Positions 1 to 64,000 of a stretch of DNA of 64,000 nucleotides are shown here, in pieces. The notes under the pieces are model-generated. The model made no database searches, was not told where the DNA came from, and saw only the letters and a program-made list of their open reading frames with translations. The stretch comes from an uncultured delta proteobacterium (GTDB lineage: Bacteria; Desulfobacterota; Desulfobacteria; Desulfobacterales; JAHEIW01). The stretch is taken from assembly GCA_963706575.1 (NCBI GenBank), contig CAVPNL010000015.1, positions 288,001 to 352,000 on the forward strand, written 5' to 3'. Both the position numbers and the translations under genes were made by a program. Each line of letters starts with the position of its first letter. Within the stretch, counting starts at the first letter, position 1.

Positions 1-646
1 TATTTTTATCCGGCCTTTCGGCTCGGACCGTAAATTAAAAGGCTATGATGAAATGTTCAATGTGATCATCATGCTGGTGGTGGCCATCGTCTTTAGTGTG
101 ACCATGTCGGGTCCCTGGAGCGTTATTAAAGATGCCGCCAACGTGACCGAAAGCAGACAAATTGTTCCCTTTCTAATTTATATTGCTTTAATCTGGATTT
201 TAGCTCTTGGCGTGTTTCCTGGAATTTTTGCGCTTGTCGCCCGAGCAGCCAGGCGCGTTGCAGGGAGTCCGGCAAGCAACCGGACCGTTATTTTGCGGCT
301 GGCGTACATGCTGATTCCCATCGGTATATTTGCCTGGATTGCATTCAGTTTGCCGATGCTGATGGTGAACTATGGTTATATCCTGAATGTACTGTCTGAT
401 CCGCTGGGGTTGGGGTGGGATATTCTGGGGACTGCTGCTTTTCCTTTTCAACCTTTTTATCCCGAATCCATACCCGTCATCCAGGGGATCATACTGCTGT
501 TCGGCCTATATTTCGGATTGAGCAGAGGATATTTAGGTTTAAAGGAGATTATAGCGGTTCCTGATGCAAGCGCCAAAGCGATGATTATTCCATCCATATT
601 TGCGCTTTTAGTGATAAATATATTTTTAAAGCTTTATATGGGATAA
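1..646 (+). CDS. C-terminal part of a polytopic membrane protein (possibly a 4Fe-4S/NapH-like membrane protein); 5' end outside window
   Basis: Frame is open from position 2 through the ORF-track ATG at 53; multiple hydrophobic TM segments; family assignment is tentative. Confidence 0.6.
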   Translation, partial: IFIRPFGSDRKLKGYDEMFNVIIMLVVAIVFSVTMSGPWSVIKDAANVTESRQIVPFLIYIALIWILALGVFPGIFALVARAARRVAGSPASNRTVILRLAYMLIPIGIFAWIAFSLPMLMVNYGYILNVLSDPLGLGWDILGTAAFPFQPFYPESIPVIQGIILLFGLYFGLSRGYLGLKEIIAVPDASAKAMIIPSIFALLVINIFLKLYMG

Positions 647-681
647 AATCATCAGATCATAGCCGTTTATGAAAAGCAGCT

Positions 682-1299
682 TCAGGTTTTAGACTGAACC
701 CGGCCACACACCATATTTTTGGCTTCCTCCAGGCTGATTTTGCTCATGTTCAGCACCAGATGATAAAGGAAGGGATCATCATAGTCCGTTTTACCGAGTT
801 TTTGATAAAGCGCTTTGCGTCGTTTGTCCTCACCTCTGACAACTTTGGCTGCGCGGCTCTCAGAAAGCTCATAATGTTGCTTCATGAAACGCACCCGGTT
901 TTCGAACTCATCGATCATCAGGATGTGAAACGCATCGGGATGGTCATTTAAGATATACTGGCTGCCGCGGCCCAAAATGACCGCATTGCCTTCATCGGCG
1001 ACCTGGGCAATAATCAAGACCAGATAATCGAGATATATTTCTTCGTCAATATAACCGCGCTCATCCTTTAAAATACGGTCGACCAGCGGTTTGGAAACCA
1101 TTCGGGTAATAAATCTGGAGAGCTTGCCGCCGGCTTCATTCTCCACGGTTTCAACCCAGTGGGTGGAGACATTGGCCATTTCCGCAACCTTTGCAATAAT
1201 TTCGCTGTCGCCAAATTCATAACCCAGTTCATCCGCGATCATTTTCCCCAGCGTTTTGCCACCGGCGCCGTATTGTCTGGAAATGGTGATGACGGCCAT
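682..1299 (-). CDS. Cytidylate kinase-like family protein
   Basis: N-terminal VITISRQYGAGG, VILGRGSQ and YHLVLN motifs. Confidence 0.9.
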   Translation of the reverse strand: MAVITISRQYGAGGKTLGKMIADELGYEFGDSEIIAKVAEMANVSTHWVETVENEAGGKLSRFITRMVSKPLVDRILKDERGYIDEEIYLDYLVLIIAQVADEGNAVILGRGSQYILNDHPDAFHILMIDEFENRVRFMKQHYELSESRAAKVVRGEDKRRKALYQKLGKTDYDDPFLYHLVLNMSKISLEEAKNMVCGRVQSKT

Positions 1300-1338
1300 A
1301 AAATCCTCCTATTCGTAACTTTGGGCCTTCGTTCCAAT

Positions 1339-1465
1339 TGGAATGTTGGAAGAATGGAATACTGGAAGAATGGGTTTGGAATTGTGTGGTGATGGTTTTA
1401 TGGTAAAAATAGATAATATCCTTCATTAAACCAATATTCCATCATTCCACTATTCCATTATTCCA
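1339..1465. repeat. Mirrored 8-nt microrepeat element (TGGAAnnn arms)
   Basis: Left arm tggaatgttggaagaatggaatactggaagaatggg; right arm ccaatattccatcattccactattccattattcca is its inverted counterpart. Confidence 0.85.
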
Positions 1466-1538
1466 GCTATAGGTCATATTTTTAGTACGTAAAATTTTTA
1501 CTTGTTGCCGCTTACATTATTAGCTTTCACTTACCGCT

Positions 1539-2423
1539 CTATTCCCCCCCTTTTTCAGGGGGAATCAGCAATGTTGGATAAATGGATTCTTCGGCAATTT
1601 TGCGGGGCGTGCTGCCGATAAATTTTTCAACCCAGGCTGCCTTGGCGGAAGAGCCTAAAACAATCATGCTTGCCTGACAGTCTTTAGCCGCCTTTTCAAT
1701 TTCTTCGTCCGGATCGCCGATGTAAACATGCTCTCTGGCTTTGATCCCGGATGCCTCAAAGCTTTCACAGATTTCTTCCAGTTTATCGCGGGCTTCTTTG
1801 CGTGTTTTTTGAATCGCCATTGCCGACGGGCCTTTTAACTCTTTCTCATCGGCGACATGCACCAGATGGACTTCCTGCACCGTGTCTTTTAAGATTTTTA
1901 AATATTCAACGGCCCGCAGGCTGCCGGGTGACCAGTCGATTGCCAGAAGGGGTCTTTCAAACGGCTCTTCAACTGAAATGGTTGTTTCCGAAAGTTGTTT
2001 GTATACCAGCACCGGGGTCCAGGCCCGGCGCAGCAGTTCGGTCACATCTGAGCCCGAATAGAGGTGTTCGAGCACTCCCTTGTGCGAGCGTCCGATGACA
2101 ATCAGATCAGCATCCTCTTTTTGGGTGGCTTTGATGACCTCCGGCACCAGGCTGCCGACCACGATATACACACCGACTTCCATCCCCTGCTCAAAAAGCG
2201 TTTCGGACCAATCAATAAAGCGAATATTGGCCGCCTCCCGCAGCCGAATCTCCTCATCTTTCTGGTAGCCCTTGCCTCTGCGCATGGCCACCCGATCCCT
2301 TTCGATAACGTTCACAAACACCACATGCTCCAAAGCGCTGTTTCTCAAAGTTAGCAGCGATCGTAAGGCATCGAAGCCCAGTTCCTCAAATTTGGTCACA
2401 AAAAGCAGTTTTTTAATTTCCAT
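1539..2423 (-). CDS. Universal stress protein (tandem USP domains)
   Basis: Two USP domains (ADLIVIGRSHKG...GS; ASMIVLGSS...GSTPRKI...PTLLI). Confidence 0.92.
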   Translation of the reverse strand: MEIKKLLFVTKFEELGFDALRSLLTLRNSALEHVVFVNVIERDRVAMRRGKGYQKDEEIRLREAANIRFIDWSETLFEQGMEVGVYIVVGSLVPEVIKATQKEDADLIVIGRSHKGVLEHLYSGSDVTELLRRAWTPVLVYKQLSETTISVEEPFERPLLAIDWSPGSLRAVEYLKILKDTVQEVHLVHVADEKELKGPSAMAIQKTRKEARDKLEEICESFEASGIKAREHVYIGDPDEEIEKAAKDCQASMIVLGSSAKAAWVEKFIGSTPRKIAEESIYPTLLIPPEKGGE

Positions 2424-2466
2424 GCGATTGACACCCCTTGCTCGATTATCAAAACATAACAGGAAT

Positions 2467-2859
2467 TCAGCCCAGCACTTTTTTGATCACATCCGCCAGC
2501 TCATCGGGTTCGACCGGCTTCTCCAGATAAATTTCCGGCTCCGGAATTTCCTCACCGCCAAATTCCGTTAAGGCCTTCTGGGATCTTAAAAATGTCTTTT
2601 TGGCAATCCCCGACAGGATGATGACTTTAAGGTCTTTTAAAGCCTTGGCGGTTTTCAGCTCCCGATATAAGCGCACCCCGCTCTGGCGCGGCATTAAGAC
2701 ATCAAGGATAATCAGATCCGGCTTTTCGGCTTTGATCATCTTCAGGCCGCTTTCACCATCCTCTGCCTCCAACGGCGTATAACCGTGTTCTTCCAAAACT
2801 GTCACACTAAACAGCCGCACATCCGGATCATCATCAACGACCAGAACTTTTTTACTCAT
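2467..2859 (-). CDS. Single-domain response regulator
   Basis: VLVVDDD, LIILDVLMP and EKP receiver motifs. Confidence 0.95.
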   Translation of the reverse strand: MSKKVLVVDDDPDVRLFSVTVLEEHGYTPLEAEDGESGLKMIKAEKPDLIILDVLMPRQSGVRLYRELKTAKALKDLKVIILSGIAKKTFLRSQKALTEFGGEEIPEPEIYLEKPVEPDELADVIKKVLG

Positions 2860-2892
2860 AATATGGATCCTCCTTGAGAAACTGGTTAAAAC

Positions 2893-3092
2893 CAGGTTTC
2901 AGGTTTCAGCGTTCAGGGTTCAGGGTTCAGCGTTTTTGGCCGCTGGTCCTTGGGTTTAGTCGATTCGTTAATTCGTCGATTGGTCAAATAGTTTAAAATG
3001 ATTGAATCCACTGACCAATTGACTATTCAACCAATCAACTTTTTAACTATCCCTTTTAACCCCTGAACCTTTGAACGTTGAACCATTCAACC
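2893..3092. repeat. Nested mirrored microrepeat element: 7-nt (GGTTCAG...CTGAACC) outer arms around 8-nt (ATTGGTCA...TGACCAAT) inner arms
   Basis: caggtttcaggtttcagcgttcagggttcagggttcag ... ccctgaacctttgaacgttgaacc enclosing tcgattggtcaaatagt ... tgaccaattgactattcaaccaatcaact. Confidence 0.8.
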
Positions 3093-3109
3093 CGGCGGCT
3101 TATACCTAA

Positions 3110-4633
3110 TCAGTCGCCTGTTTTCGTTAGCTTATACGGCAGCCGAACGGTAACCGTCGTGCCTTTGCCGGGTTTGGATTTGACATCTATGGTTCCGCTG
3201 TGCTCTTCAATCAGCTTGCGAGTGACCATCAAACCCAGACCGGTGCCGCGGTGCCCCTTGGTGCTGAAAAAAGAAGTAAAAAGCTTCTTGATAACCTCTT
3301 CGTCCATGCCGACGCCGTTGTCGCTGATCTCGAATCTGATAACGTTATCCTTTTCAATAACGGTTTTCAAGTCAACCTGGAAATTTTTGCTGGTGTCTTC
3401 ATCAAACAGGCAGCCGTCGACGGCATTGGACATCAGATTCAAAAGGACTTCATGCACGCTGTTGGGGTCCATTGAGACTTCACCGATCGCGTCGTCAAAA
3501 TGTTTGACCAGTTTAACATTGTTTTCCCGGGCCTTATCCTGCAGCAGCGTGCAAACATCATCGGCGATTTGATTGGGCAAACAGGCTTCGAATTCCGGCT
3601 GGCGTTCTTTGGAGTAGGACAGCAGATCCATCACCAGATTCGAGGTGCGGCTGATGTTGCGCTTGATCATATCCCAGCCCTTTTTAAGCTTTTCGGATTC
3701 GTCTCTTTTTATTCCAATATCCACCAGATAGCTGCCGCCCTTGAGTCCGTGCAAAATATTTTTAATCCCGTGCGCCAGCCCCGCGACCGTTTGGCCGATG
3801 GCGGCCAGGCGCTCGGATTTGAGCAATTCTTTTTCCAGACGTTTGATTTCCCTTAAATCCTGAAAAAAAGTCACCGTGCCCACCGGTTGGTTTTTTTCCT
3901 GCAAAATGGTGCTTGAACACCGAACCGGAATCGCTTCTCCATTTTTAGACTCGATGGCCGTCTCTCTCCAGGCCAGGTTTTTGACATTATTTTTCCCGTT
4001 TAGCGCGGCCTGCAGGTCAGCTGCCAGCTCGGCCGGAAATAAATCAGCGGCCTGCATTTTGTTGATCGTTTCAGCGGGGGTGTATCCGAAGATCTCTCTG
4101 GCGATGGGATTATAAATAACGATTTTTAGATCTTCGCCGGTAGCAATGATGCCATCATTGGAGCTGCGAATGAGTTTAATTTGAAAATTGGATCGTCTTC
4201 GCAGTTCCCGCGTGGCGTCGTTAACCTTTTTTTCAAGGTCGATCGTGTATTCTTTGAGTTGCTGCCGGATATCAAATTTTTCTCTGGCACGGCCCAGCGC
4301 AATCGCAAGGGCCTCATCTCGCACCGGCTTGTTAATAAAATCTGAAGCACCGTGCTTTAAGGCCTCTATGGCATTTTCAATGTCACCGTGACCGGTAATG
4401 ATGATTACCTCGGTGTCGGCGTTGAGCACCTTAATTTTTTTTAGAACTTCAATGCCGTCCATACCGGGCATTTTAATATCGGTGAGGACGATATCCGGTT
4501 TTTCTTTTTCAAAGGCTGCAATACCCTCGGGGCCGTTTTGCGCAGTGACCACGTGATAGCCGTCCGCTTTTAAGGACATTGACAGAACCCTCAGGATATC
4601 AGGCTCATCGTCGATCAGTAATAATTTATCCAT
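3110..4633 (-). CDS. Hybrid receiver-PAS-histidine kinase
   Basis: N-terminal receiver, PAS, H-box AHGIKN, NLMSNA, DNGVGM, GTGLGL. Confidence 0.93.
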   Translation of the reverse strand: MDKLLLIDDEPDILRVLSMSLKADGYHVVTAQNGPEGIAAFEKEKPDIVLTDIKMPGMDGIEVLKKIKVLNADTEVIIITGHGDIENAIEALKHGASDFINKPVRDEALAIALGRAREKFDIRQQLKEYTIDLEKKVNDATRELRRRSNFQIKLIRSSNDGIIATGEDLKIVIYNPIAREIFGYTPAETINKMQAADLFPAELAADLQAALNGKNNVKNLAWRETAIESKNGEAIPVRCSSTILQEKNQPVGTVTFFQDLREIKRLEKELLKSERLAAIGQTVAGLAHGIKNILHGLKGGSYLVDIGIKRDESEKLKKGWDMIKRNISRTSNLVMDLLSYSKERQPEFEACLPNQIADDVCTLLQDKARENNVKLVKHFDDAIGEVSMDPNSVHEVLLNLMSNAVDGCLFDEDTSKNFQVDLKTVIEKDNVIRFEISDNGVGMDEEVIKKLFTSFFSTKGHRGTGLGLMVTRKLIEEHSGTIDVKSKPGKGTTVTVRLPYKLTKTGD

Positions 4634-7168
4634 CGCTTTTATTGACTTCAGGCGCTTTCGGAAATGTTAAGGTAAAGGTGGTGCCTTTGCCAACCTCACT
4701 TTCAATCTCGATCGAGCCCTTGTAATCTTTGATAATCCCATAGCTGATACTAACACCCAGACCCGTACCTTTGCCGACTTTTTTGGTGGTATAGAAGGGC
4801 TCAAAAATTTTATTTTTAACTTCTTCGCTCATCCCAATCCCGGTATCGGTTACTTTAATGCAGGCATGGTTATTTTCAGCAAAAGATTTGATCGTCAAAC
4901 GCTTTTCTTTGTCGCTGATTTCCGGCCGATTGTCTTTTTCGTCCATGGCATCAATGGCATTGGATACCAGGTTGATAAACACCTGTTCCAGGCGGTTGTG
5001 CTCGGCCAGAATATCCGGAACCTCGGGATCCAGATCCAGCTCGACTTCTACATCGTGAACTTTTAACTGGTGTCCCAGGACTTTAAAGACATCATTGATG
5101 GGATCATTGATATTCACCCGGCTGCGGACCGGCTCGGATTGCCGGGCGAAATCCCGCACGTGCTTGATGACGCCGCTGGCGCGTTCGACACTGGTAACAA
5201 TATCATTGGCCATGGTCCTTAAGTCTTCATCTTCAATTTTTTGACCCCGGTTGAGCATCTTGAGAAAAAAATCGGCACAGACCTGGATCACATTCAACGG
5301 TTGATTGATTTCATGGGCCATCCCGGCGGCCATCACGCCTAAGCGTGGTCATTTTACCAGCCTGAATCAACTGGGTTTCTTTTTCGACCACTTCAGTAAT
5401 GTCGGTCGTCGCAGCAATAATTGCATCCGTTTCACCGTATTTTGCATAGCTCATATTGATGTTGACGTAAAACGGTTTGCCGCCTTTGCGGTAATGCTGT
5501 TTTTTGGTTAAAAGATGCGACTTGTCTTCGGAAAGGCTTTTTAAACTTTCAGCCAGCTCTGAATCGCTCTCAGCCCCCAGCTGCAGAAATGGGGTTCCTA
5601 ATAAATCTTCTCGTAAATAGCCATAGCTGTCCTGGGCCCGCTGGTTCATATCCAGAATGTTAAACGTTTGGGGATCGAGAATAAAAATCGGATGGGGGTC
5701 ACTGTTAAAAAGGGTGCGATATTTTTCTTCGGACTTGATATACTGGTCCTGTAAGACCGCATTTTCAATGGCAACACCGATGCGATTGCCAATCAGTTCA
5801 AGAACATCTTTATCTTTTAGCGAGAAGTGCCCCGGTTCTCTGCTGCCCACCTGAATAACACCCAGCACTTTGCCTTCCTTGCCGCTGATGGGGATATAGG
5901 CCAGAGAGAATAGCTTTTCCTGGGTTAAATGACAAAGCTCATCGATATAACCCTCCGATAGGTCATCGATAATTTTATATTCCTTTGCTTGAGCGGCCAT
6001 ATAGATGAAACTCGTATCATCGGCGACGATTAATTTTTTGGCAGCTTCCCAGGAAAGGCCGTAATTGTATCGCAGATGAAAATTTCCATCATCCTCCTTT
6101 AAATAGATGCAGAGGCCGTCAGCGGACAAGAAATGTTTAATTTCCTGGGCAGTTTGATGGATCCTGGCCTCGAGCGCATAAGAAGCATTCAAGGCGCTGT
6201 AAATGGAACAAAGCGTGCTCAGTTCCTGGGTGCGTTTTTCGCGTTCTTCCTCGGCCTTCTTATCTTCGGTCTTATCCCAGAGGGTTTCGATCGAACCGAC
6301 GATAGTGCCGTCCGGAGCCTTTATGGGAGCGGCCGTAAACAAGCACCATTTGCCGCTTTTCCCCAGACGCGGAAAAAACACTTCGGCCTCATAGGCTTCT
6401 TCAATCAACGTGGATTTGCGCCAGGTTTCGCCATAAAGCTTCTTTATTTCATCTTCGCCGATTTGATCCAGGATGACATCGGCCATGGTGGGACGTTCTT
6501 CACCCCAGAACGGTGTGGAGGATCTTGTGGTTCCCACCATTGTGTCGGCCCGAACACCGGTAAGTTTTTCCAGGGCTTTGTTCCAATGAGTGATGACGTG
6601 GTCTTTGTTGAGCACAAAGGTGGGGATGGTGCTGCCCCCGATGATTTGAGACAGGGCTTTTTCGCTTTCGATCAGCCCTTTTTCGATTTCGACGTAGCGC
6701 TCACTTCTTTCTTTGATCACACCTGCCAGGCGGTTGGCAAAACTTTCAAACAATTGATCAACTTTCGTTTCCTTGAGACTATTTATGCGCAACTCCTTTA
6801 GCGCAATCTTCTTTTCCGCTTCCACCTGCAATGAACTCCAAACGGTCCGGGCCATTACATGGTCAATCAGCTCAACACCGGCTGGTTTTTCTTTGTTGAT
6901 TATATTTCCAAACTCCACATCAGCGGTTAGCTCCATCAAAATCTGCAGGTCTTTTAAGTCATAAAGCTCATGATAATCAGCGGTGGTAAATATCCCCATC
7001 TGTTTTGCCAATACCCGCCCTTCAGCCTGGTCATTGACATCGGCAACGCCCAAAATCGTCGGATGGCAATCTTCAAAAGGCTCGCTGAACAGCAATTGCA
7101 GCAGATTTTTTGCAAAAGTTACCGCCGCCAACAATGGCGATATTGGATTTGAGCAGTTTGTCTAACAC
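4626..7168 (-). CDS. Sensor histidine kinase (N-terminal Rossmann-like domain, PAS, GAF, PAS, HisKA/HATPase) interrupted by two +1 frameshifts (about 7106-7111 and about 5340)
   Basis: GTG at 7168 after a GGGGG RBS gives NIAIVGGGNFCK in a different frame from ORF 5311..7134; KMTTL joins GVMAAGMAHEINQP of ORF 4626..5336 if one base is removed. Confidence 0.85.
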
Positions 7169-7201
7169 GTTCCCCCGCTAATTTTTTTTAGCTCCCTTTT
7201 T

Positions 7202-7286
7202 CACCACAAAGAGCACGAAGAAACACGAAGGTTTTTGTAAAATTTTTTAATCTTTTCACTTCGTGCCCTTCGTGAGATTCGTGGTA
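7202..7286. repeat. Mirrored CACGAAG-type microrepeat hairpin
   Basis: accacaaagagcacgaagaaacacgaag ... cttcgtgcccttcgtgagattcgtggt around an AT-rich loop. Confidence 0.85.
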
Positions 7287-7353
7287 AAATTTAAATATTG
7301 TGAAATTAATTCCCTTCAATATCCTTTATGCCTTAAATAGATATCGAATCATT

Positions 7354-8889
7354 TTAAAAAAACACAAACGTTACGATCACAAAGGTTGGAATCAGAAATA
7401 TCAGGGCGTATTTTAATATATAGCCGAAAAAACTCGGCATCGGTGTTCCGGCTTCCTCTGAAATAGAGCGCACCATAAAGTTGGGCGCATTACCGATGTA
7501 ACTGCAGGCGCCGAAAAATACCGCGCCGGCGGAAATGGCTTTCAAATAAATTGCATTTTCGGTCATCAGCAGCGGAACCGCCTGGCCCTCCGTCATCCCG
7601 GAATAAAAGGCGCCGAGGGCGCTGTTAAAAAAAGTAAGATAGGTCGGCGCGTTGTCGAGAAAACTCGACAGCGCCCCGGTGACCCAAAAATAATGTATGG
7701 GCTGAGTGACACCGTTTGTTAAAAATGCCAGGGCACCCTGGGATCCGGCTTTTAAAATCAGCAAACAGGGAATCATGGTGATAAATATGCCGATGAATAA
7801 ATAGGCCACTTCGATAATGGGAAACCAGGTAAAGTCATTGTCATCCCGGATCTTAATGGGCGTTGTGACCAGCGACAGGATGCCCATTAGAATCAGCAGG
7901 CCGTCCCGCACCCAGTCCTGAATAGAGCGGTGAATTCCCAGTGTGTTGATTTCGCCCCAGTCCACTATGCCGCTCATCAAAACGGCGCCCACAATGCCGC
8001 CTAAAAACAAAAAATTGTGGATGCCTTCAAGTTTTAAGGGCTCTTTGACACCTTCTTCTTCAGGCGCGGAAACACCCTCTTTGCGATAGTGGTAGGTGTC
8101 GAGTATAAAATAGATCACCAGCAGAATGCATACAACCGTCAGCATGTGGGGCAGGATCTTGAAAGTCCAGAAAAAGGATACGCCGTGCAAAAAACCCAAA
8201 AACAGCGGGGGATCGCCGAGCGGCGTCAGGGAACCCCCGACATTGGCAACCAGAAATATGAAAAATACCACCATAAAGGTGCGGTTTTTACGATAATTAT
8301 TGGCCCGCAGAAATGGACGGATCAGCAGCATGGCTGCGCCGGTGGTGCCCATCCAGGAAGCCAGCAGGGTTCCGATAATCAGTATGGTCACATTGACGAT
8401 CGGGGTGCCGCGCAGGGTGCCGCGCAATAAAATACCGCCGGAAACCGTGTATAACGACCACAGCAGGATAATAAACGGAACATAATCCGCGAGAATAATG
8501 TGCAGAATTTCATATAGCGCCGCGCCTTTAAATGCGATCAGAAAGGGTATTGCCAGGGATGCAGCCCAGAAGGCGGATATTTTTCCAAAATGATGATGCC
8601 AGAAATCCGGCAAAATAAGTGGAAAAAGGGCTATCGAAAGTAAAATGCATGCAAAAGGGATACAGCTCCACAGGGGAAGGAATTCACCGATACTTGCATG
8701 ACCGGACCCCTGATGGGAATCGCCGCTTTGATGGGAAGTTGAATTGTCATGGGAGGATTGATCGGCTGCCGGGCCGGCGGCCTGTGCAGAAGGTTGAGCC
8801 GCTGCCGCCATATGAACACTAAACAATGAAAGCAATACGATTAAAAACAGGAATTGGAAAACAGCCGTCTTATTTCTCAGGGTTTTCAT
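7354..8889 (-). CDS. Putative Na+/H+ antiporter / citrate-transporter-like IT-superfamily membrane protein
   Basis: NVGGSLTPLGDPPLFLGF, LDNAPTY and YIGNAPNFMV motifs; many TM helices; His/Ser-rich N-terminal extension. Confidence 0.85.
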   Translation of the reverse strand: MKTLRNKTAVFQFLFLIVLLSLFSVHMAAAAQPSAQAAGPAADQSSHDNSTSHQSGDSHQGSGHASIGEFLPLWSCIPFACILLSIALFPLILPDFWHHHFGKISAFWAASLAIPFLIAFKGAALYEILHIILADYVPFIILLWSLYTVSGGILLRGTLRGTPIVNVTILIIGTLLASWMGTTGAAMLLIRPFLRANNYRKNRTFMVVFFIFLVANVGGSLTPLGDPPLFLGFLHGVSFFWTFKILPHMLTVVCILLVIYFILDTYHYRKEGVSAPEEEGVKEPLKLEGIHNFLFLGGIVGAVLMSGIVDWGEINTLGIHRSIQDWVRDGLLILMGILSLVTTPIKIRDDNDFTWFPIIEVAYLFIGIFITMIPCLLILKAGSQGALAFLTNGVTQPIHYFWVTGALSSFLDNAPTYLTFFNSALGAFYSGMTEGQAVPLLMTENAIYLKAISAGAVFFGACSYIGNAPNFMVRSISEEAGTPMPSFFGYILKYALIFLIPTFVIVTFVFF

Positions 8890-9160
8890 TTAGCCCTTCC
8901 CTCGCGTTAGAAGTCGAAATCGTTAAGTCATATCAACTGGAATTCTCAAAGCCACGTCGAAATTAGATTCATCGTCGACCGGATTCCTTTAAATCAAAGC
9001 CATCGCTTTGGGGTCATACCTGAATTTATATAGCAAGATTCAGGCAATAAAACCTGTAATGCAGACCATCTTCGGCCGGTTAATTATCACTCTCTTTAGC
9101 GAAAATCTTTGGAAGTTTTGAAACTTTCACGTTAGCAAAATCTGTCATTTTTTAAAACTA

Positions 9161-10054
9161 TTAATTAATTGTAGCGGCTAACGTAACGCGGAATTTTCGC
9201 AGAAAATCTTCCGGATGGTAGGACAATTTGGCTTTGCGGAGCCCTTCGTCATCTAAATCCTGTTCCCGATTGACAAAGGTGTAATCTGCGGCGGAATTCG
9301 CCAGAAATATCTGATTAATCGCCTGGTAAACACCTTTGTACTGGGTATCTCCTTTTTCAAAATGGATCAGCAGCATGTCACGGGTCAATGCTTCAGCAAC
9401 GGTATAGGCCACCATTGATCCGTCAACCATCAGGGCGCCGCCAAACAGACCTGCCAACTGCTGCCATTCTTTTAGAATTCGAAAAATAGCGCGATTTTCA
9501 GAAGAGAGGATATCGGACGATTCACAGTCGCGCCAGGTGCACCAGTCTGTCTGCATGTCCATGGCCTGTTCCACCATATCGGCCCCGAACGACTGGTAGC
9601 TGAAATCGTATCTGCGGTTAAATTGATTGAGCAGGTTCTTTTTTTTATGATAGCGATTACCCTTCAACTCAATCAGATCCGCGACCCGGTAGAAATAATC
9701 CCAGCTGCCCCTTTCTTCCTCAATTTGAATCTCCTGTGGTAATCTTTCACGCCATAGATTTGCCAGCATTTCCGGAACCCGGGAAAAAACAGACCGCGCG
9801 TTTGAGTTTAAACGCAGTCGGCTTTGCCAGTCGACCGCATCCCACAAACCGACGGGTGCCCACAGGAATTCTTCAGGCAGGTTTTGACGGATCCAGATCA
9901 AATCGCCATCCCAGGCCCAGCGAAGTTCGTATTCTTCGGCCCAGCCCCACAGGTTTAGAAAGCTGTAATCAGATGTAATCTGGGGACATCGGGAAAGAAT
10001 TTCCAGATAGTCTTCCTGTCTGTCTAGACGGATGGGTTCAAAGTTCAGGGTCAT
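9161..10054 (-). CDS. DUF2156 / phosphatidylglycerol lysyltransferase C-terminal-like protein
   Basis: IHFEKG, VNREQDL and GLRKAKLSYHP motifs. Confidence 0.88.
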   Translation of the reverse strand: MTLNFEPIRLDRQEDYLEILSRCPQITSDYSFLNLWGWAEEYELRWAWDGDLIWIRQNLPEEFLWAPVGLWDAVDWQSRLRLNSNARSVFSRVPEMLANLWRERLPQEIQIEEERGSWDYFYRVADLIELKGNRYHKKKNLLNQFNRRYDFSYQSFGADMVEQAMDMQTDWCTWRDCESSDILSSENRAIFRILKEWQQLAGLFGGALMVDGSMVAYTVAEALTRDMLLIHFEKGDTQYKGVYQAINQIFLANSAADYTFVNREQDLDDEGLRKAKLSYHPEDFLRKFRVTLAATIN

Positions 10055-10089
10055 AAAGTCGCTCTGTTGTTGCGGGTTTCAATAAAAAG

Positions 10090-10220
10090 GATTTCAGGTG
10101 TCATCCAGCTGGCAATCGCTATATTGGTTTGATTGGTTTAATTTGTTCAATTGGTTCGGTTTAAACCAACCAATTCAACCAATAAGACCAATTAAACAAA
10201 TCGAACCGTTTCTTGAATCC
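10090..10220. repeat. Mirrored 9-nt microrepeat element (ATTGGTTnA / TnAACCAAT), copy 1
   Basis: attggtttgattggtttaatttgttcaattggttcggtttaaaccaaccaattcaaccaataagaccaattaaacaaat; left flank ttcaggtgtcatccagctggcaa is shared with the 47260 copy. Confidence 0.9.
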
Positions 10221-10239
10221 TAATCTTTGAATTTTGCAC

Positions 10240-10833
10240 TTAGCCGGCAACAACGTGTGCGAACCGTTTTCCGGCGTCGTATGCTTCTTCGAGATATTCG
10301 GGATGTTTTAAAACATCATCCTGAAAATCGAGCTGGCGATATAACAGCGCTTTCCAGAGCTCCATGTCCAGAACATCGAAGAAATATTTTATACTCAAAA
10401 GCATACCATCAAAAAGCTTTTTGCCTTTGGTGGCGCCGACGGAGATAAACAGCCCTTTGCGATTGTTGGTCTGCTGCTCGGGGGGAGCTTTATCCACCCA
10501 ATATTTTTTGACCCACAGGGACTGGAACCGATCCATCAGCATTTTTGTGTGGGCGCTGACCGTATAGAAAAAGACCGGTGACGCCAGAATCAACCCCTGG
10601 GCGTGCAGAATTTTATCGCGAACCATCTGGAAATCATCTTTGATGGCACATTCCCCGGCCTTGAGGCACCCGTAAATTTCAAGGCAGGGCGATATTTTAA
10701 GATCGCGCAGAACGATTTCCTCAACATCGGCTCCGGAATCCCGCGCCCCTTCGATGGCTTTTTTTAACAGTGTGGCCGTATTGCCCTTGCGCCGGGGACT
10801 GCCGTAGATGGCGACTATTTTTAGCTGATTCAA
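10240..10833 (-). CDS. Iron-sulfur flavoprotein/flavodoxin family (NADPH-dependent FMN reductase-like)
   Basis: GSPRRKGNT, PCLEIYGC...C and ILASPVFF motifs. Confidence 0.88.
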   Translation of the reverse strand: MNQLKIVAIYGSPRRKGNTATLLKKAIEGARDSGADVEEIVLRDLKISPCLEIYGCLKAGECAIKDDFQMVRDKILHAQGLILASPVFFYTVSAHTKMLMDRFQSLWVKKYWVDKAPPEQQTNNRKGLFISVGATKGKKLFDGMLLSIKYFFDVLDMELWKALLYRQLDFQDDVLKHPEYLEEAYDAGKRFAHVVAG

Positions 10834-10860
10834 TCCCTAACCTCGCTTTAACGTTTAAAT

Positions 10861-11037
10861 AAGTGCCTAAAGTGAACTAAAGTGAGCTAAAGTGCCTAAT
10901 TTTATATAAGTGAGAAGTGAACTAAAGTGACTATAGTGCCTAAAGTTAAGGAATTCTATCATTTATATATAAAAAGATGGAGCGTAGCGACACCAAAACT
11001 TTAGGCACTTTAGTCACTCCCAACTTTAGTCACTTCA
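10861..11037. repeat. Mirrored 9-10 nt AAGTGnCTAA element with conserved core, copy 1
   Basis: (aagtgnctaa)n - ggaattctatcatttatatataaaaagatggagcgtagcgacacc - (tttagncact)n. Confidence 0.92.
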
Positions 11038-11829
11038 AATCTCTAAGACTAGCCCTATCGGGCAATGGTCGGACCCGAAAATATCGTTATCAATGAATGC
11101 CTCTTTGATCCAGCCTTTTTTAATAATATCCTCGGTCACGAAAAAGTAATCGATGCGCCACCCGACATTGCGATCCCTGGCTTTAAACCGGTAGGTCCAC
11201 CACGAGTATTTTACGGCTTCCGGAAAAAAATGTCTGAAGGTGTCTACATAACCGTTTTGGACAATCCGATCAAGCCAGTCCCGCTCGATTCTTAAAAAAC
11301 CGGATGTGTTTTCATTGGGTTTCGGGTTTTTCAGATCGATCTCGTTGTGGGCCGTATTGTAGTCGCCGGTAATGATGAGGCTGCGACCCTGTTTTCTATA
11401 GGAATCGGTATATTCAAAAAATGTTTCGTAAAAATCAAGCTTATACTGAAGCCTTTCATCGCTCATCTGACCATTGGGAAAGTAAACGTTAAAAAAGATA
11501 AAATCATCAAAATCCAGTTCAATAATGCGCCCTTCCTGATCAAATATAGAGACACCGAGCGCGGTGTTAACGCGCGTCGGTTTGATGCGCGAATAGGTGC
11601 CGACGCCGCTGTAACCTTTTTTTACCGTGGCGTGAGACCAGCAGGACTCATAACCTTCGATATTCTTCATCTTGTCGGTCATCTGATTTTCCTGAATCTT
11701 GGTCTCCTGAACAGAGAAAATGTCCGCATCCATCTGATGAAACAATGCAAAAAAATCCTTCTTAATGACGGCCCGCAGGCCGTTTACGTTCCAGGAGATC
11801 AATTTGATCCGCTTCTTCTTTTTCGCCAT
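11035..11829 (-). CDS. xth: Exodeoxyribonuclease III
   Basis: SWNVNGLRA, QETK, GDYNTAH, GWRIDYF and SDHCP motifs. Confidence 0.95.
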   Translation of the reverse strand: MAKKKKRIKLISWNVNGLRAVIKKDFFALFHQMDADIFSVQETKIQENQMTDKMKNIEGYESCWSHATVKKGYSGVGTYSRIKPTRVNTALGVSIFDQEGRIIELDFDDFIFFNVYFPNGQMSDERLQYKLDFYETFFEYTDSYRKQGRSLIITGDYNTAHNEIDLKNPKPNENTSGFLRIERDWLDRIVQNGYVDTFRHFFPEAVKYSWWTYRFKARDRNVGWRIDYFFVTEDIIKKGWIKEAFIDNDIFGSDHCPIGLVLEI

Positions 11830-11898
11830 ATTGAAATTCTCTTCTAATCGCAGTCAATTTCTAAAAGTTACGTTTGCACTTTAAATGGTAATTTTTTT

Positions 11899-11959
11899 AC
11901 CACGAAAGCACGAAAATTTTTCTTTTTTTCGTGTTTTGTTCCTTTCGTGCTTTCGTGAT
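11899..11959. repeat. Mirrored CACGAAAG-type microrepeat hairpin
   Basis: accacgaaagcacgaaa ... tttcgtgctttcgtgat. Confidence 0.8.
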
Positions 11960-11983
11960 TAATTCTGTAAGCTTAAATCTATC

Positions 11984-12532
11984 TCATTCTCTTAGTAATC
12001 TTTTGATTTTCAGTAGAATTTCGTTTTCCACCGAGCCTTCAAGGGCTTCCTTAAGCGAGCGCAGGCATTCCCGGATGATCGCGGTTTTGGGCCGTGAAGA
12101 CCCCAGCTGCGCATCAATGGTTTTTATATCCGCCATCAGCTCCGAAAGACCGTCAAAATCCAGACCCAGGTTGCCGGCCTGGTTTTTAAGCTCACCGGCG
12201 ACCTGTTCGACGCTCTGGCAGCTGGTGGTATCCATAACGGGTTGATCGGTCAGCTTGCCCGGCGAACCGTCCGCCAGAGGCGTACCGCCTGTCAGAAGCT
12301 TAACTTCATTGGCACCTTCGGTACTGATACCAATCCCGCCGGACAGCGTTCGAATTTCCACCAGCTGTAATCCAATTAGGGTTTCAGCCACCCGCGAACT
12401 GGTATCGCGGTCCAGGCCCAATCCCTCGCCGATGTCATACATGGAAACCTGTGCAGATGGATCGCCGCCGGTCTGCTCAAACAGTTGAATCAAAAATTGC
12501 TGGCCGGCTTCATCCAGTTCGCTGCTGCTCAT
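11984..12532 (-). CDS. Hypothetical protein (possible N-terminal winged helix)
   Basis: 182-aa ORF with AAGGA RBS; SMYDIGEGLGLD..SRVAETL..L.LV pattern resembles a wHTH. Confidence 0.7.
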   Translation of the reverse strand: MSSSELDEAGQQFLIQLFEQTGGDPSAQVSMYDIGEGLGLDRDTSSRVAETLIGLQLVEIRTLSGGIGISTEGANEVKLLTGGTPLADGSPGKLTDQPVMDTTSCQSVEQVAGELKNQAGNLGLDFDGLSELMADIKTIDAQLGSSRPKTAIIRECLRSLKEALEGSVENEILLKIKRLLRE

Positions 12533-12590
12533 AGATTCAATTGCATCCTTTCAATTAATGCGTTTTGGATAGGTGTCACTTAGAAATTAT

Positions 12591-12684
12591 TCGCACGCAA
12601 GCCGCAAAGCTCGCAAAGAAAAAAAATATAAATTTTTTAATAAAAAAAATTTTGCGCGCCTGTTTTTTGGCGTCTTTGCGTGAG
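12591..12684. repeat. Mirrored CGCAAAG-type microrepeat hairpin, copy 1
   Basis: tcgcacgcaagccgcaaagctcgcaaag ... tttgcgc...tggcgtctttgcgtgag. Confidence 0.8.
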
Positions 12685-12717
12685 GCCCTCAAGCTGTCAG
12701 CTTTTCTTTAGACGGCT

Positions 12718-13617
12718 TTAGGCGACCACCGCTTGAATAGCCGACCGGATATCCGGATACTGAAATTCGAAACCGTGGCTCAAAAGCTTAGCGGGAATGG
12801 CGCGCTGGCTGTCCAGCAGTATGTTGCCGAATTCTCCGAGCACGGCGCGGACCATAAATGCCGGAGCCGGCATGATGGCCGGCCGGCCCAGTACTTGCCC
12901 CAGGGTGTTTGCCAGCTCACGGTTTCTCACCGGATTGGGAGCGCAAAAGTTAAGCGGGCCATCGACCTGCGGATGTTCACAGACAAACAGAATCGCGGCC
13001 ATCAGATCGGTCAGATGCATCCAGGGAAACCATTGGTTCCCGCTGCCGATGGGACCGCCTACAAAAGATTTAAAGGCCGGAATCATCTTGGCCAGGGCCC
13101 CGCCGCCTTTTCCCAGAATTACGCCAAATCGCATCAGCGCCACCCGGATTCCTTTGGCAGTCCCTTTCAGCGCCGCTGCTTCCCAGTCCACCGAAACCGA
13201 GGCTAAAAAATCAATACCGGGCTTTTCGTCTTCTTCTAAAAGGTCGTCGCCCCGGTTGCCGTAATATCCGGCACCGGATGCACTGCAAAGGACCACCGAT
13301 TGATCGGCCGGCAACGCATCCACCACGTTGCGGGTGGTTAATACGCGACTGTCGTATATCTGCTTCTTATAGCTTTTGCTCCAGCGCTTGAAAATTGATT
13401 TGCCGACCAGATTAACCACAGCATCCACATCGCCCAGTGCTTTCTGCCAGTCTCCCGCTTGAGTGGTGTCCGCTGAGATGTATTGATACCTGTCGGCGGT
13501 TATCCGATTTTGGGTCGCCGCCCGTCCCACTGCAATGACGGCGTGCCCTTTATCCAGAAGGTAATCCGAAAGGTTTGCGCCGACAAATCCCAGACCACCC
13601 GTAATTAGAATTTTCAT
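12718..13617 (-). CDS. TIGR01777 family NAD-dependent epimerase/oxidoreductase
   Basis: MKILITGGLGFVG after a GGAGG RBS; GYYG and GGPIGSGNQWFPW motifs. Confidence 0.92.
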   Translation of the reverse strand: MKILITGGLGFVGANLSDYLLDKGHAVIAVGRAATQNRITADRYQYISADTTQAGDWQKALGDVDAVVNLVGKSIFKRWSKSYKKQIYDSRVLTTRNVVDALPADQSVVLCSASGAGYYGNRGDDLLEEDEKPGIDFLASVSVDWEAAALKGTAKGIRVALMRFGVILGKGGGALAKMIPAFKSFVGGPIGSGNQWFPWMHLTDLMAAILFVCEHPQVDGPLNFCAPNPVRNRELANTLGQVLGRPAIMPAPAFMVRAVLGEFGNILLDSQRAIPAKLLSHGFEFQYPDIRSAIQAVVA

Positions 13618-13643
13618 GGGTCCCTCCTGCGATTTGCACACAC

Positions 13644-13671
13644 AAAAGAAAAGCGGGCTGTGGTGCCCGCT
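13644..13671 (-). terminator. Intrinsic terminator downstream of fur
   Basis: Minus strand agcgggc-accaca-gcccgct followed by tttcttttg. Confidence 0.65.
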
Positions 13672-13759
13672 AATACCTGAATCTTGAATGAAAATTAATC
13701 AGAAGGTTGAGGGCGTATTTTCCCGGGTTCCTCAACGTCGGTTTTTTATCGTTTTAGGG

Positions 13760-14176
13760 TTATCGGTTTGCATCCCGGTTGGATTTAGCCGAACATATCG
13801 GGCACACGCCCAGAAATTCCAACCGGTGTCCGATGATCTCATAATCGGTTGAATTGACCTGCGCCAGATCGATTTTTAAATCAGGGGCCACCGGTGCGTC
13901 AGCAATTCGATCGCAGCGAACACAGCGGATATGACAGTGGTCGGTCGGGTTGCCATCAAACCGTTTCAGGGAGCAGCCGGGTTCGAGCTTTTGAATATCA
14001 CCGGATTCAGAGAGTCTCTCAAGGTTGCGATAGACCGTCCCCAGGCTGATACGCGGCAATCGTTTGCGAACGATCTCATAGATCTCATCCGCACTCGGAT
14101 GGGTCTTGACTTTGCGAAGCTCTTCCAGAATTACCCTGCGCTGACGCGTCATCCGAAGGTTCGGGTGCTTTTGCAA
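13760..14176 (-). CDS. Fur/PerR family transcriptional regulator
   Basis: MTRQRRVIL, HPSADEIY, SLGTVYRNL, H-x-H-x-x-CxxC and C-terminal CxxC. Confidence 0.93.
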   Translation of the reverse strand: MQKHPNLRMTRQRRVILEELRKVKTHPSADEIYEIVRKRLPRISLGTVYRNLERLSESGDIQKLEPGCSLKRFDGNPTDHCHIRCVRCDRIADAPVAPDLKIDLAQVNSTDYEIIGHRLEFLGVCPICSAKSNRDANR

Positions 14177-14200
14177 ACTGTTTCTGCCTTTTGTTAAAGA

Positions 14201-15385
14201 TTACCCTCTTTCTTCAAGGGGCTCAAATTCACAGACATCCGGCCCGCAGTAATCGCCGACATATTCGGATTCCGGTCGGTACAGCATGGGCTTGGGTGCG
14301 GCACCGGCAAAATATTCTTCGATTACATGGGCGGTCCAGCCGGATATTCTCGAAATCGCAAATACCGGCGTGAACAGGCCTATTGGAATTCCCATGGCAT
14401 AATAAAGGGAAGCGCTATAAAAATCAACATTTACATATATATCTTTGTTTTTGCGCTTCTTAAATTCAGCTTTTCCCGTTTTTTCTAACAGTTGTGACAT
14501 TTCATACCAGCGGGTATCCCCGATGCGCTCCCCCATTCTCTTGGACATGGGCGCCAGAATGTGGGCGCGCGGATCATCGGTGTCATACACCGCATGCCCC
14601 AATCCAAAAATTTTGAGGCCGGCATCAAATTGCTGATTCACATAGGCTTCAACCTTATCCACCGAACCGATCTTTTTCAACATTTCCATGACACGCATAT
14701 TGGCGCCCCCGTGAAGCTCTCCCGACAGGGAACCTACGGCGGCACCGACGGCGGCATACATGTGGGCGCGGGTTGAAGCGACCTCACGGGCAGCAAAGGT
14801 TGAGGCATTAAAGGAATGCTCGGCATGCAGCACCAGGCAGGTATCCATGAAACGGCCTTCTTCTGCATCCGGCTCTTCGCCTTTGAGCATATAGAGGAAA
14901 TTGGCGGCATGGTCCAGATCGGGCGATGGACTCAGCGGGTCCTTATCGTTGCGAATGCGGTCCCAGGCCGCTAGGAGCGTGGGAAACTTCGCAATCAGCC
15001 TTATGGCCATTCTGACGGCTGCTTCCTGCGTTTGATCGGTGACGTCAGGATCATGGTTGGCCAGCAGGGATACACCGGCCTGCAAAACATCCATAACCAG
15101 CGCGTCTTTCGGCCGGGTTTTTAATGCGGCAATCACCTCCGGCGGGATATCTCTTTCGGCCGTAAGCTGGGCTTTAAATGCTTTCAATTTAGCTGCGTCC
15201 GGCAGTTTTTCAAAAAGAAGCAAATACGCCACCTCTTCAAATGACGCCGTATTCGCCAGATCCTGAATAAGATAACCCCTGTAGATTAATTTCCCGGCGG
15301 CACCCTGGACGTCGCTAATGCGGGTATCAGCGATGACCACGCCGCGTAATCCTGTATTCAACATCGGTCTGCATTCTTCTTCCAT
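14201..15385 (-). CDS. Citrate synthase (Si-type)
   Basis: AEHSFNASTF, LHGGAN, GLGHAVY, DPR and VNVDFY motifs. Confidence 0.93.
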   Translation of the reverse strand: MEEECRPMLNTGLRGVVIADTRISDVQGAAGKLIYRGYLIQDLANTASFEEVAYLLLFEKLPDAAKLKAFKAQLTAERDIPPEVIAALKTRPKDALVMDVLQAGVSLLANHDPDVTDQTQEAAVRMAIRLIAKFPTLLAAWDRIRNDKDPLSPSPDLDHAANFLYMLKGEEPDAEEGRFMDTCLVLHAEHSFNASTFAAREVASTRAHMYAAVGAAVGSLSGELHGGANMRVMEMLKKIGSVDKVEAYVNQQFDAGLKIFGLGHAVYDTDDPRAHILAPMSKRMGERIGDTRWYEMSQLLEKTGKAEFKKRKNKDIYVNVDFYSASLYYAMGIPIGLFTPVFAISRISGWTAHVIEEYFAGAAPKPMLYRPESEYVGDYCGPDVCEFEPLEERG

Positions 15386-15579
15386 AAATCACCTCATCTT
15401 CTTACCCCACGGGGGGACTAAAAATGTGAATGGGCTTTGTTTTACCTGTTTATTACACCTGTTTAAAAATGGATTTTGAATACAGAAATGTCAAGAGGGA
15501 AATTAGAGAAATAGAAATACTATATTTTGCCATATGCCACAAATACAGGCGGACCAACCGGCTAACCGTTTTTGGTTCA

Positions 15580-15912
15580 TCAATAGGGCATTTTTTCCGG
15601 GGGACGGCGTTCGGGTACATATTCTTGCGGAATTTTGCCCTCATTCCATTCTTTGGAAACATACAGGCTGCAGTAGCAGCTGCCGAACTCTTCGATATCC
15701 GGAACACTGTAAACACAGGGGCAAAAAATGTCTCGATCCAATTCCTTATCACCCGAAAGCAAGCGGCAGGGACAACCCATGTAGCCGTAATTTTCCCGGT
15801 TGGCGATCAACGCTTCCAGGAGTTCAAAGGTCCGCTCTTTATCCTTGTTAAAATAATAGCCTTTTGGTTCCTGCACTTTTTTCATGCGATCATACAGTTC
15901 TTGTGGTGTCAT
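15580..15912 (-). CDS. Ferredoxin:thioredoxin reductase catalytic subunit family
   Basis: CPCR, CPC and CYC motifs. Confidence 0.92.
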   Translation of the reverse strand: MTPQELYDRMKKVQEPKGYYFNKDKERTFELLEALIANRENYGYMGCPCRLLSGDKELDRDIFCPCVYSVPDIEEFGSCYCSLYVSKEWNEGKIPQEYVPERRPPEKMPY

Positions 15913-16166
15913 TCCATTCCCAGAGCCTCCTTTAATTCTTTTTCTTTATACCCCACAATGACGGTCTCGCCGATGATGATGGTCGGAAACGAGCAGCGCG
16001 GATTAAATTTTTTGACATCCTCGATGATGGCCTTACGTTCATCACCCTCGAGCTTATCCACGTCAATAAATTCATATTTTATGGTACATTCACCTAAAAA
16101 TCTTTTTGTTGCTTTGCAGTGGCTGCAGGTGCTCAACGAGTAAATTTTAACTTGCGGATGGGACAT
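15909..16166 (-). CDS. Glutaredoxin (NrdH-like)
   Basis: CSHC active site and SFPT; overlaps the FTR start (ATGA). Confidence 0.92.
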   Translation of the reverse strand: MSHPQVKIYSLSTCSHCKATKRFLGECTIKYEFIDVDKLEGDERKAIIEDVKKFNPRCSFPTIIIGETVIVGYKEKELKEALGME

Positions 16167-16725
16167 CGGAACATCCTTTCGTGATGTTGGATTTGATGGT
16201 CTTCGTACCCTAAGAATACGTCATCAGGCAAAAACAACAATTTGAATGTGAAATTTCGACTTGTCAAATCGCTTCATATGACGATTCAGAACTTCGCAAA
16301 ATAGTATAAAATTTAAATTATTTCAATTAAAAAATTAAAATATCTAATAGTTTACAATAATTGGCAATCAATTCGCCTGAGTCGCTAATCTTTTCTTACC
16401 ATCAATTGAGTCAAGTTCGATAGCAGATAATGGCACCCTGATAAAAAATAATTCATTATAATTTAAATTGGTTATATCGATATCGAATTGTCCGGCGGCG
16501 CACCGGCCCAAATTTGAGACGATTTGAGACACCTGGGGATCATCCGCAGCTGGGTCAGATCAGAAAGCGCAAAATGGGTCAAGGAGTGACATCATGTCCA
16601 ACAAAACACCACCGAATATCAATGGAAACATCTGATATACAGTCAGTTATATCGCCGGACAACAAGATGAATGATTTAAATTGAGCGTCAAAATAGAACA
16701 TCCGGAGGGATATCTGAATTGTTTC

Positions 16726-16765
16726 GTCTCACACATTTGATGAGACACACCTGTATCATAAGACA
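16726..16765. promoter_or_regulatory. Candidate enhancer (bEBP) sites upstream of cooS
   Basis: GTCTCA-N9-TGAGAC (16726-16746) and TGT-N8-ACA (16752-16765), about 150 bp upstream of a sigma-54 promoter. Confidence 0.5.
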
Positions 16766-16907
16766 AAAAAGATGATCGTTCAGGATCAGTAATCTTGAAT
16801 TTATAAGCGTTGAGATAGATTGTCTGCCGATTATTTTTTCTGCTATTCCAAAATCTTACGTCATCCAGTAAATTAATATATATTATCTACCTGTGATATA
16901 AATACAT

Positions 16908-16922
16908 TGGCACAAAATTTGC
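16908..16922 (+). promoter_or_regulatory. Sigma-54 (-24/-12) promoter of cooS
   Basis: TGGCAC-AAAAT-TTGC matches the consensus TGGCAC-N5-TTGC. Confidence 0.85.
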
Positions 16923-17112
16923 CACTAAATAGCTGATAATTTATAAAAATTTTAATCTTCTAAGGGTCTTGACAAAAAGTTTTATTTATCTTAATGAGAA
17001 TGGTTACTAATTAAACAAACCAATAAATATTCCCGGTAATTTCATTTTCTTCACATTATGAAAATCAACCCCATTTAACCTCAATCGATTGTTCCACGAA
17101 GGGAGGATTTAT

Positions 17113-19089
17113 ATGTCAGACGAAAAAAAAGTAGTTCCTGAAAAGAAGCAGCTTGATCCCAGGGAGCTCACCACCTGCGAGGCCACCGCCAGGATGATTA
17201 CAAAGGCCCGCAATGACGGTGTCGAGCTCGCCTTTGATCGGGCGCAAAACATGAAAGCCTGCCCCATCGGGGCCGATTCGGCCTGCTGCAAGCACTGTTT
17301 CATGGGCCCCTGCCGGCTCAATTCCAAAGACCCGTACGGCAAGGTGGGGGTTTGCGGCGCCACCATCGATACCATCATGTCGCGAAACTTTGCGCGTGCC
17401 GTAGCGGCGGGTACCTCGGCGCACACAGACCACGGCATGGCCATGCTGAATTTATTTCGAGAGGTTCTGGAAGGCCACATCAAGGACTACAAGATCAAAA
17501 ACGTCCAAAAATTGGAATACGTGGCCCGGGAAATGGATATTGAGACCGAAGGCCGCGAAGTCAAAGATATCGCCCTGGATCTGTATAAAGAGCTGGAGAG
17601 GACCTATACCCAGGTAGAAGGCGAGATTCCGTTTGTCAAGCGGGTTCCGCAAAAGACCCTGGAAACCTGGCGCAAGGAAGGAATCGTGCCGCGCGGTGCC
17701 ATGCGCGAAATCATGGAGCTCATGCATCGGTCCGCCATGGGCGTCGACCAGCACTACGCCAACATCACCAAGCAGTGCAGCCGCACCGCACTGGCCGACG
17801 GCTGGGGCGGATCCATGGTGGCCACCGAGATTTCCGATATTTTATTCGGCACACCGGCGCCGATGGCAATTGAAGTGAATATGGGCGTCTTAAAGGAAGA
17901 CCAGGTCAACATTATCATTCACGGCCATGAGCCCAATCTGTTTGAATCCATGGTCGAATCGGTCGGCGAACCGACCCTGGTCCAGGCCGCCAAGGACGCC
18001 GGTGCCAGGGGAATCAACCTGGTGGGCATGTGCTGCTCGGGACTGGAAATGTTTGTGCGCCACGGAACGCCGCATGCCGGCAACTTCATGTCCACCGAAA
18101 CCATCCTGGTCACGGGCGCGGTGGATGCCATGGTGGTCGATGTGCAGTGCATCAAACAGGCGCTGGCCAAAGTGGCGGAATGCTATAATACCCAGTTGAT
18201 CACCACCAACCCGCGCGCTCGCATTGAAGGCGCAAAGCATGTCGAATTTCACGAAGACAAACCCAAAGACTGCACCGATGAAATTGTCATCCAGGCCATC
18301 GGCCGCTTTAAGAATCGGGGCGTGGAAGTGGATATCCCAAAGATTGTCAACCATGGTGTAACCGGTTTTTCACATGAGTACATCAATTACATGCTCGGCG
18401 GAACCTTCCGGGGATCCTACACACCGCTGAACGACAACATTATCAACGGCCGCATCCGCGGTGTTGCCGGTGTGGTGGGATGCAACAATCCCCGCATGAA
18501 ACAGGACTATGTCCATGTGAACCTGGTCAAAGAGTTGATCAAAAACGACGTGCTGGTGGTCCAGACCGGATGCTCGCAAATAGCGCTGGCAAAAGCCGGG
18601 CTGACAACGCCTGAAGCCGCCCATCTGGCCGGCCCCGGACTGAAAGAAGTCTGTGAGACCGTGGGCATGCCGCCGGTGCTGGGCCTGGGTGCCTGTGTGG
18701 ACAACAGCCGCATTCTGATCGCCTGCGCCGAAATGGTCAAAACCGGCGGCCTGGGTGACAGCATCGCTGATCTGCCGGTGGCCGGATGTGCACCGGAGTA
18801 TATGAGTGAGAAGGCCATCACCATCGGACAATACTTTGTGGCTTCCGGTGTGTTTACGGTCTTCGGTGTAACCTTCCCGATTGTCGAAGGCACCAAATTC
18901 CACAAGCACCTGTTTGAAGAGCTGGAGCAACTGGGGATGGGCAAGTGGGGATTTGCAACCGATCCATTTGAGATCGCCAAAATGATGATCGCTCATATCG
19001 ACAAGAAACGCAAAGCCCTGGGTATCGACAAAGCCCGCGAACGCGTCCTGATGGATATGTCCGATCGCAGGGAAATTGACGCGGCCTAA
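17113..19089 (+). CDS. cooS: Anaerobic Ni,Fe carbon monoxide dehydrogenase catalytic subunit
   Basis: CCKHCFMGPC, GVCGA, HGHEP, GMCC, VDVQC, GVVGCNN, QTGC, GACVDN and SEKA motifs; GGGAGG RBS. Confidence 0.96.
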   Translation: MSDEKKVVPEKKQLDPRELTTCEATARMITKARNDGVELAFDRAQNMKACPIGADSACCKHCFMGPCRLNSKDPYGKVGVCGATIDTIMSRNFARAVAAGTSAHTDHGMAMLNLFREVLEGHIKDYKIKNVQKLEYVAREMDIETEGREVKDIALDLYKELERTYTQVEGEIPFVKRVPQKTLETWRKEGIVPRGAMREIMELMHRSAMGVDQHYANITKQCSRTALADGWGGSMVATEISDILFGTPAPMAIEVNMGVLKEDQVNIIIHGHEPNLFESMVESVGEPTLVQAAKDAGARGINLVGMCCSGLEMFVRHGTPHAGNFMSTETILVTGAVDAMVVDVQCIKQALAKVAECYNTQLITTNPRARIEGAKHVEFHEDKPKDCTDEIVIQAIGRFKNRGVEVDIPKIVNHGVTGFSHEYINYMLGGTFRGSYTPLNDNIINGRIRGVAGVVGCNNPRMKQDYVHVNLVKELIKNDVLVVQTGCSQIALAKAGLTTPEAAHLAGPGLKEVCETVGMPPVLGLGACVDNSRILIACAEMVKTGGLGDSIADLPVAGCAPEYMSEKAITIGQYFVASGVFTVFGVTFPIVEGTKFHKHLFEELEQLGMGKWGFATDPFEIAKMMIAHIDKKRKALGIDKARERVLMDMSDRREIDAA

Positions 19090-19111
19090 ATCCAACAGCC
19101 GCTAATCATAT

Positions 19112-19147
19112 AAAAATGGGGCCCCAACTCGGGCCCCATTTTTTTTT
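19112..19147 (+). terminator. Intrinsic terminator after cooS
   Basis: aatggggccc-loop-gggccccatt followed by a T tract. Confidence 0.88.
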
Positions 19148-19157
19148 GCGCTCACCT

Positions 19158-19303
19158 TAGAACCCATCTCAAAAATAGGATTTTGGTTCAAGATCGCGGC
19201 GGGGCCGAGCTTTAAACCGCAGGCATACTGTTGTATGTTGAGGATTTAAAGCGAGGCACCAACAAAGATATTGGGCCAAAAGACATTTTTGAGATGGGTT
19301 CTA
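19158..19303 (+). mobile_element. MITE-like element family A, copy 1 (about 145 bp)
   Basis: TIR tagaacccatctcaaaaat ... atttttgagatgggttcta; near-identical copies at 22560 and 61814. Confidence 0.9.
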
Positions 19304-19524
19304 TAAATTTGGCAGCATAGCCCAAGAATTTTAAAAGGTTTTAAAATTGCCCCTTCATGGATCATGGATGACATCCATACTTGATACGATGTGTTTATTG
19401 AATTATAGAATACTCTCAAAGGCATTTTAAAATCCGATTGTTATAATTACTAAAGGATGCAAAGAGAGCACAAACTCAATTCCAGCCTTAATATGAATGC
19501 TTCAGAAAACAAATAGGATTCGCC

Positions 19525-20673
19525 ATGTCAATTTCACTTTATTCAGGTCCGTTGAACCCGGTAGAAGAACATTTTATTGATAAGGCCAAATTGTTTGCAG
19601 AAGAACACCTAAAACCCTATGCAGAGCATTGGGAGCAAACCAAACAACAGCCCGAAAAAACGCTTCGGATGGCCATTTCCCAATTCGCCGGTATTCGGAT
19701 ACCAAAAGAGCTTGGCGGGCACGGGGAATCGATGGCCACCATTGGACGCGTCTATGAAGAGTTGGCTAAGGTCGATATCGGGTTTGCCTGTGCCCTGGCC
19801 GTTCATAATATCGTGACGATTGCGGCCTCTCTTATCGGGAACACATCGCTTCGCGACCGATACCTGGACAAGCTGATGTCCGGTGAAGCCATCGGGGCGT
19901 TTCTATTGACCGAACCCGATATAGGATCGGACGCTACTTCCATTCAAACGCTGGCGACCGAGAAAAACGATAAATACATCATCAATGGAAGCAAAGCCTG
20001 GGTCACAAACGGAGTAAATGCAGACCTTTTAGCCGTTTTTGCTCAGACCGTCCCGGGGTCGTCGGCAAAGGGAATCGCCGGTTTTGTGATCAGGCCGGAC
20101 ATGCCGGGTGTTTCGGCAAAACCAGCTTACCACATGCTGGGCAATCATGCCATGGGGGTTAATGAGTTTAAATTTTCCAATTGTACTGCTGAGGCCGAAT
20201 TGATGGTATTTGCCCCGGGTGCGGGTTTTAAAGCGGCGATGTACGGAATCAACGTGGCGCGTTTCGGAGTTGCCGCTATGTGTAACGGTGCGCTTGAAGG
20301 CGGTTTAAACACGGCCGTGGATTATGCCAAAAAACGAGAAGCCTTCGGTCGCCCGATCATCAACCATCAGGGTCTCCAGTGGCAACTTGCGGAAGTCGCC
20401 ACACAACTCGAGGCAAGCCGAATGTTGACCTATCGCGCGGCGGAAATCATCGATAAAGGAGAAAATGTCACCGTTATGGCCGCCCATGCAAAGAAATTTG
20501 CGACACGCGCCGCTTTTGAGGGCCTCAGTACGGCAATGCAGGTCATGGGAGCTAATGGTCTTTTGAGAGAAAATCCATTGGCCCGGCAGATGTCCGGCGC
20601 AAGAGTAACATACTATATGGACGGGACAACCGAGATTCAAAACGTAGTCATCGGCCGTTCTCTACTAGCATAA
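19525..20673 (+). CDS. Acyl-CoA dehydrogenase
   Basis: LTEPDIGSD, NGSKAWVTNG, REAFGRPI and DGTTEIQ motifs. Confidence 0.93.
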   Translation: MSISLYSGPLNPVEEHFIDKAKLFAEEHLKPYAEHWEQTKQQPEKTLRMAISQFAGIRIPKELGGHGESMATIGRVYEELAKVDIGFACALAVHNIVTIAASLIGNTSLRDRYLDKLMSGEAIGAFLLTEPDIGSDATSIQTLATEKNDKYIINGSKAWVTNGVNADLLAVFAQTVPGSSAKGIAGFVIRPDMPGVSAKPAYHMLGNHAMGVNEFKFSNCTAEAELMVFAPGAGFKAAMYGINVARFGVAAMCNGALEGGLNTAVDYAKKREAFGRPIINHQGLQWQLAEVATQLEASRMLTYRAAEIIDKGENVTVMAAHAKKFATRAAFEGLSTAMQVMGANGLLRENPLARQMSGARVTYYMDGTTEIQNVVIGRSLLA

Positions 20674-20701
20674 TGTTTTTTAATATGGAAAGGACTGTTT
20701 T

Positions 20702-21700
20702 TTGGATCGCACGGCCCACCCCACCATAATCGTTCTGTTTTCCGTACTCTTGATTGCCCTCGGTACGGCTGGATATATGTGGATCGAGAAATGGACGATG
20801 CTGGATGCGCTTTACATGACGGTGATCACCGTATCCACGATCGGATATGGCGAGGTCCATGCCGTCAGCCCGCAAGGGCGTATTTTTACATTGGTTCTGA
20901 TTGTTTTGGGGGTCGGCTTTTTTCTCTACGTAATTGGCAACGTCGTACAATTTTTGGTGGAAGGACGTATCCGCCTGGTTTTAGGGAGGCACAAATTGGA
21001 CAAGCACATAAACCAGTTAAATAATCATTATATTGTCTGCGGGTATGGCAGGATGGGGCGCGCCCTTTGCCGATACCTCACCCAGAAGCACCTCAGGTTT
21101 GTGGCCATCGAGAAAAATGTCGATCGCATCCCGATCATGAATGAAGACGGCATTCTTTATATTGCCGGAGAAGCGACGGCAGAAGAAAACTTGATGAAGG
21201 CCGGGATCAAAAACGCATCGAACCTGATCACAGCCCTGGGTACGGATGCCGACAACGTTTTCCTCGTCTTGCTTGCCAAAGGCTTGAATCCGGATCTATA
21301 CGTGGTGGCCCGGGCAAGCCAGAACGCCTCTAAAAAGCCGCTATATACCGCCGGGGCGGATGTCGTTGTATCACCATTCGATGTCGGCGCCAGAAGAATG
21401 GCGCATGCCGTGCTGCGCCCGAATGTCATCCGCTTCCTGGAATTCGCTTTTGCAGATGAAAGCACCGACATTCATATTGAGGAAATTACCATCGCCGCAG
21501 CTTCGCAACTTGTTGATGTCAGCCTGAAGGAATCAGGAATCCGCCAGAATTATGACCTGAACATACTGTCCATCGTCAACGCGGACGGCACCATGGTTTT
21601 CAACCCATCGGCCACTACCCAAATTAGTGCAGGCGGGTCAATCATCGCGGTTGGCAGCAGTGAAAGCTTGGTGCGATTGGAAAAAGTCTTAAATCCTTAG
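20702..21700 (+). CDS. Potassium channel protein with TrkA-N/TrkA-C (RCK) domains
   Basis: STIGYG selectivity filter; IVCGYGRMG. Confidence 0.93.
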   Translation: MDRTAHPTIIVLFSVLLIALGTAGYMWIEKWTMLDALYMTVITVSTIGYGEVHAVSPQGRIFTLVLIVLGVGFFLYVIGNVVQFLVEGRIRLVLGRHKLDKHINQLNNHYIVCGYGRMGRALCRYLTQKHLRFVAIEKNVDRIPIMNEDGILYIAGEATAEENLMKAGIKNASNLITALGTDADNVFLVLLAKGLNPDLYVVARASQNASKKPLYTAGADVVVSPFDVGARRMAHAVLRPNVIRFLEFAFADESTDIHIEEITIAAASQLVDVSLKESGIRQNYDLNILSIVNADGTMVFNPSATTQISAGGSIIAVGSSESLVRLEKVLNP

Positions 21701-21753
21701 CAAAGTTCCAACTTTTGCAAAGGATGCATTTATTCAACAAAAAAGATCTCAAA

Positions 21754-22044
21754 TTACCCCCCCACGATCGGGGGAAACAGTGAGACGTCATCGCCCTCCT
21801 GCAATGGGGTGTTTAATTTCTGCGGAATGTGGGAATAATGGCGACCGTTGATTAAGATTCGAATATGTTGATTGAGACCCTTTCCGGTTTCATCGAAGAC
21901 CATCTGCGAAAAGCGGTCGCCAAACATATACGATAATTCATTTAGCAGTTCAATCAGGGTCAGACTGCCAATTTCGAGCTCCAGCGCAGACTGATCGCCC
22001 ATCACGTCTCGCAGGGTCAGAAAACTTCTGATGGTAATTTTCAT
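21754..22044 (-). CDS. MoaD/ThiS family sulfur carrier
   Basis: ILING...PPIVGG C-terminus. Confidence 0.9.
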   Translation of the reverse strand: MKITIRSFLTLRDVMGDQSALELEIGSLTLIELLNELSYMFGDRFSQMVFDETGKGLNQHIRILINGRHYSHIPQKLNTPLQEGDDVSLFPPIVGG

Positions 22045-22538
22045 TACACGCCCAGTTCGGCTCTAAATTCTTTAAAATTGGCCCGGTAGGCTGCCAGCTC
22101 TTCTGCGGACATTTCGTCCGGAAACTGCAGATCCACCTGGGTCAGCAAGTCCACAACCGTATTGGCATGCGGCGCAACCCCCAAAACACCCACCTTGCTG
22201 CCATGCTCCAGCTTTATCTTGCCCAGCATAAAATCCGTCACAAATTTGCTTTGCTTGCGCAAAATCTTCTTCCACTCCTGGGGCGTGGCGGCAATGACAT
22301 ATTCAGCTTCTTTGAGTGCGTCCGTTTCGGAGAAAAAAGCGATTTTGGTCAGTTCGCCTTTGTCGACAAACATACCGAAGATGATATCCTGATCAATTCC
22401 CCAAGCGGGTTCCGCCCGCACCCGATAGCACATTTTAGCGGATAGTTTTTTGAGTTTTTCCCGATATTCGGGATTGGATTGAAAACTCTTTTTACTTTCT
22501 TCAAGCCATTGCGGTGTGCAATATTGACAAGCCGCCAT
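22044..22538 (-). CDS. SCP2 sterol-binding-like hypothetical protein
   Basis: ATG after GGAGG; TPQW...WKKIL..FMLGKIKL pattern typical of SCP2-like proteins (inference). Confidence 0.65.
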   Translation of the reverse strand: MAACQYCTPQWLEESKKSFQSNPEYREKLKKLSAKMCYRVRAEPAWGIDQDIIFGMFVDKGELTKIAFFSETDALKEAEYVIAATPQEWKKILRKQSKFVTDFMLGKIKLEHGSKVGVLGVAPHANTVVDLLTQVDLQFPDEMSAEELAAYRANFKEFRAELGV

Positions 22539-22559
22539 GATGACACCTCCTCGGTTTTT

Positions 22560-22753
22560 TAGAACCCATCTCAAAAATAGGATTTTGGTTCAAGATCGCG
22601 GCGGGGCCGAGCTTTCCAGCGTTGCTGGACTTCCCGCCTGATTAAATCCTCTTTGTGAGTCGTAAACCGCAGGCATACTGTTGTATGTTGAGGATTTAAA
22701 GCGAGGCACCAACAAAGATATTGGGCCAAAAGACATTTTTGAGATGCGTTCTG
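22560..22753 (+). mobile_element. MITE-like element family A, copy 2 with a 48-bp internal insertion (22616-22663)
   Basis: Direct alignment to the 19158 copy. Confidence 0.9.
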
Positions 22754-22767
22754 GTTAGGGTTATCCC

Positions 22768-24459
22768 CTATCCGCTGTATTGACCGGATGCTTTGAATTT
22801 CTCCAGCGCCTCTTCACGCAGGACTTTTTTAAACAGCTTCTCGGTTACCGTCATGGGCATGGTTTCCCTGAATTCAACATATTTCGGCACCGCATAGGGC
22901 GCCAGCTCCTGGCGGCAGAAATCGCGGATTTCCTCCGCGGTGACCTTATCCTGAAAGCCGTCCTTTAGTTGAATCACTGCCATGACGCGTTCGCTGCCGG
23001 GCGTTTTGGGATCGGGAACCCCGATGGCCGCCGCCATATGAACGGCCGGGTGTTTGTAAAGGACTTCATCGACCGTGGTGGTATAGACCTTCATCCCGGA
23101 GACATTGACCATGTCCTTGACTCTGTCACTGAGGTGGAAATACCCGTCTTCGTCCATGACGGCGATGTCACCGGTGTGTAGCCAACCGTCATTGGTCAGG
23201 CCGGAACCGGGTTCGGGCCAATAGCCTTTCATAATCTGCGGCCCTCTGACGACAACTTCACCCGGTTCTCCAAACGGCACTTCCTGACCGCTATCCGAGT
23301 CCAGCAGCTTGCACTCGGTGTCCGGGGATGGAATCCCCATTCCGCTTTTCTCTTTGGGAATAAAACCGGTGACCTTGGAAAACGGTGAGATGTTGAAATG
23401 CGTTAAGGGCGACGTCTCCGTTAATCCGTACCCTTCCGAGACGGGTGTGCCGATTTCCTTTTTAATGGCTTCGGCTATTTCCCTGGGCAGCGGGGCTGCA
23501 CCGCAAATGGGGATCACATTCATCTTGCCGACGTTGGCCTGCACAATCCGCATTAACTGGGTCGGCACCGTGGGAATCATGAAAGGGCGATATTTCTTGA
23601 TATACTCGACCAGGGTGTCCGTGTCTCTCGGGTCCGGCATTAAAATCACCCGCAACCCCAGACTGGCTGCCGCCTGGTGGGTATAAAGACCGTAGGCATG
23701 AAAGAGCGGAACGGGTAGAAACACCGAAGCCTTTCCGGCCAGGCCGCGCAACATCGGCTTGAGCATCCAGGGAAACCCCTGCAATATACAGCTGTAGCGA
23801 TTGAAGTGCGTCACCATAACCCCTTTGGGCAGGCCGGTCGCGCCCCCGGTAAAGGCCAGCTCGCACAGGTCTTCTTTGGGATCTATGTTCACCGGTGTGG
23901 TCAGCGCTTCGTTCTCTTCAATCAGCTTTCGGAATTCATGGCAGCTCTGCGGCAAACTGCTCGAGACGTCCTGGATGTCGTAACCCGCGGTTGAGGTGAC
24001 AATGATATGCTCGATCTCACAGCGATCCTTTACCCCCAGAACCCGCTCGAGATGCTCTTGTCGGCAGATCACCACCCGGCTGCCGGAACTGCCCGCCTCG
24101 TGAACCAGTCCGTCATCGGTCCGCAAAATACTGGTAGGTACCAATGCCGCGCCTGCCTTCTTAATGGCCCAGTCGCTGATGATAAACTCGGGGCAATTGG
24201 GCAAAAAGACGCATACCCGATCTCCCTTTTGCACGCCCAACCCCTGCAGGGCTGTTGCCAGTTTTTCGGACAGCAGCTTCAGCTCCCGGTATTTTATTTT
24301 GCGGTCCAGATAAAGAATTGCCGTTTGGCCGGGGTGTTTTTCAGCGGCATCGTCCAGGGCTTTATAGACCGGCTCCTCCGGGTAGGGCGCCAGGCTGTGG
24401 TCAAGCTTATAGGGCCCCAGTTTATAACTTTTCAGCCAGGGTTTGTCGGCGTAAGTCAT
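22768..24459 (-). CDS. Long-chain fatty acid-CoA ligase / AMP-binding enzyme
   Basis: FTGGATGLPKG, EGYGLTE and GWLHTGD motifs. Confidence 0.93.
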   Translation of the reverse strand: MTYADKPWLKSYKLGPYKLDHSLAPYPEEPVYKALDDAAEKHPGQTAILYLDRKIKYRELKLLSEKLATALQGLGVQKGDRVCVFLPNCPEFIISDWAIKKAGAALVPTSILRTDDGLVHEAGSSGSRVVICRQEHLERVLGVKDRCEIEHIIVTSTAGYDIQDVSSSLPQSCHEFRKLIEENEALTTPVNIDPKEDLCELAFTGGATGLPKGVMVTHFNRYSCILQGFPWMLKPMLRGLAGKASVFLPVPLFHAYGLYTHQAAASLGLRVILMPDPRDTDTLVEYIKKYRPFMIPTVPTQLMRIVQANVGKMNVIPICGAAPLPREIAEAIKKEIGTPVSEGYGLTETSPLTHFNISPFSKVTGFIPKEKSGMGIPSPDTECKLLDSDSGQEVPFGEPGEVVVRGPQIMKGYWPEPGSGLTNDGWLHTGDIAVMDEDGYFHLSDRVKDMVNVSGMKVYTTTVDEVLYKHPAVHMAAAIGVPDPKTPGSERVMAVIQLKDGFQDKVTAEEIRDFCRQELAPYAVPKYVEFRETMPMTVTEKLFKKVLREEALEKFKASGQYSG

Positions 24460-24506
24460 TTTGACACCTCAAATAGTCTAATAGCTATTTTAAAATACAT
24501 CAACGC

Positions 24507-24678
24507 AAGTGCGCTAAAGTAAGAAGTGAGCTAAAGTGACGAATTTTTTACAAGTGAGAAGTGAACTAAAGTGAATAGAGTGCCTAAAGTTGAGGAATTC
24601 TGTCATATATATAAAAAGATGGAGCATAGCGACACCACAACTTTAGTCACTTCCAACTTTAGTTCACTTTAGTCACTT
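24507..24678. repeat. AAGTGnCTAA mirrored element, copy 2
   Basis: Same arms and core gaggaattctgtcatatatataaaaagatggagcatagcgacacc. Confidence 0.92.
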
Positions 24679-24754
24679 TTTTTGTGCTTTGTCCCTAAAA
24701 AATTGATCTGCTTTTGGATAGCTCCAATGAGCAAAAAGGAGCACACCCGGACTT

Positions 24755-26629
24755 CTATCCCCACAAATCGGCTTTCAGGTCTACCAGATCCAACTCGGCC
24801 AATTTTTCAGCAGTGGGCTTGCCGGTTTCCTTATCCCAGCCGCGCATTTCATAATAGGCATCCTTAAGTATCTCCAGGGTATCTTTATCGATCACCATAC
24901 CTTTGGCCGGTCCTTCCGGCAGGGGGTCTTCCATCAGCCGTCCGGGAAGCGTGTCGTGTTCGCGCCTGATGCCTTCGCGAACGCAAAAGGCCCGCATGAG
25001 GTTGTAGATCCTCTCCCCGCTTTTTCTGAAATCTGCCACGCCGAACTCCCATCCGGTGGCATGGGATATCAACTGCACATAGTCCTCGGCCGGCAGCAGG
25101 ATCCCCATAAACTTGCAGGCGCCGATACAGTCGAACATCGTCAGTGCATTTTCCAGATCGATGACGACTTTGGCCTCTGCGGGATTGGCCACAAACGGAT
25201 CCTCAATCGTGCTGTCCTCAACCAGTAGAAAGGGCACGTCGATGAAAGTCGGTCCCTGGACATAGGCCGTGATGTGGTCACCGCCGCGGTTGGCGGTGAC
25301 ATAGCTCAGTCCGGTAATTTTTGCAGCCCGCGGATCATAGGCGGGAAGTTCGAGCCCCTTGACATGCATGGCAAAATGGGCCGAACCCTGACCCAACTTT
25401 TGCGACATCGCCCTGGAACCTTCGGCCAGCAGATCACCAATACCTTCCCGTCTGGCGATTTTATCGATCAGGCTGACCACCAGCTCGCCGTCGCCAAATT
25501 TAAGCGCCAGGCCACCGGTTTGTTCATCGGTGAGGATTCCTTTTTCATAACACTCCATGGCAAAGGCAATGGTTGAGCCGGCGGTGATGGTATCCAGGCC
25601 ATATTCATTGCAAAGATAATTAGCCATGGTAATCGCGTTCATATCGGCCACATTGCACTGGGCCCCAAGGGTGTTGGTGGTTTCGTATTCCGGCCCCTCA
25701 CCCGAGCGGCCCGCCCATTGGCCCTCGCGAATTTCGGTTCCCCGGCCACAGGAAATCGGGCAGGCAAAACAGTTCACCCCTTTTACGAAAACTTTTTCCG
25801 TCAATGCCTGGGCGCTGACTTCATCAATCTGCTCAAAAACACCCTGCTGCCAGTTGCGGCTCGGATAGCCGCCGCGGGCATTGACCATATCAGAGACCAT
25901 ATTGGTACCGAAGGCTTCAAAGCCCACTTTGAGCATGGACTCCCCCAGCAAATCAAACTGTTTTTTGGCAACTTCTTTGAAGGTCTCTGCGTTTGCCAGT
26001 TTTATGGGTAGATTACCGCCACAGGCAATTGCTTTTACATTTTTGGCTCCCATCACCGCCCCCAGGCCGCAACGGCCGGCGGCGCGGTGCTTGTTGTTCA
26101 TAATTGCGGCATAACGCACCCGGTTTTCGCCACCGGGCCCGATCGAAGCGATCGTTAATTTCTGGTCGGCGTCCTGTTGAATATTGTCCTCGGTCTGCGG
26201 CACGGTCTTGCCCCAGAGTCCGCCGGCATCGCACAATTCGGCCCGGCCATCGATAATCCTCAGATATACCGGTTTCGGGGAGATGTCCTCAAAAATGATG
26301 CCGTCAAACCCGCTGCGTTTCAGGGCCGGCCCGAAACTGCCGCCCGAGTTGCCATGACCCCAGATTCCGGTCAGGGGGGATTTGGCAACCACTGAATAGC
26401 GCGCGGCACTGGCGGAAAGGGTTCCGGTCAGTGGCCCGGTCATGAATATCAATTTGTTTTCCGGCCCCAGGGGGTCTGCACCCGCCGGCACTTCATCATA
26501 TAAATAGCGCGTCGCCAGGCCGGCACCGCCAATAAACTTCTGGGCCCAATCCTGCCGCAGGTTTTCTTCTTCGATTCGGCCTTGCGCCAAATTGACCCTT
26601 AAAATTTTCCCCATATATCCATTGGCCAT
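24755..26629 (-). CDS. Aldehyde:ferredoxin oxidoreductase (W/Mo, AOR family)
   Basis: KSPLTG, GRCGLGAVMG, CFACPISC, GPEYET, GLDTI and HVKGLE motifs. Confidence 0.95.
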   Translation of the reverse strand: MANGYMGKILRVNLAQGRIEEENLRQDWAQKFIGGAGLATRYLYDEVPAGADPLGPENKLIFMTGPLTGTLSASAARYSVVAKSPLTGIWGHGNSGGSFGPALKRSGFDGIIFEDISPKPVYLRIIDGRAELCDAGGLWGKTVPQTEDNIQQDADQKLTIASIGPGGENRVRYAAIMNNKHRAAGRCGLGAVMGAKNVKAIACGGNLPIKLANAETFKEVAKKQFDLLGESMLKVGFEAFGTNMVSDMVNARGGYPSRNWQQGVFEQIDEVSAQALTEKVFVKGVNCFACPISCGRGTEIREGQWAGRSGEGPEYETTNTLGAQCNVADMNAITMANYLCNEYGLDTITAGSTIAFAMECYEKGILTDEQTGGLALKFGDGELVVSLIDKIARREGIGDLLAEGSRAMSQKLGQGSAHFAMHVKGLELPAYDPRAAKITGLSYVTANRGGDHITAYVQGPTFIDVPFLLVEDSTIEDPFVANPAEAKVVIDLENALTMFDCIGACKFMGILLPAEDYVQLISHATGWEFGVADFRKSGERIYNLMRAFCVREGIRREHDTLPGRLMEDPLPEGPAKGMVIDKDTLEILKDAYYEMRGWDKETGKPTAEKLAELDLVDLKADLWG

Positions 26630-26925
26630 GGCTGACCCCTCCTTTCTTTACATCTTTTCATTGTGTCACCTGACTTTAGCTATACCTGTCAAAGGGTTAA
26701 GGCAACCATTTTTTTCCTGGTAGCATTCATCCGATCTTCGATATGCAGCTAACCCATGATATTCATCGTGACATAAAATCCTATTCTTGCTAAATAGATG
26801 CCTATAGGTGGATCCAGCCATTTATTATACGGATTGACATTAAAATTCAGTCATTAATCAAGCACGTTTATACTAATGAAAGATTGTTGGCAAAGCAGCT
26901 TTTTAGAAAGAAGAGAGTCAAAAAT

Positions 26926-28497
26926 ATGGATGTGATCATTGTCGCAGGCGTGTCAAAAGACCAGGGCAAACAATACAGCGTGTATCGGAATTACCAATTG
27001 ACCCGTCAGGGCAAAGTGATGACCTACACGAATCTCAGGGAGCTATTTGGCTTCTCAGTACCGGATGAGCCCGAGGGTCAAATGCCCTATTTGGCCGGAA
27101 TCTATTTATACAATTACCTGACCCGCAGGGGGCTGCAGTGCGCGCTGATCAACTTCTTGGACCGTCAAATAGGTGACCTCGAGAAACTACTGAGCAATAA
27201 CCCCACCATTATCGCAATATCCACAACCTATCTGAACAGCATCAGGGAAGTCAAGCAGGTCACAGAAACAATTCGGAAGCATGCGCCAGATGTCAAAATT
27301 GTTGTCGGCGGAACGCTGATATTTAATAGTTATGACCTTTACCGGCGAAAGGACACAGATTATGACACAGGCAGTTGCGCGCAAGACTATTTCTTTGTCA
27401 ACGAGGAAAAGCACTTCCGGGAAGACATTGACGTATTCGTGATCGATGAACAGGGCGAATCCACCCTGGCCCAGCTTGCCATGCGTATAAAAGATGGTAA
27501 GGATTACTGCGACCTTTCTAACCTTGCATATTATCGGGACGATCGACTGATAATTACGAATCGCGTGCCGGAGGACAATTCTTTTTCAGAGGATCTGATT
27601 GATTGGGAACAAACACCTCAAGCGTACCTGCATCCGGTTTTTCCAATGCGAGGATCCCGAGGGTGCCCTTACAAATGTGGTTTTTGCAATTTCGGACCGG
27701 GTAGAACATTCAGATTGAAACCGCCGGAAATTTTTTCAAAAGAACTTGCAGCCCTGGTAAACACCGGCATCGTAAAAGTTATCCGCTTCACTGACGACAA
27801 TCTGTTCCTCAACCGGAAACAAGTCGAGATATACTGTCGTCAGATTTTGAAGAGCGCACCAGGAGTTAAATGGACGTCGTTTATTCGTGCCTCTTCGATT
27901 ACGCGGGACAACGTGGCGCTGCTCAAAGACTCGGGTTGCGTGCTCGCCCAAATTGGCATTGAGTCGGGTGATTCTGGAATTTTAAAAGAGATGAATAAAC
28001 GCGCAACACCGGAGATGTATCTTGAAGCCATCGATTTATTGAACGGCCACGGCATCAGTACCCAACTCTACATTATTATCGGATATCCGGGAGAAACCCG
28101 GGAGACCGTTAACAATACCGTGGCACTGCTCAATCAATTTGCGCACGAAGGCCCGGCTATAAATCAGCTGCTTGTTTTCCCCTTTGGGTTTATTCCACTC
28201 TCTCCGGTCTACGAACCAACGACCGCTCGTAAATACGATCTTAGCGGATATATGCAACAGTGGACGCATCAAACAATGACATCCCAGCAAGCAATGGAGC
28301 ACGCTCTAAACATCTATGACCGCGTGCAGAATCTGCACCCAAATTATGGGGTAGAGGAATTTCATCAAATGCAAGGCGCTAAACTCAAGAAAGTGTATCA
28401 GCTGCGCGCAAAGATCCACGCCGCCGAGCGCGCCCATGAACACCAGGACACATTGGACCGACTTTGGGGTGATCTCAAGGCCGTGGTGGCTTCATAA
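26926..28497 (+). CDS. B12-binding radical SAM protein
   Basis: SRGCPYKCGFC, FTDDN, IGIESG and GYPGET motifs; N-terminal cobalamin-binding-like domain. Confidence 0.88.
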   Translation: MDVIIVAGVSKDQGKQYSVYRNYQLTRQGKVMTYTNLRELFGFSVPDEPEGQMPYLAGIYLYNYLTRRGLQCALINFLDRQIGDLEKLLSNNPTIIAISTTYLNSIREVKQVTETIRKHAPDVKIVVGGTLIFNSYDLYRRKDTDYDTGSCAQDYFFVNEEKHFREDIDVFVIDEQGESTLAQLAMRIKDGKDYCDLSNLAYYRDDRLIITNRVPEDNSFSEDLIDWEQTPQAYLHPVFPMRGSRGCPYKCGFCNFGPGRTFRLKPPEIFSKELAALVNTGIVKVIRFTDDNLFLNRKQVEIYCRQILKSAPGVKWTSFIRASSITRDNVALLKDSGCVLAQIGIESGDSGILKEMNKRATPEMYLEAIDLLNGHGISTQLYIIIGYPGETRETVNNTVALLNQFAHEGPAINQLLVFPFGFIPLSPVYEPTTARKYDLSGYMQQWTHQTMTSQQAMEHALNIYDRVQNLHPNYGVEEFHQMQGAKLKKVYQLRAKIHAAERAHEHQDTLDRLWGDLKAVVAS

Positions 28498-28570
28498 ATG
28501 GCAAGCCACCTAAGGTGGCGAAAGTGGGCTGTGGCAGCTAAGGCAAGGTTAAAACGAGATTGAGTTTAGA

Positions 28571-29542
28571 TCAGGTCGGTAGCGCAAATTCTGTTGTTTT
28601 GTTGACCGTCATCCGGACAATCCTGCCATCTTCCTCCAGATACCGCAGATGCGAAATCGCTTCTCCGAGGGCAAACCATTTTTGGGCCACCGGAAACTGG
28701 TCCCAGCTCTCACAAGCAATATCCCAGGTCATATGCGCAGCCATTTGAAAGGCGCTCAGCGGGCCTTTTTTCAGAATGGTGAGCACCTCATCTAATCGGT
28801 GGGCATGATGTTTTTTCAACTCCTCGATTCTGGCTTTGGGATCGTCAATCAGACGGCGGTGCCCGGGCAAAACAAGATCGATCGGTAATTGGTAAACCTT
28901 ATCGAGGCTGGCCAGATAATCCTTTAAGGGATTGGCGGTATCCGACCAGCATTGGATGTTGGGCGTTATATCGATCAAGATATGATCGCCGGCCAGTAGA
29001 ATCTTCTTGTCTTGATCATACAGACAGGTGTGCCCCAACGTATGACCGGGGGTTGTGACACATTTGAAATGATAGTCAGCGACATCAATACGATCACCAT
29101 CATCCAAAATCTTCAATTCCGGAATCCAATCAGCGCCATATTTGGCTCCGGGATGCTTATCCAGAGCCGCTTCCAGCTCATTTTCTGGAAAACCACTTCG
29201 CGCGGCATAATCAACCATGGCCCCAAAACCTTCCCAGGATTCCATCAGTTCTTTTTCCGGCCGGCTAAATAGGATGTTGGTGGTATCCGTGGCCAGCTTT
29301 GACACCAGGCCGAAATGATCGGCGTGCAGATGGGTGACAAAAATATCGCTTTGGGCAAGATCAATTCCCAGGGCCGCCAGCCCCTTGTGCATGGCGTCCA
29401 GGCACTCTTTGCGGTTTAAACCCGTATCAACAATGAGGCTTCTTGAAGAATCCTTGATAATATAGGAATTTAGATATTTTAGCGGGCTGTCCGGTAACGG
29501 AATTTTGTTTCGAAACAGACCGGGTAATACTTCTTCACACAT
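28571..29542 (-). CDS. MBL-fold metallo-hydrolase
   Basis: THLHADH, PGH, GDH and PGH motifs. Confidence 0.92.
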   Translation of the reverse strand: MCEEVLPGLFRNKIPLPDSPLKYLNSYIIKDSSRSLIVDTGLNRKECLDAMHKGLAALGIDLAQSDIFVTHLHADHFGLVSKLATDTTNILFSRPEKELMESWEGFGAMVDYAARSGFPENELEAALDKHPGAKYGADWIPELKILDDGDRIDVADYHFKCVTTPGHTLGHTCLYDQDKKILLAGDHILIDITPNIQCWSDTANPLKDYLASLDKVYQLPIDLVLPGHRRLIDDPKARIEELKKHHAHRLDEVLTILKKGPLSAFQMAAHMTWDIACESWDQFPVAQKWFALGEAISHLRYLEEDGRIVRMTVNKTTEFALPT

Positions 29543-29635
29543 AACCTTAATCTTTTTGGGCTGTAAGGATCTTCCGTCATGGGATACTGGTTCCGCGTAT
29601 CAGTAAAGCCGCATGTTGAAGATCATCGTAAACGT

Positions 29636-30580
29636 TTACTTGGCTTTCTTCATCTCGCGACAGGCGTCGGCAATCTTGGCGGCACTGAATCCCAGTGTAT
29701 CGCTCAGATAGGGCACGTCTCCGACCTCCCCGAATCGATCCTGGGCGCCCAATCTTTTGACTTTGGCGGGATAGTTATCGGCCAGCACCTCGCAGACCGC
29801 CCCGCCCAGTCCCCCGATCACATTCTGGTTTTCAGCGGTAACCACGACCCCGGTTTTTTTGACTGATTCCAGCAAGGTATTGACATCAAAGGGTTTAACC
29901 GATGGATAGTGGATATGCTCAACATGAACACCCTCTTGATACAATGATTTAACCGCCTCGAGCGCAAGCTGGGTGGTTAAACCCGTCGTGACCAGGGTGA
30001 CATCTGAACCTTCCGTTAAAACTCGGGCTTTTTGCGGATCAAATTCATAGCTTTCGTCAAATATGGGCGAATGGACCTCTCGAATCAGTTGCATGTATTC
30101 GGGTTTTTTGCTGGCAGCCATATATTTGACCGTGGAGCGAAGTTCATAGACATCCGCAGGGCAGTAAACGCGCATGTTCGGCATGGCACGCATGATCGCC
30201 AGGTCCTGAAAGCACATATGCGTGGCGCCATTTTTGGCGGTTGTGACACCCGGCGCGGTGCCAACGATTTTTACCGGGTTTTCGGCATAGGCAATTGAAA
30301 TCGTGATCTGGTCATAAGCCCGGCGGGTGGCAAAGGGGGTAAACGTGGCACAGAAGGGCACCATCCCCTCGTTTGCCAGACCGGCCGAAATACCGATCAT
30401 GTTGGCTTCGGCAACCCCGACATCGAAAAAACGATCCGGAAACGCTTCCCAGACCCGGGGAACCGTGCCCGATGATTTTCCCAGGTCGGCTTCCAGGCAA
30501 ACGACATTGCTGTTTTCGGTCATCAGTTCAATAAGGGTATCGGTATAGACGACCCTTAATTCTTTCTCGTGTAGCTTCAT
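29636..30580 (-). CDS. Transketolase, C-terminal subunit
   Basis: DVGVAEANM, NGATH and GGLGGAV motifs. Confidence 0.92.
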   Translation of the reverse strand: MKLHEKELRVVYTDTLIELMTENSNVVCLEADLGKSSGTVPRVWEAFPDRFFDVGVAEANMIGISAGLANEGMVPFCATFTPFATRRAYDQITISIAYAENPVKIVGTAPGVTTAKNGATHMCFQDLAIMRAMPNMRVYCPADVYELRSTVKYMAASKKPEYMQLIREVHSPIFDESYEFDPQKARVLTEGSDVTLVTTGLTTQLALEAVKSLYQEGVHVEHIHYPSVKPFDVNTLLESVKKTGVVVTAENQNVIGGLGGAVCEVLADNYPAKVKRLGAQDRFGEVGDVPYLSDTLGFSAAKIADACREMKKAK

Positions 30581-31461
30581 TCTTTTTTTCCTTCTGTCCA
30601 GTTAAAATGAAACGGCTCCTCGTCGTCTTCAACGCAGACGCCCCCGATGACCCTTTTGCGCTCGTCCTCATCAGGGATGCTGATGAAATGGCATTCAATG
30701 CGATTCTCGTAGCAGACGTTGCCTTTGGCCTTGACGGTGTGGGCCACAATCATTGCCGGTTTATCTTTGACGGCGATAGCCTTGTTGATGGTATCAAAAA
30801 TCTCCTCCCAATCATGGCCATCCATCTCAAACACCTCCCAGCCAAAGGAGCGCCATTTATCCACCAATGGCTCCAATGACACGATTTTTGCAACTTCAGC
30901 GTCGATTTGCATTTTGTTGTAATCGGTGATGACCACCAGGTTGTCCAGTTTGTGATGGGCCGCAAACATCGCCGCTTCCCATATCTGGCCTTCCTGAGAT
31001 TCACCGTCGCCCACGATGCAAAAGACATTATTGGTTCTTTTCTTAAGTTTGCTGGCCAGAGCAATTCCATTGGCACATGACAACCCCTGCCCCAGCGAGC
31101 CTGCTGTTTGATCAACGCCGGGCGTAATGACCTGGTCCACATGACTCGGCAATTTTGTGCCGTTGGCATTCAAGGTCAGCAGCACGTCTTTGGGGAAATA
31201 GCCCCTGTAGGCCAGCGCGGTATACAGGGTCGGACCGGCATGTCCTTTGGACAAGATAAAACGGTCTCGATCTTCCCAGCGGGGCTCGTCCGGTTTAAGA
31301 TTCATAATTCTGAAATAAAGGCTGATGATAATTTCCACCAGACTGAGGGAGCCGCCAATGTGCCCGCCGCCCGCCCGGCACATGATATCCGTCACAATGT
31401 AGCGAAATTCTTTGGCCAGCTGATCCAACTGGTCCCTGCTCTCGATTTTGTTAATTTCCAT
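30577..31461 (-). CDS. Transketolase, N-terminal subunit
   Basis: GHIGGSLS, LSKGH, GSLGQG and GDGE..EG motifs. Confidence 0.93.
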   Translation of the reverse strand: MEINKIESRDQLDQLAKEFRYIVTDIMCRAGGGHIGGSLSLVEIIISLYFRIMNLKPDEPRWEDRDRFILSKGHAGPTLYTALAYRGYFPKDVLLTLNANGTKLPSHVDQVITPGVDQTAGSLGQGLSCANGIALASKLKKRTNNVFCIVGDGESQEGQIWEAAMFAAHHKLDNLVVITDYNKMQIDAEVAKIVSLEPLVDKWRSFGWEVFEMDGHDWEEIFDTINKAIAVKDKPAMIVAHTVKAKGNVCYENRIECHFISIPDEDERKRVIGGVCVEDDEEPFHFNWTEGKKE

Positions 31462-31473
31462 AAAAATCTCCTC

Positions 31474-31683
31474 GAAACTATCTCAAAAATACATCAAAGA
31501 AAGTGCTCTAAAGTTTAAAGTGATCTAAAGTGATCCCGCTACAGCGGGATTGAGGAATTCTATTATTTTTATAAAAAGATGGAGCAAAGCGACACCAAAA
31601 CTTTAGGCACTTTAGCTCACTTTAGTCATTTTAGGCACTCGTTGTTTTCTTGAAGCGTAATCTACTATTCATGAGACAGTACC
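31474..31683. mobile_element. Degenerate MITE-like TIR pair enclosing AAGTGnCTAA element copy 3 (31501-31639)
   Basis: gaaactatctcaaaaata ... tattcatgagacagtacc; inner element has the conserved core plus an inserted atcccgctacagcgggat hairpin. Confidence 0.75.
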
Positions 31684-32031
31684 CTAGACTCCCAGTTCTT
31701 GTTTAAGCCAGGCCTTAACATCGTCATCCAGCGCATACACGCCCTTGAGTTCGCAAACATCTTTTTCAAAACGGTTCGGAAGCTCGAATTCCGCCAACTC
31801 GAGCGCTTCTTCAGAGTTGCGGCGGATCAAATAGATCAAATAGGGCTTGCGCCAGCAATTAACAACAAAATAGGTGGTATAATCACTTTTGGACCGGATG
31901 ACATATTTTCCGCTGCCCCAGTCCGTATTGCCCCATTCCAGATATTGTTTGACGGCCTCTTCAGGCGTCATATCCCATTCAATCTCATTGATTAGGTCGG
32001 TATCTTTTTTTAGTTCCTCTAATGACAGCAT
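31684..32031 (-). CDS. DVU0772-like conserved protein of sulfate reducers
   Basis: IEWDMTPEEAV..YLEWG...YFVV..W...L.RRNSE motif. Confidence 0.8.
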   Translation of the reverse strand: MLSLEELKKDTDLINEIEWDMTPEEAVKQYLEWGNTDWGSGKYVIRSKSDYTTYFVVNCWRKPYLIYLIRRNSEEALELAEFELPNRFEKDVCELKGVYALDDDVKAWLKQELGV

Positions 32032-32050
32032 TTCGTATGCCTTTCTGAAG

Positions 32051-32105
32051 GTAGTGCGGGCCACCGTGCCCGCATACTTTAGGTCGGCACAGTGGCCGAC
32101 CCTAC
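32051..32105. repeat. GTAG-type REP doublet (inverted pair)
   Basis: GTAG-TGCGGGC-caccgt-GCCCGCA and, on the minus strand, GTAG-GGTCGGC-cactgt-GCCGACC. Confidence 0.8.
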
Positions 32106-32257
32106 TATCATAAAATTGCCTTATCGGCGCCGCTGGCATATGGGTGCCGACAGGTGCAACCCGTCTCCCGTTTGTCCGTTGGCCGGTAAAAAAAATAAAT
32201 CAGACAGCTTTCTTTTTTTAACGGGCGATACGCGCTCAACGGAACAACGCGCTCAAC

Positions 32258-33619
32258 CTAAAACGGTAATTTTGCCGTTTCGAGCAAATCCGGGTGATCG
32301 CCTAAAAACCGGTATAAGGTGGCTCGGCCCACACCCAGAAGTTTGGCGGCTTTGACCTTATTTCCGCCGGTTCTTTCCAGGGCCGTTCGCACCGAGTCCG
32401 AATCCAGTTTGCGGGATGGCCCCCGCCGCATGCAGATATTTTCAAGATCGCGAAGCTCCAGCGGCAGATCATCGGCAGAAATCACCCGCCCGTTGGACTT
32501 CACAATGGCAAACTGAATCGCATTTTGTAATTCACGCACATTCCCCGGCCAGCGATAATCCAGCATCAACGACATGGCTTTGCTGGAAATCTTCAGTTTT
32601 TTTTTGCCGTAACGCTCCCGCGCTTCCTGTAAAAAATGTTCGCTCAGAAGGGGAATGTCGATTTTGCGGTCACGCAGCGGCGGAAGATGGGTGGGGATCA
32701 CATTCAGCCGGTAGTAAAGATCTTCCCGGAATTTGCCGCGCTTAACTGCTTCTTTCAGATTTTTGTTGGTGGCGCTGATCACGCGCACATCAACGCTAAT
32801 CGTCTGTTCTCCGCCGACCCTCTCAAACTGGCCTTCCTGTAAAAAGCGCAGAATTTTGGCCTGCATATTATTTGAAAGCTCGGTTACCTCATCCAGAAAC
32901 ATCGTACCGGTGTCTGCCAGTTCAAAACGCCCCTTTTTATCCCGGATGGCGCCGGTAAAGGCGCCTTTCACATGTCCGAAAAGTTCACTTTCAATCAGGC
33001 CCTCCGGCAGGGCCCCGCAATTAATCGGGACAAAGGGCGCGCCGCCGCGACGGCTTTCGCTGTGGATGGCCGCAGCCACAAGCTCCTTGCCGGTACCGGT
33101 TTCACCGGAGATGTGAACCGGATAATCATAATCGGCAACATCTTTGATCTGTTTAAAGAGCGATATCATCTTGCTGTCCTGGCCGATGATGTTGCCAAAA
33201 CTGGTCAGCTCCCCGGCACGCTCTTTGAGACTGAAAATATCGGTAACATCCTTAAATGATGTCAGTACACCGGTATGCTGTTCGCTGGCATCCCGCATGC
33301 TGGTTACCGTCATCTCGATGCGTCTCAACTCGCCTCTTTTGGTGCTGATGTTCAGCGTGTATTCCGATTTTTCAGCCAGTTTGGGCGGATCTTCACAAAA
33401 GACACAGCGCTCCCCGCAAAATGGACTGCCAAAGGCCTCATGGCAATCCCGGCCCAGTATGTCTTCACGCCGGTAACCGGTGATGCGTTCGGCTTCGGTA
33501 TTGAAAAAAAAGATGCACCGGTCCATGTCGTGGGCAATAATCCCTTCTTTGAGATTATCCAGGACATTTTCCAGGTTATCCCGGTGGCACATTAAATTTT
33601 CTAAAGAATAATCCGACAT
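32258..33619 (-). CDS. PAS-domain sigma-54 enhancer-binding protein
   Basis: GETGTGKE, ESELFGH, GAFTGA, WPGNVREL and a Fis-type HTH; Cys-rich PAS. Confidence 0.95.
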   Translation of the reverse strand: MSDYSLENLMCHRDNLENVLDNLKEGIIAHDMDRCIFFFNTEAERITGYRREDILGRDCHEAFGSPFCGERCVFCEDPPKLAEKSEYTLNISTKRGELRRIEMTVTSMRDASEQHTGVLTSFKDVTDIFSLKERAGELTSFGNIIGQDSKMISLFKQIKDVADYDYPVHISGETGTGKELVAAAIHSESRRGGAPFVPINCGALPEGLIESELFGHVKGAFTGAIRDKKGRFELADTGTMFLDEVTELSNNMQAKILRFLQEGQFERVGGEQTISVDVRVISATNKNLKEAVKRGKFREDLYYRLNVIPTHLPPLRDRKIDIPLLSEHFLQEARERYGKKKLKISSKAMSLMLDYRWPGNVRELQNAIQFAIVKSNGRVISADDLPLELRDLENICMRRGPSRKLDSDSVRTALERTGGNKVKAAKLLGVGRATLYRFLGDHPDLLETAKLPF

Positions 33620-34101
33620 CATAAAAATTTTTCTTCGATCATATCTGCCAGCGGCACCACATCTTCAAATCCGAATTTTGGAACCTTTAATTGGAGATCA
33701 ACATCGGTCACCACTGCAATCAGAAGCTCATCATTTTCTAAGAGCGGTTCGGAATGCCGCGCGGAGCGCACGATTTCAATCTTCGGTTTGTTCCCTGTTT
33801 TGTAACCCTCGGTAATAACCAGATCAACATCTTTAAAATAGCCCAGCAGGCTATCCATGTCGCCGGAGTGATCATTTCTGACCATAGCAATTTTTCCGGG
33901 TGAGTGAAAAATAACGGTATCGGCACCCGCGGCTTTATGTCGGGAACTGTCCTTGCCCGACCGGTCGATGTCGGGGTTATGGTGCGAGTGTTTAATGGTG
34001 CCGATTGTGTATCCGCGTTTTTTGAATTCGGGAATCAGCTTTTCAATAAGTGTGGTTTTGCCGGATTGAGAGCGTCCGACAATCGATACAACCGGTGGCA
34101 T
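33619..34101 (-). CDS. mobB: Molybdopterin-guanine dinucleotide biosynthesis protein B
   Basis: GRSQSGKTT, IKHSHH, GKDS and VITEGYK motifs. Confidence 0.93.
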   Translation of the reverse strand: MPPVVSIVGRSQSGKTTLIEKLIPEFKKRGYTIGTIKHSHHNPDIDRSGKDSSRHKAAGADTVIFHSPGKIAMVRNDHSGDMDSLLGYFKDVDLVITEGYKTGNKPKIEIVRSARHSEPLLENDELLIAVVTDVDLQLKVPKFGFEDVVPLADMIEEKFL

Positions 34102-34141
34102 AAGTCTAACCTATTACATTAAGATTCTACGATTATTTTTT

Positions 34142-34224
34142 ACCGCGAAGGCCACAAAGAAACAAATTTTTTAATTTTGTTCTAATCTTGGTGTGTCTTC
34201 GTGTACTATGTGTTCTTTGTGGTG
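34142..34224. repeat. Degenerate CACGAAG/CACAAAG mirrored hairpin
   Basis: accgcgaaggccacaaag ... cttcgtgtactatgtgttctttgtggt. Confidence 0.7.
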
Positions 34225-34454
34225 AACAACGAAACATCAATTAACCTGAAATTACATCCTTCACAACCGATAATGAAATGACCGGCTGCCGGGTAGCAAA
34301 GCAAAACTAAGGTGCAAAAAAAAGAATGTCAAGCCATTTGAACGTTAGCCGCTCTATAGTTCTGGCCAAAGATCACCCAACTGATACAACCGTAAGGATA
34401 AAAAAGTATTGATATCTTAATTCTAACGATTATCATAGCAAAAATATTATCAAA

Positions 34455-34578
34455 GGCTCAGGGATCAGCGGTTCAATGTTTAACGATTTGTTAAATTAGT
34501 TTTATTTGTTTTATTGGTTGAATTGGTTGGCATAAACCGAACCAATTGAACAAATTAAACCAATCAAACCAATCTAAC
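34455..34578. repeat. 9-nt ATTGGTT mirrored element, copy 2 (reverse orientation), preceded by GGTTCAG-type units
   Basis: attggttgaattggttggcataaaccgaaccaattgaacaaattaaaccaatcaaaccaat. Confidence 0.85.
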
Positions 34579-34647
34579 GGTATAATAGATGCCTTGAGTG
34601 CCGGGCTTATACATACTTTGTGAGTCCGTGGCTAAATAAAATTTAAT

Positions 34648-35532
34648 ATGGACCCCATCCTCGAAGTAAAAAATCTGGTAAAAAAATATGACAAGATCGT
34701 GGCGGTTGACGGGATCAGCTTTGCCCTGCGGCAGGGGATCTGTTTCGGTCTGCTGGGTCCGAACGGCGCCGGTAAAACCACGACGATTGAAGTCATTGAA
34801 GACGTTATCCCGCCAACAGCCGGTGAGGTTTTTTACAAGGGCACTGCCCGCACACCATCATTTCGGGAAAAGGTTGGCATTCAGTTTCAGAGTACGGCTC
34901 TGTTAAATCTTCTGACGGTTCGGGAAACATTAGAAACATTTCAAAGCTTTTTCAGGAAGACCGCTACCATAGAAGAGCTGGTGAAGCTGTGCCGGCTGGC
35001 TGAATTCCTGGATCAATACAATGACAAGATATCCGGCGGGCAACGCCAGCGCTTCCTGCTGGCCCTGGCCCTTATCAATCGGCCCGAGCTGCTCTTTTTG
35101 GATGAGCCTTCAACGGGCCTGGATCCCCAGGCCAGGCGTAATTTATGGGACTTAATCCAGGGAATCAAAGCTGAAGGTAAAACCATCATTTTGACCACCC
35201 ATTACATGGAAGAGGCGCAGTATCTCTGCGATGAAGTGGCTATCATGGATTACGGCAAAATCATTGCGCAAGGATCTCCCGATGAGCTGATTCGACAATA
35301 CAGCCGCGGGATTACTGTGGTCCTACCCAAGGCACATTATGCTCTTAAGGCAAACAGTTTTCCGCTGCCTGTCCGTGAAGTCAAAGACACCATCGAGATT
35401 AAAACCGATGATGTCAATCAGTGTCTGGAGCAACTCATTTCCCATGATATCGATTTATCCGATATCACGGTCCGGACGCCCAATCTGGAAACAGTATTCT
35501 TGAATTTGACCGGACGTAAACTGCGAGAATAA
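34648..35532 (+). CDS. ABC transporter ATP-binding protein
   Basis: GPNGAGKTT, ISGGQRQR and LDEP motifs. Confidence 0.95.
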   Translation: MDPILEVKNLVKKYDKIVAVDGISFALRQGICFGLLGPNGAGKTTTIEVIEDVIPPTAGEVFYKGTARTPSFREKVGIQFQSTALLNLLTVRETLETFQSFFRKTATIEELVKLCRLAEFLDQYNDKISGGQRQRFLLALALINRPELLFLDEPSTGLDPQARRNLWDLIQGIKAEGKTIILTTHYMEEAQYLCDEVAIMDYGKIIAQGSPDELIRQYSRGITVVLPKAHYALKANSFPLPVREVKDTIEIKTDDVNQCLEQLISHDIDLSDITVRTPNLETVFLNLTGRKLRE

Positions 35533-35534
35533 TC

Positions 35535-36584
35535 ATGAGCTTAAAACGCCTGTGGTCCATTTTAAAGGCCAGAAATCTGGAGTTCTTCCGCGACCGTTCG
35601 GCTTTCGGCTGGAATTTTTTATTCCCCTTTCTGCTGGTTGCCGGGTTTGGAATTATCTTCGGCGGCAAGGCCTACACGGAGTATAAAATCGGCGTATTTC
35701 CGTCCGAATCAGCCCAGGTCTCCATCGAGCGGCTCAACATCCCGCAGCGTTTTAAAGATATGAACTATCTTAAATTTATCGGATTTCAAAATGCCGAAGA
35801 AGGCCTGGAAAAGCTAAAGCATCACCGCATTGATTTTTTGATAAAAACCGGCAATGGATCCCATAAATACTGGGTCAGCGATACTTCGCCCAAGGGATAT
35901 GTTGTCGAGCAAATGTTTAAAGCCAGCCTGCTTCCCCCTGAAAGCGCCGCCAACGCCCAAAGAAAAGAAATTCAGGGAAGCGCAATCCGCTATATCGACT
36001 GGCTGTTTCCGGGTATCCTGGCGATGAACATGATGTTCAGCGCGCTCTGGGGCGTTGGATATGTTGTGGTGCGCTATCGTAAAAACGGCGTACTTAAGCG
36101 ACTCAAGGTCACACCCTTAACGGCCTTTGAGTATATAACGGCCCAGGCCATTTCACGAATTTTTCTGCTCATGTTTACCCTGGTGATTGTCTGGACCGGA
36201 TGCGATCTCATTTTTGCATTCGAAGTGCAGGGCTCCTATGTCGATTTGTTTATTATTTTTTTTCTCGGCAGCCTGAGCCTGACGGCCCTGGGTCTGGTGC
36301 TGGCTTCCCGAGGAACCAGCGAGGAATTTACCACGGGAATTTTAAACTTTATCTCCTGGCCGATGATGTTTCTATCCGAAGTCTGGTTTTCGCTGGAAGG
36401 CGCACCGGGGTGGGTGAAAAGTTTCGCAAAAATTTTCCCGCTGACCCACATGCTCACCGCCGCCCGCAAGATCATGCATGACGGCGCCGGATTGATCGAT
36501 GTCGGCTCGCAAATTATGATTCTTTCGCTGATGACCGTGGGTTTTTTAACGCTGGGGGCTGCATTATTCTCGTGGAACAAGTAG
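35535..36584 (+). CDS. ABC-2 type permease
   Basis: TM helices, GVLKRLKVTPL, PLTH. Confidence 0.9.
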   Translation: MSLKRLWSILKARNLEFFRDRSAFGWNFLFPFLLVAGFGIIFGGKAYTEYKIGVFPSESAQVSIERLNIPQRFKDMNYLKFIGFQNAEEGLEKLKHHRIDFLIKTGNGSHKYWVSDTSPKGYVVEQMFKASLLPPESAANAQRKEIQGSAIRYIDWLFPGILAMNMMFSALWGVGYVVVRYRKNGVLKRLKVTPLTAFEYITAQAISRIFLLMFTLVIVWTGCDLIFAFEVQGSYVDLFIIFFLGSLSLTALGLVLASRGTSEEFTTGILNFISWPMMFLSEVWFSLEGAPGWVKSFAKIFPLTHMLTAARKIMHDGAGLIDVGSQIMILSLMTVGFLTLGAALFSWNK

Positions 36585-36729
36585 AATCTATCACAAAAAT
36601 GCGTCTAAGTGTCCAGGGCCGCGTTGTCCCGCCCGAGTTGAAATACTCACGTACTCCGTGTACGCTCCGTTTTCAACTCGCGGGACGCCTTGCCCTGAAC
36701 CCCGATCCACAATTTTTGAGATAGATTCA
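36582..36729 (-). mobile_element. MITE-like element, divergent relative of family A
   Basis: TIR gaatctatcacaaaaat ... atttttgagatagattc; internal stems are homologous to family A on the minus strand; left end coincides with the permease TAG stop. Confidence 0.8.
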
Positions 36730-36757
36730 AGAAGCGGTCTTAAACGTGCGTTAAGGC

Positions 36758-36885
36758 AAGTGCATTAAAGTTAAGAGTGATCTAAAGTGACTAAAGTTGA
36801 GGAATTCTGTCAATCATATAAAAAAGATGGGGCCTCGCGACTCCTTAACTTTAGTCACTTCACACTTTAGTTCACTTTAGTCACT
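36758..36885. repeat. AAGTGnCTAA mirrored element, copy 4
   Basis: Arms plus core gaggaattctgtcaatcatataaaaaagatgg; overlaps the stop codon of the adjacent gene. Confidence 0.9.
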
Positions 36886-37821
36886 ATCATTTTGTGTTTT
36901 CTGCTCTTGGTTTTGTGGCTGGGATTTAGCGGCAGCGGGATTGGCCTGGACCGCTTTTTTCCGGGGAATAAATTCAGCTATAAAATGAGTGGAATGAATA
37001 ACTGAGATGGTTTTAACGGCCACAAAAATGGAACCAAGCACCAGCAGATAGACCAGGCTGCCTTCAACCCGGTTGAGCAAGCCCTCCACGGCCATAGCGA
37101 TGTAAAGCAACAGAAAGATTTCTAGAATTGCATTGAGCAGCCCGAGCAAATAGTGGCGAGTATAAAAATAACCGCCTCCCGGAAAAAGAATAGCCAGAAT
37201 ATAGGCAATGATTTTGTTTTTAAACTTTAAACCACAGGACTCGCAGACATATTTTGCGGCTGTCAGCAGCCGGGTGCACTGCGGGCAAAGGTGAAATCGT
37301 TCGCCCACCTGACTTTTGGTCCCCGAGAAGGGCTTTTGTTTAAGCAATGCCCTGATTTTTTTCCTTTCCGACAGCGCAATGGCTTTAAACTTCTCTATTT
37401 TGCCGGATTTTGTATGCTGCACAACCAGGGTTCCGCCCTTTAGCTCAATGGATTGGCAACCGGAGTAGTAAATCTGAGAGAGCGATTGCTTGAATTTGTA
37501 ATTCGGGGTGGTCGGCACATGAAAAATTCGATGATTGGTAAAGACAAACAGGGAGCGTTTAAGATAAACAAATAAGAAGCCGGTAACATATTGGGGCAGG
37601 GATGTAATCGGAGAATATCCGGTCGAAACCTGCAAAATCTTCTCACCGGTTTTCAAAAAGGGTTTGAGAAAGGATAATTTGACAATAAATTTGCGCTGCC
37701 GATTTTCAATTCGTTTTTTATAAATTTTTTTATGATTGGAAAACAGGGTTTCGCGATCAACCGGCAGCCCAAAAATCTGCGGCCCCATTATGCCGGTCGG
37801 TTCAAAGGCTTTATCTGCCAT
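36877..37821 (-). CDS. Hypothetical membrane protein with zinc-ribbon and TM2-like segment
   Basis: CPQC...CESC followed by LAILFPGGGYFY and TM helices. Confidence 0.75.
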   Translation of the reverse strand: MADKAFEPTGIMGPQIFGLPVDRETLFSNHKKIYKKRIENRQRKFIVKLSFLKPFLKTGEKILQVSTGYSPITSLPQYVTGFLFVYLKRSLFVFTNHRIFHVPTTPNYKFKQSLSQIYYSGCQSIELKGGTLVVQHTKSGKIEKFKAIALSERKKIRALLKQKPFSGTKSQVGERFHLCPQCTRLLTAAKYVCESCGLKFKNKIIAYILAILFPGGGYFYTRHYLLGLLNAILEIFLLLYIAMAVEGLLNRVEGSLVYLLVLGSIFVAVKTISVIHSTHFIAEFIPRKKAVQANPAAAKSQPQNQEQKTQNDSD

Positions 37822-37973
37822 CTACAGTAATACTCCTTCCCTTTATTCAGTGTCTCCCCAAGTGGTCCCATCAATCTCAAAATTGAAAAACAGCATTTTA
37901 AATTTCTAGTAAAATAATACTGTTTTAAGACCAGTTCTATATTAATATATATAATATCATAAAGAAGTAAAGA

Positions 37974-38969
37974 TTAAACAATGCCGGTGATAATACCGGA
38001 GTCGTTGGGGGTTTGGACGGTAAGGCGTTGGATATCCTTTGCGCCGGCGGCGGCCAGCATGTCCATGAGCTGCTGTTCTGAATAGGCTTGTCCGGAATCG
38101 GTTCCCAGCAGCATATTGAGGGAAAAAAGGGCTGGGAAAAGGGGGCCGTCCATGGAATTATCAAGGATAAATTCATGAATGATAAGGATTCCACCCTGTT
38201 CCAGCGCGGCAGCCGCTTTTTCAATAATTTTTTTGCACTCCTCCGGACCTTCACCGTGCAGAATGTGGGAAAGCCAGACCGCATCGAAGCGGCTCTCAAT
38301 ATCATCTTTCAGATAATTACCACCCTGAAAATCAATCCGATCCGACAGATCAAAGCGCTTAATGGTTTTTTCGGCAAATGGCCGGGAGGTGGGCAAGTCA
38401 AAAACAGTGGCTCTTAATTGCGGATTGTGGCGGCAAAAATGAATCGCATAGGTGCCGGGGCCGCCCCCCAGATCAAGCAGATGCCGGCAGGAGGAAATAT
38501 CAATTTTAGGAATGAGCATCGGCGCCATATTCATGGCCATGTTAAACATGCCCATTAAAAAACTTTCTCTCCATTCTTCATCGTTGAAGGTGGACCGCTC
38601 ACGAATCGCCTGACCGGATTGAACGCTCTGATCCAGCCGCGACCAGGATTCGACCAAGTGGTGGTGATGCATTATGATATTGCCGAGGTATTTAGGGGAG
38701 TCTTTGGAAAGAAATTCTCTGGCAGAAGACGTGTTGACGTATTTATCATCTGCTTTTGTCAGCAGTTCCATGGCGACCAGCGCACTGAGCAGCCGTTGCA
38801 TGCCTCTGGACGAGGTCTTTAGCCTGTCCGACACTTCTGCACTTGCCAACTGCTCCTCGCCCAGGCAGGTAAATACATCCAGCTTAACGGCGGCATGCAG
38901 GGTGCAGGTCTTCCAGAAGTACCCGGATAGCTCGAGTAGTTCGCCGGGGTTCCATTTGTGATTCGCCAT
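37974..38969 (-). CDS. SAM-dependent O-methyltransferase (dimerisation domain + Methyltransf_2)
   Basis: LLDLGGGPG, VFDLP and SHILH motifs. Confidence 0.9.
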   Translation of the reverse strand: MANHKWNPGELLELSGYFWKTCTLHAAVKLDVFTCLGEEQLASAEVSDRLKTSSRGMQRLLSALVAMELLTKADDKYVNTSSAREFLSKDSPKYLGNIIMHHHHLVESWSRLDQSVQSGQAIRERSTFNDEEWRESFLMGMFNMAMNMAPMLIPKIDISSCRHLLDLGGGPGTYAIHFCRHNPQLRATVFDLPTSRPFAEKTIKRFDLSDRIDFQGGNYLKDDIESRFDAVWLSHILHGEGPEECKKIIEKAAAALEQGGILIIHEFILDNSMDGPLFPALFSLNMLLGTDSGQAYSEQQLMDMLAAAGAKDIQRLTVQTPNDSGIITGIV

Positions 38970-38996
38970 CGTCGCTATTTTTTACTGAGATTTCGT

Positions 38997-39533
38997 CTAT
39001 GATGGGGGTTTTTCCCCATTTGCGATTCGTGCCTTTTTTTCTTTATCAGACAACAATTCCCAGGCACGCCGTTCGGGCGTCATCGTCCAGAAGGGAGTGC
39101 CATCTTTGGTAAGGCGGACTTTTACGATTTCAAAGTCGGGATCTTTTTTAATCTTGGCGGCCATAAAAACATCCTTGCCGTCAATTTCGGCCCAGACGCC
39201 TTTTACTTTGATGCGCTCATTTTTCTTCAGCGGTATTTCGCTGGGTTTTCGATACCAGGTTGGGCAGAGATGAACTTCAATAAGATCGCCTCCTTCGAGC
39301 ACCTCGACCGCGGTGGCCGGTGACATACCCGGCATCGGTATGACTTCTTTGGCCCGCACATACCAGGCCCGGATCGTTTCGAATTCTCTAACATCATAAT
39401 GCTTGTTGTATTCGCTGCCGATCTCCCAGCCCGCCATCAATTTGGGATCAACATCTTCGGCGTTAGCCATCATGAAGTTTGCCGCAAAAATCAAAATTAT
39501 TAATATTTTTAAAACATTGTGGTATCTTTTCAT
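38997..39533 (-). CDS. Secreted OB-fold-like protein
   Basis: Signal peptide; VHLCPTWY...IKVKG...FMA..I...DGTPFW. Confidence 0.7.
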   Translation of the reverse strand: MKRYHNVLKILIILIFAANFMMANAEDVDPKLMAGWEIGSEYNKHYDVREFETIRAWYVRAKEVIPMPGMSPATAVEVLEGGDLIEVHLCPTWYRKPSEIPLKKNERIKVKGVWAEIDGKDVFMAAKIKKDPDFEIVKVRLTKDGTPFWTMTPERRAWELLSDKEKKARIANGEKPPS

Positions 39534-39719
39534 ATAATCCTCCTCTATAAAGACTGGAATGGCCCAACTCGTATGGAACCTATTTTATTGATTATATTAT
39601 ATCCATCGAAATCAGTTTTGCAACTCTGAAATTAGCCGAGTACCGTGGACAAAATTGGGCTGTTTTATATAGAAACAGACGGTTATAGTCTCAAATGGGT
39701 TTACAAATCTCTATAGAAG

Positions 39720-39840
39720 TATTTGTTCAATTGGTTTTATTGGTCTTATTGGTTGAATTCGTTGGCTTAAACCGAACCAATCGAACGAATTAAACCAATT
39801 AAACAAATGTAACGTTCGCCAACTGACTGACACTTGAAAT
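39720..39840. repeat. 9-nt ATTGGTT mirrored element, copy 3 (reverse orientation)
   Basis: atttgttcaattggttttattggtcttattggttgaattcgttggcttaaaccgaaccaat...; flank gccaactgactgacacttgaa resembles the reverse complement of the copy 1/4 flank. Confidence 0.88.
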
Positions 39841-39881
39841 CCGTCACCTTAGTTTGGACCAAGTTGAAAACGCTGCTGACA

Positions 39882-41027
39882 TTAGGAGACAGAATACAAC
39901 AACTGCCCCTCCCCGTACACCGCCACCGGGTAACTGGCCAGATCGAAGGGATCCCCGTTCCAGCAAACAAAAGATGCCCATTTGCCTTTTTCCAGTGTGC
40001 CGAGTCGGTTATCAATTCCCAGAATTTTGGAATTACGACGTGAAATTAATTCAATGGCCTGTTGTTTGGATAAACCGGCCCGCAAAAACCATCGGGTTTG
40101 CAGCAATAGCTGACGTGCAAGGGTTACCGGATGATCCGTCATAAGACCAAATTCAACACCGGATTCCACCAGGAAGCGTACATTGCGCCGGTCCTCATGT
40201 TTAAGTTCCACTTTATAAGCGAATGAATCGATCGGACCGTAAACAACCGGAATTTTGCGCTTCTTTAATTCCTGAAAAATCTCCGGCCGGTGAACATCCC
40301 CGGCGTGATCAACGGTAACCTTAATTTTAAATTCATCAACCAGTCGCAAAAGTGCGGCAATATCATCTATTTTGTGGACGTGCGCGCGCAGGCGAATTTT
40401 ACGACTCAATAAATTCCGCAGCACCATATCTTCAGCAGAAAACTGGATATCTTCCTTTTTGCTGCCCCTGGCTTTACGGTATTTTTGAATCTTCTGCCGC
40501 ACCTCATCCAACCGGCTGCGCAGCATGGCAACGGCCCCCATGCGGGTGGTGGGGCGTTTGCCTTTCCAGGCTTTTGTTTTCATGGGATTGAACCCAAACG
40601 CGCCTTTTAGTCCGGCACGGGTAATTAAGGCGTCTGTGCTGGAGGCGGCGTAATTTCTAATAACCGCCGAAAGGCCACCGATAATATTGCCGCTGCCCGG
40701 CAGCACACACGAGTATAAGACGCCCATTTCCACTGCGTCTTTTAGCGCCTTATCATCCATTTGGATTGAATCCAGCGCATCTGTCAGCACCAGAATGGGA
40801 TCTTGGTGTTCATTGGCCTCCCCTTCGGTATTGGGCTCCCCGGCACGCTCCATACCGATGTGGCTATGGGGATCAATAAAGGCAGGGGTCAGCACATCAA
40901 ATTTTCCTAAATTGCGGCCGGTTTTTGTTTTTGAAATGGCGCTGATCTTTTTAGCGTTAAACAAAAGGTGCGCATTCGAAAGCATTTTTTTTCCGGTGTA
41001 GATGGTCTTGGCAGAAACGTAATTCAT
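39882..41027 (-). CDS. Amidohydrolase family protein
   Basis: FIDPHSHIG, AHVH, TDHP and GTLEKGK motifs. Confidence 0.9.
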   Translation of the reverse strand: MNYVSAKTIYTGKKMLSNAHLLFNAKKISAISKTKTGRNLGKFDVLTPAFIDPHSHIGMERAGEPNTEGEANEHQDPILVLTDALDSIQMDDKALKDAVEMGVLYSCVLPGSGNIIGGLSAVIRNYAASSTDALITRAGLKGAFGFNPMKTKAWKGKRPTTRMGAVAMLRSRLDEVRQKIQKYRKARGSKKEDIQFSAEDMVLRNLLSRKIRLRAHVHKIDDIAALLRLVDEFKIKVTVDHAGDVHRPEIFQELKKRKIPVVYGPIDSFAYKVELKHEDRRNVRFLVESGVEFGLMTDHPVTLARQLLLQTRWFLRAGLSKQQAIELISRRNSKILGIDNRLGTLEKGKWASFVCWNGDPFDLASYPVAVYGEGQLLYSVS

Positions 41028-41060
41028 AACAAATCCTTATCAGGTTAGGTGTGGGCATAT

Positions 41061-41816
41061 TTAAAATTTTAAAATCCGCTTATCATCAAAGATGATCTCC
41101 TGGTATCCGAACAGTGCGCTTAAATGGTGCAAGAAGGCATGTTGGCCTTTATTCTGCCACAATTTGGAAATGGCGGCATTTGCATTTCTATACTGGTCCT
41201 CATTTTCTTGAAGCGACAACGGGCGGTCCGGGCTCGACATATCAGCAATGGTCTCGGAAATTAAATTCAGCCACATCTGGCTGGCGCCCATAATAAAATA
41301 AGGCCAGTTTTTTTGAATGGAAGGCGGCCAGGAGGCATCACTGGTGTCTTCGATGCGGGGTTTGGTGATTCTGCCCGTATTATCATACTGATCTTTAATC
41401 ATTAATCCGGCCGATTTTATTTCCGACAGCAATTCATTCGAACGCAGCATAATAAAGACCCGATAGGCCGTTTTTGCAGGAGCATAAAAAATAAAGCTAA
41501 ACTGATGGCCAGCATGGTCCCGAACTGCGCGGCGGTGAAATCGCCAGAGATTAATTTCATCCTTGTAATGCGCCAGAGCCGGCGCAACGATTTTATGGGC
41601 AATGAGTAAATCCAAATGCCAGTTTGCCTTTTCTTCTGCCGGCCAGTGCATGCGAAATTTTGCAAACCACCATCCATAGGATGAGGCGATCTCTAGTGGT
41701 GGCGCAACCGTCTCTGGTGATTTGGTCGGACCTGTTATGGCACATCCTGTGATAACCATCATTAAAAAAATGAGTAAAACCGATATCAATCGGCAAGCAA
41801 ACTTATTTCGTACCAT
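41061..41816 (-). CDS. Hypothetical lipoprotein
   Basis: Signal peptide with lipobox ITGC. Confidence 0.75.
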   Translation of the reverse strand: MVRNKFACRLISVLLIFLMMVITGCAITGPTKSPETVAPPLEIASSYGWWFAKFRMHWPAEEKANWHLDLLIAHKIVAPALAHYKDEINLWRFHRRAVRDHAGHQFSFIFYAPAKTAYRVFIMLRSNELLSEIKSAGLMIKDQYDNTGRITKPRIEDTSDASWPPSIQKNWPYFIMGASQMWLNLISETIADMSSPDRPLSLQENEDQYRNANAAISKLWQNKGQHAFLHHLSALFGYQEIIFDDKRILKF

Positions 41817-41864
41817 TTCACTCCTCTATTTTGCTTTCCATACCAAACCGCCATTTGTGCTTTG

Positions 41865-42143
41865 TTACGTTCGCTTTGACCGCTGTAATTGAATGGTGAC
41901 AAGATTTTTCGGATCCGGGCACCCCAGTTGAATGCTGTCTCCCTTCCACCACGGCAGCGAGCCCCCGAACTGGAAGGTCTGCAGGCTGGGAAATATATCG
42001 TGGTAGAACCAGCCGCACAGCCCCCCGGAGTCAAAACAGCTGATTTCAAAGGTTTCCCCCTCTTTATGGCATGCATCGCATTCGCCCTTGACGCTTAAAA
42101 CGGTGGCTTTGATTTGATAGCCCAATTGTGGATCGTGTGCCAT
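41865..42143 (-). CDS. TIGR04076-like small Cys-rich protein
   Basis: KGEC...H..G, LC, CPD motifs; GAGGAGG RBS. Confidence 0.8.
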   Translation of the reverse strand: MAHDPQLGYQIKATVLSVKGECDACHKEGETFEISCFDSGGLCGWFYHDIFPSLQTFQFGGSLPWWKGDSIQLGCPDPKNLVTIQLQRSKRT

Positions 42144-42171
42144 TTTCATTCCTCCTCGCATACGGATTACC

Positions 42172-42241
42172 TCTCACGCAAAGCCGCTAAGCCGCAAAGC
42201 GTGATGATTTAATCATAAAAACTTTGCGCATTTGCGTGAGA
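42172..42241. repeat. Mirrored CGCAAAG-type hairpin, copy 2
   Basis: tctcacgcaaagccgctaagccgcaaag ... ctttgcgcatttgcgtgaga. Confidence 0.8.
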
Positions 42242-42270
42242 TTTCATAATTTTGCTACTCACTCATACGT

Positions 42271-42474
42271 TTAAACCAGGTTTTTGGCTACCAGCCGGGA
42301 AAAATGTTCAAACGATCGGTCATAAGTGCGCTCGCGGTCATTGGGAAAGCAGCAGGCGGGCAGCTCACGGCTGGACAGATGATAACTCAGGCAATCGCAG
42401 CAATTCCCTTTCCGCGGGCAGGGTTCGTAACTGCAATTGCAATTTTTAAGATTCTGCTCGGTTTTGCATTCCAT
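42271..42474 (-). CDS. Small Cys-rich protein (DUF6485-like)
   Basis: CNCSYEPCPRKGNCCDCLSYH...ELPACCF; AAGGAG RBS. Confidence 0.8.
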   Translation of the reverse strand: MECKTEQNLKNCNCSYEPCPRKGNCCDCLSYHLSSRELPACCFPNDRERTYDRSFEHFSRLVAKNLV

Positions 42475-42500
42475 CGAGATCTCCTTCTTCAATACCGGAT

Positions 42501-42845
42501 TCACATATAATTGTTTTTAATCACCGCCTCCAGGGGTCTTAGTTTTATGGATTCCTGGGGATCGGACTCGAAGTAAAGAATATATTCTTTATATATGCCG
42601 CCCAATAAGATGTCGATCCTGCGGGTTCGTTTGATAAATATCCCATTTTTATCATAGACGATATCGCCTTTATCGTCTTTGACAATCGAAATGGCAAATA
42701 AATCCTGTTTGCCCACTTTTACCGTAAATCGGTCGCCCACTTTGAAACCGCTATCATTTAACTGATTTTTATGAATAAATATTCCTTTGCGATCGGAATC
42801 GTAATTCGCAACGGGCAAATCAGAAACGTCTTTTTTTGATATCAT
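42501..42845 (-). CDS. Hypothetical protein, possibly AbrB/SymE-like
   Basis: ATG at 42845 after GGAAGGAAGG; GIFIHKNQLNDSGFKVGDRFTV pattern. Confidence 0.6.
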   Translation of the reverse strand: MISKKDVSDLPVANYDSDRKGIFIHKNQLNDSGFKVGDRFTVKVGKQDLFAISIVKDDKGDIVYDKNGIFIKRTRRIDILLGGIYKEYILYFESDPQESIKLRPLEAVIKNNYM

Positions 42846-42978
42846 TGAATCCTTCCTTCCGCACAACCGCAACTTATCTGCCCATATCATGAACCGGCTG
42901 CATATTCCATTGCAAAATCTCCGAATCTGAGTCCAACTAAATTTGACAGGCCAACGGCGATCCTTTACAATTTTAGAC

Positions 42979-44460
42979 ATGATCGTCCACAAATCTAAAG
43001 TATTCTGGATTGCCGGCAGCATTTTTGCTCTGACATTTGCCGTTCTGTTCATCATCCGCCTGGGGATATTGGAGACACTCTTATTCCGCCCGCGCACCCT
43101 GTCCCTGGAATCGATCAATACCGTCGCTGAACGTGATACCTGGATGAACATTTTCCAAAATGAACGTAAAATCGGTTTCTCCCATACCCGATTTTATGAA
43201 GATACGACCGGTTACCGCCTGACCGAGGCAGTTCAAATGCGCATCAACACGATGGGGATGATTCAGGATATCAGCCTCAACACCAACAGCCGGCTCAATC
43301 CGGATTTTACGCTCAAGGAACTGGATTTTGAAATCAGTTCAGGCCGATTTCGCTTTTCGGTCCGGGGTTCTGTTGATGGAAATAAGCTGCAGGTGACGAC
43401 CGAAAGCGCCGGTTCGAGCCGTCAATTTGAAATCCCGGTTCAAGGAAAGACTTACCTGATCAACAGCATTATGGGTGCCATGACCACCACCGATCTGAGG
43501 CCAGGTGACAAATATGTTTTTAATATTTTCGATCCGGCTTCGATGGGCCAGGCTGAGGTCATTACGGAAGTTATCGGCCGGGAGTTCATTGATATCGGAG
43601 AGCTAAACCAGCCGGCCACCAAAGTCTCTTTGAATTTTAAAGGGGTATCGCAGATGGCCTGGATTGGAAAAGACGGGGACATTATTAAGGAAAAAGGGTT
43701 GTTGGGGATCAATTTGATAAAAACGGACCGTGAAGATGCCCTTGACGGGCTATCCATTGAATCCAGCCAGGATCTTACAAAAATTGCTTCGGTGGCTGCC
43801 AATGTCACACTTGACAAGGTTGAAGCGCTTAACGTGTTGAAGGTTAAAATCCAGGGAATCCCGTTTGAAAAACTGCAGCTCCAGGGCGGCCGGCAAACGT
43901 TTAATGGGCAAGTTTTGACCGTTAAAAAAGAAACTCTGACAAATCTGGCCTCAGAACTTCAGACCGAAAATCTGGCAGCATTGGAAAAAATATTTTTAAA
44001 GCCCGATCCGTTTATTCAATCCGACAATCAAAGGATCCGGGACCAGGCCCGTGAAATTTTAAAAGACGCGCCGGATGCCCCCCCGCTAGCCCGGGCCAAA
44101 ATGCTGCTGGATTGGGTGCATACCCATATTAAAAAACGCCCGGTCCTATCGCTGCCCGATGCGCTTTCAACCCTTGAAAATCGTGTGGGCGATTGTAATG
44201 AACATGCCGTATTGCTGGCCGCACTGGCACGGGCAGCCGGAATTCCCACGCGCATTGAAGCCGGGCTGGTGTATTTAAAGGGTCGCTTTTACTATCATGC
44301 CTGGAATCTTATGTACCTGGGGCAATGGATCACCGCTGACTCCCTTTTCGGGCAGCTGCCGGCCGATGTCAGCCATCTGCGCTTTGCAACCGGTTCCCCC
44401 GAACAGCAGCTGGACATCCTGAGTATCATCGGCAAAATCCAGCTGGCGGTAATAGAATAG
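42979..44460 (+). CDS. Membrane-anchored transglutaminase-like domain protein
   Basis: N-terminal TM; GDCNEHA, HAW and WITAD (Cys-His-Asp triad). Confidence 0.9.
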   Translation: MIVHKSKVFWIAGSIFALTFAVLFIIRLGILETLLFRPRTLSLESINTVAERDTWMNIFQNERKIGFSHTRFYEDTTGYRLTEAVQMRINTMGMIQDISLNTNSRLNPDFTLKELDFEISSGRFRFSVRGSVDGNKLQVTTESAGSSRQFEIPVQGKTYLINSIMGAMTTTDLRPGDKYVFNIFDPASMGQAEVITEVIGREFIDIGELNQPATKVSLNFKGVSQMAWIGKDGDIIKEKGLLGINLIKTDREDALDGLSIESSQDLTKIASVAANVTLDKVEALNVLKVKIQGIPFEKLQLQGGRQTFNGQVLTVKKETLTNLASELQTENLAALEKIFLKPDPFIQSDNQRIRDQAREILKDAPDAPPLARAKMLLDWVHTHIKKRPVLSLPDALSTLENRVGDCNEHAVLLAALARAAGIPTRIEAGLVYLKGRFYYHAWNLMYLGQWITADSLFGQLPADVSHLRFATGSPEQQLDILSIIGKIQLAVIE

Positions 44461-44530
44461 CCTGTTGCCGACTTCTTTTGCTTTTCAATAATTTTGGGCA
44501 GGCGGGACCGAAGTATGATATAATCCAAAA

Positions 44531-44598
44531 AAGTGCCTAAAATGCCTAAAATTGGAAGTGCCTAAAATTAAGGCATTCTGTCGATTTTAAATTTAGCT
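44531..44598. repeat. Truncated AAGTGCCTAA element, copy 5
   Basis: aagtgcctaaaatgcctaaaattggaagtgcctaaaattaaggcattctgtc. Confidence 0.8.
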
Positions 44599-44599
44599 C

Positions 44600-45328
44600 A
44601 TGATCGAACTAACAGACCTGACAAAAAAATACGGTGAGTTCCAGGCGGTGAATGACCTGAACCTTTGTGTTAAAAAAGGAGAGGTTTTTGGATTTATCGG
44701 CCCCAACGGCGCCGGCAAAACCACCACCATTAAAATGATGGGCGGCATTCTCGAGCCGACCAAAGGTTTGGTGAAAATTGCCGGCATTAACATGCGGGAA
44801 GAGCCTGAAAAAGCCAAAAGTAAAATCGGTTTTATTCCCGACCGGCCCTATCTGTACGAAAAACTCACCGGCATGGAATTTTTAAGATTCACCGGGGATT
44901 TGTACGGGGTATCCGAAGACGCATTTGAGGCAAGCGCTTTTAAAATCCTCAAAGATTTTTCGCTGGCGGACTGGGCCGATGAGCTGGTTGAATCCTATTC
45001 CCACGGTATGAAACAACGGCTGATTATGTCGGCAGCCCTCCTGCACGATCCGGAAGTGATTATCGTAGATGAGCCCATGGTGGGACTCGATCCGGCAGCC
45101 ATTATGATGGTTAAAAAACTTTTTAGAGAGCTTGCCGAACAGGGCGTCACCGTCTTTATGTCTACCCATACCCTCAAAGTAGCTGAGGAAACCTGCGATC
45201 GGATCGGGGTGATTAATAAAGGCCGTTTAATCGCCATGGGAACAACCAAAGAATTGCAGCGGGAGGCCAACATCACCGAAGCCGACCTCGAACGGGTCTT
45301 TTTAAACCTGACCAACAATGTTTCCTGA
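44600..45328 (+). CDS. ABC transporter ATP-binding protein
   Basis: GPNGAGKTT, YSHGMKQR and VDEP motifs. Confidence 0.94.
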   Translation: MIELTDLTKKYGEFQAVNDLNLCVKKGEVFGFIGPNGAGKTTTIKMMGGILEPTKGLVKIAGINMREEPEKAKSKIGFIPDRPYLYEKLTGMEFLRFTGDLYGVSEDAFEASAFKILKDFSLADWADELVESYSHGMKQRLIMSAALLHDPEVIIVDEPMVGLDPAAIMMVKKLFRELAEQGVTVFMSTHTLKVAEETCDRIGVINKGRLIAMGTTKELQREANITEADLERVFLNLTNNVS

Positions 45329-45339
45329 AATTAGTAGTT

Positions 45340-45440
45340 ACGGGACACCGGTCGCTGGCCACTGGCTGCCGGCCGAGCCAGAGACAAGCAGCCCGGAAGG
45401 CGTGACCAGAAGCCAGAAACCAGCGGCAAGCAGCGAGTAA
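45340..45440. repeat. Degenerate 7-nt (CTGG/CCAG) mirrored microrepeat
   Basis: cgctggccactggctgc ... ccagaagccagaaaccagcggcaagcagcg. Confidence 0.55.
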
Positions 45441-45441
45441 A

Positions 45442-47130
45442 ATGAGCGAAGTTCTGACCCTATTAAAACCTCGAATCTGGCATGTTAGAAACCGCGGTTC
45501 TTCAAAAGCCAACGGCAGACGCGGTGCACGCCTTCTTTTGCTCGGTTCATTCGGCTTGCTTTTCTGGTGCGGTATATTTGCTGTTTCCTGGCGGGTTCTC
45601 GTTTATTTTAAAGGCATTGAAGATATCGGTGATATTCTGGGCTATAAACTGCTGTCCATGATGCTGGTCGTGTCTTTCGCCCTGCTACTTTTCAGCAACA
45701 TTCTCACATCCCTTTCCAAACTGTACCTGTCCCGCGATCTTTTACTGGTTCATTCCCTGCCGGTTTCCAGTTACAAGATTTTTATCGCGCGCTGGATCGA
45801 CAGCACCATCGAAAGTGCCTGGATGGTCATCATCTACACCCTGCCGGTCCTTATATCCTATGGTATCGTCTATCAAACCGGTATCTTTTACTATGTCAAC
45901 ACCATGATTTCGATGCTGTGCCTGGCGGCCATCGCTTCAGCCATCAGTACCCTGCTGGTGATGACGGCGGTTATCTTTATCCCCGCCAGCCGGATGAAAA
46001 GTGTATTTATTTTCATGGGAATTCTTTCTTTTGTGGTGATCTATCTGGCCATTCGTCTTTCACAGCCGGAATTGCTGGTGGATCCGGAAGTTTTTGACAC
46101 TGTTATGGTGTATATCACCTCGCTGCAAACACCTTCATCACCATTTCTGCCGAGCAGCTGGGCATACGACGGCATCCGATCCGCGCTTTCGGGCTCGATC
46201 AGCAGCAGTTTGTTTTTCACGGCACTGGCTTTGAGTTTTACGGGAATGATCGTATTTGCCCTGGTCTTACTTGCAGACGCGATCTACTTTAAAGGATTTT
46301 CAAAAACCCAAAATGCCCCGGCCCGCCTGTTCAAAAAAAATGTCATCGGTGACCGGATCTTCAACTTCCTGCCGGGCCCGATAAAGTCCTTTACCGTCAA
46401 AGAGATAAAAACGTTCCTGCGCGATCAAACCCAGTGGACTCAAATCTTTCTGATTGCCGCCCTGGTTGTGATTTACGTTTATAATTTCAAGGTCCTGCCC
46501 CTTGAAAAATCGCCGATCAAAACCGTGTACCTTCAGAATTTATTCTCATTTTTGAACATGGGCCTGGCGTTGTTCGTCCTGACCGCCGTCACCGCCCGTT
46601 TTGCCTACCCGGCGGTCAGTATGGAAAGAGAGGCCTTCTGGTTGGTCAAAACCTCGCCAATGTCCATCAGAACGTTTTTATGGATCAAATTTTTTATCTA
46701 CTATTTTCCGCTGCTGATTTTAACCGAGGTTCTGATCGTTGCAACCAACATCCTGCTTCAAGTCACCCCCTTTATGATGACCCTGTCAACGCTAACGGTT
46801 TTTTTTACGGTCCCCGGTATCGTGGCCATGGGCGTCGGCCTGGGAGCTGCCTACCCGGATTTCAAAGCCGAAAATCCGACCCAGACGATAACCAGCTTCG
46901 GCGGATTGGTCTTTATGATCTTCTGCGCCGGATACATCGGCCTGGTCGTGCTCATCGAGGCCGGTCCGGTTTACAATCTTTTTATGGCCGGCATCCGCAA
47001 CAAAGTCATCAGCCCTTCCGCCTGGATCTGGATTCTCGGCTCATTTATCCTGGTACTGATTCTCAGTGTACTGGCGATATCCCTGCCGATGCGATTTGGT
47101 GAACGGCGCCTATCCGCATTGCGAATCTGA
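45442..47130 (+). CDS. Putative ABC transporter permease (large duplicated ABC-2-like)
   Basis: About 12 TM segments in two halves; follows the ATPase gene. Confidence 0.82.
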   Translation: MSEVLTLLKPRIWHVRNRGSSKANGRRGARLLLLGSFGLLFWCGIFAVSWRVLVYFKGIEDIGDILGYKLLSMMLVVSFALLLFSNILTSLSKLYLSRDLLLVHSLPVSSYKIFIARWIDSTIESAWMVIIYTLPVLISYGIVYQTGIFYYVNTMISMLCLAAIASAISTLLVMTAVIFIPASRMKSVFIFMGILSFVVIYLAIRLSQPELLVDPEVFDTVMVYITSLQTPSSPFLPSSWAYDGIRSALSGSISSSLFFTALALSFTGMIVFALVLLADAIYFKGFSKTQNAPARLFKKNVIGDRIFNFLPGPIKSFTVKEIKTFLRDQTQWTQIFLIAALVVIYVYNFKVLPLEKSPIKTVYLQNLFSFLNMGLALFVLTAVTARFAYPAVSMEREAFWLVKTSPMSIRTFLWIKFFIYYFPLLILTEVLIVATNILLQVTPFMMTLSTLTVFFTVPGIVAMGVGLGAAYPDFKAENPTQTITSFGGLVFMIFCAGYIGLVVLIEAGPVYNLFMAGIRNKVISPSAWIWILGSFILVLILSVLAISLPMRFGERRLSALRI

Positions 47131-47179
47131 GCCCTTTCAATCTTCCAATCTTGCGAAACTCCTTATTCAATTTTTCATC

Positions 47180-47226
47180 TTGACATGTAGAATGTTTACA
47201 TTTATATTTACATTAATATTTACATT
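47180..47226 (+). promoter_or_regulatory. Sigma-70 promoter of lexA overlapped by a triple TTTACAT repeat (candidate LexA operator)
   Basis: TTGACA 47180-85, 17-bp spacer, TATATT 47203-08; TTTACAT at 47195, 47207 and 47219. Confidence 0.7.
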
Positions 47227-47239
47227 CTTATCAGGAAAG

Positions 47240-47430
47240 GTGTTCAGCCGGGGGCAGATTCAGGTGCCAGCCAGCTGGCAAATGTTATATTTGTTTAATT
47301 GGTTTAATTCGTTCAATTGGTTCGGTTTAAGCCAACCCATTCAACCAATAAGACCAATTGAACCAATTGAACAGGCCTTTGAACCCTGAACGTTTGAATT
47401 GCTGAACCTTGAACCTTAGAACCTGCAACC
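47240..47430. repeat. Nested GTTCAG/CTGAAC element containing 9-nt ATTGGTT element copy 4
   Basis: ttcaggtgccagccagctggcaa-[atttgtttaattggtttaattcgttcaattggttcggtttaagccaacccattcaaccaataagaccaat]-tttgaaccctgaacgtttgaattgctgaaccttgaacc. Confidence 0.85.
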
Positions 47431-47446
47431 TTGTATCGGAGGTCCC

Positions 47447-48079
47447 ATGCAACCCCAGCCGACACCGAAACAGCAGCGTTTTCTGGATTATCTCCAGCGG
47501 GAGATCGCCAAAAGCGGTCTGTGTCCCAGCCTGCGCCAGGCCGCAGCGGATCTGGGGGTCAGCCATGCCGCCATCGCCCAGATGCTTCGTGTGCTGGAAG
47601 AAAAGGGCTATGTGAGACGGGAGGGCCGCTACAGTCGCAAGGTCTACCTGTTAAACCGCGCTCGCGAGGCATCGGCTTTGCAGCGCGGGCGCGAAATCCC
47701 GATTATCGGTCGGGTCACGGCCGGCCTGCCGATGTATGCCCAGACGGAGTGGGACGGCAGCATCGTGCTGGACGCCGCCGTTTACCGCAGTCAAAATATT
47801 TTTGCCCTGCGCGTTAAAGGCGATTCGATGAAGGATGCCGGCATCCTCAGTGGCGATCTGGCAATCTGCAAACCACGCCAGTTCGCCCAGAACAGCGAAA
47901 TCGTCGTGGCGCTTATCAACAGCGAAGAGGCCACCGTCAAACGCTTCTTTTTACATGACGATCACATTGAGCTGCGTCCCGAAAACACCGACTACGCCCC
48001 CATGCGCTACGGCTTCGACGAAGTGCTGATCCAGGGCAAGGTTATCGGCATCCACCGCGGACCGGAGGGAATAAAATGA
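47447..48079 (+). CDS. lexA: LexA repressor
   Basis: N-terminal wHTH, Ala-Gly cleavage site (VTAG), catalytic Ser (GDSM) and Lys (ATVKR). Confidence 0.93.
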   Translation: MQPQPTPKQQRFLDYLQREIAKSGLCPSLRQAAADLGVSHAAIAQMLRVLEEKGYVRREGRYSRKVYLLNRAREASALQRGREIPIIGRVTAGLPMYAQTEWDGSIVLDAAVYRSQNIFALRVKGDSMKDAGILSGDLAICKPRQFAQNSEIVVALINSEEATVKRFFLHDDHIELRPENTDYAPMRYGFDEVLIQGKVIGIHRGPEGIK

Positions 48080-48273
48080 GCACGCTGCGCGTTTGAGGAC
48101 CGGCCCTGCGGGCCTCGAGGAGCGGTCCTTCAGACCTTTAGGAGCGCTTCGCTTTAGGCAGTAAAAAAATGCCTCAAGTCCCGCCGAAAGCGGGACGCTC
48201 CTCAAACGGAGCGCATCGAATGCGCGGAGTGCTCCTCTAGTTCCGCCGAACACGGGCGGAATGATCCTCCAAC
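48078..48273. repeat. GC-rich TTGAGGAGCG/CGCTCCTCAA structured repeat, copy 1
   Basis: Homologous to 50575-50736 (shared gcgcggagtgctcctctagttccgcc). Confidence 0.85.
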
Positions 48274-48328
48274 AGGGCGTGATGACATTGCGCAGGCGTC
48301 GCAACACCCTTTGACGTCGAAAACAAAA

Positions 48329-49153
48329 ATGCAAACCGAACAAAGAAAAAGCCCCTGCCGCCTGCGGGTCGGCACCAGCGGCTATTCGTATGCAGAGTGG
48401 GTCAACGCCGGGTTTTACCCGTCGGGCACCCGGTCCGGCCAGATGCTGCCGCTTTACGCGCAAACGTTTCCCATCACCGAACTGAACTTCACCTGGTACC
48501 AGATGCCGAAAGCGGCCGCGATCGAACGCCTGCGCCAGCAGGCACCGCTCGGTTTTCGCTTTGCCGCCAAACTGACCCGCACCTTAACCCATGAGGTCGA
48601 TCCCAACCAATGGCGCGGGCAGGTCTCCCGGTACCGCGACGGCATGGCACCGCTCACCCAGGCCCGGCAACTGACGGCCGTTCTGCTGCAGTTTCCGCCG
48701 AGCTTTTCCCGGGCGCCGAAAAACCGCTACTATCTGGCCGCCCTGCTGGATGAACTGGACGGATTGCCCCTGGCGGTGGAATTTCGCCATGCTTCCTGGG
48801 CCACCGACCGGGTTTTTGACGAACTGCAACGCCGTCGCACCACCCTGGTCGCCGTGGATGAACCGAATCTGCCGGGCCTGTTCCCGCAGCTGGATGTGGT
48901 CACCAATCCGGATCTTTTCTACGTTCGGTTTCACGGTCGCAACGCCCGAGGCTGGCGCTCGGGCAATATGCAAATGCAGTTCGACTACGACTACAGTAAT
49001 GAAGAGCTGCGGGGATGGGCCGATAAAATCATCGCCCCCATGACCCGGCAGGCCGGCAGCGGCGTTATTTTTTTCAACAATCACGTTCGCGCCCAGGCGC
49101 CTAGAAATGCCCGGCGTCTGATCAGTCAGCTCATCGAGAAGGGTTTGTTGTAA
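48329..49153 (+). CDS. DUF72 family protein
   Basis: VGTSGYSY, ELNFTWY, LLQFPP, AVEFRH, YVRFHGRN and FFNNH motifs. Confidence 0.93.
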   Translation: MQTEQRKSPCRLRVGTSGYSYAEWVNAGFYPSGTRSGQMLPLYAQTFPITELNFTWYQMPKAAAIERLRQQAPLGFRFAAKLTRTLTHEVDPNQWRGQVSRYRDGMAPLTQARQLTAVLLQFPPSFSRAPKNRYYLAALLDELDGLPLAVEFRHASWATDRVFDELQRRRTTLVAVDEPNLPGLFPQLDVVTNPDLFYVRFHGRNARGWRSGNMQMQFDYDYSNEELRGWADKIIAPMTRQAGSGVIFFNNHVRAQAPRNARRLISQLIEKGLL

Positions 49154-49194
49154 CCGAAACAGATTTTCAACATCGACAATCGCTCAACTTTAGG

Positions 49195-49327
49195 AGTGAG
49201 TGCCTAAAATGCCTAAAATGAGCTAAAGTGCCTAAAGTTATGGTGTCGCTTCGCTCCATCTTTTCTTATAAAATTGACAGAATTCCTTAATTTTAGGCAT
49301 TTTAGGCACTTCACACTTTAGGCATTT
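49195..49327. repeat. AAGTGnCTAA mirrored element, copy 6 (core inverted)
   Basis: Core ggtgtcgcttcgctccatcttttcttataaaattgacagaattcc is the reverse complement of the other copies. Confidence 0.92.
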
Positions 49328-49398
49328 GCTCAAGCAAACGGGCTGATTTTAGAAACCTCGATCCACACGTTGACGACTTCGTCACTTGAAAGCAAACA

Positions 49399-50571
49399 AT
49401 GAACCGTTCCATTATCCATTTAAATGTAGCCGATTTTGCCGTGGCGGTGGAGCGCGCGGTGGATCAGCGGCTCGATCAGCGCCCGGTGATCATCGCACCC
49501 GAAGGCGCCGCCCGGGCCGCTGTTTACGATATGAGCAACGAGGCTTACCTGGCCGGTATCCGCAAGGGCATGGCCCTGCGCCGCGCTGTGCGCCTCTGCA
49601 AAGATGTCCAGATCCTGCCGCCCCATCCGGACCGCTATGAGCTGGCCATGCGCGATGTGCTCAAGCGCGCCCTACCGTATTCGCCCCTGATCGAAACCGG
49701 TGAAGACGACGGCCACCTGTTCATGGATGCCACCGGCACCTCCCGTCTTTTTGGCCCGCCCAGGGACGTAGCCTGGCGGTTGCGCAGGCAGATTAAAACC
49801 GATCTGGGCCTGGACCCGATCTGGTCGGTGGCGCCCAACAAGCTGGTTGCCAAAGTGGCCACGCGCCTGGTGAAGCCTGACGGGGAGTATATCGTCGCCC
49901 CCGGCCAAGAGGAAGCGCTGCTGGCCCCGCTGCCGGTCAGTCTGGTTCCGGGCATCGAGCACGCCGATCAGCTGCGGTTACGGGAATTTAACCTGACCCA
50001 TGCATTCCAGGTTTCGGCGCTGAGCCTGGAGCAGTTGGAGATCCCTTTTGCAACCCGTGCGCAACTGCTTTACGAAGCGGTACGCGGCATCGATCCGTCT
50101 GCGGTTTTGCCGGTCGGACAAAAGCCACCAAAGATCATTGCGGACCACGAATTCGGCAATGACACCAACGACGCCCACATCTTGGAAGCGGTTCTCTACG
50201 GCCTGGTGGAGCAGGCCGGCAGCCGGCTGCGCCGGCGCCGTCGCGCTGCGCGACGCATCGCTATGATCCTCGACTATTCCGACGGCATGCGCCGCGCCCG
50301 CCAGGTGGCCGCCCGACCGGCCACGGCCAATGATCTCATCCTCTTTGACCTGGCCCGCCGCACCCTCCGGCTGGCCTGGACGCGACGGGTGCGCATCCGG
50401 CACATGCGCCTGGTCTGCGACCGACTGATCTTTCCGCCGGCTCAGCTGGAACTGTTCGCCGCCGACCAAACCGCCAATGAAAAACGCTGCGGCCTGATCA
50501 CGGCCATCGACACCGTCCGCCATCGCTTCGGCAGTCAGGCGCTGCGGTTCGGCCGCACGCTGGCAGCGTAA
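49399..50571 (+). CDS. Y-family polymerase homolog, probably catalytically inactive (ImuB-like)
   Basis: IIHLNVADFAVAVE lacks the first catalytic Asp of HxDMD, no SIDE motif, NKLVAK retained, C-terminal QLELF clamp-binding motif. Confidence 0.85.
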   Translation: MNRSIIHLNVADFAVAVERAVDQRLDQRPVIIAPEGAARAAVYDMSNEAYLAGIRKGMALRRAVRLCKDVQILPPHPDRYELAMRDVLKRALPYSPLIETGEDDGHLFMDATGTSRLFGPPRDVAWRLRRQIKTDLGLDPIWSVAPNKLVAKVATRLVKPDGEYIVAPGQEEALLAPLPVSLVPGIEHADQLRLREFNLTHAFQVSALSLEQLEIPFATRAQLLYEAVRGIDPSAVLPVGQKPPKIIADHEFGNDTNDAHILEAVLYGLVEQAGSRLRRRRRAARRIAMILDYSDGMRRARQVAARPATANDLILFDLARRTLRLAWTRRVRIRHMRLVCDRLIFPPAQLELFAADQTANEKRCGLITAIDTVRHRFGSQALRFGRTLAA

Positions 50572-50574
50572 AAA

Positions 50575-50736
50575 GAGCGCTGCGCTTGAGGAGCAGCCCT
50601 GCGGGCTTTGAGGAGCGGCCTTGAAGCTGCAGACAAGAAGGGTTCTTTTGCCTCAAGCGAAGCGCTCCTTAAACGGAGCGTATCAGAGGCGCGGAGTGCT
50701 CCTCTAGTTCCGCCATCGGCGGAACGATTCTCCAAC
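50575..50736. repeat. GC-rich structured repeat, copy 2
   Basis: Homologous to 48078-48273. Confidence 0.85.
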
Positions 50737-50750
50737 GGGAGCAAAGCGAC

Positions 50751-53700
50751 ATGATCCCATTAACCGTAAGATCAAACTACTCTTTCATGTGGGGCACAGC
50801 GCCGGTCAAGCAGGTCTGCCGGGCCGCCCGACGCCTGGGCTATACCCATCTGGCGCTGACCGATACCGACAACCTGTGCGGCCTGTGGCCTTTCTTAACC
50901 GCCTGCCGGCGCGAAGGGCTGACGCCCATCGTGGGGGCCGAGATCAGCGATCCGCAGCGCAAACAGCGTGCCGTCTGCCTGGTGGCATCCGACAGCGGTT
51001 ATCGCAATCTTTGCCGCCTGCTCACCCGCCGCCACATGGCGCAAGATTTCAACCTGGAAGCCGCCGTAATTTCGCATGCAAACGGATTGGTGGTTCTCAC
51101 TCAGAGCGCCGACCTGTTGGGCGCCTGGCATGCGGTCGGGGTTTCGGTTGCCGCAGCCATGCCGCGCCGCCCACTGCCTGCCACCCACCGGTTGCGCCGC
51201 ATGGCCGACCGCCTGGGGCTGCCGCTGGTGGCCACACCGGGAAGCTTCTTTTTACACCCGGATGATATCGCGGTGCACCGCATGTTGCGGGCGATCGAGC
51301 GCAACACCTCCTTGTCGCGCCTGGCAGTCGATGAAGTCGCCCCGTCGGATGCCTGGCTGGCAAGCCCAGAGGAATATGAGCGTCGCTTTGCGATCTGCCC
51401 GCAAGCGGTCAGCGCCACTTATGAAATTGCCGAGCGCCTGACATTCACCGGACCCCGGTTCGGCATTGTCATGCCGCCGCTGCTGAGCCAAAACGGAAGC
51501 AATCCGGCTCAACGCCTGCGGAAAGACGCTTATGAAGGTGCGCGGCGCCGGTACGGCGCCGAGCTTTCCGAAGCCGTCGTGGACCGCCTCGAACACGAAC
51601 TGCACAGCATCACGCAGATGGGGTTTGCCGCTTATTTTTTAATCGTGCGCGACATTATCCAGCGCAGCCCGCGTACCTGCGGCCGCGGATCGGGAGCCGC
51701 TTCGCTGGTGGCTTACTGTCTGGGGATCACCAATGTCTGCCCGCTGAAACACAACCTGTATTTCGAGCGGTTTTTAAATCCGGGCCGCAAAGATCCGCCG
51801 GATATCGATGTGGATTTCGCCTGGGACGAGCGCGATGACGTGCTGGATACGGTCCTGGCCCAGTATCCGGGCCATGCCGCCATGGTATCCAGTCACGTGC
51901 TGTTTCAACCGCGCATGGCGGTACGGGAAGTCGCCAAGGTTTTCGGTCTGACCGACGGCGAGATCGGTCAGGTGTCCAAGCGCCTGCCGCATTTCTGGCG
52001 CGTGAAAGAATCCGACTCTGATTTTTTGGCCGAACTCAAACGCTGGCCCGAAGCCAAAGCCCTGGAGTTCCCCCCGCCCTGGCCCGACATTTTGCAGTTT
52101 GCCCAGCGCATCATCGGAACCCCGCGTTACCTGTCCGTGCATCCCGGCGGTGTTGTCATCACGCCGCGGCCCATGGAAGAATACGTGCCCGTTGAGCAGG
52201 CCCCCAAAGGGGTGCCGATTATCCAGTGGGAAAAGGACGCCACCGAAGATGCCGGGCTGGTTAAAATCGATTTGCTGGGAAACCGCAGTCTGGGCGTTAT
52301 TCGCGATGCCCTGACCAACCTAAACGGCAACGGCATCACCTTTGACGAGCTGCGCTGGGAGCCCGAAGACGATTTTGCCACCCAGGAAGCCCTGGCTCAG
52401 GGCCGCACCATGGGCTGCTTCTACATCGAAAGCCCGGCCATGCGGCTGTTGCAGCAAAAATCCAGGGTGGGCGATTTCGAGCACCTCGTCATCCACAGCA
52501 GCATTATCCGTCCGGCCGCCAACGAATTTATCCAGGAATACATTCGCCGCCTGCACGGCGGCCCCTGGGACCCGATTCATCCCTTCCTGGCCGAAGTGCT
52601 CGCTGAAACCTTCGGCATCATGGTCTATCAGGAAGACGTTTCCCGCGCGGCGGTGGTGATCGCCGGCTTCTCGCATGCCGAAGCCGATATTCTGCGCAAA
52701 GTCCTGACCAAAAAAGATCGCGAATATCAGCTGCGGGACTTTCAACAGCGGTTTTCCAGCGGCGCCAGACAGCGCGGGGTGCCCGAGGGCAAAGTCGCCG
52801 AAATCTGGGATATGATGATGAGCTTTAACGGCTATTCCTTCTGCAAGCCCCACAGCGCCTCCTATGCCCGGGTATCCTTTCAGGCCGCCTACCTCAAGGT
52901 CCATTATCCGGCCGAATTTATGGCCGCGGTCATCAGTAACCAGGGCGGTTTTTACGGCACCTTTGCCTATGTTTCCGAAGCTCGCCGCATGGGTCTGACG
53001 GTGCGGCCACCCGACATCAATGTCAGCGACGTTCGCTGGGCAGGGCAGGGCAAAACCGTTCGGGTCGGACTGCTGTCCGTCAAAGGGCTGGGAGCCGATA
53101 CGCAAGAACGCATCGTCACCCGGCGCCGCCGGCAGCCCTACAGCAGCCTGAGAGACTTCCTGGAGCGTGTGCGCCCCGCTGAAGACGAAGCCCGCTCCTT
53201 GATCAACTGCGGGGCCCTGGATGCCCTCAATCCCGGCAGCAATCGCGCAGCGCTGCTGTGGGAGCTGGCCGGCTGGTTGAAATCAAAACGACCGCGGGCA
53301 GCTGCGCCATCCCTGTTTGACCGCCCCGCGACGGCCGGCAATTGTCCGCCGCCGCCACTGCCTGCCGAAGACGAGCACGAGCGGCTGCGGCGCGAATATT
53401 CCGTGCTGGGTTTTCTGTGCGACCGTCACCCGATGGAGTTGTTTGCCGACAAGCTGCAAAGGCGCCGCACCATCAAAGCCGTTGATCTGCCGCGCGTTAT
53501 CGGCCGGAAAGTGCGCCTGGCCGGCTGGCTGATCACCGGCAAAGTCGTTTCCACCAAAACGGGTGACCCGATGGAATTTTTAACCTTTGAAGATGAAACC
53601 GGTATTGTAGAGACCACCTTTTTTCCGCAAGTCTACCGCCGGTTTTGCCACCTCCTCGACCGCCAGCTGCCCTATCTGCTAACCGGCAAAGTCGAAGAAG

Positions 53701-53753
53701 ACTGGGGTGCGCTGACCCTGACGGTGGAAAAAGCGGAACGAATGCAAAGTTGA
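50751..53753 (+). CDS. dnaE2: Error-prone DNA polymerase III alpha (DnaE2/ImuC-type)
   Basis: GRGSGAAS, PPDIDVDF, KIDLLG, YSFCKPH, C-terminal OB fold; 1000 aa; lies in an SOS cassette. Confidence 0.88.
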   Translation: MIPLTVRSNYSFMWGTAPVKQVCRAARRLGYTHLALTDTDNLCGLWPFLTACRREGLTPIVGAEISDPQRKQRAVCLVASDSGYRNLCRLLTRRHMAQDFNLEAAVISHANGLVVLTQSADLLGAWHAVGVSVAAAMPRRPLPATHRLRRMADRLGLPLVATPGSFFLHPDDIAVHRMLRAIERNTSLSRLAVDEVAPSDAWLASPEEYERRFAICPQAVSATYEIAERLTFTGPRFGIVMPPLLSQNGSNPAQRLRKDAYEGARRRYGAELSEAVVDRLEHELHSITQMGFAAYFLIVRDIIQRSPRTCGRGSGAASLVAYCLGITNVCPLKHNLYFERFLNPGRKDPPDIDVDFAWDERDDVLDTVLAQYPGHAAMVSSHVLFQPRMAVREVAKVFGLTDGEIGQVSKRLPHFWRVKESDSDFLAELKRWPEAKALEFPPPWPDILQFAQRIIGTPRYLSVHPGGVVITPRPMEEYVPVEQAPKGVPIIQWEKDATEDAGLVKIDLLGNRSLGVIRDALTNLNGNGITFDELRWEPEDDFATQEALAQGRTMGCFYIESPAMRLLQQKSRVGDFEHLVIHSSIIRPAANEFIQEYIRRLHGGPWDPIHPFLAEVLAETFGIMVYQEDVSRAAVVIAGFSHAEADILRKVLTKKDREYQLRDFQQRFSSGARQRGVPEGKVAEIWDMMMSFNGYSFCKPHSASYARVSFQAAYLKVHYPAEFMAAVISNQGGFYGTFAYVSEARRMGLTVRPPDINVSDVRWAGQGKTVRVGLLSVKGLGADTQERIVTRRRRQPYSSLRDFLERVRPAEDEARSLINCGALDALNPGSNRAALLWELAGWLKSKRPRAAAPSLFDRPATAGNCPPPPLPAEDEHERLRREYSVLGFLCDRHPMELFADKLQRRRTIKAVDLPRVIGRKVRLAGWLITGKVVSTKTGDPMEFLTFEDETGIVETTFFPQVYRRFCHLLDRQLPYLLTGKVEEDWGALTLTVEKAERMQS

Positions 53754-53757
53754 AATT

Positions 53758-55071
53758 TTACCCGGCGGAGCCCAGCGCCACGAGTTCAGGCAAGGGCTTG
53801 ATAAACTCCTGGCGCAGGCTGTAGGTGTAAGCCCCCTGATTGGGGATCAGGAGCAGATCTCCAGGCTCAATCCCCTTGCCGAAATAGCTGTAACCCCAGA
53901 CATCGTGCGGGGTGCAAAGCGAGCCGAGGATAAAGCACTTGTGTTCCGACTTTGATGGGCGGCTGAGATTGATGACCGGAAAATAGTCGGTTTCGAATCG
54001 CTCCCAGCCGATGATGTTGGTGCCGCCGTCAGTAATGACCAGATCTTCTTCTTTCTTGTCGACGACGGTTAAAAGAATGTGCATGGCATCGTTGCATAAC
54101 CAGCGACCCGGCTCGGCGTATAAACGACAATCAACATAGGGTGCTACATATCTCTGGATGGCTGCGCCGATTTTTTCAGCAAAGGTGGTAATCGGCGATG
54201 AAGGCAGTTTGTAATGCTCTGTTGAAGGGGAGCGGGTGTTGAGCAAAGCCCGGTGCAGGCCTCCTTTGGAAGTGCCAGCCCATTGCAGCCATTCGCCCTC
54301 GGGGGGCCAGTAGCCGCCGCCGATATCAATAAAATTGAGCGACTCCCGCCGGTTTTGGGCGAGATTCTGCAGCGATTCTCCCAGACGTGCAATGAAATTT
54401 ACCTGCTGGCCCGGATCCAGATTCCAGCTGGTGTGAAATTGCAGCCCACCCAGCATTACATGGGAACAGCCGGCAGCCTTTTGCATGAAACTATCCAGTC
54501 TGGAAAGCGGGATACCGAATTTGCGCCAGAGCCCCCGGTCATCGGTATTCAACCGCACACCGGCTTTTATCCGGGTTTGCAATTCCGCGGCGGCATTTTC
54601 GAGACGATCGAGCTCGCCAAAACTATCCATCAGGACGGTGACATTGTTGGAATGCCTGGCGGCCAGCTGCAGCTCGTTGTCGGTTTTACCCGGGCCGCTG
54701 AAAATAATATCGGAGCAGTTGCAACGTAAAGCCAATTCAAGTTCCAGCGCGCTGGAAACATCCAGACCCAGACCGGATCGCACCAGACTGCCGACCAGTG
54801 CCGGGTGGTTGTTGCTTTTAACCGCATAAAAAATACGAATCTCACCCAGCGTTTCTTTAAAAGCAGCGGCAAACTGCGCGGCGCGCTGCAGCAAAGCCCC
54901 TTCGTCAAAAACATACAGGGGTGAGCCATGCCGCTCGACCGTTTCGACAAAGGTGTCGGCGCGTTTTAAAAAGGATCCGACGAATGCGGCCACTTCATCG
55001 TAATCCAAGACCGAATTGGGCTGCTGCAGCACTTCGGCTGCTTTTTTCAAAAGGCTTTCGAGGCTGTTCAT
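53758..55071 (-). CDS. PLP-dependent fold-III decarboxylase (diaminopimelate/ornithine decarboxylase family)
   Basis: YAVKSN, FSGPGK, KFG, DIGGG, EPGR, GSLC..HD and GAY motifs. Confidence 0.88.
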   Translation of the reverse strand: MNSLESLLKKAAEVLQQPNSVLDYDEVAAFVGSFLKRADTFVETVERHGSPLYVFDEGALLQRAAQFAAAFKETLGEIRIFYAVKSNNHPALVGSLVRSGLGLDVSSALELELALRCNCSDIIFSGPGKTDNELQLAARHSNNVTVLMDSFGELDRLENAAAELQTRIKAGVRLNTDDRGLWRKFGIPLSRLDSFMQKAAGCSHVMLGGLQFHTSWNLDPGQQVNFIARLGESLQNLAQNRRESLNFIDIGGGYWPPEGEWLQWAGTSKGGLHRALLNTRSPSTEHYKLPSSPITTFAEKIGAAIQRYVAPYVDCRLYAEPGRWLCNDAMHILLTVVDKKEEDLVITDGGTNIIGWERFETDYFPVINLSRPSKSEHKCFILGSLCTPHDVWGYSYFGKGIEPGDLLLIPNQGAYTYSLRQEFIKPLPELVALGSAG

Positions 55072-56356
55072 GGTTCGGCTTCAATTTCAACACTGAGTTT
55101 TGATTCAAGCTCGGCGCATTCAGTTTCAATAGATTGAGGCGTTGCTGGCTTAAAAATAACATGTCCCAGCAGGCGTGACTCGTAATCATCCGGCGGCAGC
55201 GCCACCCGCTGCCCCGGCCGGCGTTTTAGATGCAATTCCTTTACGCGCGCATCCCGCCGCAGGGCACGATCGCCGATATTTTTGATAATACCTTTTTTTT
55301 TGGCCATTAAGCGCAAGCCGACCATCTTGACCCAGCTCGATGCCGCCGGCAGGGCAATCGGCGTTCCTTCGGCAAAATCGAGCGCCAACCCCAGCATGTC
55401 CAGCCCGCAGCTTTGAAAGATGGTTTGCGGAAGGCAGTCGCCGCCGGGACGTGGGGTCATCTCGAGCAGATAAGCAGTGTCCTCCTGCACAATAAAATCC
55501 ACCATGCAAAGCGCTCGATTCAGACCCAGCGCGCGCGCGGCATTTCGAAGCTGAAGTCGGAATTTTGCTGTATCGAGCGGCTCAGGTAGCCGACTCGGCA
55601 AAACGTAGGCCCGGGTGGTTCCGGCCGCTTGATCCTGGGCCAGAATTTTTTGGGCCAGCCGGATGATCTCCACACGGTCTGCGTCGAGCATAAAATCACA
55701 GCTGTATTCCCGCCCGTCGATGAATGTTTCAATGACAAAATCCTGTAGCGGATCCATTATGACTGCCCCGCCTGCTTCCGGGTGATACATGCGGATGTTC
55801 GGATGCGCTGCAAGCTTTAAGCCGATCGTGTCGATGGCATGGGAACAGTCGCGTTGATTATGACATTTGAACAACAGTTCGCTGCCGGAGCCGGTCAGCG
55901 GTTTGATGATAACCGGTTTTGCGAATCGATCCATGAATTTTAGGGCATCCGACAGATTTCGCACAACACCTGTCGGGGGACAAGGCACCTCCGCTTTTTG
56001 CCAGATTTGCTTGGATAGAAACTTGTTCCGGCTGGCGCCCACCGCCGCGGGGTCAGGAAACGGCATGGCGAATTGCGTTGCCAGGTCTGCGGCGAGCCCC
56101 AGTGATTCGCAATCGTAACATACCACCCCGCAGATTCCCATTCGCCATCGACTTAAATGGGTGCTGAGTTCGTCGTGAACCCGGCGGGGGTTCTGCAGGT
56201 CACACAGCAACTCATCGGCCGGCGCAGGATCTGTCTCAGCCGCCGCGGCTCTTTCAGCCGGATCGGTTACAAACAGCGCCCGCCCGGGTAGCGCGTACTG
56301 ATGTGATCAATGTAGTCGCTGGTGGTTCCGACGACCAAAAGGCGTTTGTCAGGCAT
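55068..56356 (-). CDS. ATP-grasp amide ligase (L-amino-acid ligase-like); one frameshift near 56283
   Basis: NKFLSK, IIKP..GSGS, ETFIDGREYS, LLEMTPRPGG; ATG at 56356 (MPDKRLLVVGTT) needs one extra base to join ORF 55068..56210. Confidence 0.82.
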
Positions 56357-57317
56357 GCACGATCCTGGGCATAGCCTCCAGATCTGCTTTCCGGGCAATT
56401 TCTGAAGCGAGATTTGAAAAAAGAAACAGCGGCCGCGGCGTCAGATGGAATTGTTTTTTCCAGTGAAAATCACCACATAAAAAATCGACCTGCTGCAAGC
56501 GCTGCTGACAGGCCCACTGCATATGGTGCAGATTGATGAGCTTGGCCACACCTCGAAACCGGCTGCTGGTTCCGCCGGCCATCACCGTGTACACATTGCG
56601 ATAAAGGCAGCCCATATCAACGGCTGCAGGCTCCCCGTTTATCAGAACCGTGGTAAAACGAAGCCAGCCCTTCTCGTCCAAATAATTCGCCAGGCTTCTG
56701 AAACCTTCCTTAAACCGGGAGTCATAGAAATAGGAGTCGGCGCCAAACCGGCTGATATTCATCTCAACCATTAAATCAAAGTCAGCGACTTCGTCATATC
56801 GGTAGCTGACGCCCAGCTCCTCGATCGCGGCAACCTCCCGCAGAATCTGCTTAATCGATTTGCGGGAAAACTCCCGGAAGTAATTTTGAATTTCAAAGTC
56901 ATAGTGAGGCGGCAGAAACAAATAGCCGATTTCATCGATCGCCATTTCACCATCACCCCAGCCGGCATGGGGCAGCAGGTACCGCAGATGATACGGTGAG
57001 GAACAGCGGGCCACAAGGTCTGACGGCTGGGTATCACCGCAAGCGTATATCCGGTTTTTTTCCAGCCATGTCTTGCCGTGCCAGATTTCTCCCGGAAAAT
57101 AACCGTAGCACTGACTTTCCTCTATCCAACTTAGCGGCAGCAGGCCGCAGATGCCGCGGCTGTCTTCGGCAACGATAAAGTTTGGCCGCTGCCTGAAATG
57201 ACGCTGAAAACAATTGCGAACTTCCCAAAGATCGCCAATCGATTCAGCCGGCATGACCTGCTGCCAGATTTGCCGGCATTCGTCCAGGTCGGAAACCGTT
57301 CGAAAATTTTGTAGCAT
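56349..57317 (-). CDS. GNAT-fold protein (CelD/BcsL, Acetyltransf_6-like)
   Basis: Tandem GNAT architecture; VDFLCGDFHWK C-terminal motif. Confidence 0.75.
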   Translation of the reverse strand: MLQNFRTVSDLDECRQIWQQVMPAESIGDLWEVRNCFQRHFRQRPNFIVAEDSRGICGLLPLSWIEESQCYGYFPGEIWHGKTWLEKNRIYACGDTQPSDLVARCSSPYHLRYLLPHAGWGDGEMAIDEIGYLFLPPHYDFEIQNYFREFSRKSIKQILREVAAIEELGVSYRYDEVADFDLMVEMNISRFGADSYFYDSRFKEGFRSLANYLDEKGWLRFTTVLINGEPAAVDMGCLYRNVYTVMAGGTSSRFRGVAKLINLHHMQWACQQRLQQVDFLCGDFHWKKQFHLTPRPLFLFSNLASEIARKADLEAMPRIVHA

Positions 57318-57757
57318 TAACGCCTCAGGTTGGCATGTATCATAATTTCAGAACCGCCAAAAAATTTTTTGGCGAAATCCGCCACCACCTCGGGATCGTA
57401 TGGTTTGCAGCTAAACACGTCGAGATAGGTGGCGTTGGTGAGATTGGCAAAATGAGCTGATATCAGGGACGTTTCAATCAGCTGCACCATGGAAAATCCG
57501 GCGACCCGCTCGTCTTCTCCGAAGTTCACGACCAGGGTATCCTGGAACCGTTTCATCTCGATCAGGTCGCAAAGTTCAACAACGAACTGTTTGATTTTAT
57601 CGGCGTCGCGAATGGTTTCCGGATTGCATTGATAGATGTCGAAACTGGAGGCAATCCCCCAAACCTTTTCGTCAATCGCCTGTTGCATAATGTTTTTCTT
57701 GTTTACTGGCACCTCTTTTTCGTCAAGCGCTAGTTGAATAATGTTTTGTTTGTTCAC
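57317..57757 (-). CDS. Pyruvoyl-dependent S-adenosylmethionine decarboxylase-like proenzyme
   Basis: GFSMVQLIETSLISAHF and YLDVFSCK motifs; probable GTG start at 57757 after GAGGTG. Confidence 0.8.
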   Translation of the reverse strand: MNKQNIIQLALDEKEVPVNKKNIMQQAIDEKVWGIASSFDIYQCNPETIRDADKIKQFVVELCDLIEMKRFQDTLVVNFGEDERVAGFSMVQLIETSLISAHFANLTNATYLDVFSCKPYDPEVVADFAKKFFGGSEIMIHANLRR

Positions 57758-57767
57758 TGTCACCTCT
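57666..57767. repeat. 51-bp tandem duplication at the 5' end of the SpeD-like gene
   Basis: Encodes KEVTVNKQNIIQLALDE / KEVPVNKKNIMQQAIDE. Confidence 0.9.
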
Positions 57768-57792
57768 TTTAACATAAAATGTTTACTCTTCA

Positions 57793-58496
57793 CTAAAATT
57801 GCGCAGGATCACAACTCCCATGGAAGCCGCCGACCTGCGCAGCCCCTTTCACCCTTTTTTGTTCTGAGACATCGCCTCGCTGATAAAATGTCGTCAGGCT
57901 CGCCACCAACGCTCCGCGCAGGGACCGAAACGTAGCGTCAACGTCCTCATCTTCCGAAGTGATCACCGCAAAGGAATAGTATCCGGAAACAAATCCGGCG
58001 GTGGCGCACGCAATTCGATGGGACACGGGTTTCGGTAAGCGATGTTTGATTGACGAATCCAGTAGGGTTTCGATCGTCTCCAGGTAGTCCAAAAAGGGCT
58101 CTTCAAGAACCGAGTATCCCTCTGCAAGCTTCAAGTCAGCGCGTCCTTGATAATACAGTACGAAATCTTCCCAGCGCGAGCTGAAAAATTCGATGTGAAC
58201 GCTGATCAGTGTGTCCAGCAGTTCGGATAAATCCGTAATGCCTTCGGCCTTTTGATTTATCGTCTCTATCTGAGTTCTCCCAGCACCTTGTTGATCAGTA
58301 CCTTAAGGAGGCCTTCCTTGTTTTTGAAATGATAATAGAAGGTGCCTTTGCCGACATCGGCGCGTTCGGTGATGTCGTTAATAGTGGTTAGGTCCAGGCC
58401 TTTTTCGGCGAACAGGCTGCTCGCGGCCTCCAAAAGCTTTTGCCGGGTACGGCCCACACGTCGCTGCTGCCGAGTTTTTTTCTTTTTTTTCACCAT
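57793..58496 (-). CDS. TetR family regulator; one frameshift near 58270
   Basis: TTINDITERADVGKGTFYYHF HTH; a second frame is open from about 58268 through ORF 57793..58134. Confidence 0.85.
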
Positions 58497-58528
58497 AAGC
58501 TCAACGGTATGTATAATTAGCGCTTCTT

Positions 58529-58579
58529 AGACTATCTGGTCATAGCTGACATAATAGTCAAAACTGACCAAATAGTCAA
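58529..58579 (-). promoter_or_regulatory. Sigma-70 promoter with three tandem TGAC-N6-GTCA operators
   Basis: -35 TTGACT (58579-74), 17 bp, -10 TATTAT (58556-51); palindromes at 58529, 58547 and 58565. Confidence 0.8.
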
Positions 58580-58763
58580 TTATTTTTTTGGGGGGGGGTC
58601 GAACGCATATTTTTGATCCGATACATCCGGAGCTAATAATAGGGGTCACATCCTGATTAGAAGTGGTTATGCTGACACGCAATTGAAAAAGAGAGGGAAA
58701 GGGGAAGGGTCAAACTTAAGCTTAAAACGGATAACAGAGCAATCATCAACGGAAAAGGATCTT

Positions 58764-60321
58764 CTACGGCTCTGTTGGGTCTTTAGGTACGTTCGTCTCA
58801 AGGGGTTCCGCGTTAGGGCTGCCGACGGTGTCATCGACTTGTGTTTGTTCCGCAGCCGGCGGTCCCGCCTCCGGATGGCCGTCTTCGTTACCGGAAGGGT
58901 TGGTGTACATATCATTGAGTTTCTGAATATAGGTATTGGTATCTTCTAAAACTTTCGCCAGGCGCCGCTGCGCTCTCCGTCCCCAACCCGTTGGTTTACG
59001 CTTCAGCAAACTGCGATACCAGCGGCTATTCTTTTTGAAGGCGCGCGTGTAGTTCGCTTGCAAATCAGGGTCCTTAAGGTCCGCCAACAACTTGCGCGAT
59101 ACATAATCTGCGGTTAACCGGCGAATGGAGAAGTGAACATAGCCAAAAAGCAGCACCAGCAACGCTAACAGACCCAGCCTGCTGTAATTTCCGCCCGGCA
59201 AATTGTCCAGGAAAGGACAGCTGGAGCTTCAGCCCCTGCCAGTATCCACCCCAGATGGTGGCGACCAAAAAAGCCGCCAACACTGCCCCTAAGATGATTC
59301 CGTCCAGCCAGATGATTTTGCTGCGCCAGCCGGAAATAAACTGCTGGATTCGCGGTATTATATTGTTCTCAAGCAAATGGGCGGTTTCTTCCAGCATGCC
59401 CACAATGCGATAGGCCCGTTCCTCCCCGACGCGTTCGATCCGATTGAAAATCTGTTCGATATTTGAATCACGCTTATTCTCGAAACGAACCCGAACGCTT
59501 TCATCTTGAATCGGTACAGCGACTTCCGGAACATAGATGGCATAGCAACAACCGGCGGTCAGTCCGGATTGGGCAAGGGCCCGCTGCCAGGATGCAAAGA
59601 CTTCCTCGGTATTATCCTCAAACGCCGTGGCATCGATCTGATTGAGGATAAACATAAATTTATTGGAGTCCCTGCGGTTTTTGGTCCGGTTAACCAGATG
59701 CTCAAGCGTGTCATGCATGGAGCCGGTTTCAGGGTGGCGCGCATCGAAAAACACCAGGACCAAATCGGACAAGTCGATGATGTGATCGGTAATTCGCAAG
59801 GTGGACGTCCGTTGCGCATCAGCATCAAAACCGGGCGAATCGATAATGATCTTACCGCGTAAGCGAGGGTTGGGGCAGGTTTTGAGTTGGAGGTAAGAAT
59901 CGATCCGCTGCCCTTCTCCTTCGGCCACCTCTTCGATGGCCTGACTGATCTTGTAAAATGGAAAGCGCGGATCCGCATCCAATGCCAGACCCGGCAGCAC
60001 CCTTACCTGGTCATCATCGGTATAAGAAATAACCGTAAACTTGTCATCAACCGCCTGGTTGCCGGTGGACTGCAGGCGGTATTGAAGGTAATGGTTGATA
60101 AAAGTGGATTTGCCGGATGAATAAATTCCCAGTATGGATATCAAAGGCCACCAGGAGGTAAGCGTCGCATGAGATTGCCCGTCATGAAAAAATCCAAGTC
60201 GCCGGCTGAGATAATCCAGTTCTTGAAAACTATCCACCACTTGAGATAGGACCGGATTTTCCTGTTTTAGGCGTTCTTTAAGATTTGCTAAACGTTGCCT
60301 GATCTGGCTATCTTTGGCCAT
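58764..60321 (-). CDS. Dynamin/EHD-like P-loop NTPase with C-terminal TM hairpin; one frameshift near 59210
   Basis: GIYSSGKST, IIDSPG and LNQID motifs; ORF 59074..60321 joins 58764..59201 if one base is removed. Confidence 0.8.
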
Positions 60322-60529
60322 GTCTTATACTCCTGTAGCAGTCCATCCGAGTGTTGGCAGTAAGGACCATCTCCTCACCACATTGGAAAATAATACCTAA
60401 TTTTTAACTATATCAAAGTTTAAGATTTAATACAATTTTCGATCGTTAGCGTAAATAGAAGATCGTTAGCGGCCACATCTTAACGGATTGCTGCCCCAAA
60501 TAGCGGTTGAAGATCACGGCTACTTTTGC

Positions 60530-60637
60530 TAGAACCCATATCACAAATGTATTTTGGCCCTGCCGCGCGTGTCCCGGCGAAGCCTTTAGGCCAAGACGGA
60601 ATCTTGAACCAAAATCCTATCTTTGAAATGGGTTCTT
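60530..60637 (-). mobile_element. MITE family A, shortened reverse copy with replaced centre
   Basis: agaacccatatcacaaatgtattttggccc ... atcttgaaccaaaatcctatctttgaaatgggttct. Confidence 0.82.
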
Positions 60638-60671
60638 GATAAAAAAATCAACCTTTAAACGGAGAATTCCG

Positions 60672-61799
60672 ATGCCGTTGTTTTACAAGCTTGACGGATT
60701 GGGTAATGATACCGCTAGAGTCGCAGGTCGCCTCGCGTCGTTGCGCCAGGCGTTGCAAACCCATGCGGATGGGCCTGAACGCAGCGTGCCCAACAAAAAT
60801 GTCACCGACACCCTCCTGCTGGCCACCTGGAATCTGAAAGAATTCGAAGGCGGCAAAAATGATAACCGCACGGCAGAATCCTACTGGTATATCGCCGAGA
60901 TCATTTCGCATTTCGATCTGATCGCCATTCAGGAAGTCGGCGCCCACCTGGGGGCGCTGAATAAGCTGCGAGCAAGGCTGGGCCGTACCTGGAGATTTGT
61001 GGTCAGCGATGTAACCGAAGGCTCGGCCGGCAACCAGGAACGCTTGGCCTTTTTGTTTGACCGCCGCAAAATTCGCTTCAGCGGAGTGGCCGGTGAAATT
61101 GTCATTCCGCCGATCGAAGACAAAAAGGGCAAAACAATTGCACCCGCCAATCAGCTGGCACGCACGCCCACCATCGTCGGCTTCGAGGCCGGCTGGTTCC
61201 GCTTTATGCTGTCTACCGTTCACATTATCTGGGGCCAGGAGGTGGCTGAACATCCCGATCGCGTGGCCGAAATTCAGGCCCTGGCTCAACTCCTCAAGCA
61301 GCGCACCGAAGACCCGACGGCCTGGAGTCGCAACTTGATTTTGCTCGGCGATTTTAATATTTTTGAAGCCGATCGGGCGAACGCGGCTTTTAATGCCATC
61401 ACCCAAAACGGTTTTCAAATACCGCAAGCGCTGCAAAACATACCCCCTTCCAATGTCGGCAAAAAACGGCGCTTTTATGATCAAATCGCATTAAAGGCGC
61501 GGCAAAACAATCTGGCCCCCACCGGCCGCGGCGGTGTTTTTGACTATTTTAATCAAATCTATCGAAATGAAGACTATGAAGCCTATATTGCGGCCATGAT
61601 GGGCGGCAGGGCCGAAGATGATCCCGCCAACCCCTTAGTGTATGATACCAAGGGCAACGTTCGCACCGAAAAACAGCGCCGTGCCTACTACCGCAATCAC
61701 TGGCGGCGGAGGCAGATGTCAGACCATCTGGCGATGTGGCTGGAATTAAGGATTGATTACGGCGAGGAATATCTCGCGAAGAGAAAGTCTGATCCCTGA
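60672..61799 (+). CDS. Endonuclease/exonuclease/phosphatase (DNase I-like) family protein
   Basis: ATWNL, AIQEV, LGDFN, YDQI and SDH motifs; GGAG RBS. Confidence 0.88.
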   Translation: MPLFYKLDGLGNDTARVAGRLASLRQALQTHADGPERSVPNKNVTDTLLLATWNLKEFEGGKNDNRTAESYWYIAEIISHFDLIAIQEVGAHLGALNKLRARLGRTWRFVVSDVTEGSAGNQERLAFLFDRRKIRFSGVAGEIVIPPIEDKKGKTIAPANQLARTPTIVGFEAGWFRFMLSTVHIIWGQEVAEHPDRVAEIQALAQLLKQRTEDPTAWSRNLILLGDFNIFEADRANAAFNAITQNGFQIPQALQNIPPSNVGKKRRFYDQIALKARQNNLAPTGRGGVFDYFNQIYRNEDYEAYIAAMMGGRAEDDPANPLVYDTKGNVRTEKQRRAYYRNHWRRRQMSDHLAMWLELRIDYGEEYLAKRKSDP

Positions 61800-61813
61800 A
61801 GTTGCAAAGATTC

Positions 61814-61959
61814 TAGAACGCATCTCAAAAATAGGATTTTGGCTCAAGATTGCGGCGGGGCCGAGTTTAAAACCGGAGGCATACTGTTGTATGTTGAGGA
61901 TTTTAAACGAGGCTCCAACAAAGATATTGGGCCAAAAGACATTTTTGGGATGGGTTCTA
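61814..61959 (+). mobile_element. MITE family A, copy 3
   Basis: tagaacgcatctcaaaaat ... atttttgggatgggttcta; aligns with the 19158 copy. Confidence 0.9.
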
Positions 61960-61996
61960 AATGCCTGCGGGACCTTGCTGACTACAGACCTGTTCA

Positions 61997-63400
61997 TTAC
62001 TCGATTTTTTTCCGACTGGCACTTATCTTTTGAGAGGTCTCCGATGTTGCTGCGCCCGGTGTTTTATTCCCTTTAAATCCAACGGTCCAGACTTTAACCT
62101 TACCGGTAGTGGTGGAATAGGTTTGAAAGCGCAACTTTCCGGTTTCCAGAAGGTAAGTATAATCAAAGTTGGTGGAATGAATACCAAGGGTCTCCACATG
62201 ATAGGGCAACCAGCTGATGCCGTTGTTAATGCTGCGGTGCAGTTTGTTGTGTCCGTCAACCGCGGTCAGGATACCGTTTGCATCCGTCAGAATCCGGGCC
62301 GGAATGTATTCAAAAGGCAATTTTGCAGGCGTAGACCATCCAACCCCGGGACGCCATAAGGACCACCAGGCGGAATCGTTATTGTTGTCAGCAAAAGATA
62401 CGGCCGGATGCCCGTCTGCTGTTACCCCCACATAGCTGGTGTACCACAAACTGCCGTCGCTGCCGGTCCAGTCAGGACCGACAACCACGTCTCCGTTTGC
62501 AAGCGTAATCGGCATCGTTTTGTATGGCGAACCGTCAGCGCGTTTAAACGTGTCTCCGCCATCATCTGAATACCCATAAAGCACATGGGTATGATAGCCC
62601 GGAGATCCATTACCGTCATCCACCACCCAGGTAACGTGCATGCGATTGTTGCGGTCAAAAAAGATGCGTGTCCGATAAGGTTGATAGGCCGTATCGCCCG
62701 CCCCTGAATCATTCCAGAAAAAGGTTTTCTCATCATGGAGGTAATCATTTCCACCCAGCATCACCCAGATTTTGGCGTCGGCATCATATCGCGCAATAGC
62801 TGCGGCCATGATTCCCGGGGACCAGCCGGTACCGAATTTGATTCGATGGCGAAAGGCAATGTAAAGCACCCCGTTGGTGTCCCGGGCAAAAGAGGGATAG
62901 GTAATCCAGGTTCCCGGAATGGTCCGGGATTGATTTCCCCCGACAAATGTAAAGGAGGAGATATCTTCCGGTTTATCGGAAACGACATATTGCCAGGCAT
63001 ATTCATAGTAGGGATTGCCTGTTTTGGGATGATTAAACGGAGAATGATGCATATTGCCGGCAACATGAATATACCCGTTGCGGTCAATGCCCACAGAGGC
63101 GCCATTATACCAGGGGCTTTTGTCGGTTTCTTCAAAGATAACATTTTTAGAAACCGAACCATCTGACGACTTCTTGACAATCAGCGTCTTTAATTGCCGG
63201 TTCACATAGACATAGTAAATGGCATCGTTGTATGTTGCCACCGGTGTTTGCCAATCGCTGCCGGTTACCTTGCAAGCATCACTAAATTCAAATTCTTTGA
63301 TTATGGTGACGGTTTCCGGTGACGGTTGCCCCCATGCCGTCATTGCATTTATTATTATCGCCACCGGAACCGCCACCAAAGCGTGGCAAAAACGCCTCAT
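61997..63400 (-). CDS. Secreted BNR/Asp-box repeat beta-propeller protein
   Basis: Signal peptide; SDDGGDTF and SINNGISW Asp-boxes; GYIHVAGNMH. Confidence 0.8.
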   Translation of the reverse strand: MRRFCHALVAVPVAIIINAMTAWGQPSPETVTIIKEFEFSDACKVTGSDWQTPVATYNDAIYYVYVNRQLKTLIVKKSSDGSVSKNVIFEETDKSPWYNGASVGIDRNGYIHVAGNMHHSPFNHPKTGNPYYEYAWQYVVSDKPEDISSFTFVGGNQSRTIPGTWITYPSFARDTNGVLYIAFRHRIKFGTGWSPGIMAAAIARYDADAKIWVMLGGNDYLHDEKTFFWNDSGAGDTAYQPYRTRIFFDRNNRMHVTWVVDDGNGSPGYHTHVLYGYSDDGGDTFKRADGSPYKTMPITLANGDVVVGPDWTGSDGSLWYTSYVGVTADGHPAVSFADNNNDSAWWSLWRPGVGWSTPAKLPFEYIPARILTDANGILTAVDGHNKLHRSINNGISWLPYHVETLGIHSTNFDYTYLLETGKLRFQTYSTTTGKVKVWTVGFKGNKTPGAATSETSQKISASRKKIE

Positions 63401-64000
63401 GGTTACTCTCCTTTATCACTACCTGAATCTTGCATGAAAATAGATGAGAAACTCCGACTCGTGTAAAATTCAGGTACCACCTCCGACATTCGATTGCCGA
63501 ACCCTGTAACCGTAAAGCCCCCCGGCTGTTTGTGGTTTGCAGCCATCCAGAAAGAAATGCCTTGCTTTGCCATGTTGCCATGCACTTGCACGGTAGCGAT
63601 AAAATCAGGTGCAAAATGAATACCACATCAGCCGTTCGGGCGACCCGGGATTTACGATTGTTTCACCAACTTTCAAAACCTGTGTGTAATCAATTCCTTA
63701 GGCCTTTGGGAATTTTCAAAGCAAACCGGGTCTCTCCCGTTATGAAAATCATTAGGAGATGTTGATGATGATTCTACCGGTGGTATGTACGATAAATTAT
63801 ACTTTCGCGTATACAGAATGATAATTATCGGAGATCACAACCGAATTTCTAAATGGTGGATACACAATTATTTTGAATAATATGATAGACTTGCATCCAA
63901 ATCATCAGGTTTTAGCCTTTATATAGTTGCTAATTTGACTGTTTTCAGTATAAAATTGCAAAACTGCAGGGAAAAATCATAATCCACTTTTTTGATCTTT

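Follow-up and report, generated by a model that had tools for sequence, protein, structure and literature searches.

Gene-less mirrored microrepeat hairpins in a desulfobacterial genome share their arms with four-helix-bundle and GxxExxY gene cassettes

The 23S rRNA intervening sequence of Coxiella burnetii has an S23p ORF between terminal inverted repeats and a variable number of GACAGAT/GACAGAA heptamers before the start codon; in the part of its account used here it is cut by RNase III and its horizontal spread is proposed (PMC4990558). In RAYT/REPIN systems a few protein genes are each tied to their own repeat group, with hundreds of extragenic, gene-less inverted doublets that nest and decay to singlets (Bertels and Rainey 2011, PMC3116915). 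The Ssn nucleases are encoded by single-domain genes between cognate inverted repeats (NTS/SRM), many of which stand alone, and they have a link to recombination (Chenal et al. 2025, PMC11893778). Xanthomonas (GGGAATC, with many heptamers as convergent inverted pairs; PMC4692102) and Beggiatoaceae (TAACTGA; PMC4679880) are described as having intergenic arrays of about four tandem heptamers, rarely between divergent genes. In the portions of these two papers used here, each is a single family to which a quadruplex or regulatory role is ascribed, with no link to a flanked gene or to hollowing.

The elements analyzed here come from an uncultured delta proteobacterium, and the window is a stretch of 64,000 nucleotides (assembly GCA_963706575.1, contig CAVPNL010000015.1, positions 288,001 to 352,000). 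They work like RAYT/REPIN or Ssn/NTS systems, yet they are members of neither. As with REPINs, each gene is tied to its own repeat group and the gene-less doublets nest, decay to single arms, lie in spacers (417 of 470) and form hairpins; however, the arms are built from tandem 5-7 nt words where REPINs have palindromic REPs, no Y1 transposase serves as partner, and hollow forms may retain gene ends. With Ssn/NTS they share the cognate inverted repeats around a small gene, the many stand-alone copies, and the recombination link. Ssn, on the other hand, is a GIY-YIG protein (cd10448), while the partner here is a PF13366 protein resembling PD-(D/E)XK nucleases or, for most families, the non-nuclease PF05635 protein, and NTS form a single hairpin on each side in place of mirrored tandem arrays. 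The Coxiella intervening sequence looks like one filled member of the group. The same four-helix-bundle family lies in terminal inverted repeats in the filled forms of this genome, all outside the window and distinct from the window's gene-less copies, and one of the clades here is likewise flanked by a GACAGA-type word. Unlike the portion of the Coxiella system described above, the present elements lie between protein genes and not inside an rRNA gene, comprise more than 20 word families and a second, unrelated gene family, have gene-less forms that outnumber filled cassettes at least 40 to 1, and gave no RNA-strand bias. MITEs of the IS630/Tc1 type are non-autonomous internal-deletion derivatives with inverted ends. 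The hollow forms are likewise internal-deletion derivatives of a putatively autonomous parent with the same ends, but they have no target duplication, no fixed terminal repeat length, and no parent with a known transposase. A genuine TA-flanked MITE family is also present in the window, separate from the hairpins. Short tracts of raised divergence and high cross-clade gene identity would suit a homing endonuclease cassette, whereas the absence of a tract by family and of excess turnover would not.

Twenty elements are listed in the window, none with an assigned strand, and every site at which the preliminary description had seen the mirrored architecture (about 20 spacers) was recovered. AAGTG hollow cassettes with the conserved core lie at 10861..11035, where there is an additional nested arm and the exonuclease III stop codon is overlapped, and at 24506..24679. 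Others are at 31500..31640 (one arm interrupted by a small inserted palindrome), 36758..36885 (a convergent spacer, with the stop codon of ORF 36877-37821 in an arm), and 49195..49327 (core in cassette-sense orientation). The remaining one of six reported AAGTG copies, at 44529..44580, is a half element with the left arm and part of the core. Hollow hairpins with GxxExxY-type words are found at 7203..7284 (CACGAAG), 11899..11957 (CACGAAA), and 12593..12683 (CGCAAAG, degenerate), and further hollow hairpins at 34142..34224 (CACAAAG) and 42174..42240 (CGCAAAG); the sites at 7203, 11899, and 34142, originally taken as a single family, are three related subfamilies. A TGGAA hollow hairpin, whose word is that of one four-helix-bundle clade, is flanked by usp and cytidylate-kinase-like genes (1339..1465), and a CTGG/CCAG hairpin (45350..45435) has the word of another such clade, of which a single cassette was seen. 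ATTGGTT hairpins occur at 10112..10205, where the alleles of relatives are GGTGTCA, CTGG, or a short spacer, and at 39722..39808. One family is nested within another at 2893..3085 (GGTTCAG outer arms around a GATTGGT/GTTAATT hairpin, between a histidine kinase and a response regulator), at 34455..34582 (an ATTGGTT hairpin outside which is a degenerate GGTTCAG left arm), and at 47240..47432 (GGTTCAG/GGTGTCA outer arms around an ATTGGTT hairpin, upstream of a lexA-like gene). GAGGAGC hairpins lie immediately 3' of the lexA-like stop (48080..48240, long unit), where relatives have three other families, and at the imuB-like/dnaE2-like junction (50576..50712).

Against dinucleotide shuffles, 15 of the 20 elements fold with z <= -2.7, and the weaker folders are those at 12593, 34455, 44529, 45350, and 50576. 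Unit number varies freely between copies, as had been noted, and the reported unit length of 7-10 nt does not apply to the GAGGAGC family, which repeats every 20-30 nt. Placement within operons and between convergent genes was also borne out, apart from the elements at 34142 and 34455-34582, which are in a divergent spacer. No CDS is disrupted, but arms may overlap stop codons (36877 and 11035). The claimed distinctions from classical REPs and from CRISPR are correct: the arms are head-to-tail tandem arrays of non-palindromic words, mirrored, with no Rfam match of any kind in the window, CRISPR included, and no cas domain in 30 ORFs. The window was also said to have no mobilising gene, and indeed no PF05635, PF13366, or PF01797 gene lies within it and the 30 main ORFs scanned against Pfam include no mobilising enzyme.

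The elements are abundant throughout the genome. A strict de novo scan for a 5-mer array followed within 150 nt by an array of its reverse complement found 470 loci, compared with 62 in the complement control and 37 in the reverse control; 417 of the 470 are entirely inside spacers. A classifier with fixed family words made 527 calls in native polarity and 5 when flipped. It was positive in 470 of 3705 spacers of at least 40 bp and in 6 of 10613 coding tiles (crude gene calls), and the 470 spacers are an undercount: of 41 window spacers examined, the classifier recovered 11, and several known elements escaped it. At least one in eight spacers of this genome, ribosomal-protein operon junctions included, holds such an element. 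The genomes are fragmented assemblies where repeats could be misassembled. ATTGGTT is the commonest family.

Seven of the eight words first reported serve as arms for particular gene clades, either four-helix-bundle (PF05635) or GxxExxY nuclease-like (PF13366); for ATTGGTT no parent gene was found. The hairpin arms, as judged by eye, also flank seven of eight PF05635 genes and three of four PF13366 genes of this genome. In an independent check across five phyla, a strict count gave AAGTG arms for the AAGTG-clade gene at 46 of 77 loci and any of six other words at none of them. The arm word tracks the protein clade: on a tree of 76 four-helix-bundle proteins it changes 25 times for 22 groups (49.7 when shuffled), and on a FastTree tree of 30 GxxExxY proteins 10 times (17.8 when shuffled), with near-copies inflating both results. 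The association has exceptions. Arms were undetected at 39 of 104 cassettes in a first test, in which the control rang 26 times, and one 17-member four-helix-bundle clade is without arms. A long-gap scan for other cargo showed no enrichment (63 hits compared with 102 flipped), and the only clean cargo between arms was four-helix-bundle or GxxExxY genes. No cassette gene was found in about 1.2 Mb of relatives' loci in an early set. None of six PF01797 hits is flanked by these arrays, and two have ordinary REP-like palindromes; true RAYT/REP cassettes are a separate presence in these genomes, where they contend with the hairpin elements for one and the same junction.

The GxxExxY proteins are probably nuclease-like with a PD-(D/E)XK fold, judging from their matches. 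A D, an ExK, and the preceding E are invariant in 16 of 16 proteins, and the family model matches PD-(D/E)XK nucleases with Cas4-type SSO0001 first; a sequence search of the PDB with the alignment gave nothing significant. The four-helix-bundle fold is not known to have a catalytic role.

Several hairpins derive from cassettes that lost their gene. The junctions of congeners include the whole series from pristine gene overlap to full cassette, hollow form with first and last codons, collapsed form, and replacement by another family. Among 12 relatives with both flanks of the gatC junction, two have the full cassette, two both gene ends, two the 3' end, four other alleles, and two a short spacer, with the deletions located at short homologies. 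At junction C3 (n = 20) the 4-nt overlap is pristine in three genomes; two have the full cassette that opens it, one the first 9 codons, four generic hollow cores, two collapsed forms, seven other families, and one a remnant. At the window's lexA site (47240) a full four-helix-bundle gene lies between the outer arms in 5 of 20 relatives and is internally deleted in 1 of 20. The AAGTG core is the cassette's two inner flanks joined, and at one locus (L387) both of its halves are present, one on either side of the gene. This core occurs at 44 sites in random orientation (at co-directional sites, 17 are sense and 14 antisense). A GC-GNA-GC DNA mini-hairpin may lie in the core; the middle base of the motif varies (20, 11, 11, and 2 of 44), without clear enrichment of the motif across the genome. 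Most hollow loops have no recognisable gene remnant: tblastn gave none that was convincing, and when relatives' genes were used as blastn queries a single hollow copy was clear, the other loop matches being arm sequence included through wrong start calls. Not every hairpin is traceable to a gene. The preliminary description's proposal that the hairpins are the empty form of such cassettes is nevertheless directly borne out by the shared arms and by the presence of full, hollowed, and collapsed states at one junction in relatives.

The elements turn over between close species, and much of this looks like recombination. Orthologous spacers are polymorphic for the arrays, 47 of 64 element-bearing junctions differing between this genome and its nearest relative. 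On the ribosomal tree, family labels need 5-8 changes where 1-4 would suffice, and at six of eight junctions they are indistinguishable from shuffled labels. Coding divergence beside replaced spacers is raised in the first 30 nt (10.3% compared with 7.9%, 0 of 2000 permutations) and the difference fades by 240-400 nt. Since families swap largely regardless of the species tree and short tracts of raised divergence adjoin them, interspecies recombination is indicated. Cassette genes are more similar across clades than flanking genes in six of six comparisons, which could alternatively reflect stronger purifying selection. No co-inherited coding tract by family type was found at four window junctions. 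The idea of a mobile or amplifying class is supported, qualified by this recombination and by a lack of target-site duplication at the census loci (direct-repeat score 3.56, shuffled 3.60 +/- 0.05), although a 2-nt duplication could escape detection because the element ends are fuzzy.

The explanation that we regard as probable is that the hairpin arms are those that flank four-helix-bundle and GxxExxY genes, that the gene was deleted at several junctions, and that spread is likely selfish and mainly by recombination, with the cognate proteins predicted to bind the words and seed new sites. The elements are likely selfish DNA swapped between related sediment bacteria. In the proposed cycle, one small gene with mirrored arrays of its clade word occupies a junction, even one that elsewhere is a bare 4-nt stop/start overlap. 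Internal deletion removes the gene, and what the arms then enclose is either its first and last codons or the pair of inner flanks; more deletion gives a collapsed hairpin or a single arm. Both steps can be followed at the junctions above. One hollow form occupies dozens of unrelated sites in both orientations, and other families land within it or replace it, a pattern that is observed and whose mechanism is conjectural. Homologous recombination in the flanking genes may carry whole junction alleles from one co-occurring species to another, and arms of the same word may recombine so that interiors are exchanged or inverted. The first insertion at a new junction is predicted to be protein-assisted at the DNA level, with hairpin nicking by the GxxExxY protein and a pentameric four-helix-bundle ring gripping several repeat units. 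A stronger version is possible but tentative: an undescribed selfish class built on two tiny, unrelated proteins, the pentameric four-helix-bundle ring and a minimal PD-(D/E)XK nuclease. Each would read a clade-specific periodic word in the mirrored arms and cause elements to insert at stop-codon junctions and within each other, with neither a transposase nor a recombinase taking part and no target duplication formed. Dozens of orthogonal protein-word pairs would share one cell, each keeping its own population of hollow hairpins.

It is also conceivable, though unlikely, that the cassettes carry small genes, useful or addictive, with arms serving only as self-regulatory binding sites, that hollow hairpins are neutral debris of slippage and ordinary interspecies recombination, and that the proteins play no part in movement. 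The missing target duplication, the deletions at short homologies, and the free variation in unit number agree with this. Replacement is also not significantly commoner where an element is present (21 of 39 spacers compared with 58 of 125 without a detected one, p = 0.47), and there is no sign of drive because element-free spacers are replaced about as often. However, one non-repetitive hollow core is present at 44 unrelated sites, genes of one clade are found in several different junctions, and a cassette has opened a pristine 4-nt overlap, so something must place elements at new sites.

Slightly less probable again is movement through RNA, as if rRNA intervening sequences had moved into mRNA: the arms would pair, RNase III would excise the cassette from the transcript, an Avd-like ring would bind the repeats, and a reverse transcriptase would reinsert copies. 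The family gene, tandem heptamers, terminal inverted repeats, and RNase III cutting of the Coxiella element, in the part of its account used here, are a precedent (PMC4990558), as is Avd, described in the portion of the report used here as a related pentamer working with reverse transcriptase (10.1101/2023.10.23.563531). In addition, an ORF on the same strand lies upstream of 39 of 41 armed cassettes, and the elements lie closer to the upstream stop (212 compared with 96) and are scarce in short divergent spacers (1 of 83 compared with 122 of 1058). Against it, folding has no preference for the transcribed strand (144 of 310; G-U pairs 131 and 130), the arms alone are unbiased (20 and 22), the core orientation is random, and the single reverse transcriptase match in the genome does not adjoin a cassette. 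A strand signal in full cassettes (56 of 76) is compositional, since it disappeared with arms only and was still seen when partners were mismatched (45-55 of 76). Public runs contained only relatives' contigs, in which word shares were small.

It is improbable that the host has domesticated the hairpins to adjust operon gene ratios through signals for processing, stability, or pausing: some ribosomal-operon junctions do hold an element in most genomes whatever its family, and Xanthomonas inverted heptamers are transcribed according to the part of that report used here (PMC4692102), but close relatives have the same junctions empty or collapsed, families and orientations are interchangeable, and RNA-strand asymmetry is absent.

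A description of this class was not found in the literature covered, which offered only partial precedents and lay mostly outside subscription journals and supplements. The results place intergenic heptamer repeats, the S23p intervening sequence, and two protein families without an assigned function in a single life cycle, and they show that such elements fill even ribosomal-protein operon junctions and turn over between close species. Because matched protein-word pairs are supplied, the function of the four-helix-bundle and GxxExxY proteins can be tested directly. Should the pairs prove to be orthogonal binders or nucleases, they would form a natural toolkit of tiny sequence-specific proteins. 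If the reading as a selfish class is true, two very large orphan protein families would gain a function, and heptamer repeats and ORF-bearing rRNA intervening sequences would be one phenomenon.

The mirrored arrays are found throughout the genome, most of them in spacers. The assembly comprises 5.67 Mb in 25 contigs, with the window at C15:288001-352000, and was compared with 21 genomes of the same genus and three of the same family. The genes in the window point to a sulfate-reducing sediment bacterium, probably of the Desulfobacterales type. All 20 sites listed in the preliminary description are present. Scanned de novo, the whole genome yields 470 mirrored arrays, compared with 62 in the complement control and 37 in the reverse control. 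The scan loci form at least 21 clusters with three or more members, and nested forms are numerous. When the words are fixed, native polarity is near absolute (527 calls versus 5 with opposite arm polarity), and 6 of 10613 coding tiles score positive. An arm has three exact units as a rule, and more than five are rare. By crude gene calls, 417 of the 470 loci lie wholly within spacers. By the same crude calls, 310 of 2217 co-directional and 63 of 407 convergent spacers are occupied, along with 43 of 564 divergent spacers and 1 of the 83 short divergent ones. They also place 212 elements closer to the upstream stop and 96 closer to the downstream start. These placement biases could be explained by selection against disruption of promoters and ribosome-binding sites. 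Small GC-rich palindromes (about 16-25 nt) inside arms and loops, as at window 31522-31545 and in many alleles of the relatives, are a further tier of nesting.

Other, non-periodic repeats are also present. A TA-bounded MITE family with inverted ends of about 18 nt, which we take to be IS630-like, occurs in the window at 19158-19303, about 22565-22752, 36585-36730 and 60530-60637; the copy at 22565 holds an inserted segment. Genome-wide this family has 78 end pairs and 46 BLAST hits of at least 110 nt. A second TA-bounded MITE family is found at the ribosomal junctions L23-L2 and L6-L18 of relatives (loci L034-L073), where filled sites have clean empty counterparts and some copies have collapsed to remnants. 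At window 57666-57770 there is a 51-nt tandem duplication within a coding region.

Genes for four-helix-bundle and GxxExxY proteins are bracketed by the same kind of arrays. This genome has eight PF05635 and four PF13366 matches (NCBIfam names TIGR02436 and TIGR04256), none of them inside the window. By eye, mirrored arrays bracket seven of the eight PF05635 genes (two being duplicates) and three of the four PF13366 genes, and words from the window appear in the arms of four of these bracketed genes. PF05635 is present in 23 of the 24 relatives and PF13366 in 16. Near-identical loci occur on two contig pairs (C6:747695 and C20:5976; C17:44544 and C22:60105), in line with the assembly's 6.4% contamination or with strain duplication.

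The arm word follows the protein clade. A subset of the relatives' PF05635 and PF13366 matches was sampled, giving 111 reading frames at 109 loci. Among 76 four-helix-bundle proteins, the tree requires 25 changes of arm word, compared with 49.7 when shuffled; for 30 GxxExxY proteins it requires 10, compared with 17.8. This agreement is partly trivial because many tree rows are copies from the same site. The AAGTG clade across GTDB provided an independent test, in which 77 of the best 80 loci had flanks that were long enough. By strict count, 46 of these 77 have AAGTG arms (27/41 Desulfobacterota-like, 13/18 Planctomycetota, 4/15 Bacteroidota, 1/2 Calditrichota and 1/1 Acidobacteriota), while none of the 77 has any of six other words as arms. 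Most loci that fail the strict count have variant units, as judged by eye. The four-helix-bundle clades carry GGTTCAG, TGGAA, AAGTG, GAGGAGC and CTGG, and the GxxExxY clades carry the CACGAA group and CGCAAAG; no parent gene for ATTGGTT was found in the cassette sample. One four-helix-bundle clade of 17 genes has no periodic arms (C4:622288 in this genome, with orthologues at L209, L210, L213, L216, L218 and L219). It occupies a single site throughout the genus, followed by short palindromic repeats and then, often, a small downstream gene, and it is possibly domesticated.

The preliminary description had guessed that the elements are the empty form of such cassettes, and full, hollow and collapsed states are indeed found at the same junctions. 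Upstream of gatC both flanks are present in 12 of 15 loci. Two of the 12 relatives share this genome's full GxxExxY cassette, and in two more the arms enclose roughly the first and last eight codons, fused at a short homology; the other eight have the last codons only (2), other alleles (4) or short spacers (2). At the C3 junction, with both flanks in 20 of 21 loci, the states are a bare 4-nt stop/start overlap (3/20), a full cassette (2/20), arms with nine codons (1/20), a generic AAGTG hollow core (4/20), collapsed hairpins (2/20), other families (7/20) and a remnant (1/20). The rlmN and mutL junctions show similar series, and at mutL two relatives (G015 and G003) have a RAYT with REPs in place of the cassette. 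RAYT and four-helix-bundle cassettes share this one junction; REPs are also nested within GGTTCAG hairpins, and this genome has RAYT-like Y1 genes with REP palindromes at C15:145707 and C19:5817.

The site upstream of the lexA-like gene (window 47240) contains a four-helix-bundle gene flanked by GGTGTCA or GGTTCA arms, complete in 5 of 20 relatives and internally deleted in 1 of 20. In another 5 of 20, and in this genome, a nested ATTGGTT hairpin lies at the former gene position. The lexA-like gene heads a damage-inducible cassette with DUF72, imuB-like and dnaE2-like genes (window 47447-53753), and every junction of this operon has a hairpin element. In its promoter (window 47180-47226), direct repeats of TTTACAT are conserved and could form an operator.

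The AAGTG core found in the window consists of the left and right inner flanks of the full cassette joined together. Both halves surround the gene at locus L387, and core halves occur 11 times among the 80 loci. The joined core is found at 44 sites in this genome, and therefore the gene-less form has itself been multiplied or copied between arms. At C3:328854-330478 adjacent junctions have one hollow and one full AAGTG cassette; their order is reversed in the nearest relative (G005 C368, L425), reflecting either a true swap or a misassembly.

The arms show no sign of a preferred strand. No transcribed-strand preference in folding was seen among the census loci, and none remained in full-cassette arms after composition control. 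Both orientations of the AAGTG core occur, even at one site. A same-strand gene precedes the full cassette in 39 of 41 cases. The census loci gave no signal of target duplication.

The GxxExxY proteins have conserved E28, D68, E78, K80 and Q92, invariant in 16 of 16 sequences. The structural model (pLDDT 94) has the Cas4-type SSO0001 as its best Foldseek match (E 2.9e-4), and in VIA it matches restriction-endonuclease folds with a middling score (top Z 8.3, rmsd 2.6 over 93 residues). For the four-helix-bundle protein the match is PDB 2rld, which has five chains. TRAP is a ring protein that binds several fixed words with free bases between them, and by analogy a four-helix-bundle ring could bind several spaced fixed words. 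Avd is described as an RNA-binding, positively charged pentameric barrel that resembles S23 proteins (10.1101/2023.10.23.563531).

The literature searched, chiefly open-access main texts, yielded no description of the whole class. The accessible part of one report describes the Coxiella intervening sequence as an S23p gene with tandem heptamers and inverted ends (PMC4990558); therefore one filled member is already in print, there without recognition as a class. Inverted heptamer pairs in Xanthomonas (PMC4692102) and direct heptamers in Beggiatoaceae (PMC4679880) are not linked to four-helix-bundle or GxxExxY genes in the available portions of those papers, and the corresponding portions of PMC10910872 and PMC5524665 contain nothing further on these elements. 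REPINs (PMC3116915) and Ssn/NTS (PMC11893778) are the best functional analogues, but the elements here have neither the defining enzyme nor the repeat form of either system.

Elements are replaced often at orthologous junctions. In the operon at 9161-13641, four junctions have three to five families or short spacers among relatives (20 loci, 19 genomes), and which relatives share an allele differs from junction to junction. Similar turnover is seen at the 1339 and 2893 sites and in ribosomal-protein operons; tightly coupled junctions remain element-free. Orthologous spacers, the comparison proposed in the preliminary description, were compared over about 750 kb of the nearest relative: of 303 junctions, 37 carry an element in one genome only, 17 have the same family, 10 have different families and 239 lack an element in both. 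Replacement relative to this genome is not significantly more frequent in element-bearing than in other spacers, giving no sign of drive, and family type did not predict flanking sequence at the window junctions examined.

The allele pattern suggests exchange between species. On the ribosomal tree, the alleles cluster no more than shuffled labels do at six of the eight hand-labelled junctions; the other two have P near 0.02. In eight of nine ribosomal spacers (one marginal) the best out-of-clade allele at the same site beats any paralogue within the genome, so the alleles are site-specific and common to several clades. Coding divergence is elevated next to replaced spacers and the effect declines over about 200 nt. 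In all six cross-clade comparisons, the identity of cassette genes exceeds that of neighbouring genes by 3-11 points. Long-lived polymorphism is the less likely source of the allele pattern; the site-specific alleles, raised flanking divergence and high cassette-gene identity probably reflect exchange by homologous recombination. Overall, the elements are real and abundant and can be traced back to gene cassettes, and it is likely that they are exchanged laterally.
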